Positions 1 through 64,000 of a DNA stretch of 64,000 nt are shown here, one piece after another. Every line of letters starts with the position of its first letter. Position 1 is the stretch's first letter. The stretch comes from Blastocystis sp. Blastoise (taxonomy: Eukaryota > Protista > Bigyra: Opalinata), in the NCBI GenBank assembly GCA_039096225.1, contig JBBPEB010000020.1:468123-532122 (forward strand), in the 5' to 3' direction. The position numbers and the translations under genes are program-made. The notes beneath the pieces were generated by a model. The model was not told the DNA's origin. It did no database searches and saw only the letters and a program-made list of their open reading frames with translations.

Positions 1-826
1 CTAATAGTTCTTATAGCTTGTGTTTCATCATTATTTTGAGTATTACTATTGATAATAGGAAAAGGATCAATATAATCAGAATCAGAATCATTATCAGAAA
101 AACTACTACTACTACTACTACTACTATCACTTGAACTACTACTACTACTACTATTAGGTATTGTTGTTATAATTTCTGATTCATTATCATTATTTAAATT
201 AATATGAGGAATATTTGTTATCAAACTTAAAGGAGGAAGAATAGGACTTAAATCAGGAATAGTTAAATAACTATTCATGATAGAATTAATGGATCTATTA
301 TTTCTATGTATTATTGTTTCATTATTATTAGTATTAGTGTTATTTCTTGAATGATTCGTATTATCATTAATGATTGCAGAATTATTATTGTTAGATATAT
401 TTACATCAGTTGGAATAGTACTAACAACAGGTAAAGAGTGTGAAGAAGTATTAATGGAATCGTTATTATTATTAGAAACTGAAATATTATTTTCTGTAGG
501 TTGTATAATAGTAGTTGATATAGGAATAGATTGATTATTATTATTAATTTGACTTTGAACAATAGATATGTTATTAATTGATTGATTAACTGGATTCATT
601 TGATTGAATAGGTTTGAACCATTATTTAATATAGAATTATTATTATTTATTTGTGAATAACTATTATCTATATCAATATCAATATTGTTATTTGAATTAT
701 TGTTTTGAATGTTTTGTAAAGAAATATTATTTTGTATATTAAAAGTCGAAAACAAAGCTAAAGGTTTAGTGTTAAAACCAAATGATTTAGATAAATCATT
801 ATTATTTATTTTATCCTTATTGGAAC
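1..826 (-). CDS. Partial host exon encoding a low-complexity Asn/Ser-rich protein region; runs off the window start
   Basis: Manual translation after a TAG acceptor (828-827) gives an uninterrupted frame (SNKDKINNDLSKSFGFNTKPLALFSTF...SSSSSS...DSDSDYIDPFP...) to position 1. It is absent from the ORF track, probably because it has no stop in the window. Confidence 0.55.
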
Positions 827-939
827 CTATATATATTAATAGTTAGATATTAATTATATTATGTTTAAGTTTAGAATAAAGTTTAGTTGTGTAGTATATA
901 AATTAACTTTCATTGTTATAGTTGTTGAAGTAATTATTA

Positions 940-1196
940 ATTAATATAAAGTATAACATTTATTAATATAATATAATACATAGATATACTATGATATATT
1001 TATTAATATAAAGTATATAACTCTTATTAATATAATAATACATAAGTATAGTATGATATATATTAATTAATATAAAGTATAACCTTTATTAATATAATAT
1101 AAGTCATAAGTATAGTATGATATATTTATTAATATAAAGTATATAACTCTTATTAATATAATAATACATAGATATACTATGATATATTAATTAATA
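940..1196. repeat. Tandem repeat, about 4 copies of a ~63-65 bp AT-rich unit
   Basis: Recurring attaatataaagtata...tattaatata...cata..tata.tatgatatat. Confidence 0.75.
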
Positions 1197-1599
1197 CAAG
1201 CGTTTCACGACTGGCTACACCAGCCTACGCTTGAGTTTAGATAATTATTATCTCTCAATTGTTATATATTACATTGAATTTTAAAAAATGAATATTTATT
1301 CTTATGTTTTTGTTATTCATTTCTGTTTTTATTTTTTTTTAGGATTAAAACTATTTCATATTTTATAAATTATTATTTCAATTGCTTTTAATTGTTATCT
1401 TCTAATCTTAATTTTCAATTTAGTATTTTAAATAATTTAATTCATACATATTGATAATTCTTACTTAACATTCTATATGTTTTTGAGTATTATTTCCTTT
1501 TTTATTTAATATTCTTTTTAGCCATTTTTATTATTGATTATATATATTTATTGTTTATCAATGATAATTAATTAACTCTTGTGTTTTATTTTTGATCTT

Positions 1600-1668
1600 A
1601 TTTCTATTTCTATTTCTATTTCTATTTCTATTTCTATTTCTATTTCTATTTCTATTTCTATTTCTATT
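1600..1668. repeat. (ATTTCT)n microsatellite
   Basis: Direct reading. Confidence 0.95.
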
Positions 1669-2342
1669 TAGTTTTCAATATTAATTCACTTTTCTTTGTT
1701 ATTTCATTTATAACTTTCTATGTATTTTATCAATTCATTTAGTTTTATAAATATTTAGTATTTTAAATAATATCAATATGATTATAAAATACTTTTTCTT
1801 TTAAAACATATTATTATCACTTATACCCTACCTTTAAATATTTATGTTTTATTTGAATTAGTCTATATAATTATTATTGTGAGAAATAGCTTATTCTCTT
1901 GTCTAAAAAAAACATTATATATTCTTTTCATATATTGTTTTGTTTTATTTTTAAAATATTATAATTTTGATATCTATTTGTTTTTTTATATTTTATCCTT
2001 TCCTTTTATATATACTATTATATAAATATTTTAGAAATTTTATTATACAGCTTTTCTCAATTAATAAATGTTTAATTATATAAATAGTAATCATATCTTG
2101 ATATTATTTGATAAATATTATAATTTTTCTTTTATTATACTTATTTTAGTTTGAATTATTAACACAAAAGTACTCTTAATAATTAAAAGATATTTATTAC
2201 TTTATATAATAAACAAAAAAATTAGAGTTTAATTTTAATATTTATCATTAATAGAATTTATTCGTTATAAGTAAAAGAGAATATTTATAGAGAAATTATC
2301 TTTTCATTATTTAAAATTAATTATATCAAATTTAATTCAATT

Positions 2343-2523
2343 CAGTGTCTTCCCTGTCACTGGACGAAATTGCCACGTGGCAATTGTCACCAAAATTTGT
2401 GACAAAATATTTATTTTTGACAGTGTAATTTTATATTTTTATGACTAAGTCAATTTAAGTCTGGCTGAAAGTGACAGTCAGCTATTGTCATGGCAATTGT
2501 CACAAAAGTCAGGGAAGACATTG
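2343..2523. mobile_element. 181-bp non-autonomous hAT-type MITE
   Basis: TIRs CAGTGTCTTCCCTG / CAGGGAAGACATTG (1 mismatch in 14); perfect 8-bp TSD ATTCAATT at 2335-2342 and 2524-2531; internal TGTCAC/GTGACA repeats. Confidence 0.85.
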
Positions 2524-3018
2524 ATTCAATTTTTATAGTGTTATCAAAATCATTCTAGAAATAAGAAATAAGAACTAAAATATAAAACAAAAATTACATT
2601 CCATTTCATAACTAAATAGATTTAAATACTTTGGAAACTTTACCTATTATACATAAAATATAGCTTATAAAACAAATAAGTTATTTTTAAAAAATTCTAA
2701 AAGATTTTAACATTTTGAAATACACACATTCACTTTTATTAAAACGAATTTTATATTAATATACATATATATTTAATTTAGTATTTTAATTTGTAAAAAA
2801 TAACTTGAATCTCTTTTGTTTAAAGTCACAATTACAAAAAATGAGTTCTTTTGAAAGACAAAAAACATTCTTTAAACAATAATAGTTTTGTATTTAGTGA
2901 CAAAAAAACGTATTATACTGTTTTAGAAACAATTAAAATCATTTTACCCATTTTAACATTCACTAGCAGGCATTTTTACGGTTTTTTCCGCCACCCAACA
3001 TCGAATTCGCAATAGTGC

Positions 3019-3230
3019 TGCAATCGCAATTATTGCCATTTCTCAACTGGAAATAAAATTATTGCCGTTTCCGCAATTGCAATTATTGCCGTTCCTATAG
3101 TGGAAATGATAAAAATTGCAATTGCAGAAACGGCAATAAATTTATTTCCAGTTGAGAAATGGCAATAATTGCGATTGCATAAATAGCAATTATTATCTAT
3201 AGTTTTGAAATGGCGATAATTGCGATTGCA
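3019..3230. repeat. Subterminal inverted repeat (~66-bp arms 3019-3084 / 3114-3179) plus a further partial unit
   Basis: tgcaatcgcaattattgccatttctcaactggaaataaa... mirrored by ...tttatttccagttgagaaatggcaataattgcgattgca; reiterated GCAATTATTGCC motif. Confidence 0.85.
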
Positions 3231-3767
3231 GAAATAAAAATACTTTCATTTTCAAATAATATTTTTTTTACTTTCATTTTTTGTTGCTTCTTTAATCTAA
3301 TAATAAAAACAAACAATTTTTAGTTTCTTAATTACAGAAATAACAAACATATTTTATGCAATTTTTTAACAATTTTCAAGAGATTAAGTATCATGTAAAC
3401 GCTTATAAACCAATTAATCACTTCATTACTCATCTAAAATATATATATATATATGTAATAAAATATTATCAAATAATACCTTGATTTACCATAATTATGA
3501 CATTTGAGAATACTTAAGCAGTTAACTATAAAAAAATACATAGACCATGGATATATAAAATAATTATTTATTATTATAAATATATATTAGATATTATATT
3601 ATATTATCACTTATAGAAATTTTTATAAAATAAATAATTCTAGTGTAATCTAATACTATATATATAGATATTAATTAGAAATATAAAAATTAAATAGAAA
3701 TATAAAAGTGATAAATATAATAAATATAATAAATATAATAAATACTTAAATAAAAATTATTAATATT

Positions 3768-4669
3768 TTATTCAATATAATGTTCATAACAGAATTTTAG
3801 ATCGTTTAATAGTTCATTTTTTTCTTTAGTAAGCAGTGAAACTTCATCTATTATTGAATCAGCCGAATATGACCTATTCTAAAAATATAATAATTATTTA
3901 TTGATATTTAATAAAAATAATAAATATATACAAGCCATGTAGTTTCATCAATTGAATTGGAGCCATCTGAAGTTGATACATTAATCGATCGTATTCTAAA
4001 GAATTTTAATATAGAATTTTTATACCTTTTATTTCTAATCGAAGCAGCTATAACATTCTGAACCTGGAATGGATCAACTATCTTGTTTTGGTCCTGATTT
4101 TGAATTACGTTCCAAACAATCGAGCATATCTTCTTGAAGAGGATATTATCCATATCAATAGTATATCTTCCCTTTAAGAGCTTCCACATTTGAAAAGCAT
4201 TTTTCCTTTCATCAACAGATAAAACAAATGGCACCAAATTCAAAGCAGCCTAAATATTTAGAATAAATTAAGGGGTATATAATTTTATTAGTATAATGAA
4301 TATTATAGCATACGTATATTTGTTTTCTCGATAGAACGTGAGGCCCAGCATATCCAAAGTGTTTAATACACAATTTCCTCAGAAGAATCTCCAGATCACT
4401 GTCACAGGAATAGTGGCAATCAGTTACTATAAACATATCGATAGAGAGATAAATAATACAATACTACCATCAAAAAAATCTACATAGCCGTTAAAGAACG
4501 ATTTCACCTGCTTCAATGTTTTATGTCTAAGCCTTTTTATTTTCTTTTTAGTTTTCCTTTTGGTGTCTGAATGTTCATCCAAAGAAACTGACAAGTTTTG
4601 CGACGACATTAGTATTGAATCATGCAAGTTTGATGAATTATTATCCGCAGATCCTGTGGTTTCACTCAT
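3768..4669 (-). CDS. Four-exon accessory gene of the outer CACTA element, function unknown
   Basis: ORFs 4427-4669, 4212-4436 and 3908-4243 plus a last exon 3878-3768 are separated by short GT..AG AT-rich introns; homologous to the spliced gene at 43400-44260. Confidence 0.65.
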
Positions 4670-5604
4670 CTAATTAACTAATAAATTTTATAAGAGGCTA
4701 AAAATAAAATAAAAAATGAAGATTCAACCATTCTAATTATTTACACATCATCATCAAAAGTTAAATATTAATACAAATATAATCTTTATTATTTTAAATA
4801 AAATCATTGAATAATTAAATTTTCACGAATAAATACAGATTCATAGAATTTCATTAATTACTTTTTTTCACGTTAGAATCCTGCATATAAATGCATTCGT
4901 TTATGTTCTTTCAGTCTAGAACATTCTATTTTAAACTCGAAAGGACTTAAGGCAACCATGACAAATTTGAAATAAGAATTATCAAACATTTATCATCTTA
5001 TCGTTCTTTAGTAATGAATAGCATCAAAAGTTTTCATCCACATAAAAGAGAATCAGTTATAAGTAAATTCTTTATAATGACAACAAATTTTTAACTATTC
5101 TGTAATACAAATCATTATATTATATTTTAGAAACTATCCAACCTATAAATAATACAAATCTCAATACTTATGATGTTGATACTTTTGACATATCAGCTGA
5201 ATGTAAATATTTTCATATTCGACATCAGTTTTAATAAATATTATATATTACATAGACTTAATATGTGACTATATAATACATTATTTGTTATAATAATAAT
5301 TCTAATCATAGATTTTGTTTGTATTATTTGAAATAGATGGATACTTTATTATATATTATTTTCTCAATAATATTATATGTATTAGCTTACAATATAAATA
5401 TATAGTACATCAAACTGAAGACATCAATGACAAGATTATTAAGGAAATAAAAAGACTATCCGTATATTTGTATAATTTCTTAAATTCTTTTTTGTAATCA
5501 GCAACATTATTCTCTAGTCTCTATTTTTTATAAAGATACTACTTGATTTGCTATTAAACATATACTTTTTTACATATATCAAATTTATAATTATTTGTGT
5601 ATAG

Positions 5605-8583
5605 GATGGAGTAGTAGTATCTAGATGCAATTCATTATCGAATGAAATAGAAAATGAAGCATATAGGTTATGGGTTAAACTAGAAGTCTCAATTGAGAAG
5701 TTTCGTGATATCCTCTTTTCAGTTTATTCAATGTTAAAATTAACGAACGTAGCAGCTACACAACTATTAAGCCTAAGTCTTGATACGCAAACATATATTA
5801 GGAATATAAGATCTAATCAAGAGTTCTATCCAGAGTCGTTGAGACTCTATATCTGCCCTAAATGCTTTAATATAACAGCTATGACATCATCAAGAAACAA
5901 TTTAAACAGCGACAGAACTTTGTGCCCAATTGACGTTGATATACCAGGAAGTAGTATATTAATGATAATATAAATTATATTTATTATATATGATGTTCTA
6001 TATATATTTATAGAAATTTATCACACATCTATCCTGCCTTTGATTCCAAGAATTTCTAGCCTTTTGAATGATCCAGATATGATGAGTGACTTATGCTACT
6101 ATACAAAAGAAGAAATTATATCATTGCTCTATCTTCATAATAGTGAGAACTATTATATTCCTATATCAGATGTGAATTATTCAGCAAGTCCTATCAATTT
6201 ACCAACTAACATACCTAAGTATTTTTATGGATCTTCTTTCTACAAATATACACGTCCTTTAATAGAGAAGGCTGATATATTTTTATATTTTTCAGTAACT
6301 TCAGATGGCATATCAGTGATTAGTAAACCACAAAAAGAAGACAATAAATCAACTTACCCTATTACTGTTAAACTTCTAAATTATTTTCAAAAAAGAAAGG
6401 TTGATAATCGCAGATTATGGGTTTATAGCTGTCCAGTTAGTAGTATGGTTAACCCTGTTATTGAAGTACTCTGTGAGGAATTAGCACATTTAGAACAAGG
6501 TATGAATATACAAATCAATAAGACCAATGAATATAAACGTGTTGTTGGTATTCTTTTAGATGTATATGGAGACTTTCCAGCCATGTCAAAAATGGCTAAT
6601 ACACCAAGTTCTTCTAGCACATGTCCATGTAGATTCTGTAACCTCTCTGTTTCTAGATCAAGAACAAATATCTTTCATTCTGGAATAAAGTGTTGCTACG
6701 AAGAATCAGTATGTTTTAGAGATGAGAATCAAAACATAACAACATTTCATATACCAATCTATCGTCCCAATGAACCATTAAATTCGAATAACATGATCAT
6801 AGATTATCTCGACGAATCAATAATTAATGCAAATGTATGTGTCTCAATATCTCCTCCATTAGAGATGCCGACTTCATCAATATATAAAGATTCTTTACTA
6901 TCTTCAACGCCTTCTTATCGTTCATCAGAAGTATCTACTCAATTATTAAACAATACGAATGAGGTTAATGTTGATATACCAATTAAAGGTTTTAAGAAGT
7001 TATCTTATTTTGACACTCTAGAATCTTGCTCTTTAGATCCAATGCACTTGTTGAATAATGTTGCAACATCATTGATGGAACTCCTTTGGAACTATCCAAA
7101 AACAAAAGTATATTCTAATTTAGACTATATATTGACAAAAAATGATTCTTTAAAGTTCATCTCAAAGATATCATTATCAGAAGATAATAAGACAATAATT
7201 AAAACTAGGATGAAGAATATGAATATGTTATACAATGCTGATATGTATCAAATTAGTACAATACTAGATGATCTTAATTTCTATTCTTGTTCATCTCATA
7301 GCCGAATTCTTTTTTTTTCAAGAGTACTCCCTCTTCTTATGTCAGATTTTGTTTATAAAGATTCCCCATTAGTATTAGTTATAGAACTATTTGGATCAAT
7401 TATATGTGATTGTATGAATATCAATCCAATAATAGAGAAAAACCAATTATTATGTTTCGAACAACGTTGTATTCAATTTGTATCAATACTGGAGTCTATT
7501 CTTCCCTCTGTTCTCATAAGTGTTCAAATGCATAGTATCAAGCATCTTGCTTTATGTATAAAACATACAGGCTCTCTATATTACACATCTACATGGGAAT
7601 CAGAAAGGTCATATAGCACAATAAAAAGGATTACAAAAGGAAAATATAACTATAATGAATCTGTTTTGATAAAAGTTCAAGATCAGGAGTCAATTCAAGT
7701 ACATTCAAAACTTAATTGTATGAACAAAAATATAGATAATATAAAAGATAAAAGATATACTTCCTTAGAATGTAAAGAAGTATTCATAGATGATTGTCCA
7801 CTTATATATTCTTTTAAAGGTATAGAAAAACGATCCTTTTCTGAAATTTTTGATAGAGATATTCTATCTATAATTCTATTACTTTCTTCTACATCATCAT
7901 GTTCTATTCGAACAAAATTATTTTCAGAAATATTCGATGATAGTATTACTCCATATATAAGAGAAGAAAAAATTAAGAATGAAATTGATATTCAAAAGAA
8001 GATAATGGAAAATTTCAAGTCATTAAAAAGATATTGTTATAATTCAATAACTGTTAATGGAGGAGTTTCTTTTCGAATAAATAAATCTGATGCCGAAAAA
8101 GGAACAAAGGATAATTCTTATATAATGCAAAGTATATCAATTCAGTTAGATTCTGGAGAATATGTATGGAGACCTGTATTATATAAAGTATTTTTATTTT
8201 TACAATTTGAAGACAGAATGATACTGAAAGTACATAGATATCCAACAGCTAATTATAGCCAATCAAGACTGTATGGATATTTTATAAATTATTCGAATCA
8301 TTTGGATATTTCTTTGTGTTCAGACTATGAATATCTTCTAATCGAAAACATAAAACCATACAATATAATTTGTGTAGATTTTGGAATTTCTAAAGAAATA
8401 GTAGATTCAAATAATAATAATTATGTATATTATTCTAACTAATTTATATATTATTATATTTTTACATAGTCGATACATGATGCACAGAATGAAATTAGAG
8501 AGAATGAAACTAATACTGACGATTCTTATTTGATATCTGTATTCACTACATATAAAGCTGCTTTAGATCAAGAGGATGATTAA
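5605..8583 (+). CDS. CACTA/CMC-superfamily (Transposase_21-like) DDE transposase, spliced; further 5' exons likely
   Basis: Motifs YICPKC, TSDG, GDFPAMSK..CPCRFC, LDPMHLL, MHSIKHL, TWESER. Predicted introns ~5951/5954-6013 and 8425-8469 keep the frame to TAA at 8581-8583. Confidence 0.85.
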
Positions 8584-9336
8584 ATAAATTATTCTTTAAT
8601 TTTGTTTTATAAGAGTTTTACATTTTTATTCATATATATATCCTTTTCTATTTTGTTGAACTATTTGAGAATGAATATGTTACTTGAAGAGATAAAAACA
8701 TATACTAATTTATATATTAACCATTATAAGGTAATTCATGTATTTCATATATCACAATGATGATAATAAACTTATAAATAGCAATATAACATCATAGATT
8801 TTGTGTTCATGTTTTTCTTAACCGTTTAAAATAACATAATAATGTTTAAACATAATACATAACACAACGATAAGCAGAAGTAGATTTCGTAGAATAAAGT
8901 GTATATCTTTTGAAAACGATAATTATCATCATATAATAAATATGTATAACTTGTGATGAAGAGTATTTCATTAATGAAAAGACAGTAAAATAAAAGTATT
9001 CAAATATATATATATAATTGGAAATATCATCATTAATTACATCAAGAATTGATTCATTTAAAACATATATAACATTATGGTTATGTATCTTATGTTAGTA
9101 ATCTTAACAGATAATATCACCTAATACCGAAAGTATAAAAACATAAAAAGAAATTTCTTATATTAAAGATAATACTACTAGTTATTGTTACAGTTATCAT
9201 ATATATCGTTAATGATGGAAGAAGACTTTAGTCATAAGATTGGAATAACATGTACATGAGGGTATTGAATTGTAAAGGACATTACAGTCAATCATAATCG
9301 AAAATAATATAGAAATGCAAGACTGAATAATTCGTA

Positions 9337-12100
9337 GTAGTATATAATCCATAGTATAATATATAATCCATAGTAATATATAATCCATAGTATAATATAT
9401 AATCCATAGTATAGTATTTAATCCATAGTATAGTATTTAATCCATAGTATAGTATTTAATCCATAGTAATATATAATCCATAGTAATATATAATCCATAG
9501 TATAGTATTTAATCCATAGTAATATATAATCCATAGTATAGTATTTAATCCATAGTATAGTATTTAATCAATAGTATAGTATTTAATCAATAGTATAGTA
9601 TTTAATCCATAGTATAGTATTTAATCAATAGTATAGTATAGTATAATATATAATCCATAGTAGAGTATAATATATAATCCATAGTAGAGTATAATATATA
9701 ATCCATAGTATAGTATAATATAATATATAATCCATAGTATAGTATAGTATAATATATAATCCATAGTATAGCATAGTATATATCCATAGTATAGCATAGT
9801 ATATATCCATAGTATAGTATAGTATATATCCATAGTATAGCATAGTATATATCCATAGTATAGTATAGTATATATCCATAGTATAGTATAATATATAATC
9901 CATAGTAGTATTTAATCCATAGTAGTATTTAATCCATAGTATATAATATAGTATATATCCATAGTATAGTATAGTATATATCCATAGTATAGTATTGTAT
10001 AATATATAATCCATAGTAGTATTTAATCCATAGTAGTATTTAATCCATAGTAGTATTTAATCCATAGTATAATATATAATCCATAGTATAATATATAATC
10101 CATAGTATAGTATTTAATCCATAGTATAATATAGTATTTAATCCATAGTATAGTATTTAATCCATAGTATAGTATTTAATCCATAGTATAATATAATATA
10201 TAATCCATAGTATAATATAGTATTTAATCCATAGTATAATATAGTATATAATACATAGTATAATATAGTATTTAATCCATAGTATAATATAGTATATAAT
10301 ACATAGTATAATATAGTATATAATCCATAATATAGTATAATATATAATCCATAGTAATATATAATCCATACTAGTATATAATCCATAGTATAATATAGTA
10401 TATAATATAGTATATAATATAGTATATAATCCATAGTAGTATATAATCCATAGTATTATATTATCCATAGTATTATATTATCCATAGTAGTATATTATCC
10501 ATAGTAGTATATTATCCATATTATAGTATAGTATAATATATAATCCATAATATAGTATATAGTATAATATATAATCCATAGTATAGTATAATATATAATC
10601 CATAGTATAGTATAGTATTTAATCCATAGTATAGTATAGTATAATATATAATCCATAGTATAGTATAGTATAATCCATAATATAGTATAGTATAATATAT
10701 AATCCATAGTATAATATATAATCCATAGTATGGTATAGTATAATCCATAATCATAGAATATAATCATAGTATATAATCATATAATATAGATATAATCTAT
10801 AATATAGTATATAATCTATAATATAGTATAATATAATCTATAATATAGTATAATATATAATCCATAGTATAATATATAATCCATAATAGAGTATAATCCA
10901 TAATATAGTATAATCCATAATATAGTATATAATCCATAATATAGTATATAATCCATAGTATAGTATATAATGCATAGTAGTATATAATCCATTGTAGTAT
11001 TTAATCCATAGTATAATATAGTATATAATCCATAGTATAGTATATAATCCATAGTATAATATATAATCCATAGTATAATATTTAATCCATAGTACTATTT
11101 AATCCATAGTATAGTATATAATCCAGAGTATAGTATATAATCCATAGTATAGTATATAATCCATAGTAATATATAATCCATAGTAATATATAATCCATAG
11201 TAATATATAATCCATAGTAATATATAATCCATAGTATAGTTTAGCATATATCCATAGTAATATATAATCCATAGTATAATATAGTATAATCCATAGTATA
11301 GTATATAATCCATAGTATAATATATAATCCATAGTACTATTTAATCCATAGTATAGTATATAATCCATAGTATAGTATACAATCCATAGTATAGTATACA
11401 ATCCATAGTATAGTATATAATCCATAGTATAGTATATAATCCATAGTAATATATAATCCATAGTAATATATAATCCATAGTAATATATAATCCATAGTAA
11501 TATATAATCCATAGTATAGTTTAGCATATATCCATAGTAATATATAATCCATAGTATAATATAGTATAATCCATAGTATAATATAGTATAATCCACAGTA
11601 TAATATAGTATATAATACATAGTATAATATAGTATAATCCATAGTATAGTATAGTATAATATATAATCCATAGTAGAGTATAATATATAATCCATAGTAG
11701 TATTTAATCCATAGTATAATATATAATCCATAGTATAGTATAGTATATAATCCATAGTATAGTATAGTATATAATCCATAGTAGTATTTAATCCATAGTA
11801 GTATTTAATCCATAGTAGTATTTAATCCATAGTATAATATATAATCCATAGTATAATATATAATCCATAGTAGTATATAATCCATACTAATATATAATCT
11901 ATAGTATAATATATAATCTATAATATAGTATAATCCATAGTATAGTATTTAATCCATAGTATAGTATTTAATCCATAGTAATATATAATCCATAATATAG
12001 TTTTATAATCCATAATATAGTATTATAATCCATAATATAGTTTTATAATCCATAGTATAGTATAGTATAATCCATAATATAATATATAATCCATAATATA
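9337..12100. repeat. ~2.8-kb variable-unit satellite with core AATCCATAGT and (ATAGT/ATAAT)n spacers
   Basis: More than a hundred AATCCATAGT cores at ~15-35 bp spacing, with internal higher-order duplication. Confidence 0.95.
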
Positions 12101-13020
12101 ATATATATATTATATAATATGTTTTCTAATTAAATTAAATAGTAATTGAATGGATATATGAATCCTAATTTCATAATTGCTACTGAATTATCTATTATTA
12201 CTCGAATAATAAAAAAGTAACTATATGAATATGTGCTAAAATAAACCGAATAGAAATATATAAAAAATATATATACTTGATATTGTAACATTTTGTATTT
12301 ATGAGTATCATATAGGATGTCTATCATATAATAGAATTTTGTTAATATCTGTATATAAAATATACATCTGACAAACATACACCCACAAATAATTTATTCA
12401 TGTCACAACTATACTAATATATTTATATCACTTCCAAAGATAATACTAATTCAATTAAAACAAATGAAGTATATGGGAGAATATGTTGAACCGATATCGA
12501 ATCTAATTATATTAAATCTTCTGACTTCAATTAAGTAATTTTAAATGATAAAGAATACTATGATTAATTGGGATTATTATGTTACTACATACATATATTT
12601 GTATAATAATGAACGTATATAAATAAAACATATGTATATGAAATAATATCAGTTATATACATGAATAGAATAGATATATAAAGGTATATGCCATAGTCTG
12701 ATATACTTTGAATAACTGATATAGATAAACATACTTATCACTAATTCAAAATACTAAATGGCTTCTTTAATAAATTAGTAAATTTCTTTCAATCTATAAT
12801 AATTAATTATTAAGTATATAATGTTTTAATAATGCATATATAAATGTTCTATACTTTCTCCTATATAGGACTCTTATGTGTTTAACAAGAAGAAGGATTT
12901 GATGGTATTACCAGTAGCTATTTATTTAGAATCAATAATACTCTTGAAGTAATTGGCTAAACTATATTTTATCAATGTATTCAAATTAGAGGTTTTTGCC
13001 GAAATATAAAATATTAAACT

Positions 13021-13106
13021 ATATATATGTTATATATATATATATGCTATATATATATGTTATATAAATATATGTTATATAAATATATGTTATATATATA
13101 TATATG

Positions 13107-13165
<59 letters not shown>

Positions 13166-13296
13166 ATATATATATGTTATATATATATATGTTATATATA
13201 TATATGTTATATATATATATGTTATATAAATATATGTTATATATATATATGTTATATATATATATGTTATATATATATATGTTATATATATATATA
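13021..13296. repeat. (TA)n / TATATGTTA compound microsatellite
   Basis: Direct reading. Confidence 0.9.
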
Positions 13297-16200
13297 CTGC
13301 TTCTAAATATTGGCTGAATATAAGAATGAAATAAAGCTAACTATTTGTCATTATTAATTCTTAATAATAAAATGTATGGGAATTTATATTCTTATTGTTA
13401 TAACATAATAAATACTTGATATAATAAAATGAGTATTATTCTCATTCTATTTATTTATTCTTAATCACATACAGATCTTTGGTTTATAAGTTATCTTCTT
13501 ATACATCTTCTTGGCCTATTTAAAAAATAATTCACAGCCAAAGAACTCTATAAATCACTTAATATGTATATATTTTGAAATACATATATAATTGATAGCT
13601 TACCAACTACAAATTAAAATATAAGTTAATCATATTATGCTATATAAATAAGAATACTTACATAATGACATATAAAAAATATACTTTTTCAACACTGACG
13701 GCTTTTATTAGTATTCTAATGAAATGCATATTATATTATAATATAAAACTTTGACATAAATTTATTTAAGTTCTAAGCTATCAATTTATATAAAATAAGA
13801 TTTGAAAACATTATTCACAGATATATCAATTATGAAAATTCAAAATAATCATTTATAAACTATACAATGTATATATATATAGACTATAAATGACTACTAG
13901 CGTAGAAAACTATGTAGAGTAATAATATATATATTTTATATAAAAGTATAAAAAAAGATTCATCATTATTTATATATATACTTAAGTAGACGTCATTTTT
14001 ACCTCAATAACACTTTCTAGTTGACTCTTCTATAATATATAATAGCATCTATATATTAACATAGAAAATAGAAGTACCAAATGATCATTTTATATATTTC
14101 TCTTTCAGTAACTAAGAATAATCTTGTCATTTACTTATATGTATTCTATAAATAAAAATGATATTTTTATTAATAAAGAGATAATATAAATAAATATAAT
14201 ATTTAATATTTAATTATAATATTGTATACTGTACTAGTTAAAAGGTAATATTATGTTGAATCCCATATTAACTACAAATGATAATAGCAACTACAATTAA
14301 CTATACAAAGAATTGTTAAGATAAACGTTATATATATATAAACATACAAAAACATGAAATAATACTCCAAACGAACATACATTGTAAAACCAAATTAAAT
14401 TTTGTTGCGTATTATGTTGAATAAATATAATATAAGCATGCATGTATTATATACAATTACTGTATTCCATTATTCTAGATACTAATAGCACGAATAGATA
14501 ACAGGTAGTATGAACTTTTATTAGCTACTGTTTTATTTGTGTTAACAAATGGAATGCACTAAAAGGATAAGACATTCTAATCTATATAAACGTTATCATG
14601 AAAACATATTAAAATTTACAAATGAAAGAGAAACTAACAATGTTCTAAATTATATAATTAATAAATAAAACTTCAAAAAGACTCTAAAGAGAAAATAACA
14701 AAAACAATAAAGAGAAAGCAGACATAAATAATTAAATAAATAGCAAACAAATTAAAATTATATACGAATCAGAAACAAGAAGTCCAGGTAACCAGATGAA
14801 CTGAGCTAATACCGTCATTTAAGTAATAATTCCTTCATAGTTTATAAAAAAGTAGGAAATGAATTTTTGAAATTTGTTCATGCTGATATTTTTTTTATAA
14901 AATAGCAATCTGATATATATGCATCATTACAAATATAATTTATTACTCATTGTTTTAATTTGAGAATAAAATAAAATATGATTCAATAAGGAAAAGAAAA
15001 AAAATCAATCTTAAAATGAAGAACTATATAAACGAAGAATTATATAGACGAAGAATTATATAGACGAAGATTATATAACGAAGAATTATAAAAACGAAGA
15101 AAAAATATTCCAAAAACTGGCTTTTTCAAATTACATCACTTCCGTTCTTTTCGATCAAAAAATAGTGAGAATTAATCACCATTATGTTTAAAATGTGTTT
15201 ATTAAGTTGCTAGCTTTATTCAATATCGTTTCCATAAAGTGAATATAACTTGAGTTTATTAGAATTGTTAATTGTAAAATTTGTTTTAAGTCTATTCTCA
15301 GTAGTAAGTGTAACACTAAACAACGAAAATATATCATAATACAACGATAGCGAAGATTATTTGTATTTTAAATGTACTTTTAATTATTATTTATGTTTTT
15401 CGTATGTATCTATATTGAGAATATTATGGTGTAAATACAATTAGAAATTAATAGTAATGTAAATAAATCCAAAAGGATTACTGATAAATCTTGATTCCTG
15501 GATAGGCAATATAAATATTGCATATAAACCAATATCTCATTCATTTCAAGGATTTATATATCATTAAATATATGCTTTAATTTTTTGTAATCCATGGATG
15601 TATAATCAACATCCTTTTGATGTTTATGTGTATTCTCATCTAAATAGGAAGTTATACTACAGTAAGAATTCATATTATGAACTTTTAATCAGAGTATATT
15701 ATAAAAATTAATAATAGGATAAAAGACATAAAGGGTAACTAATGAATTATATGACGTTTGAAATATTAAAAAACTTTGCAGATAGATTTCTTTACAGTTA
15801 TCTAGTTTCAATAAGTATTAATATATGATGAAGCTGCAGTAATTATTTATTTTTATTTATATAGAATATATTGGCAAGATAATATTTGAATTCCAAAGCA
15901 AATACAAAAATGAATATAGTCCACTTAAATAATGCAAAATATCTACAACATTCAACCAGTAATTTATCATCAATTTAGTTAAAATGAAAAAGATTCTAAC
16001 AGAAATTATAATGACAACATATAGAAATTAAGAAAGAGAAATTAATACTATACATTTATTAACTAATAGCAATTCCATTCTTTAAAGAAAAGGAAGAAAA
16101 CATTAAACTTAGAAAAATACATAAATATGATATATTTCTATTAAAAGCATAAGGATACGAAATATTGAAACACAATAAAAAAAATTATTGCATATTAATA

Positions 16201-19131
16201 ATTCTAATTTAGACAAAACAAATAAGCAATTATGTAGTGTTTATTTATAATAATTTAACAATTATCAGGAATGGAAACATAGAAGATGTAGAAGGAAAGA
16301 ATATAGAGTAATAATAGGATAAGAGTATTATAAGAATTATATGTATAATTATACTAGTTGAATATAAAATTCATATTCATCACTTATTATAGGAATAAGC
16401 AAAATATATAAACAAGTTACACACTCATATTTATTAGCTGGTGTAGAGAAAAAATATAATGATTGATGAAGTATTAGGTAAAGAGATATTGTATGCATAA
16501 TAGTAGTAATAGTAAACATAGTAATAACAATATTATAAGGTTATCTTTTGAAACATTTCAGTAAATACGTTAATAAAAACAGCGTAGGAGCTAGAGATTC
16601 ATATGAAAAACAGCAATAAGAAGAAGTTAAGAATAATTAGAATATTTAAAGAGAAATATAATCATTATTTATGCAAATACATAAGTAATACTATTACTAG
16701 TTATTCTTTAGATTCAAAGTAGGAATAGGCTACAGAAAATATATATATGATCCTGTATAATAATTGTAATCACGAATTTGAAACTAGTATTAGTAGTAAG
16801 ATAACATTAATAGATATCTCATCATAATTCTTAGTAGCAATAGAATTCTAACATCTGAATTGAAGAGAGAATATTCAAAGGATCTATATAAACGTATAGC
16901 TATAGAATCCTACACAATAATATATATATATATATACTTAATTATATACTTAATTATTCAGTAGTAGCTTAATGCATTGGTTCTTTAATTCTAGAATATA
17001 ATTTATAAATAACGTTCACCATAATAAGAAATTTAGGATGAAGAAAAACATGTCTCATTTTATAACTTTATTTCATTTTGCCTAAATATTATAATAATAT
17101 AATATTAAAATATTTATACACTACAAATAGATAAGCAAGCCTCAACTTACACCTGACGGATCATCATCATTTGATTGAAATCTAGAATAGGCTAAATAGA
17201 AACCAAATAAGGATTAATACACAATATATATAAATATATAAAATATGATTAACAACTAAACATAAAGAATTTGAACAGATTTATACTCAATGTAATTAAT
17301 TATCATTGCATATCATTATATAAAAGTAAAAATAATTGAAATCGACTATTAAAGTAAATGTAATTCGAGATAATTAATCTAAATTACATTATATTAATAT
17401 TAAGATAAGTCTAGCATACGTATATTATAAAATCTGGAAGAATTCTAATTATTCAAATAAAGTTAAACGAAAACAAAGAAAGACAAAACAACATTAATCT
17501 ATAAAATCATATTCTTTAGCAAACCATTATATATATAGAGTTTAATAAGCTAGTTTCAATAGAAACAAAGAATCTGAAGACACAAATAATTAATACGAGA
17601 ACAAATAAAATAGAATTATATACAAATATTAGCAATTTAATAAATCAATCTAGCTTTTATCATTTATGTAGTTGTCTCACTTCAATAATATAAAAAAAAA
17701 ATCGAAAGTAATAAACACATTAATTAACTGATTGAGTGAATTACCATATTTCTATCTCTAAGCTGGATAAGAAGTTATAGAGCTCTCTGAATGAAGCCTT
17801 TATTGAATCTCCAAGTTAAGAACCAAAATGAATAAGATGATAATAAATACTAAAAAAATTTCTAAAAATTTTGTTTTAAATTTTTTATCAACAGTATTTC
17901 TAGATCCTTGAATACTCAATACAGCTACATATTTTCTTAACTTCCCAGTAATTATCAACAAGAAAAAGTCACTAGGACTACTTAGAAGCTTAATTTACCA
18001 TTCCATCATTTTTCTAGTCTAACAAGAATATTCGTTCATGTCATTAATCCACTGTATTTTATTATCTACTCTTCTAGATAGCAACGAATTTACATGAAAT
18101 GTTAATGCCAATTTAATGATTTCAATAAGTGCCTTTGCTATTATTATTTTTCTTCTTATTTAGTTACTTATAGGTTCTAAGATGATTTTGTAGAGTTAGA
18201 AGCAAATAAAAGAATATGCCAAATGTTGTCACTTAGATTTCTTTTGACTGTGTACTCTTTATGTTGCATAATGATTTCAATTAATTTAAAATATCTTCTA
18301 AGATGCTTCAATTATGGAATTAAACAGTAAATCGTATTCAACAACTTAATCACAACAATTATGTATTTTGTTTTTGAACATACTATTTGTCTTCAACATA
18401 CATTTACTATGTGATTATACATTATATTAATCTCTAAAACTAATAAAAAATAAATTTTCAAGATATATCTGATGTAGTTCTTAAAAAAAGAAAAATTATT
18501 CTTAAGGAAATAAAAAAATTTCGATTGTTTTTTTTTGACTTTTAAATACATATGTTTTCTTTTATTTACGTTTTTTCTTATTTATATAACTTAGACATGT
18601 CATACATAACTCATTTACATAATAATTTTCATTTTATAACATAAAAAAATATTTTCTGATTTTGACTCAAATATTGTTGTGTAAACTCAAAGAGTTGTCT
18701 TTTAGACGTGAAATGACTGTATAAATAATAATATAACTATAGAACACTTCAAAAATGAATATTCAAGAAGTTGACTGAATTACGACTCTTGTCTTTTTAT
18801 TTTGAATAATTGAAATAACGGTCACGTTACAAGTCAGAGTCTACACATAAATATATCTTTAACAGCAAACAACTCTGACCTCACTAATTGACTGATCCTT
18901 AAGACTCGGTCAAAGTCAATCAATTTTTGTCTTTCTGTGTCTTAAACATCATATCAAGTCATTATTCATTGTCTATTGTCTAAATAGACTCAAAATGAAA
19001 ATTCAAAAACTCCACTTTTATCAAAAATTTCTCTAAGTCGATGAAAAACCGTCAACCTTTTGCATTTTTTGAATTTTCTAAAACAATTTGGTTTTCCCCA
19101 TGGGAAACAAACCTTTTTGACTGAAGTATTA

Positions 19132-20027
19132 ATTCTTCCGTTCTTCGAACTGCAGAAGGGGGTATGCAAACCCCGCATAGAGTCTGCGCGACGCGCGCAG
19201 CCATAAGCGGGGAAGACATCCCCCCTTTTTGTTCTCGACGGAAGAATTAATAACATTTCTGAAGTAAAATAACCATGGGAGTGTAGGGTAGTGTGTGTGT
19301 GTATTTATTTTTTCCCATGTTTATTTATTTTTAATTTATTTGTGTTCTGATTCCAACGTGAAACGTAAAGTGATCAAGGAGAAACTCATAGTAATCATAA
19401 AAGAAATAAAATACACAGTCCAACCCTCCCCTTTACAGGGAATATTCATGGAAAATGACTCCATCGTTGGTAAAGTGAGTAAAATAATCACGGGAATACA
19501 GAAAGAAATACGAAAAGAAGCACAGAATGTGCTAAATAAACACACACCCCGACCCTCCCTTTATATAGAGAAAAGATGAAATGGATGGTTCTATCTAAAA
19601 AGAAATAATAAAAATAATCACGGGAATATATAAAAATAAAAATGTATGTATAGTGATCAATAAATAATATAAAAAGTCATGATAATCATAAAAAATTTAT
19701 ATAAAAAAGAGTAAAGTGATCAAGGTATGTATTTATAGTGGGTGAAAGAAAAGCTGGTGGTGGTGTGGTCTTGTAAAAAGATGTACCCACCACCACGATT
19801 ATAACGAGAGACTTTTGGAAACAAGGGTGACCGTTATGGAAATAGGATGCGTCATCGTGAATTGTCCAATCAAATTGCTTAAAAATGTAAAAATGAGGGA
19901 TTTTGGAACACAAAAACACAATTATATTGGGGAAACTGGGGAAACTAATTGTGTTCCAGTGGTTTTAGGTGGCGGGATGTATATCAATTTTCTAGAATAT
20001 TCTAGAACATTCTCGAAACTTCTAGAA
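19132..20027 (+). repeat. Left terminal inverted repeat of the PLV (896 bp)
   Basis: Reverse complement of 57285-58180; same length, about nine substitutions seen by eye. Confidence 0.97.
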
Positions 20028-20037
20028 CATTCTAGAA
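19990..20037. promoter_or_regulatory. Heat-shock-element-like array (10 alternating TTC/GAA units) upstream of tyrosine recombinase 1
   Basis: TTCtaGAAtaTTCtaGAAcaTTCtcGAAacTTCtaGAAcaTTCtaGAA. Confidence 0.75.
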
Positions 20038-20125
20038 CATGAGAATCTTAGATATTTTATTTTGATTTTCTTATGTATTATTCTTTTGAAAATAGAAGTT
20101 TTAGAGATTCTACTTGAGAAAATCA

Positions 20126-21061
20126 ATGAAAAATACAAATTATGACAAGTATCTTTTGGTTATACAGAATTCAAATTATTCTGATATTTGGAAAAAACGT
20201 TTAACCAATTATTTCAATTTATATATTTTCCCATTACCATTTAAAAAGTTCTCAGAATTCTTAAAGAATCCTTATTCATTCATGGATTATATGGTAAATG
20301 AACGTAAAATCAAAATTAGTCCAATGAAATCGTTATGTGAATTGATATTATTTATTATACGTAATGTTTCTTCATTAAATAAAGAAGGTATTTTGAATAA
20401 ATGGTGTGAATTTTATGTGATTATCAATTCAATGTATGAAAAATATCTGGATAATAAGAAACGTACTTTAATTCAAGATCTTATTAAAGATGGTATTACG
20501 ACTCCATATTTACATGAATATCACGATAAATTAGAAAATTATAATCCATTACGATTAATATTAGATTTTTACTCCTATCTTCCTCCTGCTCGTGCTGATT
20601 ATGCTCAATTATTCATTCTATCACCAGAAGATACTATTGATCCAGCTATTCATAAGAATTATATTGTTTATGATAAAGAGAAACATACTGGTTCTATTCT
20701 ATTAAATGATTATAAAACTGCTGGTAAATACTCTACAATTCAATTAGATGCACCAAAAGAATTGATTGAAGATCTAGAATTACTCTTAAAAAGAAATCCA
20801 AATCGTAAATTTATATTTGAATCTTCTGTAAGAACTGGATTTACTACTAAAGCATTTGATTGGTTTGTGAATAAGCATTTAAAACAAATCCATCCAAAAT
20901 TAACCATTAATGCATTAAGAAAATTATATGCTACAACTACAACCAATACATTCCAAGATATAGAAAATTCTGCTTCTGCTTTATGTCATAATGATTATAC
21001 ACATATTAATTCTTATGTATCTTTAGAAAATAATAATTTATTTAAAAAATTAATTGAATAA
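20126..21061 (+). CDS. Tyrosine recombinase/integrase 1 (PLV/virophage type)
   Basis: Catalytic-type motifs PPARADY (R), DYKTAGKY (K), NALRKLY (R), LCH..THINSY (H/Y); first ATG at 20126. Confidence 0.85.
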   Translation: MKNTNYDKYLLVIQNSNYSDIWKKRLTNYFNLYIFPLPFKKFSEFLKNPYSFMDYMVNERKIKISPMKSLCELILFIIRNVSSLNKEGILNKWCEFYVIINSMYEKYLDNKKRTLIQDLIKDGITTPYLHEYHDKLENYNPLRLILDFYSYLPPARADYAQLFILSPEDTIDPAIHKNYIVYDKEKHTGSILLNDYKTAGKYSTIQLDAPKELIEDLELLLKRNPNRKFIFESSVRTGFTTKAFDWFVNKHLKQIHPKLTINALRKLYATTTTNTFQDIENSASALCHNDYTHINSYVSLENNNLFKKLIE

Positions 21062-21134
21062 TTTTATGTTTTCATGTTTGTTTTGCTTTAATTTTGAATA
21101 TAACTAAACAACTAGTAATAAAAGGATATAAAAA

Positions 21135-21509
21135 TTAATTAAAAGGTAAGAAAGATAGATTATTATTATTATTTTGATATTGATTTTGTTGTTGATTACT
21201 TTTCATAGTTGGCATAAACATATTATTGGGTTGAATAAGATTCTTATCATCTTGATATTGATTCTCATTCTTCATATATTGTTTATCCAATAACATTTCA
21301 AGACGTTGATGAATCACAGGATCATCTATATAAAGTAACATATTTCTACAATAACTCAATTGCAAATCACTAAGATTTTTGTTGTTATTATTATTTAAAA
21401 ATTGTTCTAATAGATTCGCTATTTCATTCTTTTTAGATTTAATTCCTTCTTCTTTTAGATTCTTCATCACACGACAAAAATAAGAATAACTAAGATATTT
21501 CTTGTTCAT
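21135..21509 (-). CDS. Viral hypothetical protein (124 aa, N/Q-rich C-terminus)
   Basis: ATG-initiated ORF within the gene-dense PLV, with an HSE-like array ~100 bp upstream. Confidence 0.65.
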   Translation of the reverse strand: MNKKYLSYSYFCRVMKNLKEEGIKSKKNEIANLLEQFLNNNNNKNLSDLQLSYCRNMLLYIDDPVIHQRLEMLLDKQYMKNENQYQDDKNLIQPNNMFMPTMKSNQQQNQYQNNNNNLSFLPFN

Positions 21510-21604
21510 TATTTAAATTAACCAATGATTAAACAAAACAAATTAATTATATAAAACACTAATATAATAAATTAAAGATTCTACAAATAGAGCCAGTTCA
21601 AAAT

Positions 21605-21638
21605 GAATGTTCTAGAATGTTCTAGAACGTTTCTTGAA
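21605..21638. promoter_or_regulatory. HSE-like array (5 units plus 2 out of phase)
   Basis: GAAtgTTCtaGAAtgTTCtaGAAcgtTTCttGAA. Confidence 0.6.
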
Positions 21639-21767
21639 CATATAAAAGTAAAGTAAAATATATATAATAATAAGAACAATTTCAATAACTGACAGTATTT
21701 CATTTACATTCTCTAAAGTTTCTGCACTACGATCTAAGTAGTAATTGCCAAATCGTTTCTTTGTCAT
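21612..21767 (-). CDS. Small viral protein (51 aa) with one predicted transmembrane segment
   Basis: ATG at 21767; hydrophobic ILSVIEIVLIIIYILLYFYMF followed by KKR; has its own upstream HSE-like array and downstream TGTTTTGTT. Confidence 0.45.
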   Translation of the reverse strand: MTKKRFGNYYLDRSAETLENVNEILSVIEIVLIIIYILLYFYMFKKRSRTF

Positions 21768-21831
21768 AATAGTATTAAATATTAAACAAAACAAATTAAT
21801 TATACAAAATATTAATATAATAAATTAAAGA

Positions 21832-21849
21832 TTCTAGAATATTCTAGAA
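21832..21849. promoter_or_regulatory. HSE-like array (4 units)
   Basis: TTCtaGAAtaTTCtaGAA. Confidence 0.5.
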
Positions 21850-21853
21850 GGTT

Positions 21854-22387
21854 TTAACAAGGCATAAGATTTCCATTAGAAAGTAAATAAAGTAAAGAAT
21901 AATAAAAGCAACCATTTGCATTACTTGTAGTTTTTTGGTGTTGAATAGGATTATATTGAATATTATGATTTTGAATAAATGATTTTGAAAAAGTAGGTTC
22001 ATTTCCTAATGATGAATAGTGTTCTATGTTTTTATTACCATTATAAATAACAGCTTCAAAATGACCATTATAAGGATCACTAGGACTTTCATGAAAGATC
22101 ATATTAAATTTAGTTTGATCTTGATCTATATTTTGTTCAAAATCATCATAACTATTATAATAATTATAAGATTGAGAATTCGTTTTATTTAATTGTTTCA
22201 TAACATTTTCAGCACGATCACAAGCAACAGAAGAGGTAGGTTTATTTAAATAAGCATAATTATATAATTGAGATATTAAAGAATTTGGTATATTACAATA
22301 TTGAGATAGAGTTTGTTTGAAATTATCAGGGGATCTAGGAGTAACATGACGAGTTTTATCAGATATAATAGGATTATCGCAATTCAT
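21854..22387 (-). CDS. Probable adenain/Ulp1-like cysteine (capsid maturation) protease
   Basis: Motif order and spacing GHFEAV ... HYSSLG ... QHQ ... GCFYYSLLYL resemble the His...Gln...Cys layout of Polinton/virophage proteases; typical size. Confidence 0.6.
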   Translation of the reverse strand: MNCDNPIISDKTRHVTPRSPDNFKQTLSQYCNIPNSLISQLYNYAYLNKPTSSVACDRAENVMKQLNKTNSQSYNYYNSYDDFEQNIDQDQTKFNMIFHESPSDPYNGHFEAVIYNGNKNIEHYSSLGNEPTFSKSFIQNHNIQYNPIQHQKTTSNANGCFYYSLLYLLSNGNLMPC

Positions 22388-22419
22388 TGAATTTTGAATA
22401 AGTTTTTCATCTTTACTCT

Positions 22420-24066
22420 TTACCAGATCCCCTCCCCTGAGTTTTTTGATAACATATACTTCTTTTTTTTCCAGAACAATTCGTCACCTGTATTTAATGT
22501 TTCATTATTATCTATTTTCTGTTTTATAATTTGTAATTGTTTTAAATCAGCCTCTTGTATTTTACGTTTTTTTCGTGCCACTCCTGCAGGTATTATAAAA
22601 TCTGTATAAAATGATACTAATGGATTCAAATCACCACCTCTTTTCTTTTTAGCTTCTTTTCCTCTTCTCATTCGTTCTAAGAATTCTGCTTTACTTAATT
22701 TAACTCGACCACCATAACCTCTACGTTTAGCTCTTCTTGCAGCTATTCGTTTATCCCTTTCATCTTCTTTCCATTTTCTATCGACTTTCTCTTTATCATT
22801 TTGAGGGAAACCATAAATCTTATAAGGATAACTTTGTTCATCACGAGGCATAGGTTTATAAGGTTGAGGAGGTTGCGAATGTTGAGGAGGTCGAGGTTGA
22901 GTAGGTCGATCAACTTGTTGTTGTGGAGGTGGTGGAGGTTGAACAACGGGTTGTGGATGTAGTCTATCATCTTCATCAAGAGCATCTTGCATTTCATCAG
23001 CTACATCATAATATCCTTCAAACATTTTATTTATTGTATTTCCTGAACCTATTTGCTTTTTCATTTCATTTAATGCTTGTTGACGTTTTAATTTTTCCAT
23101 TTCAAATTCCATATCATTTAATTCACTTGATTGTTGTGCCAAATGTGTATCATAATAAGCTTTTCTACCTTTAGCAAAAGAATCCATACCTTTATCAACT
23201 ACACCTAATAGAGCTGGTGCATAATCCATTAATCCACTCCAGAATCCACCACCTCTTTTTACTCTTAATATACCATCACCACTTTGAGCTGAATCTAAAT
23301 CTATATATTTTGGTATAATAGAGGGTCTTAACATTCTTCTTAATTTTGGATTCTTAATCATTTTCTTATTTTTAATTGCATTCATAATTGCTGAAGCAAC
23401 TGATATAGGAATCTTTCCACCACGTTTAATTTTATGTTCATAGAATCTTTTGAATTCATCATCAAGATCATGATGACCATCACCAACATATTGAGCTAAA
23501 ATAGCTAATGCATCACGAGCTTTTCTATTAGCTTTTTTATCTACAATAGCATCTCTTATATCTAATACATTTCGTTGATACATATCTTTTACTTTATTTT
23601 TAATTGCATCACCAATACCAGAACCTTGATTATTCTCAAATTTATTGATTTCTGATTTATTTGGAATAATTCCTCTACCAGATTTACGTCTTGGTTTACA
23701 TGGATTTAATACTTTATATTGACGATCTTCACCATCTATTTTATCTTCTTCTGGACCAGCTGCTTTCATTACACCTTTACCTGCTGCTCTAGCACGAATT
23801 AAAGCACCATTTCCTTGTGGAACAGCATCTTTACCAAATGTTTTAGAACGATCTACATAATCATCTTCTTTACCATCATGTATTTCTTTACTTTCTAAAG
23901 TAGACACAGGCATAGATGAATTTGGACCTATTTCATGAAATATTGGATTATATTGATCCATTTTATGTAATGGTTGTGTATTATATCGCCTATATTCTTT
24001 TCCAGTTGAAATTAAATTCATACCAAAAGTACCAGGACTTGGCATTCCTAATATACAACTTTGCAT
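22420..24066 (-). CDS. Basic, GG/GxG-motif-rich putative virion core precursor (548 aa)
   Basis: Many RGG/GSG/GxG motifs, K/R-rich and P/Q-rich tracts; N-terminus paralogous to 55511-56995. Confidence 0.6.
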   Translation of the reverse strand: MQSCILGMPSPGTFGMNLISTGKEYRRYNTQPLHKMDQYNPIFHEIGPNSSMPVSTLESKEIHDGKEDDYVDRSKTFGKDAVPQGNGALIRARAAGKGVMKAAGPEEDKIDGEDRQYKVLNPCKPRRKSGRGIIPNKSEINKFENNQGSGIGDAIKNKVKDMYQRNVLDIRDAIVDKKANRKARDALAILAQYVGDGHHDLDDEFKRFYEHKIKRGGKIPISVASAIMNAIKNKKMIKNPKLRRMLRPSIIPKYIDLDSAQSGDGILRVKRGGGFWSGLMDYAPALLGVVDKGMDSFAKGRKAYYDTHLAQQSSELNDMEFEMEKLKRQQALNEMKKQIGSGNTINKMFEGYYDVADEMQDALDEDDRLHPQPVVQPPPPPQQQVDRPTQPRPPQHSQPPQPYKPMPRDEQSYPYKIYGFPQNDKEKVDRKWKEDERDKRIAARRAKRRGYGGRVKLSKAEFLERMRRGKEAKKKRGGDLNPLVSFYTDFIIPAGVARKKRKIQEADLKQLQIIKQKIDNNETLNTGDELFWKKKKYMLSKNSGEGIW

Positions 24067-24141
24067 TTTTTTATTTCAATTATAAAATTATTTATAAACA
24101 AAACAAATATATTAATAAAAAATAAATTTAACATTAAAAAT

Positions 24142-24735
24142 TTATAAATTAGTTAAATCAATAATAGTATCATTACTATTAGTATTCTTCGTAGATTTAT
24201 CGATGACTTTAATAGAACGAGCATATAAACCAATATAATACTTGTTATTATAACGATGAATACCATGTATTGTAAATAATACTTTACATAACGTATTTGG
24301 TGGAATATACTTTTCACGTATTTCTTCGTAAGTTAACTTAGGATCTTTACCGATATTAATCTTCTTATCTCTTTTATCAGTAATATCAATAGTAACATTC
24401 TTCGATGCATTAATAGGTACTTTAATTGTAATCTTATATTTACCATTATCCATACGTACAAAATTAACAATATCACCATCAGGACATAATTCACATAATT
24501 TACGATAAAGTTCTTTATAAGCAGTTAAGAATACTTGATTATCATCTTCAATTGTTAATAAAGTCCATTTATCACGTGTAACAATATAACCAAATAAACA
24601 TGGTGTAGCATCAGTAGAAATACATACACGATGATTATTATTTAAAAGAACAGCATTTTCTTTGGTGTCATCCCATTGTAAATTAAAGTTAGAAGTATCA
24701 AGAATAGTAGGTTTTTTAAATTCAGTTGTAGACAT
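24142..24735 (-). CDS. Putative ssDNA-binding (OB-fold-like) protein
   Basis: C-terminal beta-rich pattern IPPNTLCKVLFTIHGIHRYNNKYYIGLYARSIKV recalls viral SSBs; the function is tentative. Confidence 0.45.
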   Translation of the reverse strand: MSTTEFKKPTILDTSNFNLQWDDTKENAVLLNNNHRVCISTDATPCLFGYIVTRDKWTLLTIEDDNQVFLTAYKELYRKLCELCPDGDIVNFVRMDNGKYKITIKVPINASKNVTIDITDKRDKKINIGKDPKLTYEEIREKYIPPNTLCKVLFTIHGIHRYNNKYYIGLYARSIKVIDKSTKNTNSNDTIIDLTNL

Positions 24736-24812
24736 TTTTAGTTAAGTATTTAGTAAAAATATAAGTATTTTAATACTAATATTTTACGATATTCTTTTCA
24801 AATGAATCAATT

Positions 24813-24860
24813 TTCGAGAAGGTTCTAGAAGGTTCTAGAAGGTTCGAGAAGGTTCTAGAA
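24813..24860. promoter_or_regulatory. HSE-like array (10 units) upstream of the SSB-like gene
   Basis: TTCgaGAAggTTCtaGAAggTTCtaGAAggTTCgaGAAggTTCtaGAA. Confidence 0.75.
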
Positions 24861-25055
24861 AAAAAGAACACTTGAATAATCTAATGGAAACATTTTAACG
24901 GAATCGAACCATGATACTGTGGTTACATATTTCTTTAATAGATCCATTAGACCATTCAAGAATTCTATTTGAAACTATTCTATTCTCCATTTAAACTTTG
25001 TGTAATTAATTTTAAAATAATAAACAAAACAAAATAATTAATTAAATAAAAATAA

Positions 25056-25583
25056 TTAATGATCAAATATTTCAGACATAGAAGGAATAGAATATTCGGA
25101 TAATAATGAAACAATTTCTTTAGAATCATCATGAATCTGTTTCAAATCTTGTTTCTGACTTTCAATCTTTGTTTTTAAATGATCAACAGTACAATAAATA
25201 CCATTTAATATATTATCAGCTGTTTCAATAGTTTGAAATAAAGATTCGAATTGACTGGATATATTTGTTAACTCCTCATTTGTAAATAATAATGCTTGCT
25301 TATCAGGATTTGTATTTACTTGATCTTGAAATTGTATTGGTTGATTGTTAACGGAATGATATCTATCTGGATTTTTAGATACGTAAACATCATTGATTGG
25401 ATGAATTTCTTGAGGTGGATCTTCAAACATGATTTCGTCACGCGAATTAAAACAGAAATCATTATCATTGGGTAAAGCCATAGGATTTGCAGAAACACTA
25501 TTTTCAAATGGATTCAACAAGGGGGATATCATGGCTTGACCGAAAGGGGATAAACTGGCAGAAAGACTATCAGGAATTTCCAT
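25056..25583 (-). CDS. Viral hypothetical protein (175 aa, acidic, C-terminal coiled coil)
   Basis: ATG-initiated ORF followed by the TGTTTTGTT signal. Confidence 0.7.
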   Translation of the reverse strand: MEIPDSLSASLSPFGQAMISPLLNPFENSVSANPMALPNDNDFCFNSRDEIMFEDPPQEIHPINDVYVSKNPDRYHSVNNQPIQFQDQVNTNPDKQALLFTNEELTNISSQFESLFQTIETADNILNGIYCTVDHLKTKIESQKQDLKQIHDDSKEIVSLLSEYSIPSMSEIFDH

Positions 25584-25852
25584 GATTATTTAAACCTTCA
25601 AAAGTATTTTTATACAATATATTAAATATACTATTTTTAGTGTACAGTTCTTCATTTCAGTTGCTAACAAAAGCCTATTGCTTCCAGCTGGAAAATAAGC
25701 CAATAAAATAACTTATTTCGTATGACACATCGTCGTCATCGTCTAATTGTGTTTTACTAATTTTTTTATCCAATCAGATTACAGATGCCAACTATACTCG
25801 TCATTGAAACACAAATAAAAAATGCTAAGTCGACAAAATTAGCCAATCAAAT

Positions 25853-25870
25853 GAACCTTCTAGAACATTC
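25853..25870. promoter_or_regulatory. HSE-like array (4 units) in a divergent intergenic region
   Basis: GAAccTTCtaGAAcaTTC; CCAAT motifs nearby. Confidence 0.5.
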
Positions 25871-25981
25871 CATAGAGATTCTACACTGTCTCCTAGAATA
25901 TTTAATATTCCATTTAAATGTATTATTTATTTCATTTTGATAAATACAAATTTTCTCTCTGTAACGATATTCGCGATTATA

Positions 25982-26605
25982 ATGCAATTTAATCTTTCTG
26001 CTGATTCCCGTAAATGTCTTCAAACTGTTCGTATGGAACTTCTTAAGAATTCTAAGAAGGCTGTTGAAGTTCATAAGAATGTTCTTCGTGATATTGATTT
26101 ACATCAGTCTCAATTGAATAGAGAAAAGAATCTATTGGGTATTGCAAAATCTAAAGAACGTCTTGCTTCTTTCGAAGTCGAAAACTATAGATCAGCTTTA
26201 AAACGTATAAACGCGGTTATTAAAGGTCTTGAAGATTATGAAGAATTCGCTGCTGATATTTATACTCAACAACTTAATGAAGAACAAGATATTCAAGATA
26301 TTATCAATACTGAAGATCTTTTAGAAAGTGATAGAACTACTATTTTATGTTCTGAAGATTCTAAAGAACATTCGAATTCTCAAGATGATGATTTTGATAT
26401 TATGAAATTCCATATGGAAGATGGATTTCTTTATGATGAAAAAGGTAAAGTTTATACTTATGAAGTTGTTCATGCTAAGAGTATTAACAAGATTAAAAGA
26501 GATCCTTCAAAACAAATGTATTTCTGGGATGGTATTTTATATGATAAGAATGGATGGCCTCATTCATGTACATATATTAATAGTCAAGAACCAATTGAAA
26601 TTTAA
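25982..26605 (+). CDS. Viral hypothetical protein (N-terminal coiled coil, duplicated DGxLYDxxG motif)
   Basis: First ATG at 25982; EDGFLYDEKG and WDGILYDKNG repeats. Confidence 0.7.
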   Translation: MQFNLSADSRKCLQTVRMELLKNSKKAVEVHKNVLRDIDLHQSQLNREKNLLGIAKSKERLASFEVENYRSALKRINAVIKGLEDYEEFAADIYTQQLNEEQDIQDIINTEDLLESDRTTILCSEDSKEHSNSQDDDFDIMKFHMEDGFLYDEKGKVYTYEVVHAKSINKIKRDPSKQMYFWDGILYDKNGWPHSCTYINSQEPIEI

Positions 26606-26715
26606 TTATTTTTCTTGTTTATTTTTCTATTTTTACTTATAAACTTGTAAAAAATCATTGAAAATTGTTTTGTTTATTGTATATACATTTAAAACACTAA
26701 AGTATAAAAAGGATG

Positions 26716-26863
26716 TTCTAGAAGGTTCTAGAAGGTTCTAGAATGTTCTCGAAGGTTCTAGAACATTTAAAAATATAAAGTAATATTTACTATTATAGAA
26801 TGTTCTAGAAGGTTCTAGAATGTTCTTGAATGTTCTAGAAGCTTCTAAAACTGACTTCTAGAA
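26716..26863. promoter_or_regulatory. Two HSE-like arrays (10 units at 26716-26763; 10 units at 26798-26845) upstream of the primase-helicase
   Basis: TTC/GAA invariant at 5-bp period, with variable spacer dinucleotides (ta, tc, tt, gg, tg, gc). Confidence 0.8.
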
Positions 26864-26931
26864 TCTTTAATATATTATTTGTTTTGAATTTTATACCATA
26901 TTTATTTTCATTATTTATAAGTCAAATAATC

Positions 26932-29900
26932 ATGGAAAATTCACAAATTCATTTTGTTTATACTTTTGGTTCCTTTAATCATGATAATTCAAAAGATAAT
27001 CATAGTGAAATTATTATACCAAATCCATTACCATTTTATAAAAGTCTATTTACTAATTATCAAAATCAAAAAGAATTATTACATTATATTGATTGTACTC
27101 CTTGTAATACATCAACTAATTATAGAAGATTATGGTTTGATTTAGATTATCACCAAATATCTGATGATTTTTCTTTTCTAACAGATTCTTTTATTCATGA
27201 ATTTATAGAAGAAATGTGTAATCATTGTATTCATTATTATAATCAAGAATTTATTTCGCTTGTGTATACAAAGAAAGAAGTGAATAAGAAGACAGTTCAT
27301 AATGAAATACATTATTCATGGGGAATTCATATATATACAAATTGGTTTGTAAATGGTGATTATTTATTTTTCTTATATAATAGTATGATTCTGAATACCA
27401 AATTGGTTGATTTATGTAAAATGAATAATTTAGATATAAAAGAATTCATTGATTATAATGTTATTGGTAAACCCAGAAAGAATAATGGTTGTATGTTTCT
27501 TGGTTGTAGTAAAGATAATTCTCCATCTACTTATAAATTATATGAAGAATATACCAATAAAACATGGAAGAAAATAGATGATGAAATCGATGAACATTAT
27601 TATTTCAAAACATTATTGAATTATAAGAATGAAGATGATATTATAAGTGATATTATTAATCCTATTATTTTTTATAAATTAAAACAATATTCACGTTATA
27701 AACGTTATTATGCAAGATTAAATAATTGTTCACGTACTATATTATGTTCTATACAAGATATTAAAGATATTCCTATGTTGATTTCTACAGATACTATATT
27801 GGATACTACAGCATCTAAAGAAGCTTTATTAGAACGATATTTATTATTGATTGGTTCTATTGAAGATATGAATTATTTTGAATCTCATAATACTTGGTAT
27901 AAATTATGTTGTGCAGCAAAACAGATTTGTAATACAACAAGAGGATTAGAATTATTTAAAAATTATTCATTACGTTATGGTCATGATCGAAGTGATGATG
28001 TAATTGAATCTACATGGAATCATATACAAGTTGATCCTACTCATTTATCGAATAATTATATTTTGAAGATATTAATGGATAATAAATTATTTAATAAAGA
28101 TGATGATAATGATTTCATATTTATGTCTATTTTAGAATGTATTCAATCCTTTAATCTTGTAGATTCACAAACATTAGTTATGTTATTTCAATTATTAGAA
28201 TTTAATGAAATTGTTTCTATTATATTAGATAAAGATAATTTTATCTTATATACATTTGATGAATATAATATCTTAAGACGTTGTAAGAATAATTATGATA
28301 TTAATTTCTTTGAAACCAAAATAACTACATTTATGAAATCGATTGTCGAGAAATTCAAATTATCAAGATTATATTCCAAAGAGAATGAACAACATCAAAA
28401 AATAGTTGATAAAATAATGTCTGCTTCTGTTACTAATGAATATCATTATAAAGAATGGTTGAATCGTTATTTGAAGACTTATGGTAAATCTTATAAAGAA
28501 TATTTAGATACTTATATGGTTCATAAAGAACGTGTTATCTATACACAACTTGGTTATTTATATCCAAAAGAATCTACAGAAGAAGATCCTAGACAATATT
28601 ATATCCAACCATATCATAAAGAAGATATGGTGTTTGAAGATTTATTAATTGATACTGAATTTAATGTAAGTTGGAATATTAATAATGAACAGAAAGATAT
28701 TATCCAATTATTTGAACAACATATTGCAAGATATTGTGAATTCGATAAGAAATATGAAAGTATTATGTTACGTATCTTAACCACTGCTTTCTATGTCAAT
28801 ACTCAGAAAACAGTTTCTTATATATTATATGGTAGTACAGGTAGTAATGGTAAAACAATAACAACTGATTTAATTTCTCGTATTGTAGGTAGTAATCAAT
28901 GTATTATAGTAAATCCAGATAATTTAGAAGAAACATCTATAGCTCCTAAGATTGTAGATATGTCTAATAAAACAATGTATTATATGAATGAATTAATAGA
29001 AGAAGATGTTACTGGTAGAAAGAAAACATTTAATCCATTCTCTTCTAAAGTCTTTAAAGAAATAGCAGAAAAGAAAGAAGGTGCTAGTGCTCGTAAATTA
29101 TTCAGTAATATATTTACAAAAGTTCATTTCACGGGTACTTTATTTATGACAAGTAATATCCAACCTACTGCTGTGAATGCTGGTCCTATTGAAAGAAGAG
29201 TCTGTTTCTTACCATCATGTTGTCGTTATTTCCCTCCTGGTAATGCTAATTTATATGAAGATTATGTAGATCATAATTTACCTAAACGTAAACAGACAGT
29301 AGAAAAGAGATTGAAACCTAATCATTATGAAATGGATTATACTCTATCCGATAAATTCTATCAGAATCGTTCTATTATCTTTAGTTATCTAGTAAGTAAT
29401 TATTTCTATTCTAGTATGCAATTAGATATGCATGAATTAGATAATGAATATCATATAAGTGAATGTAAGAAACGATTCTTTGATCGTAGTACAGAAGGAT
29501 ATGATTTGAAATCTTTTGTTGATAACCATATTACTATAGATCCTTATTATTTGAATGTAGTTACTATTGAAGATATTTTTAATAGTTATAAGAAAGTGAA
29601 TAATAATAATCAATTTACGATTAAGAAAGATTTAGATAAATTTACAAATGCTTTATTTGGTTGTTTAAGTAGTAAAGATACATTCAATTCTATAGATATT
29701 GTGAATATTCATAGAAAACATACTTCAAATTTCTATAAGGGAGGGAATGCTATTGGTATTTGTGGTTTAATGATTGATAATACTTATAATGAATGTGTAG
29801 ATACAGATTTATTCTGTTTATCCAATTGTTTATCTAAGAAAGAAGAAATTGTTTATAGTGAAGATCAATATCATAATACGTCATCAACAAAACGAATTTT

Positions 29901-29934
29901 AATAGATAATACTTTATATGCTATACCAAATTAA
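26932..29934 (+). CDS. AEP primase-polymerase / PriCT-2 / D5-like SF3 helicase fusion
   Basis: LWFDLDY (DxD), WGIHIY, TWYKLCCA..ESTWNHI, Walker A GSTGSNGKT, Walker B YYMNE, motif C MTSN, IERR; ATG at 26932. Confidence 0.9.
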   Translation: MENSQIHFVYTFGSFNHDNSKDNHSEIIIPNPLPFYKSLFTNYQNQKELLHYIDCTPCNTSTNYRRLWFDLDYHQISDDFSFLTDSFIHEFIEEMCNHCIHYYNQEFISLVYTKKEVNKKTVHNEIHYSWGIHIYTNWFVNGDYLFFLYNSMILNTKLVDLCKMNNLDIKEFIDYNVIGKPRKNNGCMFLGCSKDNSPSTYKLYEEYTNKTWKKIDDEIDEHYYFKTLLNYKNEDDIISDIINPIIFYKLKQYSRYKRYYARLNNCSRTILCSIQDIKDIPMLISTDTILDTTASKEALLERYLLLIGSIEDMNYFESHNTWYKLCCAAKQICNTTRGLELFKNYSLRYGHDRSDDVIESTWNHIQVDPTHLSNNYILKILMDNKLFNKDDDNDFIFMSILECIQSFNLVDSQTLVMLFQLLEFNEIVSIILDKDNFILYTFDEYNILRRCKNNYDINFFETKITTFMKSIVEKFKLSRLYSKENEQHQKIVDKIMSASVTNEYHYKEWLNRYLKTYGKSYKEYLDTYMVHKERVIYTQLGYLYPKESTEEDPRQYYIQPYHKEDMVFEDLLIDTEFNVSWNINNEQKDIIQLFEQHIARYCEFDKKYESIMLRILTTAFYVNTQKTVSYILYGSTGSNGKTITTDLISRIVGSNQCIIVNPDNLEETSIAPKIVDMSNKTMYYMNELIEEDVTGRKKTFNPFSSKVFKEIAEKKEGASARKLFSNIFTKVHFTGTLFMTSNIQPTAVNAGPIERRVCFLPSCCRYFPPGNANLYEDYVDHNLPKRKQTVEKRLKPNHYEMDYTLSDKFYQNRSIIFSYLVSNYFYSSMQLDMHELDNEYHISECKKRFFDRSTEGYDLKSFVDNHITIDPYYLNVVTIEDIFNSYKKVNNNNQFTIKKDLDKFTNALFGCLSSKDTFNSIDIVNIHRKHTSNFYKGGNAIGICGLMIDNTYNECVDTDLFCLSNCLSKKEEIVYSEDQYHNTSSTKRILIDNTLYAIPN

Positions 29935-29978
29935 ATTTATATTTATTTTTTATTATAAAAAGTTGTTTTGTTTTAAAA

Positions 29979-31534
29979 TTAATAAAATTTAAATTGTATT
30001 CCATGAAAATGTTTTTTAGGGACTTTGACTTTAAAGAATGCATTACTTTTATGTTTTTTACATAAACCATGACCCCGATGAATAGGTTCTAAAGGAGGCA
30101 TAGTAGAAAGACTACGTAATGCATAAGTATCTGAATTATTCATAACTATAGGTGTAGAGTTTTCATCTTGAGTATTCTGTTGCATAAGAGATGCTTGAGT
30201 ATTCGTTAATTCTGAATCTGTTGTATTATTATGTAAATGATCAGGTAATAATTGTTTATTACGTATAAAACGATTATAACGATCTCTAGAATTCTCTGGA
30301 ACTTCTTCAGATTCTAATGAACATCCTACAGGTAATTCATTTTCTAAATCTGTTTTATCAGGATAATGATGCTTTAATAGATCTTTATAATATCTTAATG
30401 TAATCATTATAGTATCATTATCTGATGAATATTGTTCTAGACTACTTAATATCGATTCTGATTTCATATTGAAATTCTCTTTACCAAATACATCTTCATA
30501 GTCTTCTTCATATTGTTCTATACGATCATTAAATCGTTTACATAAAAATAATAATTTATTCAATTGATTAATTTCTCTTGTATAAGTAATATTATTCATA
30601 TCAATATGAAATGTTCTTGTTTTATTATCTAAATCTTGCAATTTAGTTGAATGAGAAGATAAATAAGGAGATATATAATTTTCCATATGTGTTGATTGAC
30701 TATGTAACATCTTCATAATCGAATTTTCAAACAGTTCTACACCTTTAGATTCATGTTCTGAATCATTATGTTGGAATTGTGCTTCTCTTGATAATCTATA
30801 ATAATATTGAGCAAATAAATGTCTTATAATATCACAACCATTAATTAAAGAATTATTCTGTTGTGTTTTATAAATCCAGCCTAAATGGGGTTTTATATAT
30901 TCATCACCAAATTTCAAATCACGTACTTTACCACCATTCTCAGTAACAAATAAATAATGTCTTGGAAATAAACGTAAGGATCTAGCTAAGACATTTAAAT
31001 ATTCTTCTGATAAATACTGATAAGTAGGATATTCATTCTTACCAATTTCAAATCGATTCTTTGTATCATTCACATGAATAGTCAAAGTATTTAAATCAAT
31101 ATAATTGGTTGTTCTTCTTAACGATAAAGGAATTTGTTGACCACGAGTATAGATTACACAATCATTATAATCATTACGAGCACATAATGTATCATAAGTT
31201 AAAACTAATAAATAACTATTCACATAATATAAATCATTAGGATTTTCTAAATAATTCTTTTTGGTGATATTAATGATTTCTCCCCAATCAGCTTCACAAT
31301 TAATAATTTTCTGAGTGATTTCATAATGTCTTGAATAAGTAGCATCAATTTGTAAAGAACCCCATAAATGTTCCCATTTCTTTATATTTTGTGGAGTAAA
31401 TGCTTTATAATTAATGATATCTTCATCATCTGTACAAATAGATATATTCTTCATTATATAAGTAATCATTTGCATATAATTAGCTACAGTAGTATTGGAT
31501 AATCCACCTTGTTGTCCAGGAGCTTCTGTTTGTG
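29979..31534 (-). pseudogene. 3' part of tyrosine recombinase-like gene 2, interrupted by the CACTG element
   Basis: Motifs LCARNDY, NDTKN, DIIRHLFAQY, MLHSQSTHMENY parallel those of recombinase 1; joins in frame to 45406-45646. Confidence 0.8.
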
Positions 31535-33028
31535 TATCACTGGTAGGCACTTTTGACTTTTTAAAGGGTTTTAATTGGTTAATTTTCGTTCAAGACTCAT
31601 TTAGCCAATGAGAATTCAATAAAAAAAAGACTTAGGCAAAAAAAAGAAAATTTTCACAAAAATTTTAAGACGACTTTTGATTTAGACTCAAAGACCATAT
31701 TAAACCTATTTTATTAAAGAATTGACATTATTTTTTATTTATAGAGGGTCACACGATATCCAAACCGTTTTTCTTTTGTTTTAAGTCGTAATTCTGATGA
31801 AAATGGGGGTCAATATTTTAAAACATTATGTCTCTCTGTTTAAAGTTTAGACCGTTTTAGAGTCATAAATGTAATTAAAAGTCAAACAGCTGACCTCTAT
31901 GGCTCAAAACAAAAATTCAGCCAAAAAGTCAAAATTTTGTATTTTTTTTACACTGAAAAAAAGAGCCGAGCCTATTTGTATCATGGACAGTTAGACCAGA
32001 TTTTTGTTTTTTAAATATTTACGGGAATATATTTCTTGTTCAAAACTGAGTCTATCTATATTTTATTGTATAAAAGAGGACACAAAGGTTTTAAAATGGT
32101 TTTTTCTTTTGATTTCAATATGAAATAAAATTCCCCATTAGAAAAATATATCGGGGATCATAAAAAGACGGACTTTTCTCAGAATGAAATAAAAGTCTTT
32201 TTATGAGTTGCTTTTATAATTAATTCTGATATGAATAGAAGTCTCAAGTAAAAATTAATAGTTTTCAAAAGAATAAGCAAACAGATCATAGAGTCAAAGA
32301 AAATGAGTTTTTATTTTCAAAGTTTTGATTATTGGGATACAACAGTATTGTTTGTATATGGTTGTGTTTGAACTGTTATAAACTAAAATTCTAATAAACT
32401 ATCATGAAATATATCAAAATAAAAAAAACTATTTTTTTATGAAAATATTTATTTTTTGACTAAATAGTTTGAATTTAACTGTGAATTCATCTTATATTTT
32501 AAATATATTGTCTATAACTAAAACTAGAGTTTATAATAAGAATTGTTTACGTTTTTAAGCTCAACACATAATATATCAGTATTTATTTATTAAAAATTTC
32601 CTATTTTGCAACATGATTCTTTTAGATTTTTCCATTTTGGGTTTCCTCTTCAGTCCAGACAGTCTCCTTGGCTTATTTCAAAATGATTCGTTAGAGTATC
32701 ATGTTGGTTTATTTCTTGTAAAATATTTTTTTACATTTACTTTTTTAATTCTTTTAGGTTCCTTGGTTATTCTCATTTACACTTCTTTCAAACAGCCAAC
32801 CAACAGATTAATGAAGGTATATAAATATTTTTTTATTATTTTATTTACATTTACTCATTTTTTTTCAATTTCTTATTAAAATTATTCTTTTGTTATTTGT
32901 TTATTTTATTTTATTTTTATTATATGTTTATTATATATTATATTATATAGGATACTAATTTTCTTTTTCCATTCGTGAATTATGATCTTAGTTGAGTCTT
33001 TTTTATTTAAAATGGTAAATTATGATAA

Positions 33029-33200
<172 letters not shown>

Positions 33201-33399
33201 CATATACGATGTGGACGATGTGAATTGAGAAGCAATTAATTGATTAAAAGATTAAAGACAGAAACATGAAGAAAATATCTCTATATATATAGAGCAGTTG
33301 AAGATTAAGAACAGTAACATAGAAAAAACATTGAAGGCAAAGAAAGAAATGAAGTTAATTTGAATGATTTGAAGTTATAGGTATACATATATTGTTATC

Positions 33400-33545
33400 A
33401 TTATTTTATTATTTCATTATTTCATTATTTCATTATTTCATTATTTTATTATTTTATTATTTCATTATTTTATTATTTTATTATTTTATTATTTCATTAT
33501 TTTATTATTTCATTATTTTATTATTTTATTATTTTATTATTTAAT
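33400..33545. repeat. 8-mer tandem repeat (ATTATTTT/ATTATTTC)n
   Basis: Direct reading. Confidence 0.85.
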
Positions 33546-33674
33546 ATTTTATTAATATACAAATTATTTAAAGATAAAAAAATAACAAAAGATAATTTAT
33601 ACTTTATAAAAATAAAAAGATGCTTAAATTGATGAAGATGATGATGATGTTACTTTGTATATTCTTATTATACT

Positions 33675-33733
<59 letters not shown>

Positions 33734-36700
33734 TTTTGCGTAATGTATTTATTGTATAGATATGTTTTATTCTACTATTCATTGTGTATATATTCATTTC
33801 ATTTAATGTACATAATATGATGTGTTTTTCTTTCATTTATTTAATTTACTTTAATTGAACGTCATACTTTTCTTAGATATTAGTGCTATAAATTTATCTT
33901 TAATATATCATATAGAACATTATACAATTTTATATGTTTTTCTCTAACTTATTTCATATCTTATTCTTCCTATTATGTAGATTATTCTTTCTGGAATTTA
34001 TTTACTGTCTTCCACTCCTACTATGCTATTACTTTTGTTTGAAATATTATATTAGTTCTACAAAATTATCAACTTCAATTCTTGTTGAAAAAAAATAACA
34101 TAGCAATTTATATCCATGTATTCAAGATTCTTACTATACTACTGTTTAATTATGTTCCTTTATTACTACTATAAATATATATTACTGAATATCAAATGTA
34201 TAATGAATACTTCTGTTATCATATCTCTTTTTTGATTTATTTTTATTAACTCTTCTATATGATATTTATTGTTATCTGCTATCAAAATGAATTATAACTA
34301 TTGACATATTATGCAATAATATTCTATTAATATTTAATTGTTTTTTGAGTTGCATTACAATTATCCTATTGTTATTAGTTAATAACATTCCTTCCACTTA
34401 TCAGTCACTTGTATTGATATCCCTAATTGTATTCCTATTTTTTATTCTTACTAAACCTTCTATGATATTCTTACTTATTCAGTCATATTTTTGTACGTAT
34501 CAATTTGTATTTGAATTGTTATTGCTACTACTTACCTACTGCATTACTCGGGTACTAATTTTGATTTTATTTATGTATGATGGTCAGAATTTTTCTAAAT
34601 TCAATTATATCTTTATAACAGTCATTTATTTGGTTTATGTATTATTTCATGATTCTACTAATATTATGTGTATTATAATAAATACTACTATATATGATAT
34701 TATTCTAATTCCTTTTTGTTTTTTATTTTACTAGCTAATTTAATAATTCAAAATAAACTAATATTAGTCAATAAAGTACTGTTGTTTACTCTAAATTTTA
34801 CTAGAGGTTATATACAATTTATACTATGAATGTCGTTTTCTAATAGTATTCTTCAAACACTTTTTATACACTACAAATATATGCTACTACTTCTTTTTAA
34901 TATTTGCTACTAGTGACATTATTCCTATTGTCATTGCTTCTTCTATATTTGTTGCCTTTCTTTGATTATTTGAAGTATAACTATTGGTCAACTATCTGAT
35001 TTATAATATTTTTTTCTATTCAGTAGAACCATTATTACAATTTTATATCCTAATTTTATATCTTATTACATCTAAATAAGCTTTTTGATATGTATCACAA
35101 TCTCTTACATTTCTATTATAATTGTATATCAATACTAATATAAAAATATATGTTAGAATTATTATATTATAGAATTGTTGTATTAATTTCATGGACTTTT
35201 ATTATATCTAACTATTGATATTTAATATAAAATCAATATTATTACTATTATATTATATTTCAGGATTGAAACTAATCAATAAATCGTCCAATATTAGCAT
35301 TTAATACCACAAAATCTATTCTCACCTTTTGGTACTATGATAATATTTATCTACACTTTACAAAGTATTAATATGTTGAAAAAAAAAAGATTATGAAATA
35401 ATTATTTTTAATGTTACTCGTTATTTAATCGATATTTGTCTCTTCATAATGATATTTTTTATCTATAAATAAGTCATCAGTCTGATTATTTCGATTAATC
35501 CTATTCCTTTAATTACTCTGTAAAGCGTATTAATCCGTTAATGCTTATTTTTCTTTAACGTTCATTCGTCTTATAAAGTTTAATTATCTTATAACGTATA
35601 TTAACCCTTTAGCTTCTATTATTCTAATATACACATAATTACTATAACTGATAAATATTAAAAGTTCAATTAGATATATTAAAGATAATCGTATATATTC
35701 TGCAATTCTACTAATTCTACTACGTCCATCAATTTTACTAATTTTACTAATTCTATTAGTTCTATTACTTTTTATACTAGTAATCCGATATTTTTATAAC
35801 CTCTATTATCTAAATTAATCCTAGAAATTCCATAAATCTCATAACTTCTATAATTTCTACTATTTTTGTAACTTCTACAGCTTTCATTAGTCATATAACT
35901 TCTGTTCCTCATATAGAATCTATTAATGTCATAGTTTCTATTTTACTTTTAACTTCTAACAATTTATATTTCTTATTATATTAATACTATAGTATCTTTT
36001 ATCTTATGTATTCTATTATTTCTATTACTCATTTATATCCTATTAATCTTAGAAATTCTATTACTATTATTAATCATAAAATGTCTTTAACTTCTATTAG
36101 TTCTATAATCTCTGTTAATCTTATAGTTTCTATACCATCCATTAATCTTATAATCTCTACTATTAATATAGCTTCTTCACCATCTATTTGTCTTAACGAT
36201 TTTATTAGTAGCATTATTATATAAATTCTATTAATTATATGATTTCTATAACTTCTATTAACTCCATAAACTGTATTAACAGTAAAACATCTATACATTC
36301 TATTAATTTGTAGTTTCTATTGATCTTATGGTCTATTGATCCTATTACTTCTTTAAAATTCACTAATCCTATACTTTCTTTTAATCCTATACCTTTTATT
36401 AATCTTATACCTTTTATTAATCTTATACATTCTACTAGCATTATTATCTATTAATTTGAGCGACTACACCTTCTATTATTCTTATAACTTCTATATACAG
36501 TACTAATCATATATCATATATTAATTCTATAAATCTTATAACTTCTATTTATCCTCAAACATTTATAATTTATTAATTTTATAACCTCTATTTATTCTAT
36601 AATGATCATTAATCTATAATGTTAGTAATTTCTATCAATCCTATAACTTTTGACAATCTTTTAATTGATATACCTTCTATTAAGTCTATAACTATTTTGA

Positions 36701-37598
36701 AACCTCTCACATTTATTAATCTAATAATGTTTATAACTACTTTATTTTATATATTCTGTAAATAATTATATTATTTTGTTTGCTGCTTTTAAAGAATTAC
36801 ATTATATCCTAATACTGATGATTATAAATATTCTTTTTAGTGTTATTATTTTTTACAGATTGTGCATCCAATTCATCTATTATCATGATTATCAATTCTT
36901 ATTGTTCTTTATTTGTTTCCTGAAAGATGCCTTTAACCTTTTATATAATTCCATTTACTGTCCTTATTTCTGAGGATATCTATAATAGTGATTCTAAACA
37001 CATTAATAATTTTTTGATGTTAACATTTGTTGTTTATTGGATAGCCTTAACAATAATATCATAAATAGTAGATACAAATTTTTCAGGAATTTAAACTCGT
37101 TTTTATTCTTAATGATTTATTGTTCTACATAATTATTCTTCGTGAATTCTATAATGTTTAATACTTTGTTACTAACTACAATATTGATATCCCAGATCTG
37201 AATATATGTCATTTTAAATAATTAACACAAAGTTATATTAATAAAAAAAATAATCTTATTGTATTATATGATAAATATTTGGCTAATAGAATTATCATAA
37301 ATAATTAAAAATCATAATTGATATACCTGTAGTAATAATAATTTGCTATTTTAATGATTACTGAATGAGTATTTTATGTAATAGTTCTGTTAAAATTCTT
37401 ATTTTTTAAGGCTTAAAAAAGTCATTTATTCAATACTGTTTTACTTTATAATATAGATCGAAACAAAATAATATAATGACATAAATATGATTAGATAACC
37501 GTATTAGAAAAATAAAATTGTAACAAAAATATTATGTAATATATATCTTACTAAGAATGAAACATATTATTAATACTAGAAATATAATAGTTTTATGT

Positions 37599-40500
37599 TC
37601 ATATTGTATTATTATGTCGAGTTATAAACACAGTATTCGTGATAACTGTTCTTCCATCAACTACTCCAGTATTATCTTGATCGTCTTTCTCATTTCCCTA
37701 TATTAAAGAAATTTTATTAAAAAGATATATATATATATATACCTCTGCATATGTTTCATCATTATTTCGATTGATATACTCATGGACATCTGCAATTATT
37801 AAATTAAAAGGTTCAATATCAGATATAGATATGAAACTAGATACATATTCCTTTCTTTTTGACAGAACTTCATTAGAATCATTAACTATGTAATACAATC
37901 CTGTTGTTGATACTCGTGCATATGGATATTCATGCTTTTTTATCAATAATAAAGATCCAATTTGGATATAACATAGAGCTTTAATTAAGTGAACTTTATG
38001 ACTATTTATTGTGTCATAAGTGAAGTACATAATATATGAATTGTCAATTGTTTCTATTCCTTGGTCAATATCAGAAGAATTAAATATTATTGAATCATTT
38101 AATATTATCTCAGAGTAAAATGTCATTTCTAGTTTTTCTAAATTATTAAAAATTATTTTACACAAGGAAGGATCATTTAGAATATCATCAACATATATAA
38201 TTTCATTGATATCTATGCCTTGATAGAGACGTTCTTTAAGTATACTATCATTTGATGATAGAATAATCTTAGCTATATCTTTCATATCATTTTTATACAA
38301 TTTAATTTTATCAATTCCTCTTATTCCTTTCACTGTATCAATACCATTATAATTAATAATAATACTATTAAAAGTATCAGATATTATTTGTTGAGGATGT
38401 ATATCAATACTAATTCTAGATTCATTATCATTATTAGTAATACTATTAGAATCTATTGAGAATTCATCTAATATATAATCGTTGGAGTATTTTTTCATAT
38501 TTATATCTAGTACCTCCCTCTCAATTACGCATCGAATACATGATTCGTTAAAGTTTTTTCTTCCAAAGGATACTCTTTTAAGAAACGAATAGAATCTTTC
38601 TGACTGAAAAGTGGAAGCATAATATATAGAACCAGAGTTTATAATAGAATCATAAAGATGTTGAATAAGATGTAACTGTGTATTCAAAATTTCTTTTGGA
38701 AGCAGGAGTTCACATAAAAAACAGAATATATAGCATTGATCTTTAAACATATTTAAAATATTCTGTGAAGTATTTCCACGATATATGTAGACATTACGTA
38801 TAATAGTTGCTAATGGATCAATAAGTAAAATAAGTGGAGAATCAGAAGCACTGAAATCTAAAGTAATAAGAGGAAGAATACATGAAGTAAAAAAAATTCT
38901 AGTATGTGAGGACATATTGTAGAATTTTTTCTCATTCAATATATATCTAAATTCGTATTCATTATCATTGTAGAGTGTATTGATTGCTAGTATTCTTGAA
39001 TTAAGAATAGACATATTCTCATCATCTAGACAATATGTCATAAGTAGTTTCTGAGGATTTATACTATCATTTTTAGCTAATTTAGTAGTATAATCTGTAA
39101 CATTATAATGGAATAAGAGATTTAAGATAAGAGTACAAACATTGTTGAATAAATGCATAGGATCAAGTGTATAGCTTGTAGATGCATCAAAATAAGTTAG
39201 TGATTCAAAAACACTAGGTTTTTGCTTTATTCCAATATTTGATCCATTTTCAGATGATAATTCGCGATTATTTTGAATAGATTCTTTAGTTCTTTGATTA
39301 TATGTTATTGTGTCGAATGCATCTGTAAATATATGATCATCAGAAATAGATTCAATAAGAATTTGACTAGTAATAATAGTATCTTCCTGAGGAGGTGAGG
39401 ATGAAGAATTATGAGAATTATATAATGGTAGAGAAATAGATGGATAACGAATATTCAGAAGTTTTTTATTTGTATCATCAATAGTAACATAATTTTTGAT
39501 ACTTTCATATGCACATTTAATTCCCAGATGAAAATCATCATTTGTTCTATTCCAAAAGAGTTCACAATACCTACAAGGATATGAAGAAGAAGAACCGGTA
39601 AAACTTCCAACATTAGTAACAGCAGCGCAATCGCCATAAGCGCTTAATAATACAGCTACAACTCTTTTTTTCTCAATTCTCCCATTTATAAACACATCCA
39701 TTTCAATACCAGAAGATAGAATAGACAACTCTTTCATTAATATAGTAAGAATTGTATTTGATAATGATTCTTTAGTAATACAATAAGTCCAGAATACACG
39801 TTGATCATTTATTCGTTCTTTATTGTAATTTAGTAGTTTAAGAAGTATAGGAAATGAAGATTTATTACTTTCTATAATAGGATTTGAGAATACACATATA
39901 CCATCACATGTCATATCGAATAGAAGAAAAATGTCACCATTATCTAATACTGATTCTATATATCTTCTATAATTTTTTTCCTGACATATATGAAGGAAGA
40001 GTATTAGGTAGACTTTCAATTGGCATAGATAAATAATACTGTATTTCTTCTTTTGTATAATAAGAAATATCTTCCATTAAAGACATCGAAGAAACCATAT
40101 ATCGAATTCTTGGAATTAATGGAATAATTGATACCTTTGATCCTTTATCATGACATAAATAATAAATATTAAATGTTAATATAATATATATTAAGAAAAA
40201 CATTATTAAGAAATATATTATAAAGAAATATAATATATAAAAAAATTTATTATTAAGATATAAAATGTAAAGAAACATATTATAATGAAACACATTACAA
40301 AGAAATATACTATTAAGAAATATAATAATAAGAAATATAATAATAAGAAATATAATAATAAGAAATATACTATTAAGAAAAAAATATTAAGAAATGTAAT
40401 AAAATGAAATATGCCTTAAGAAATATATTATAAAGAAATGTATTATAAAGAAATATACTATTAAAAATATATTATAAAGGTAGTAATCATCATATATATT

Positions 40501-41200
40501 TGAAAATATAAAGATGATTTTTAATAGTATAATATATATATACCTAAGTTAAGATTACAGTCTTTGTTATTGCATTGTTTTTTTTCTTGAGCTAGAAGGT
40601 TTCGTCCACCGTTGAATGATATTAATGAATTACACTTACTACATACATATATATTCTTATGAATGGGCGTTTCTGAATGAGTTCTACAATACTTTCTGAT
40701 TATATCTTGCCCATTCTTTGGAATAAACAATAAATCACTATCAGGATTCAACAGTTTGATTATATTATTAGCTAATTCATATAGTCTTTTTATTTTTTCT
40801 GTGCTAACTCTCAATTCACACCAACAAGAATAAATGATATCTTCTATCTTTGATTGATTTGTTTCATTATTCTTTGATAATCGTTTCTATATGAATATAT
40901 ATAAATAAAATAAACAAATTAACATTATTAATTAATACATTTATAAAAATTTATAAAAAATTACCTGATTCACAATATTATTCATAAGTAAATCATAAAT
41001 TGATTCTGTTTCACTAAGATTTTTATCACTAACATCTTCATTCAATCCTTCGAGTAATGTAGAAGTATTCAAAGCATCATTTTCTAACTCATGATGGTCA
41101 TCATACCTTGGGATTGCTATATATTTGATACAACAAATAAGATGTTTACTCTTTTGCTTTGTCTCGAATCTAGGTAAATCAAATAAACGTTTGGTCATGA
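37599..41200 (-). pseudogene. CACTA/CMC transposase, spliced, with an apparent +1 frameshift near 39975
   Basis: Colinear homolog of 5605-8583 (YVCSKC, IPLIPRI, YYTKEEI, TCDG, YGD..YPCRYC, LDPMHLF, LHLIQHL, FQSER); same terminal intron position (37742-37698); A7 run where A6 would keep the frame. Confidence 0.8.
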
Positions 41201-42182
41201 ATAAACTCAAAATAAAAATTAGAATTTTTTTTCAATAATTTCTTTTAAATTTTTGTTTACACACATTCTTCCAAGCCGATTCTTTCTCTATTCAATACAT
41301 AAGCAATAGCATGTCAGTCTTTTGATTGATAGTAACAACTCTAATGATTTCAAATTCAACATCATTTTCTTGAATTGCGATAATTCTTTACTTATCTCAA
41401 ATAATAATCTTAATCATGTATTTATTCATGTAACTCGTAATAAGATTTAATTTTTAGCAGTTAGCGGAAACTCAATAAAATTTCTTTTGAAATATTTTAT
41501 GATGAAATTTAAATACCAAATATATATATATACAAACTGCATTAGGCCGTATTTTAAATAAAAAAGTCAATTATATAGTGTATATATAAATAAATAATAA
41601 TATCATTTTCTAAATAATAAATATAATTTGTTAACATTTTTATTATTATTATATTTCTTGATCTTAATTACTTTAAATATATATATCTATACATATATAA
41701 GACGTACTAATATATATAAACTGTATTATTATAGGAAAAAGAACATCAATTATATTATCATGTGATGTAAACTTAAATTTCAAAAAAGGATAATAGTATA
41801 CCTGAATTATTAAATACATAATTATTCATTGAGATTTCGAATTAATTGTTTTGATTCAATATTCTTTTTATATTAGAAATGAAGTCAACGATATTAAAAG
41901 AATCTAGTATTAATCACTAACAAATAGAAGTATATATTATATATATGTTATTATTCTGACTGTTTATGTATTTATTTTTCTTATATATTATGTCTCTGAT
42001 ATTATATTATATATCTTATTGTTTATTTACAAAATTTACATTTCAATATTATATTATTTATGTTATGTACCATTAGACTTAATGATTCATTTTTTACTTA
42101 TATAGATAACATCTAATTTTAGTTTCTTATTATAAGTATCTGTCATTAGTATAAAGAATAATATTGTAATTAAAATATTATA

Positions 42183-42252
<70 letters not shown>

Positions 42253-43399
42253 TGTATTTATTAAAAAATATATTATTTTAACAATATTCTCATATATATT
42301 TTTTAGAGACAGTACTTAAATAAATTCCATTTATTACATAATGACTAAGGAAGTATTTATAAAGCATGCTAGATTTCCATTTAGCGTAGAGTAAATATTA
42401 ACTCATATAAATTATATTTGATGAATTGGGATATTAATGAACATTATATACTATGTCTTTCAACAACATGATCAATGGTATATATATATATTTTGTATAC
42501 ATCTTTATGTATTAAGCTATTTATTACAGTTTATTTAGGAAGAAATAAAATAGATTGTTCTCATGCTTTCATTTTAGTCTCTGTTAAATATCTTTTGAAA
42601 ATTACTCTATATTGTATATATATATATATATATATCATACATTACATTATCACCATTTATTGGCCTACTTATTTTTTTTATAAGATTATTTACTATTTAT
42701 ACTATTATTATTTCTATTATTAATTGAAATATTATTTATAAAAAATGTATATAAAAATATTAAATTATATATATAGACAGATTTGATAATGAATTGCTTC
42801 TTAATTACTTAATATGTGTCATCATCATATGATCTAGTGAAATATGCTACGTATATAAATATATTATATAAGTATAACGAAATTATTAAAAAGGTTTGTA
42901 TTTAAATATATAAAGTTTATAGTTTATATGAAATAGTCTAGATATATATCAGACTACAGTTAATATATATGTGGTTTCTTAATGAGTACGTTTTATGGAT
43001 TATAAGAAAATATTTAGAATCCATATTATCTTTTATTTATTTATACGAGAGTAATATACCTCTTTCTGTAAGTTGGTAGTGTAACTTATAAATAATTAAT
43101 TATTCATATGTTATCGGTAAAATTAGAAACATTAATTTATATTTCTATGATTATTATAATTTTTCTTTAATGTCTTTTGTTATCTCATTTATTCGTCAAG
43201 AATAACAATATATTCACTTTAATATATCATTATATGGAATAGATGATACAAAGAAGTATATCTTCACTATTGTAAGAATAAAATAGGCTACTTTATTTCA
43301 TAGTTATTTATTAATATGACTATTTTAGATAATATTGAAAATCTTTTTTAAAATATTACATAAATACAAAATATTTTTCTAGAAAAATCCATTTTTATT

Positions 43400-44260
43400 T
43401 TGTTTTATAAAAAAGTGCAGAAATGTCACCCAAGTATAATACATGTTTCTTTCTTGTGTATATCGAGTTCTAGAGATAAAATAATAAATGAAGATATAAA
43501 GAGAATGAAAAAACTCAAATTGGTACTATTTGAAGCTTTTCATGAGTTCTATCGTCTAATACTATTACCTGAGAAAACAAGTATAACTATATCTATTTCT
43601 ATTATATATTTAGATAATAAAAAATGTCGTTATTTAACATATAATATGGAAACTTTTTTTCGACGTGAAGCTCTGATAAGAAACATAAAGGTTCCAGCTA
43701 TTAAGAACTCGACAAGAATAATAAAAGTATTTATATAAAATTATACATTCTATAATATAGACTTGTTTAAGGTTTATTCCTTTTGTTGTGAAAGAGAATG
43801 AGTTAGCTGAAGCTAAGCATATATATAAACAGACGAATAATAAATGTTTAATTGATGAAAACAACAAATTGTATATTACTATTCTTCAAGTGATAAAAGA
43901 GTATATGACCCAAAACAAGTTTGCTGAACCATTAGATGATTATGTTATAATAAAATGTGTAAAAAAATCATTGTATGACAAAAAGAATAATGGAAATCTT
44001 GCCGCGTCTTTTGGTTTTAATGTTATAGATGAAGAAGGGTATTCTATTATTGATAAAAAACGTTTGAAAAATGACTTTATGGTAACTTGTTATAATATTA
44101 TATACTAATCTATATATACATATATAGAGTTTAGAATGGAAGCAAAATCCTTCCTTTTTTGACAAAACGACGTATTCATATAAAGCCAACTACGCTATTA
44201 TTGAAGAACTACAAAAGAGTTATGACGCAGTTGTGGAACACAATCGTCGTCATAGGTAAG
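43400..44260 (+). CDS. Multi-exon accessory gene of the inner CACTG element (boundaries approximate)
   Basis: Exon LRFIPFVVKENELAEAKHIYK..IDENNKLY..SLYDKK aligns without gaps to LNLVPFVLSVDERKNAFQMWK..IDMDNILF..SIRNKR; short GT..AG introns at similar places. Confidence 0.6.
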
Positions 44261-45405
44261 TATATACTATTGGTTGTTTTATTTATTATTGTTTCACTTT
44301 TTTTATTAAACTATTGTTTCTTTTTATTTATTTGGAATATGATAGATTCTATCTTTTCATATATTTTTTTAATTTTAGTATTTTAATTTATTTTATGAAT
44401 ATGTATTATATTATCTTGAAAATAAGTATATGAATTATAATAATTATTTATGTGTATCCTTATATTTATAGAATAATTTAACAAAGTTAGAATGGATTGC
44501 ATTCAGGGTCATCACTATGATATAAAAGTTGAAAGATGAATTTTAATCACTTAAATAGGTATATAATATGAATTTTATGTATTAACTTATCATTTATAGC
44601 ATAGTAATGAAATAGAGTAAATTTGTAAAACACTATTAGGCATTTTGATGTTTTAAGGAAATTGATTGGATAAAATAGTTGATTTTGCCAATCATATGTT
44701 CTGAAAGGCCAAAAGTGCCTAATAGTGAAAGTAATTTATTATATAATTATATATAATATTATTGTTTATTTTATTAATTACATATATTATATAGATCATA
44801 AATCTAAAAACAATAATTATAGCTTATTTTATGTATTTTTTTAAATTCAATTTTATTTTAATTTATCATATTCCTTTTTATAGATCACGAATTAGCAAAC
44901 ATCAATTACTATGGTATATATTAGTTTCTTTAATAATATATTATTTCATTATATATATTTCAATAGATAAACAATTATCTTAACAGATTCACTATTTATA
45001 GGTACTTTTATTTGACTGCAATATACTTTATTAAATCACAATGCAATAGGTTTAGAAAAATATAAATTATATTTTTATTTTTTACTGTTTTTATTATTTT
45101 ATTAAAAATATAGTGTGTTTTGTTTTAATACTAAAAAGTAACTACGAATAAAAAAAACTCTCAATTTTTGATAATAAAAGCAAACGTATCTTTCAAAGAT
45201 CTTAATTAAAAATTCCCGAATATTCTCATTAATTTAATTGGACTATTCTATGTATTTTAATTTGCCAATATATAGTAATAAGCCAATTAAGTTTTTAATA
45301 AATTCTTGATAGATTCCATATTATTGACTGAAAATTTCTTAAAAAATAGTTAGCAAGAATTTCTAGTGTATCGCTTTTTCAGACCCATGAAAATGCCTAC
45401 CAGTG

Positions 45406-45646
45406 TATGTTGCATAACATTTTGAAATTGAAATGGATCTGTTAACACTTCTACACAAAAGAATGGTTCTTCCATATCATCTATTTGAATTCGTTCTTCA
45501 TTACGAAATTTCTTACATATTGTCTTTATCCATTTCTTCCAATTTATACTTGTTGATAATTGTATTTTCTTCCAATGTAATAATTGATCTATACAATTTG
45601 TAAAGAATTCTTCACAATCTTTATCTGAATAACCTGTTGATTGCAT
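45406..45646 (-). pseudogene. 5' part of tyrosine recombinase-like gene 2
   Basis: ...NVMQH|TQTEAPGQQ...; 241 + 1556 nt = 1797 nt, giving a 598-aa protein after removal of the element and one TSD copy. Confidence 0.85.
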
Positions 45647-45713
45647 TATTAAAAATTAAATTATTTATAAACAAAACAAATTTATTATTAATATTTTATA
45701 ACATTTCATAGAA

Positions 45714-46136
45714 TTATAAATGAAGAGATTGAACAATAGAATCAACACTTATATTTAATTTCATTAATTGAACAGCTAATTCTTGTATTGATTCATTTTG
45801 ATTAGAATCAATTTCTTCTAATTCATTCAAGACTTCTGATATATGTTTGACTTCTTCTTCTATAATCGTTTGTTGTATTTTCATTGTCTTATAATAGACT
45901 TTCTTTGTTTGTGGATTACAACAATTACAATGAATATCTATATTTTTAACAATTAATTGAAAGAATTCAGTTGATTTCTCAAATAAACATTTTATAGCTT
46001 TTATAATAAATTCTAATAAAGTATTTTTCTTTTCTATTTCTTCTTCGGATAATGTGGTTGTTGTTGAACTATCTGAACTTGTTGAACTTGTACTTGATAA
46101 AGAATGTAAGGATTCAGATACAGATTTAGGCTCCAT
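45714..46136 (-). CDS. Viral hypothetical protein (140 aa; Ser/Thr tract, CNCC motif, coiled coil)
   Basis: ATG-initiated ORF followed by the TGTTTTGTT signal. Confidence 0.7.
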   Translation of the reverse strand: MEPKSVSESLHSLSSTSSTSSDSSTTTTLSEEEIEKKNTLLEFIIKAIKCLFEKSTEFFQLIVKNIDIHCNCCNPQTKKVYYKTMKIQQTIIEEEVKHISEVLNELEEIDSNQNESIQELAVQLMKLNISVDSIVQSLHL

Positions 46137-46204
46137 TTTTTAATAATTTTTAAATGAATAATATAACAAAACATTTTTAATTTAAATGAAATGAATTAAA
46201 ATAT

Positions 46205-48640
46205 TTATATATAAGAGATAGTTAATAAAACAACACAAGGATAATCACATGTTATAAAGAACATATTATCATGAGGTAATAACTTTAATAATTTACGATT
46301 ACAATAATAAACATTCTTATTGATCTTATTTGATATACCTTCATATTTAATACCATTCGAATAGTAATAAGGTAGATTTGTAGTATCTATAACATGAATA
46401 TTATTCTCATATTCATTAGTAAAACATCTTAATGAAATAGGATATAAGTAATCAGTGGATTGACCATACACTGATATAATTTGTATATTAGTTAAGTATT
46501 GATATCCATAGACATTGGTTTTCTTCAATTCATAAATTAAATTCTTACTTGTCGTGAAATCACAATATACTTCATCATAAGCTTTGAAACGTATATCACT
46601 ACCATTAGGTTCACATATATTACAAATGATATTTCCTTTGAATAATTCATCAAATCTTAAATCTATATGATGATCAATGGTGATTGGAGAATTTATATTA
46701 CTATAAGTAACATATTTATCAGATAAAGGAAAACTAAATGTAGGATAATATGATCCATTTATATATCCAGTACATAATTTAGATGCATTTGTTTGGATCG
46801 TATCTGTATCATTCTGAATAATAATATCTTTTAAGATCTTATTCTGGATATTCAATGTAGGATATTCAGCATAGAATTGTGTGTCTGCTGTTAAACAATT
46901 CAAACATAATTTCTTAATGGTTTCACTAGGTTGAATCGTATCGACTGTATCTGAGAATTCTAAGAATCCTCTTAAAATACAATTATCATTGAAATTCACA
47001 TATTGTTTATTTTTATCAGTATATCGTATTGTAATATCTTGTATTGTATTTAAATAAGGAGACACATTAATATTCATAATATCATGAAATTCATTATTGC
47101 CTTTATAATTATTCACATTGAATGAATATAAAGAATTCTGACTATTATCTACTATATTCGATTGAGCTATTAACATTCCTTTTGGACGACTACTATCAAT
47201 ATTATGAACACCATAATTAATAATTTCATCATGACCTAATTTATTATAACCTAAGATTTCACCTAATTCTTGAGCTTGAGAAAAATCTATATGATAACTA
47301 TCAGTATAACACTTATAATTACCATCTAAATCAAGTGTATTCAAATCAGCTATTTTGTCTGGTATTAATTGTTTACCATAAGATACATACCAAGCAAAAC
47401 ATCCTTGTTCATCATAAACTAAATCAGGACGTATATTATGTAGAGCACCACGATACTTAAATAAGGAGTGCTCTATATCTGTAGCTGTAAATGTGAATGA
47501 CGTAGAATCAGTACCTTTACAAGATAAATATATTATATATCCATCCTTATTGTCCATAGTCTGAGCATCTTTGGATATACTTAAATAATCCGTATAAATT
47601 GAATTATTGATTGAACTTTCTAATAATTCATAGAATTCGTTTTCTGTGTAATTTCCAGGAGGAACAGTGAATGTAGTTTCATGAACACCATCATAACCAC
47701 TCAATTGTCGAACAATCATTGTATTATATCCATCTTCCACTGTAACTGTTCTTTTAATTCTATTTAATGTAATTTCCTCTTGAAGTGAAGTATGTGTCAA
47801 TGTTTCTGAATCTTCAAATAAGCCAGTGAATAATTGTTTTTCTAAACTGAGTATATTATTACTTGACCATTGGAAATAAAATTTATGTTCATCAGCTAAT
47901 ACACATTTCATAATTCCATTAGAACCTTGTGTTGGAACAATATAACTTGAATGATCACTCACACCATCAGTAAAGAATTCATTCAATTCATAGATTCCTG
48001 TTGATGTAACAGGAACATTATAAGAAGTTAATTGAGGTCGATATATGGTTATAGTATCATCATCATATCTCATCATTAAACGATTAAATTTATCACCCCA
48101 TTTAGCTGATACACAACATACAGCTATCCACCAAAACTCTATATCCGTATAAGTACCTTTTGGAAAGTAAAAACCACGTCTTTTATTATAAATTGTAATT
48201 TCACAATACCAATCATCTCTATCAATGGTTATTGTTGGGGCTTCATTAATTTTGACAGTGGGATCAATATCAGGAGAATCTTTTATTAATGGCCTATCAC
48301 ATACATCAAAATGACATTGTTCTAATAATTGTGGAATGGAATAATTTTTCTGATCTAAAGTGATTGTATATACGGAACTATTACCATTGACACGAGTATT
48401 TATATATTTGAATATTTGTGTTTTTGTGAAAGTATCAAATAGAGGCACACTTTCACTACCAATTAAATTAAGATCAATATAAGAAATGATATTTTTAGTG
48501 ATATCAATAGAATTCGATAAATGTATATTGAATTGATTATCAATACAACGAACATCAATAGGGACTACATGTGTTTTAATACGAGTATCCTTCTCTTCTA
48601 ATGAAGTCTGTTCTTCATAATTATCATCATCAAGTTCCAT
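46205..48640 (-). CDS. Large penton/minor-capsid-like protein with repeated insert domains (811 aa)
   Basis: LDQKNYS, FPKGTYT, VPPGNYT repeats; AQSNIV and ITIRYTDKNKQYVNF match the penton-type motifs of 51677-52348. Confidence 0.6.
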   Translation of the reverse strand: MELDDDNYEEQTSLEEKDTRIKTHVVPIDVRCIDNQFNIHLSNSIDITKNIISYIDLNLIGSESVPLFDTFTKTQIFKYINTRVNGNSSVYTITLDQKNYSIPQLLEQCHFDVCDRPLIKDSPDIDPTVKINEAPTITIDRDDWYCEITIYNKRRGFYFPKGTYTDIEFWWIAVCCVSAKWGDKFNRLMMRYDDDTITIYRPQLTSYNVPVTSTGIYELNEFFTDGVSDHSSYIVPTQGSNGIMKCVLADEHKFYFQWSSNNILSLEKQLFTGLFEDSETLTHTSLQEEITLNRIKRTVTVEDGYNTMIVRQLSGYDGVHETTFTVPPGNYTENEFYELLESSINNSIYTDYLSISKDAQTMDNKDGYIIYLSCKGTDSTSFTFTATDIEHSLFKYRGALHNIRPDLVYDEQGCFAWYVSYGKQLIPDKIADLNTLDLDGNYKCYTDSYHIDFSQAQELGEILGYNKLGHDEIINYGVHNIDSSRPKGMLIAQSNIVDNSQNSLYSFNVNNYKGNNEFHDIMNINVSPYLNTIQDITIRYTDKNKQYVNFNDNCILRGFLEFSDTVDTIQPSETIKKLCLNCLTADTQFYAEYPTLNIQNKILKDIIIQNDTDTIQTNASKLCTGYINGSYYPTFSFPLSDKYVTYSNINSPITIDHHIDLRFDELFKGNIICNICEPNGSDIRFKAYDEVYCDFTTSKNLIYELKKTNVYGYQYLTNIQIISVYGQSTDYLYPISLRCFTNEYENNIHVIDTTNLPYYYSNGIKYEGISNKINKNVYYCNRKLLKLLPHDNMFFITCDYPCVVLLTISYI

Positions 48641-48713
48641 ATTTTTCTAATTTATTAAATAATAATTTATATTAATTTTATTTTATTTATTAATATTTTT
48701 TTATTAAAAAAAA

Positions 48714-50186
48714 ATGAGAATCTTAAGAATTAAAGATAATATTCCTATTCAAAGTGATACTGATATTCTATCAAGTCCTTATATCTTTCAATATCATTGG
48801 ACTAATGTGGATAATACTTATATCAATTTCAATCAATCCTATTTGGATCTTACTGTCAAAGCAACTGTTACAGATAAAGCTGGACCAGTTTCTGTTTATT
48901 TAGATGAAACAGGTACTTCTGTTAGTTTCACCTATGATCAATTATGTCAATATTTCTTGGATCAATTAGTTCAAAAAGCAAATATTTATTCTATTATTGA
49001 TTCCACTGATGTTGAAATGGTTTATACATTACCTGATGGATCTGATCGTGCTTTGAAATATGAAGAAAACTGTACACATGCTTCACGTGGTCGTAAAATG
49101 ATTTTATTAAAAGATATCAGTAAGAATGATTTAGAAAAATCTATGTATGGTGAAGATTTATCTGCAGATACTTATGAATTGAATTCTATTCGTTATATAC
49201 GTGCACATCCAAATGAATCTATTCATATTGCTATTCCTTTATATCTTATTAGTGGTTTAGGTGTTGATGGAGATTCTTTAATATTAACTAAACATTTCAA
49301 TATGTTATTTAGAACTAGTACTATTGAATCCTTAATTGATAATAATATGAGTATTTATTTCAAGAATGGTGGTAAAGATCTATCAACACAATGGTTACAT
49401 CTAACTGATGAAAAATGGTTTAAGACATTTGAATTGGAATCAGCTACTATGAATTTAATGACTTATAAAGATATTCAATTCCAAACGAATGAATTATATA
49501 AAACTATACCTACATGTATTCAAGTCGATTATCAAAATACAAGAATAACTAGTGATCATTTCAATATCAATAGAGCTTTACCATTTATACCAGAATATAT
49601 ATTATACTGGTTTACAAATGGTTATAGTTCAACAACTATTAGTAATATAGCTAGTCCATCTGTATGGCCTAAATATCAAAGTTGTTTGATTGGTGATGTT
49701 CAAATGTTCCCTCAAACTGAATTCCCTACTCAAATGTATTATCATAATCTTACTACTAAAGGTCATGTCTTCAATAATGAAGAAACTGCTAGTTTATCTT
49801 GTCCTAATAAAAATTTATATTGTTTATGGGCTGATAATTCAAATCCTGAAACTATTCTTAAATATGATGAATGGATTAAACATCCTATTTATATTATTCC
49901 AACTAAAGCATTAATGAATATCCAATCAGATAGTGGTATAGAAATGAATTTTGATTGTAATCTAGATGTTCATGATATTGAATATGGTCATGCTGATTCA
50001 TCTACTGTTCCTGATGGATATACATGTACATATAATGAAACTACTAAAATATGGACACCTGACACTGGTGCTTCTTATGCCGTTGCTTCTCATGCTGGTA
50101 TTTATAAACATATTAATACTGAACTAAATGAGAAGCATCCTTATACATTACATATGATTGCTGTACGTAGTGTACGTGATATTTAA
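48714..50186 (+). CDS. Putative double jelly-roll major capsid protein, paralog 1
   Basis: Beta-rich, N-terminal YINFNQSYLDL motif, IPLYLISGL, FIPEYILYWF; sits in the capsid-penton-ATPase cluster. Confidence 0.7.
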   Translation: MRILRIKDNIPIQSDTDILSSPYIFQYHWTNVDNTYINFNQSYLDLTVKATVTDKAGPVSVYLDETGTSVSFTYDQLCQYFLDQLVQKANIYSIIDSTDVEMVYTLPDGSDRALKYEENCTHASRGRKMILLKDISKNDLEKSMYGEDLSADTYELNSIRYIRAHPNESIHIAIPLYLISGLGVDGDSLILTKHFNMLFRTSTIESLIDNNMSIYFKNGGKDLSTQWLHLTDEKWFKTFELESATMNLMTYKDIQFQTNELYKTIPTCIQVDYQNTRITSDHFNINRALPFIPEYILYWFTNGYSSTTISNIASPSVWPKYQSCLIGDVQMFPQTEFPTQMYYHNLTTKGHVFNNEETASLSCPNKNLYCLWADNSNPETILKYDEWIKHPIYIIPTKALMNIQSDSGIEMNFDCNLDVHDIEYGHADSSTVPDGYTCTYNETTKIWTPDTGASYAVASHAGIYKHINTELNEKHPYTLHMIAVRSVRDI

Positions 50187-50356
50187 ATTTAATATTTCTT
50201 ACTTACTATTCTTAACGTTAACTTGTTTAATTAATTCTATTCTATTCTATATTCCAATCATTTGTTTTGTTATGAATTTCAAATAATTTTATAATTATAA
50301 AATATCATTATTATTTTATTTTTTATTTAAAAAATACATAAACAATAATTATTAAC

Positions 50357-51580
50357 ATGGAAGGATTCCCAAGACAATTCTTACCTTCAAAGGCAAATCA
50401 AACTATTAAACCTGTACAAATTCCTATTCTAGTTTCTACTAGTCAAGATTTATTAAATCAACCTTATCCATTTGAATTCTTATATAATTCAGTGGATAGT
50501 CCTTTTATTGATTTCAGCAATTCATTCTTAGAACTGAATTTCAATATTACAACAAATGCAGCTACAACTAGTTCTGTTGTACAACATTCTAATATCTATA
50601 GTATTATTGATAAAATTACTACAGATCTTACGTTTGTATCTCCTACGGGTCAAGATATTCTTATTAATTATTCTGAATCTTCTATTGAATCCAGTAAAGC
50701 AAGAAAATTTGTTACTATTAAAGAATTAAGTAAAGATGAAATTGATAAATCTATGTATAGTATGACAGAATGCTTATATAATACAACCTTAAGCAGTATT
50801 TCTGGAATGCAAAGTTCTACTAAAGCTCAAGTTATTATTCCTTTATCTCTTATTACTGGTCTTGGTACATTTGATTGTGCTATTAAAGTAAAATCTTTGA
50901 AGATGCAATTCGTTACAAATTATTTAAAGAATCTATTTACAGGTACGACTAAAATCACTGCATTAACATTTGATCGTGTTTATATTCATCTTCAACAAAT
51001 TTATGATATTAATTTTGGTAATGATCCACGTGCTTTAATTAAATGTATTCCTAATAATTGTCAAATATCTGCATTTACTACACCTGTTTATTCACAAACA
51101 TTCACAACAGCAGGTAAACCAACTCCACAACAATTCTTATCCAATAGAAGTGTTGTTTTCGTACCTGATTACTGTATGCTATATTTTACAACTCAAGAGA
51201 AGAGTATGATTCCTATTAAGACTGAATTATTGAAGATGTGTCAATTCCAAATTGGTGGTCAAAATATCTTACCAAAGACGGATTTCCCTACTACGTATAA
51301 AACAACGAATCCATCACAAATTATTCCTAATGCTATGCTTTATAATACTTGGAGATGTAATAGTCATCCTCAATCTCCTTTAAACGGTGAAAAGTGGTAT
51401 GAACAACCTATTTATATATTCCCTATTTCAAGTGTTGTTGATGTCAATACTCGTAGTGGTTGTGAAGTTAATATCTCCTTATTAACTGAATATAATGGTG
51501 CAAATATTACTAGTGGTACTTATACTTTATATGCTCATTTTATATTTGTTAAATTTGTTAGAGATGGTGCAACCAATTAA
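50357..51580 (+). CDS. Putative double jelly-roll major capsid protein, paralog 2
   Basis: FIDFSNSFLEL, IPLSLITGL, FVPDYCMLYF; colinear with paralog 1. Confidence 0.72.
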   Translation: MEGFPRQFLPSKANQTIKPVQIPILVSTSQDLLNQPYPFEFLYNSVDSPFIDFSNSFLELNFNITTNAATTSSVVQHSNIYSIIDKITTDLTFVSPTGQDILINYSESSIESSKARKFVTIKELSKDEIDKSMYSMTECLYNTTLSSISGMQSSTKAQVIIPLSLITGLGTFDCAIKVKSLKMQFVTNYLKNLFTGTTKITALTFDRVYIHLQQIYDINFGNDPRALIKCIPNNCQISAFTTPVYSQTFTTAGKPTPQQFLSNRSVVFVPDYCMLYFTTQEKSMIPIKTELLKMCQFQIGGQNILPKTDFPTTYKTTNPSQIIPNAMLYNTWRCNSHPQSPLNGEKWYEQPIYIFPISSVVDVNTRSGCEVNISLLTEYNGANITSGTYTLYAHFIFVKFVRDGATN

Positions 51581-51676
51581 TTTAATTATATAATATTTTC
51601 TTATTTGTATCAACTTTATATTAATCTTAAAAATATTGTTTTGTTTATCAATACATAATTAATTTATTTAATAAAA

Positions 51677-52348
51677 ATGACATCAATATCTCATCTAAGT
51701 AAAATTACAAGTCAAATCTGTCATGAACAATTCAATTATACTTTGGATTTAGTAGGTAAAAATATAACTCATATCAATACATTAGTGAATACAAGTGATA
51801 TCATTAATATTCCAGAATTCAATATTAAGATTTATAATAGTGATGGTAGATATACATTTCCAGCTGGAAATTATACTTTAGAAGATTTTTTAGATCAATT
51901 ATATGAAATTGGAAAAAAATTGAAATCCTATGTTGAAGGAGAACCTTATGGTTTCAGCTATAATAAAGAAACTAAAACTTTTAAATCAAATCATTGGTTT
52001 GAATGTGGTCTTAGTTCTGGACTATTTAAATACTTAGGCATTAAATCATCATACTTTTCACCGGGTGATACAATCGTATTTACTGATGAATATATATCCA
52101 ATAATATTTCATGGTATAAGATCTATATGTTACGTGTGTATTGTGATATTATTAATAAAGATAATGATTTGATTTCTATTCCTTTATATGCTAAACAAGG
52201 ATTTGATAATACATTTGCTTTAAGTGATTTATCTATTCCATGTATTGATGGTAAATATACAGATATCCAATGGGAAGTATATGATCAATTAAATAATCCA
52301 ATTGATTTATCAAATACAAATCTTTATATATACTTTACTGCATCTTAA
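51677..52348 (+). CDS. Minor capsid protein (penton, single jelly roll)
   Basis: FPAGNYT, LRVYCDII and IQWEVYDQLNNPIDL motifs of the Polinton/PLV penton type; lies between capsid and ATPase. Confidence 0.75.
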   Translation: MTSISHLSKITSQICHEQFNYTLDLVGKNITHINTLVNTSDIINIPEFNIKIYNSDGRYTFPAGNYTLEDFLDQLYEIGKKLKSYVEGEPYGFSYNKETKTFKSNHWFECGLSSGLFKYLGIKSSYFSPGDTIVFTDEYISNNISWYKIYMLRVYCDIINKDNDLISIPLYAKQGFDNTFALSDLSIPCIDGKYTDIQWEVYDQLNNPIDLSNTNLYIYFTAS

Positions 52349-52417
52349 TAAAATCATATATTTATCTTTAACTTATCATTAATTATTTTTTGTTTTGTTG
52401 ATTAAAATCATATAAAA

Positions 52418-53455
52418 ATGGTGAATAAAATAAATCCATTAAAAGAAACACGTAAAGGATGTGGAGTCTTAGAATTCAAATATGGAAAATCACATCATAA
52501 AACATATGAATCAAAATTTATATTGATTATTGCAAGAACATTCTCAGGTAAATCTTTCTTAACTGTGAACCTCTTATGTTCTATGGATCTTAAAAATAAA
52601 TATAAACAAGTCACAGTAATTTGTCCTGATGCATCCAATAAGAATGAATGTTATACATCCTTTCAAGATATTTGTGAGCATGCTGGAATTGATTATAAAT
52701 GGTATGATTCTGTAGATGATAAATTTAAAAAGATTAAAACTGTTGATGAATTAGTCAATACATATAAATTACCAGAACATAATTTTATTGTATTGGATGA
52801 TATCTATCCATTATCTAGACAAACCAAACAATTGATTGTATCTATATTATCTAAAGGTCGTCATTATAAACAGAATGCTATTATATGTCTTCAAAGTCAT
52901 ACAGATGTTACCAATCAATCTATATTAAGTCAAGTATCTCATTTCTTTATTAATAGTCAAATCTTAAAACGTGATCCTGGATTCTTACCAGATAAATTAA
53001 AGATTATGCCATCAAATTTAAATGAAATTCTTACAGATGAAGAATTAATGAATGATCCACATCAATTCTTTATGTTAAAACAAGGTAGTGATGATTTAAC
53101 GATATGGACAAATCCTGATTGTGGTAGTAAACAGAATGTCTATAAGATGGTAAAGAAAAGGAAATGGACAGAAGAAGATAGTGAAAAAGAGAAACGAGAA
53201 GAACAAGGTGAAGTATCAGGTAGTGGTATTAAACGTCCTAATGAACATATATCTACATATGAAAAGAAAATGAAGAAGTTTTTACCTGTTGAAGAAGAAG
53301 TCTCATTGAAAGGTATTGAACGAGATGAAAAAGATAAACCTAAAGAATCCATCTTACAAATCATACAAGATCAAATCATACAAGATAGTCAACGACGCAT
53401 TTTCAATCCTTATTTAAATAAAAAACATTATTCTGGTTATCCTTCTTTTCATTAA
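52418..53455 (+). CDS. A32-like (FtsK/HerA) genome-packaging ATPase with a charged C-terminal extension
   Basis: Walker A ARTFSGKS, Walker B FIVLDD, KGRHY arginine motif, ICLQS. Confidence 0.92.
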   Translation: MVNKINPLKETRKGCGVLEFKYGKSHHKTYESKFILIIARTFSGKSFLTVNLLCSMDLKNKYKQVTVICPDASNKNECYTSFQDICEHAGIDYKWYDSVDDKFKKIKTVDELVNTYKLPEHNFIVLDDIYPLSRQTKQLIVSILSKGRHYKQNAIICLQSHTDVTNQSILSQVSHFFINSQILKRDPGFLPDKLKIMPSNLNEILTDEELMNDPHQFFMLKQGSDDLTIWTNPDCGSKQNVYKMVKKRKWTEEDSEKEKREEQGEVSGSGIKRPNEHISTYEKKMKKFLPVEEEVSLKGIERDEKDKPKESILQIIQDQIIQDSQRRIFNPYLNKKHYSGYPSFH

Positions 53456-53508
53456 TTTTTTTATATTTTAATTTGTTAAATAAACCATAATTATTTTATT
53501 GTTTTGTT

Positions 53509-54546
53509 ATGAGTTCAATTACAAAAAGATATTTAAAACAAAATTGTGATCCACGATTATTTGGAGGATCACCACCAAAATCAAATAGACGTGATCTTTA
53601 TCATAAACGTTATGTAAGATATGGAGGAACTGGATTTGAAGAAATTGTTAGACAACAAGCTAAAGATGCTGATTGGGCTGATTTTAAAAATGGTGTCTAT
53701 ACTGCATTACCTATTTTAGGTACATTAGGAGCATTTGCTGGATATAATTATTATCAGAAACGTAAAGAACAAAAACGTCAAGAAAAAGCAAAAGAAGAAA
53801 AGAAAAGACAATTTGAAGAACATATTGAAGATGCTAATAGAGATGATGAATTATATAACGATGATGATACTTATCAACCAAAGAGAATAACAAGAAAAAT
53901 GATGGCTGATGATGATAAAGATTATAATAATGCAAATCTTGAAGATGAAAATTATGATGATATATTTGGTCAAGGTATACATAGAAGGCATCAGAAACAT
54001 CGTAAAGAACATGGGAGTCACCGAGAAAAAGAAAAGAAAACAAGTAAATTCGTAACTCCTCAAATAAGAATTATTGCTAAGAAGGCTATTCGTTCTAGTA
54101 ATGTAAAGTCTAATAAGAAGAAATTACAAGATATAAAAGAACGATTACCTAAAAATGATGAGCATGTGTCTGTACGTGATATTGTTAATGTCGTTATCGA
54201 TAAAGAATATCCTATGGATCCAAAACAAAAGCATTCTATTATTGCGAATACTGCTATTAAAACTATTAAAACGATTGTTCCTATTGTAGTGAATGCATTA
54301 AAATACTATTATCCTTCTCTTGGTATCCCTATTGATTTCGCTTATAATATGATTACTACTGATGATGATAAGAAACGTAAAGAAACTGCTGATAACTACT
54401 TTAAAAATCCTAGTGGAAGTGGTGTTACAAAAGAGAATGCTGAACGTTGTGGTGGTGCTCTTGTCAACTCTACATCCTTTGATACTACTACTAATTTAAT
54501 TATTAATCTTGTTCAATTCTTCTTAAAAAAATTCCATTTAAATTAA
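53509..54546 (+). CDS. Putative virion protein (345 aa) with GG/GxG motifs and a hydrophobic segment
   Basis: LFGG, YGG, GQG, GSG, CGG; hydrophobic ALPILGTLGAFAGY; alternating acidic and basic tracts. Confidence 0.65.
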   Translation: MSSITKRYLKQNCDPRLFGGSPPKSNRRDLYHKRYVRYGGTGFEEIVRQQAKDADWADFKNGVYTALPILGTLGAFAGYNYYQKRKEQKRQEKAKEEKKRQFEEHIEDANRDDELYNDDDTYQPKRITRKMMADDDKDYNNANLEDENYDDIFGQGIHRRHQKHRKEHGSHREKEKKTSKFVTPQIRIIAKKAIRSSNVKSNKKKLQDIKERLPKNDEHVSVRDIVNVVIDKEYPMDPKQKHSIIANTAIKTIKTIVPIVVNALKYYYPSLGIPIDFAYNMITTDDDKKRKETADNYFKNPSGSGVTKENAERCGGALVNSTSFDTTTNLIINLVQFFLKKFHLN

Positions 54547-54622
54547 TTATTTTAACTTTTATTATTTCATAATTAATTATTTGTTTTGTTATATAATTAT
54601 TTTTAAATTAATACAATAAATA

Positions 54623-55420
54623 ATGCAAAGTAATTTAGGAGATAGTGTAACTCTCTATGATATTTTATCAAGAAATCAGAAAAAACAATCTTGGGATCCA
54701 TGGTTACCCAATTCATATATTTGTCAAGATGAACAACCTGTACAACCATTAGCACATGATCCTAATGCACAAGGATCTATGTATAGTTCAATGGCAGTTC
54801 AAGCATTAAGAAATCATGGTCAATCACCTGAAGATATGTTTATAGCTACTATGAATTCAGCTAAAGCTAATGGTGATACAAATAGATATACATCCATGTT
54901 ATCTCAATGGCAAACGAATTATGGTATTCCTACTACAAGTAAGATATGGTATGATGCTAGTAATCCTAATAACTATCAATATGAAAAACTTATTCATACT
55001 GTAAGAAATCCTAATGAAGACTATACAGTGAAACCACAACCAGAATCCATGAATTCTAATTTCACTGAAGAACAACCCAAACCAGAACCTGAAAAGAAAC
55101 CTGAACACGAAAAGAAACCAGCTAAAGAACCTGAAACTAAACCTGAAACTGAAAAGAAACCAGATAAAGAAGATGATAATACTCCAAAGAAATTTGAATT
55201 CGATATGAATTTACAACAAGATACCGACGAAAAAACATATTATAACGCCACTTATGGAAAGTATAAATTCAAATGGTATACTGATGGATCTATTGAATGC
55301 ACCAATAGTGAAGATTTCGGAAATAATAATATATTCTACAAAAATAAAACATTATTTGTTGAAACTGATGATAAATCAATGGATATTGACGATTATTTAA
55401 AAAATACTCATAATAATTAA
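54623..55420 (+). CDS. Viral hypothetical protein (265 aa, PE/KK repeat linker)
   Basis: ATG-initiated ORF followed by the TGTTTTGTT signal. Confidence 0.75.
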   Translation: MQSNLGDSVTLYDILSRNQKKQSWDPWLPNSYICQDEQPVQPLAHDPNAQGSMYSSMAVQALRNHGQSPEDMFIATMNSAKANGDTNRYTSMLSQWQTNYGIPTTSKIWYDASNPNNYQYEKLIHTVRNPNEDYTVKPQPESMNSNFTEEQPKPEPEKKPEHEKKPAKEPETKPETEKKPDKEDDNTPKKFEFDMNLQQDTDEKTYYNATYGKYKFKWYTDGSIECTNSEDFGNNNIFYKNKTLFVETDDKSMDIDDYLKNTHNN

Positions 55421-55510
55421 TGATACTATTAATATACTAACTATATAATATAAATAATTTCTTTTTTTTTTGTTTTGTTTTAAAATTCATAATTATTTTA
55501 TTAATTTAAA

Positions 55511-56995
55511 ATGATACAAAGTGCTCGTTTAAATGTTTCAAATAAAGGATTAGTAGGCGTAAATCATCGTGCTACTGGTCATGAATATCGAAATTATATT
55601 GTTCCAGGATCTATTCCTGATGGAGAAGAACGTTATCCAATTAATTATTCTATTGCTCCAAATTCATTATATGCTGTTAAGAAAATTGAAAGTAATATGG
55701 TCAATAGAGCAACATCCAATCCATTTTTCTCCTATTTATCAGAAACCAGACAAGATATTATACAAAGTTCCTTAGAAGAATCAGAAGAAAGTGAACCAAT
55801 AGATGAAGGATCTGGGTTATTACCTGATGGTAGAATTCCGAAGAATTTCACAAGAAAACTCATTTATGCTCATGATTATGTCTTACCTTATATGAAACAA
55901 AATCATATGTCTGATTATGCTAAATATTCTAGATTATTAAATCCTCGTACAATTGATAGTGCTATTGATTTTACTAGAAGAGATCGTGATGGTTATTTAT
56001 ATTCTAGAGGTGGTAATTTATTTTCTAATATTTATCACACTGTAAGTGATGTATACAATGTGTCTGATAAATTAACTGGAGGTATTAATAATATCACTCA
56101 TGGAATAAGTAATGCTGTTGATTATGGTGCAAATAAATTTAAAGATCTCAAGAATTGGTGGAGAGATATTAATGTTGATCCAAAAGAAGGATTCAATGAT
56201 ATTAAAGGAAAACTTGTAAGTGATAGAAATAATTTATATGATAATTGGAAATTAACTGATGATAATGAAGCTAAGAAAAAGAATAAAATATTAGCTGATA
56301 ACTATTTTAGATTTGCTCATATGTCAGGTAATGATACTAAAGAACAAAGACTTAACAAAACTAAATCTTTAGAAGATCAAGCAAAAACATTTCATAAAAA
56401 TTATATTCCCTATGCAGAAAACCCTACATTTGTTAATAAAGTTGTTAATACTGCAACAAATGTAGGAACACCAATTGTTAATGGTGTTAAAAAAGTTGCA
56501 AACTCTATTGTTAGTGGTACAAAGAACGTATTTAATAGTTTTTCTGATTGGTGGTATGGTAAAAATCCAGATGAAGAAATACCACAAACAGAAAATCCAA
56601 TAGAAACAAATAATAATGTTATACCAACTTCTTCATCTACTCCTGATACTCTAACACAAGAAAATATTCATAATATTACTATAGAAGATTCAAATCCTCC
56701 AAATTTAATTCCTCTTATGAATGATCCTACTGTTCCTTTACCTGATACTGTTCCAATGTCTCAAGCAATCACGAATAATTTCACTCCAAATATTACACCT
56801 GTAGCACCTATTTCTAATCCAGTAGAAAATGTCACTCTTGAAAATAAAAGAAATAAAAAAGAAGATGATGAATTTCAATCATTTGATGAAGATGATGGTG
56901 AGGTATTTTATGATCTCGAAGAAGGTAATGGATTACGTAGAAAAAGACGTATTTCAAAAAATAAAAAATTAAGAAATAAACGTAGAAAACATTAG
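55511..56995 (+). CDS. Putative virion core precursor (494 aa) with a very basic C-terminal tail
   Basis: N-terminus paralogous to 22420-24066; EGSG, SRGG and EGNG motifs; C-terminal LRRKRRISKNKKLRNKRRKH. Confidence 0.7.
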   Translation: MIQSARLNVSNKGLVGVNHRATGHEYRNYIVPGSIPDGEERYPINYSIAPNSLYAVKKIESNMVNRATSNPFFSYLSETRQDIIQSSLEESEESEPIDEGSGLLPDGRIPKNFTRKLIYAHDYVLPYMKQNHMSDYAKYSRLLNPRTIDSAIDFTRRDRDGYLYSRGGNLFSNIYHTVSDVYNVSDKLTGGINNITHGISNAVDYGANKFKDLKNWWRDINVDPKEGFNDIKGKLVSDRNNLYDNWKLTDDNEAKKKNKILADNYFRFAHMSGNDTKEQRLNKTKSLEDQAKTFHKNYIPYAENPTFVNKVVNTATNVGTPIVNGVKKVANSIVSGTKNVFNSFSDWWYGKNPDEEIPQTENPIETNNNVIPTSSSTPDTLTQENIHNITIEDSNPPNLIPLMNDPTVPLPDTVPMSQAITNNFTPNITPVAPISNPVENVTLENKRNKKEDDEFQSFDEDDGEVFYDLEEGNGLRRKRRISKNKKLRNKRRKH

Positions 56996-57069
56996 TTAAT
57001 TTTAATTTGTTTTATTTATTATTATTTTTAAAAACTAAACAATTTGTTTTGTTATTTATAAAAATTAAT

Positions 57070-57237
57070 TTAAAAATCAATAAAATTTTTTATATAATCT
57101 TCATAATCATCCTCACTTTCAGTTTGAATAGTATCCATTTCAGAATCACTATCACTTAATTCATCAACTTCAAAATTTCCATAAGGTTTCCAATTACCTT
57201 CTTTATAATCTGGAGCAAATTGCTTTGGAGAATCCAT
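57070..57237 (-). CDS. Small acidic viral protein (55 aa), not in the ORF track
   Basis: Manual translation MDSPKQFAPDYKEGNWKPYGNFEVDELSDSDSEMDTIQTESEDDYEDYIKNFIDF*; starts 48 bp inside the right TIR array. Confidence 0.65.
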   Translation of the reverse strand: MDSPKQFAPDYKEGNWKPYGNFEVDELSDSDSEMDTIQTESEDDYEDYIKNFIDF

Positions 57238-57284
57238 AATAAATAGTATAAAAATAGAAAAAAAACGAATAATACAATTTGTTA

Positions 57285-57322
57285 TTCTAGAAGTTTCGAG
57301 AATGTTCTAGAATGTTCTAGAA
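57285..57322. promoter_or_regulatory. HSE-like array (8 units) at the inner edge of the right TIR
   Basis: TTCtaGAAgtTTCgaGAAtgTTCtaGAAtgTTCtaGAA. Confidence 0.72.
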
Positions 57323-58180
57323 AATTGATATACATCCCGCCACCTAAAACCACTGGAACACAATTAGTTTCCCCAGTTTCCCCAATATAATTGTGTTTTT
57401 GTGTTCCAAAATCCCTCATTTTTACAATTTTAAGCAATTTGATTGGACAATTCACGATGACGCATCCTATTTCCATAACGGTCACCCTTGTTTCCAAAAG
57501 TCTCTCGTTATAGTCGTGGTGGTGGGTACATCTTTTTACAAGACCACACCACCACCAGCTTTTCTTTCACCCACTATAAATACATACCTTGATCACTTTA
57601 CTCTTTTTTATATAAATTTTTTATGATTATCATGACTTTTTATATTATTTATTGATCACTATACATACATTTTTATTTTTATATATTCCCGTGATTATTT
57701 TTATTATTTCTTTTTAGATAGAACCATCCATTTCATCTTTTCTCTATATAAAGGGAGGGTCGGGGTGTGTGTTTATTTAGCACATTCTGTGCTTCTTTTC
57801 GTATTTCTTTCTGTATTCCCGTGATTATTTTACTCACTTTACCAACGATGGAGTCATTTTCCATGAATATTCCCTGTAAAGGGGAGGGTGTGAGTGTATA
57901 TTTTATTTCTTTTATGATTACTATGAGTTTCTCCTTGATCACTTTACGTTTCACGTTGGAATCGGAACACAAATAAATTAAAAATAAATAAACATGGGAA
58001 AAAATAAATACACACACACACTACCCTACACTCCCATGGTTATTTTACTTCAGAAATGTTATTAATTCTTCCGTCGAGAACAAAAAGGGGGGATGACTTC
58101 CCCGCTTATGGCTGCGCGCGTCGCGCAGACTCTATGCGGGGTTTGCATACCCCCTTCTGCAGTTCGAAGAACGGAAGAAT
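57285..58180 (-). repeat. Right terminal inverted repeat of the PLV (896 bp)
   Basis: Reverse complement of 19132-20027. Confidence 0.97.
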
Positions 58181-59714
58181 AAAAATTACCAAATTTCTCC
58201 GTGCCTGCTAGTGTCAGTTTGACTTTTGTCGTTATTTAAAGGAATTATTGTTGTTTTATAATAGTTGAGGTCGTATTCATTACATATAAAATGTTTTTAG
58301 AGTTTATAGTTAGTGATCTGTGTATTGATATGTTGTCAAGTTCTTAATATAAACAAATTTACCCGTCAAAACTATTCATTAGACTAACTCGTCAATAAAA
58401 GTTAATTTTATAAAAATAAATATAAAGAATGTAAGTAGATATAGGAAAAATAAGAAAACAATAAAAAATGAAAATGGAAAAATAAGTGTTTTTATAAAAA
58501 TGAAAAATATTGGATAAGATAAAAATAATCCAATAATTTTGGTTAAAATTTTGTGCGAAAATGGTTTTTTGCGATTTTTAGCCAGAAATTTAGAGTTTTC
58601 GAAAAATTTCTTTAACAGTCATTTTTAGAATTGTGTTCCGGTTTTTATGATGTTATTTTTATTTTATAAAAGTTAATAACAAAGTCAATAAAGGTGAAAG
58701 TGTGTGAGACACCGTACTTTTGGGCTGCTAAATTAAGGATATTAATATTATTATTTATTGTCTTTAGTTATATTTATTTTATATTATTATTCACACAACG
58801 ATAAATAAATAAAAAATGACGTTTCTAAAAGAATTCTGAACGAATGAAAACAAACAACATACCCGACAAAAATAACCTATTTTTTGGCCACTCTATTCGC
58901 TATGACTGAAAATATCTGAATCAATCTGAACCGTTCAAAGCTTATGGATCAAACTTTTTAATTCACGGGAATGCCTGACAGTGAATGAGAATATTTTTAA
59001 ATATTTCTTTTATTGTAAGATTTTATTCTTAACATCCTTTATACCTTGTCAAAATCAGTCACTATACAAAAATTTAAACTCATATAACAACTTTTGAAGA
59101 CCAAGAGAATACTGAAATTAAATATATATTTGTAATTATGCAGTTATTAGTACTTCATTATAAGTGATTAATATAAATATTTATATGAAATCCGTTAAGT
59201 ACATGCTTACGGCCTAATTCTTAGAATTTCTTCTAAAATTCATTTAATAGAGTGAGATTCAAAATAATATTGGCTTTTACATATATTACAGACATTCGTC
59301 TATATTTTCTCAAAAGGAGAGGAGATATTGTTCTGTGTCAAGTAAATGTCGAAAATGTAAAATGTTGTTAAAAATTTACAAATTTACATATATTGCGTTT
59401 AATTAGCTACGCTAATTATACTGACAAGAAATCAGCTTATAATAGCAAGCTTAAGTGTTTAAAATCTTGATAATTGCTAAATAATTTTCTGTATTTGGCT
59501 CATTTTGATAATGAAATGATTATTCTCAGTTTTTATATTATAGTTGACTCAAAACTAACATAAATTCATTAACCTACACTATTGAGAATACATCAGATTA
59601 CAACTCATATCAGGTACTGTTCGCTTTTAAAGCATGAAAAACTATAAAAAAAATAATACAGATTTTCATGAGTGTGAATAGAACTTTTAAACAGATTTTT
59701 ATTAAATAAAACAT

Positions 59715-59716
<2 letters not shown>

Positions 59717-59793
<77 letters not shown>
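59717..59793. repeat. (TA)n microsatellite
   Basis: Direct reading. Confidence 0.95.
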
Positions 59794-59796
<3 letters not shown>

Positions 59797-59797
59797 G

Positions 59798-59863
59798 CTT
59801 ATGTCAGGAGTTGAACCTGATGGCCATGTAATTATTAAAGCCTCTCACCTTATAGAGCATAAG
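59798..59863 (-). ncRNA. tRNA-like element, atypical or degenerate
   Basis: Terminal stem CTTATG/CATAAG, T-arm TCAGG-TTCAACT-CCTGA, D-like stem CTCT/AGAG; no clean anticodon arm. Confidence 0.4.
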
Positions 59864-60689
59864 AGTTATAACAGTATTAATATATATATATATATATATA
59901 GAAGCATATATTATATATGAATGAATATTAATATGATATATATGTATATTTATAAAGAAAAAATTATTCAACTAAATATTAATTAATGTAGGAATAAGAA
60001 TCATGTAAATAGATATAAATTACTAAAATAGTAATCAATAATATAAAAAAAAAATAAATCTTTTTATTAATAAAAACAGAAAATATATAATATAATAATA
60101 TATTTAATAGATAGAAATTAGTTAAATATGAAAAAGAAGTCTATATATGACAAATATAAAAAAAAATAAAAGACAGAAACTAAGTATTAAAAAATGAAGA
60201 AAGGAGGATGAAGCTAACTAAAAGGATATAGAGTAAGAAAAAAAATATAAAGAAGAATTAAAAGAAAATGAAATAATACTAGAAAATATTAGAAGAATTA
60301 AAAAAGAAGGACAACAAAAAGTACTATATAATAGAATAATTAGAAAAGAAGATGTAGAAAGAAATTAGAAGAATAGTCAAGGAAAATAAAGTATGAGGAG
60401 AGTATACATAGGAAGTACAATAGAGTGGAGACATCTAAAAGAAAAGAAATAACTATTCAAAAGAAATAGAGTAGGAATATAAAATATATATATATATAAG
60501 AATGAATTGCAAATGATACTATATGTTATAATAGAGTAAAATATTGAGATTAGATAAAATGACGATAATATGAAGGGAAAGGAGTAGAAGATTTAGAAAG
60601 CAGAAAAATAGGAAGAAGAATAAGAAGATTGAACAGAAAAACATAGAAAGAAGGAGATTGAGAAGAAAAAGAATGAGGTAATAAGAATA

Positions 60690-61900
60690 AAAATGAGATT
60701 GAGAAAGAAGAAGAAGAAGAAGAAGAAGAAGAAAGAGAAAGAGAAGGAGAAGTAGAAGGAGAAGGAGAAGTAGAAGTAGAAGGAGAAGTAGAAGGAGAAG
60801 GAGAAGTAGAAGTAGAAGGAGAAGTAGAAGGAGAAGTAGAAGTAGAAGTAGAAGGAGAAGTAGAAGGAGAAGGAGAAGTAGAAAAAGAGAAAGAGAAGGA
60901 GAAGGAGAAGGAGAAGGAGAAGTAGAAGTAGAAGAAGAAGGAGAAGGAGAAAAAGATGAATAGAAGAAGAAGAAGGATATCAATGAAGAGAAGGAGATTG
61001 AGAAGGAGAACAAGGAAAAGAACGAAAAAAAAAAAAGAATATATCAAAAAAGAAGAATATATATATAAAGAAGAAGAATAAAGAGAATAATTATATATAG
61101 ACGAAGAATAAGATAAACAGAAGATATAGAAAAGAAGGAGAAGGAAGAGAAAAGAAGAAGTACAATAGAAAAATATGTTGGAAAATAATGATAAATAGAA
61201 GATATAGAAGAAGAAGTAGAAGCAGAAAATATAGAAGAAAGATATATAAACGATGATAGAGAAGAATAAGTAGAATATATATATAGAAGAAGAAAAAAGG
61301 TGAAGAATGATAAATAGAAGACATAGAAGAAGAATAAGAAGATAAAGGAGGTACATAAGATATAGGAGGAGAATGATATGGAGAAAATGTAGAATAAGAA
61401 TAAGGATAAATAGAAGAGAAAATACAGATGAAGGAGATAGAGAGAAAAAGAATATATAGAGAAGAATGTATAGAAAGAGAAGAAGAAGAGAAGAAGAAAA
61501 ATAAGATCAAATAGAAGAAGAAGAAACAGAAGGAGAGAGAAAGAAGGTGATTCAGAATTAAAATAAATAGAAGAAGGATAAATAGAAGAAGGATAAATAG
61601 ATGAAGAAGAACGAGAAGGGAATGAACAAAGGGACAGAGAATAAGGATATATAGAAGAAGAAGGAAAATAGAAATAATGTGTAGATGAATAATTAAAATG
61701 AATAAGAAATAAGGAAAGTATAATTGGAAGAAGATGAGAAAAAGAAGTAATAATATAGAAGGAAATAAAGAAGAAGAATAGGAAAAGGAAGAGTTGAAGG
61801 AAATGAAAAAGAAGAAGATCATGATAAAGAGAAGGAAATGAAGAGAGTATGTAATGATAGGAGAAGAAGAACCAGTAATAATTATGGAGGAAAGAAGAAA
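60690..61900. repeat. Purine-rich low-complexity region with GAA / GAAGGA / GAAGTA repeats
   Basis: Strong A/G skew on the + strand; hexamer tandem core at 60700-60950. Confidence 0.85.
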
Positions 61901-62123
61901 GTGAAGGAAAAACTAGAATATAGAATAGAAGAACATGAAATAAAACATACTATAAAGTAATATTAAGAAAAACAATAACTGTATTATGTAACATAAGAGT
62001 ATAAGAATAAAAATGAGTAAAAACTAGAGAGTAGATGAATGGAAGAGAGAAGAGGAGAACAAGGCCAATTCAGGACAAGAGGAGAAAATAAGAATGAAGA
62101 AAAACAAATATATAAAAGTTTTG

Positions 62124-62181
<58 letters not shown>

Positions 62182-63855
62182 AAAAAGAATAAAAAATATA
62201 AATAAGTCTATAAATATATTGAATTAAACTAATAATAAAGAAAAATAAAAGTAATTCTTAATAATAAAGAAAATAATAATATGTAAGCAAAATAAAAAAA
62301 GTCAATTATATATATATATATATACATAAATAAGAAAAACCAAGAAGTTAGTGACAAGAAGAACAAGAACTAGGCTTAATAACTATATAATAACCTATAT
62401 AAATATCTATATAATATTATAATTATAATTATAAAGAAAATAAATACAGAAAATATATACATCTAGAATCTGAATATGACTAATACAAACTAACTCTAAT
62501 TATAAGCATTTGAGTGTTATAGGTAGTGATTAAGTGAAGAGATCCATGCTTCTCTGTAATTTAAGACCAATCTATTTATCCAATTAAGTAATTTTTTTTT
62601 TGAAAGTATCAAGCCACGCTCAGTTAATATAACCGACCAATTGCTACTCAGTGAGAAAGCCTAAAGAAATAACTTTGTATGGTGACGTCACATCATCCAA
62701 TTTAAACCACAATACAATAGCAGATCATCTAGCTCAACCACTTTACACCACTCAGACAAGCTCACCATAGAGAAAGAGAACATAGCACAACAGATCAATC
62801 TGCCAATGGAGACTGGAAGGTACTCTACTATACTCCTAGGGCCTATATATAGATAAATATATACTTAAAACATACAAAAACGAAATTAATCATATTTTTT
62901 ATATGATTATTGAAACTTCACTATAAATTAACTTATTAAATTTTATTGAAATCTTAATATTTCTACTTTTTATTATTTATTATTTTATTTAAATACTTTA
63001 AACCGTTATTCTTACTCCTGATGTCTTCTTGTTGTTGATGGAGTATGTATTTATGTAAATAAAATTAGTTAATTGATTAATTATTTATAGAGTGTTACAT
63101 AAAATGAAATTAATGGTTATGGTCATGAGGAAATCACTAGACTTGATGAAGACAACAAAAATTAGTCGATTATATGATAGTCACTAGATTGCCTAAATGT
63201 GTAGAACTGTCAGAAAAGGTGAGTTTGTGTGTGTTTAAATTTAAATTCAACATTAATTTAAATACATATTTCACTAATTAATTCAATTTTAGAGAAGTTA
63301 CAAACACAATTGATTTTTCTAGTTGATATTATGAGTTAGAATGTCGTTATTTTAATTTTCTATTAGTAATTTGAATTTAATTATGACCTATATAAACTAA
63401 AGTTAATTATAATAGTTTTCTAGGTAATGTAGATTTGTCAAGGTTCTTTAAAAGTCTCAAGAGTGGTTTATAAATGTTACAAATGACTTTTAGTGTCAAT
63501 CATGTTAATATAAACAGTAGAAATGCTTTTTAAGAGTATAAACTAATAATGCATTGCGTGTTTATAGGCTTCAAGGTGTTATTGATGAATATTTATTTTT
63601 TATTTGTGTGTAGAATTGATCAATAGGATATATAGCAAAACAAAATAATGAATATGGTATTCTAAGTGAATGCAATTGTGAATGTGTTGTGTGTTGAATA
63701 TAGTAAACTAAAAACATTATAAAAAAGCGACTAGCAATGTATAGAGTTTATTTAATTACATGAAACTCAATATACCCTTTCATACTGGTTCTAATGAATG
63801 AGAATATCTATAGAGAAAAATATTTAAATTTTTTTATAAAAAATATAATATATGA

Positions 63856-63923
63856 CCCTAGATCAGGAATTGAACCTGATAACAATCTATTAATGATTGC
63901 TACTAACCATATTCAGTCTAAGG
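63856..63923 (-). ncRNA. tRNA-like cloverleaf element, atypical
   Basis: 7-bp acceptor CCTTAGA/TCTAGGG, stem CTGA/TTAG, stem AGCAATC/GATTGTT with a 7-nt loop, T-arm TCAGG-TTCAATT-CCTGA, downstream T run. Confidence 0.5.
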
Positions 63924-64000
63924 AATATTAATTATTTGAATATAACCATGTATATATGTTTAACAGACAAAAACCCAAAATATAATTATATAATTATATA

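Follow-up and report, generated by a model that had tools for sequence, protein, structure and literature searches.

Small double-jelly-roll viruses that lie integrated between TIRs are among the closest described systems to the locus analysed here. The mavirus provirophage and the Tetraselmis Polinton-like viruses are of this kind; they are described as silent until induced, with a giant virus turning them on (10.1101/068312, 10.1101/2025.10.09.676808). For mavirus, induction is described as running from the giant virus's late promoter and as independent of host stress, whereas the promoters and 3' signals of the present element are of the host type. It is still open what triggers endogenous Polinton-like viruses; the triggers shown in the literature consulted are giant viruses. 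The Polinton-like viruses reported to carry a tyrosine recombinase and a primase-helicase (PMC10120064) agree with the present element in gene set, size and TIRs; it differs from them in its pair of paralogous capsids, its two recombinases, the hairpins at its ends and its arrays of the heat-shock element (HSE) type. The MELD virus sequences of Blastocystis hominis have the host genus in common with it but are reported to possess PolB and integrase genes (PMC8502044). Neither was found here, as no ORF of at least 98 aa in the element matched a protein-primed PolB or an rve integrase in Pfam or PHROG, which sets it apart from the Polinton, Maverick and adintovirus group.

The window, that is, the whole 64-kb stretch of DNA that was analysed, contains a TIR-bounded element of about 25 kb (25.2 kb without the transposon) plus a nested transposon of 13.9 kb; the host is most probably the gut protist Blastocystis. 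The left TIR (19129..20027, + strand) and the right TIR (57285..58183, − strand) are each 899 nt long and 99% complementary, with 10 differences. At the outer end of the left TIR (19127..19252), and likewise of the right one, lies a terminal hairpin, imperfect and about 126 nt long; its folding energy of −36.5 kcal/mol (z −8.07) was reached in none of 200 shuffles, and it is a candidate origin or recombination end. The nested DNA transposon (31538..45405) is non-viral, with CACTG ends, a TAT duplication and a 738-aa ORF that weakly matches DUF4218. Since it splits the gene for recombinase 2, the present copy is probably defective. About 16–21 near-identical sibling copies were found under the label Blastocystis. 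Their protein-level identity of about 99% indicates that the family moved recently; this comparison left out the capsid, on whose indels the ungapped procedure fails, and for the primase covered 12 of 19 cluster members. Searches for DNA of relatives returned zero matches in IMG/VR (capsid, capsid alignment and recombinase alignment), GTDB, JGI metagenomes and phage records. No tRNA genes were found. The host DNA is rich in simple repeats. One sequencing run of uncertain kind, presumed to be RNA, contains 0.38 of the words; in the stretch compared, 18500–26599, its contigs cover parts of the genes for recombinase 1, the core-like and SSB-like proteins and the 175- and 207-aa products, as well as the TIR and flank; they cannot rank genes by expression.

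The initial annotation read the locus as a provirus, which is backed by the capsid fold, the recombinase fold, the TIRs and the sibling copies. Several features that define Polinton-like viruses are present: a double-jelly-roll capsid, a packaging ATPase, a primase-helicase with a tyrosine recombinase, and a size of 15–40 kb with TIRs. The model of the 407-aa major capsid protein (50357..51580, +; pLDDT 80.8) matches the Sputnik capsid at E 4e-12 with a TM of just 0.47, and its best predicted-structure match is a protein of 'MELD virus sp.' (TM 0.66, E 7e-16) at only 14% identity. A second major-capsid paralogue of 490 aa (48714..50186, +) is 31% identical to it. The P-loop ATPase (52418..53455, +; PHROG 2666 head-and-packaging, E 1.2e-10) is likely the packaging ATPase, and from its motifs we take it to be of the A32 type. 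The 811-aa protein (46205..48640, −), possibly minor capsid-like, and the 223-aa protein (51677..52348, +), a putative penton, gave no family match in Pfam or PHROG as penton candidates. The right part also encodes a 140-aa ORF (45714..46136, −), three proteins of 345, 265 and 494 aa, two of them basic and core-like (53509..56995, +), and an acidic 55-aa ORF (57070..57237, −).

Tyrosine recombinase 1 (311 aa, 20126..21061, +) reaches only E 0.084 against Pfam Phage_integrase, and its profile matches that of recombinase 2 (probability 92%, E 5.7e-7). The latter is encoded on the − strand in two parts, the C-terminal part at 29979..31535 and residues 1–81 at 45404..45646, its true start at 45646 lying past the transposon. 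Its weak predicted model (pLDDT 55) aligns with Cre over 274 residues (Z 8.6, rmsd 5.5); Foldseek returned no match to it at E 0.001, and no protelomerase was among the best 50 structural matches of this model. The 1000-aa primase-helicase (26932..29934, +) belongs to a 19-member cluster and matches the DNA primase family PHROG 1156 (E 2.4e-9). A 197-aa protein (24142..24735, −) resembles NCLDV DUF5871/DUF2738 proteins, for which we assume a putative role in single-strand binding. The array-rich block described below holds two morphogenesis-like genes on the − strand: a Lys/Arg-rich, core-like protein of 548 aa with GG motifs (22420..24066) and a 177-aa ORF (21854..22387), whose His...Gln/Cys spacing resembles, as we read it, an adenain-type maturation protease; database searches for the protease reading gave zero matches. 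The remaining ORFs are small: 124 aa without assigned function (21135..21509, −), 51 aa with a hydrophobic stretch and its own 3' signal (21612..21767, −), 175 aa with a coiled-coil-like C-terminal part (25056..25583, −) and 207 aa without assigned function or usable match (25982..26605, +). The 175-aa protein was also considered as HSBP1-like, a reading dropped because Pfam gave nothing in its favour even with E values of up to 1 allowed.

Eight arrays of alternating TTC and GAA were found, with exactly the coordinates and unit counts given in the initial annotation. Four have 10 units (19990..20037, 24813..24860, 26716..26763 and 26798..26845), one has 8 (57285..57322), one 5 (21605..21627) and two 4 (21832..21849 and 25853..25870), which makes 61 units per element copy. 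Because the 8-unit array repeats, in the right TIR, units 1–8 of the array at 19990..20037, which lie at the inner end of the left TIR, the independent arrays number seven. Every array thus consists of 4–10 perfect contiguous inverted nGAAn units, where an HSE takes at least three. The numbers far exceed what chance would give. An order-3 Markov model of the viral sequence, which here also took in some 0.7 kb of transposon with the three-unit site at 45213, was simulated 300 times and produced per run 0.84 three-unit arrays, 0.01 four-unit arrays and none of at least five units. In the whole 64 kb, the only further arrays of at least three units are two three-unit sites, at 18757 in the left flank and at 45213 in the nested transposon; the 38 kb of non-viral sequence scanned has no array above three units.

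The arrays are distributed unevenly over the 20 genes. Eight have one upstream, namely recombinase 1 (88 bp), the SSB-like gene (77 bp), the primase-helicase (86 and 168 bp) and five small genes: the 124-aa ORF (95 bp, its array running into the final codons of the 51-aa ORF), the 51-aa ORF (64 bp), the 207-aa and 175-aa ORFs, which share the array in their divergent promoter (111 and 269 bp, respectively), and the 55-aa ORF (47 bp, the right-TIR array). The proposed spacing of 50–200 bp thus describes seven genes well, at 47–111 bp to the ATG with the second primase array at 168 bp, and fails for the 175-aa gene; all these distances of 47–269 bp are counted to start codons, whereas HSEs are expected within about 400 bp upstream of transcription starts. 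The other 12 genes are array-free within 300 bp upstream: both capsid genes, the ATPase, the 223-aa putative penton, the 811-aa protein, the 140-aa ORF, the three genes at 53509..56995, the core-like 548-aa gene, the 177-aa ORF and recombinase 2. The earlier observation that capsid, penton, ATPase and core genes lack arrays accordingly holds. Since the arrays are grouped in one 7-kb block, the effects of gene class and of position can be told apart only in part. The two morphogenesis-like genes of 177 and 548 aa are array-free inside this block.

We favour, with modest confidence, the reading that the arrays are perfect heat-shock elements placed before replication and recombination genes, likely bound by the host's heat shock factor (HSF), so that stress would turn the early genes on and likely start excision and copying. 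Of 53 units, 45 have A at the first position of the pentamer, with p 9e-12 relative to intergenic composition; AGAAN is the refined HSF consensus (PMC2871787). The cores are fixed, as the initial annotation stressed: in the four 10-unit arrays, deviating bases occupy 12 of 72 spacer positions and 0 of 120 core positions, the latter partly built in by the definition of an array as a perfect run. The spacers are less free than had been thought, that of TTCnnGAA being TA in 19 of 24 cases. In published domain counts, which refer to other isolates rather than to sequences of the present genome, three tortoise isolates have 2–3 HSF-type domains (IPR000232) apiece and five human isolates have 2 apiece (PMC10690189, supplement file 7), and Blastocystis HSP70 is reported to be up-regulated at 41 °C (PMC4151958). 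The motif TGTTTWGTT follows 18 of the 20 genes, against 0.31 expected, and resembles the Blastocystis downstream gene element, which is reportedly not enriched in host genes of the tortoise isolate; its presence points to transcription by the host rather than by a helper virus, and argues against a virophage-style dependence. Egoviruses were considered as a helper and set aside, a preprint reporting zero gene flux between them and Blastocystis. The AGAAN bias, the variable spacers around fixed cores, the HSF-type domains of the host clade and the host-type 3' signals thus speak for the annotation of the arrays as predicted HSF sites. The further step of that annotation, an SOS-like induction of excision and replication, is a hypothesis, against which stand look-alike arrays where HSF is absent and the array-free recombinase 2.

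All of the sequence evidence for HSF binding fits equally well a reading without any latency switch, in which a host HSF-type factor binds the arrays as strong constitutive promoters, as immediate-early promoters after HSF has been activated by infection, or as sites for an HSF paralogue with a developmental role, for example in encystment. HSF-type proteins need not be heat-responsive, and the host clade has two to three of them. HSF1 is, moreover, described as activated by several viruses during infection (PMC9157408). We nevertheless regard this reading as rather unlikely, since stronger heat responses are reported to go with longer arrays (PMC2871787) and constitutive expression of recombinase and helicase from about 20 copies would probably be costly.

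Arrays with the same TTCnnGAAnn core and 10-bp period occur in organisms without HSF, at 40 loci in prokaryote genomes, and 7 of the 10 phage genes tested that hold one are replication initiators; at 92 public loci with long arrays, just 1 of the 124 neighbouring ORFs was a heat-shock gene. Such look-alikes, together with the single array in each TIR and the five small ORFs without assigned function, would fit binding sites for a protein of the virus itself, be they iterons of an origin or operators on which a viral activator or repressor acts, that resemble HSEs by convergence. The phage arrays, however, are single, intragenic and without the AGAAN bias (0.22–0.27 versus 0.90): tail-to-tail spacers show it in 43 of 48 cases here, as opposed to 85 of 382 (the 40 prokaryote arrays), 52 of 192 (30 arrays from IMG/VR) and 372 of 1014 (105 arrays from metagenomes). 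The seven independent arrays precede different start codons, whereas a phage-type iteron origin has one array in or beside its initiator, and the separate terminal hairpin is the better origin candidate. The small ORFs matched no DNA-binding family at relaxed thresholds, in a scan that left out the 55-aa ORF and is compatible with a DNA-binding protein among them. On balance, a viral binding protein appears improbable. That the arrays serve as a decoy, soaking up HSF and so blunting or redirecting the host stress response, draws on the 61 units in each of about 16–21 copies, a number that replication would raise, but is very improbable given that nothing requires a decoy to lie 47–111 bp ahead of start codons in a single class of genes. 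Neutral growth of 10-bp minisatellites by slippage is hardly credible: the array at 24813 is close to a pure tandem repeat and simple repeats abound in the host, but deviations are confined to spacers, spacers differ from array to array, all arrays are promoter-like in position and the non-viral part of the window has none above three units.

Building on the reading of the arrays as stress-inducible early promoters, we propose a hypothetical multistep induction in which (i) about three HSF trimers would bind cooperatively to a 10-unit array; (ii) the eight array-bearing genes (recombinase 1, the SSB-like gene, the primase-helicase and the five small genes) would be transcribed by host RNA polymerase II; (iii) the TIR ends would be processed and the DNA then amplified; (iv) the capsid module would be expressed later through a different signal. 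More tentatively, and as a view on which we stop a little short of commitment, the element may represent an undescribed, recently mobile, helper-independent family of Polinton-like viruses of Blastocystis that uses host HSF as the induction switch for all of its early genes. This would be a eukaryotic counterpart to the SOS induction of prophages, for which heating a culture would suffice. The element names a specific host factor, a stimulus and an order of expression in a culturable organism, so that the question of the trigger becomes directly testable. If the proposal is true, it would provide the commonest gut protist with a DNA virus, whose relatives lie on many metagenome contigs, and Blastocystis genetics with strong natural inducible promoters.

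Control of mobile DNA by heat shock factors has precedents. The Arabidopsis Ty1/copia retrotransposon ONSEN, with HSEs in its LTRs, is reported to be activated via host heat shock factors (PMC13602373), and host HSF1 is described as acting on the EBV Qp promoter and the HIV-1 LTR, where it aids replication or reactivation (PMC9157408). With HSF-driven mobile elements and viral promoters already known, the principle is not new, and in the literature we found no description of such HSE arrays in a Polinton-like virus. ONSEN is a retrotransposon with one promoter and proven induction, whereas the present element is a dsDNA, capsid-encoding provirus with arrays before eight genes and a predicted induction. 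The EBV and HIV-1 cases concern single promoters of animal viruses; here, in contrast, an entire replication module is marked by arrays that are long and perfect. Control of a DNA provirus's whole early module by such HSEs would be new.

The eight arrays of alternating TTC/GAA units (5-bp period) that the initial annotation had described in the provirus are real: a scan of the window recovered all of them exactly, and the only further sites, two of 3 units each, lie outside the virus proper. In 300 order-3 Markov simulations of the viral sequence, four-unit arrays arose at 0.01 per run and longer ones not at all. Because the array at 57285 repeats the first one in the opposite terminal inverted repeat (TIR), the independent arrays number seven and comprise 53 units; the two TIRs differ at ten positions, one of which falls inside the 57285 array, on a spacer base. 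The annotated combination of variable spacers and invariant cores is borne out by the four arrays of 10 units, where deviations affect 12 of 72 spacer bases and 0 of 120 core bases, although this pattern is partly built into the array definition. The window scan turned up no long array interrupted in its interior, and seven of the eight fade out at their edges via a unit with one mismatch. The array at 21605–21627 doubles as coding sequence, supplying the final codons and stop of a 51-aa ORF, and resumes for two further units past a one-base shift.

Arrays lie 88 bp upstream of recombinase 1, 77 bp upstream of the SSB-like gene, and 86 and 168 bp upstream of the primase-helicase gene, in agreement with the earlier assignment, as well as 95, 64, 111, 269 and 47 bp upstream of five small ORFs; the claimed spacing of roughly 50–200 bp thus holds for most and fails at the small ORF with 269 bp. 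For the remaining 12 of 20 genes, no array was found within 300 bp upstream. Since two genes within the array-rich block, the 548-aa core-like gene and the 177-aa gene next to it, carry no arrays, gene class and position are partly separated. Recombinase 2, which lacks an array, is transcribed with the capsid-side genes.

The element spans approximately 19129–58183 between 899-nt TIRs and measures 25.2 kb after subtraction of a nested transposon (31538–45405; 13.9 kb) with CACTG ends and a TAT duplication. The transposon, which sits in recombinase 2, contains a 738-aa ORF (weak DUF4218) and abundant low-complexity DNA; a related transposase-like 787-aa ORF (weak DUF4218) occupies the left flank at 6079–8442, followed by a satellite of 17–24-bp units at about 9300–12000. 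Recombinase 2, 598 aa in sibling copies, is cut in two by this insertion, so the provirus copy in the window is probably defective. A weak structural model of recombinase 2 aligns with Cre (Z 8.6, rmsd 5.5, 274 aligned), and recombinase 1 matches recombinase 2 by profile. A double jelly roll fold is predicted for the 407-aa capsid protein, whose best solved match is the Sputnik capsid (E 4e-12) and whose best predicted-structure match is a MELD virus protein (TM 0.66); the adjoining 490-aa protein is its paralogue (31%). The gene set includes a primase-helicase and a packaging-type ATPase, and no Pfam or PHROG match to PolB or an rve integrase was found among the element's ORFs of 98 aa or more. 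The 197-aa protein has a language-model match (0.95) to NCLDV DUF5871/DUF2738 clusters, and its SSB label is putative. In the 177-aa protein (21854–22387), the spacing of His and Gln/Cys motifs is presumably like that of an adenain-type protease, a reading that found no support in database searches; three basic proteins carry xGG motifs, candidate cut sites for this putative protease. A 126-nt GC-rich imperfect hairpin, reminiscent of hairpin telomeres, opens the TIR (19127–19252 and the matching right-TIR end; z −8.07) and, given two recombinases and no PolB, may be an origin or resolution site. Overall, the gene content agrees with the tyrosine-recombinase/primase-helicase type of Polinton-like virus (PLV) described in the accessible part of PMC10120064.

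The nearest homologues (93–100% identity) are labelled Blastocystis sp. Blastoise, which points to Blastocystis as the host, and the GC content of the window (18–31% per 2 kb) agrees with the 21–23% given for tortoise-clade Blastocystis in the portion of PMC10690189 consulted. Clusters occur on many contigs (19 primase, 21 recombinase 2, 16 175-aa and 10 recombinase 1 sequences), with mean identities of 99.4% among the 12 primase sequences compared and 99.2% among the 10 of recombinase 1, and remoter relatives (capsid 55–61%) occur on ENA/Logan contigs reaching 24 kb. The same genome also harbours divergent families, with capsids 48–50% identical. The related proteins P0002–P0087 and P0209–P0327 come from many ENA/Logan contigs, some of 23–24 kb, about the full element length, which marks the virus group as widespread. 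The three tortoise isolates have 2, 3 and 2 HSF-type DNA-binding domains (IPR000232) and five human isolates have 2 apiece (PMC10690189, supplement file 7), and subtypes 3 and 5 up-regulate HSP70 when kept at 41 °C, according to the available text of PMC4151958. The motif TGTTTWGTT, found on the coding strand 13–76 nt 3′ of the stop codon in 18 of 20 viral genes (20126–57237 in the window), convergent junctions included (shuffles: mean 0.31, maximum 3), resembles the Blastocystis downstream gene element, which suggests that transcription and processing of the virus rely on host machinery. The downstream gene element is known in human-subtype Blastocystis, whereas genes of tortoise isolates are reported to show no enrichment for it; lineages with this signal may be the source of the virus, or the virus may pass between them.

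We propose stress induction of the provirus, and lean slightly towards a scenario in which (i) stress would activate the host heat shock factor (HSF), which would load cooperatively onto the arrays; (ii) array-bound HSF would drive expression of recombinase 1, the SSB-like protein, the primase-helicase and small regulators; (iii) excision or copying would begin at the TIR ends with their hairpin; and (iv) the capsid genes would come on later, through another signal. The proposal starts from the arrays, their positions and the gene identities; binding, induction, excision and timing are what it would predict. A distinctly less likely reading, still of some weight, is that HSF binds the arrays without a latency switch, which sequence alone cannot separate from stress induction.

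HSF binding would be common to both readings. Of the 53 units, 45 have A at pentamer position 1 and 35 have G or C at position 5; the refined HSF consensus is AGAAN, and longer arrays bind HSF cooperatively (PMC2871787, as far as consulted). The A bias (43/48) favours HSF, since look-alike arrays from other sources mostly lack it (85/382 in prokaryotes, 52/192 in IMG/VR and 372/1014 in metagenomes); it reaches 0.75 in 7 of 7 arrays here versus 3 of 40 prokaryote arrays; the AT-rich window, with 0.39 A expected per base, accounts for part, not the whole, of this gap. Same-core arrays are rare elsewhere: those of 8 or more units occur at 4 IMG/VR loci, at 40 loci across 596 billion bases of prokaryote sequence and at no fewer than 120 metagenome loci, and 68 IMG/VR loci have 6 or more units. 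Against HSF, look-alike arrays occur in organisms without it, 7 of the 10 array-containing phage genes tested are replication initiators, and only one of 124 ORFs beside arrays, across 92 loci, is a heat-shock gene. That the arrays here serve a viral protein is improbable, ranking below the HSF readings. Among the public comparison loci, 6–7-unit intragenic TTCnnGAA arrays lie in phage replication-initiator genes at L008:1139–1996, L014:871–2061, L023:982–2022, L031:898–1935, L039:805–2061, L042:1113–1889 and L052:1129–2037; these intragenic arrays are probably origin iterons. A 6-unit HSE-like array (L068:998–1025) 111 bp upstream of a CRESS-type Rep gene marks a 2.7-kb viral contig as possibly another HSF-wired virus, and a giant-virus MAG contig (L044:1501–1528) and a small viral contig (L053:1484–1511) each have an intergenic array of 6 units in which the AGAAN bias is strong. 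A decoy role is very improbable and neutral repeats slightly more so, both ranking below the HSF readings; the sequence case for the arrays as HSF sites is strong.

In mostly open literature at abstract level, we found no description of heat shock element arrays in a PLV or in this virus family. The phrase 'heat shock element' was absent among the matches listed for polinton, virophage and endogenous-virus literature, and a term search of the accessible main text of the assembly paper found neither 'polinton' nor any treatment of viruses; portions of 10.1101/2025.10.09.676808, PMC11296320 and 10.1101/2024.03.23.586382 were also consulted. MELD viruses of B. hominis bear PolB (PMC8502044, part consulted), whereas the provirus has no PolB match. 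Mavirus relies on a giant virus's late promoter (10.1101/068312, likewise in part), in contrast to the host transcription and processing suggested here. Precedents for HSF-driven elements are ONSEN (available text of PMC13602373) and, among viruses, EBV Qp and the HIV LTR (available text of PMC9157408); resembling ONSEN, an array of 8 units accompanied by other HSE-like sites lies 641 bp upstream of a Ty3 gag gene (L138:4001–4038). The element would combine a PLV with an HSF-driven mobile element, both kinds already known.
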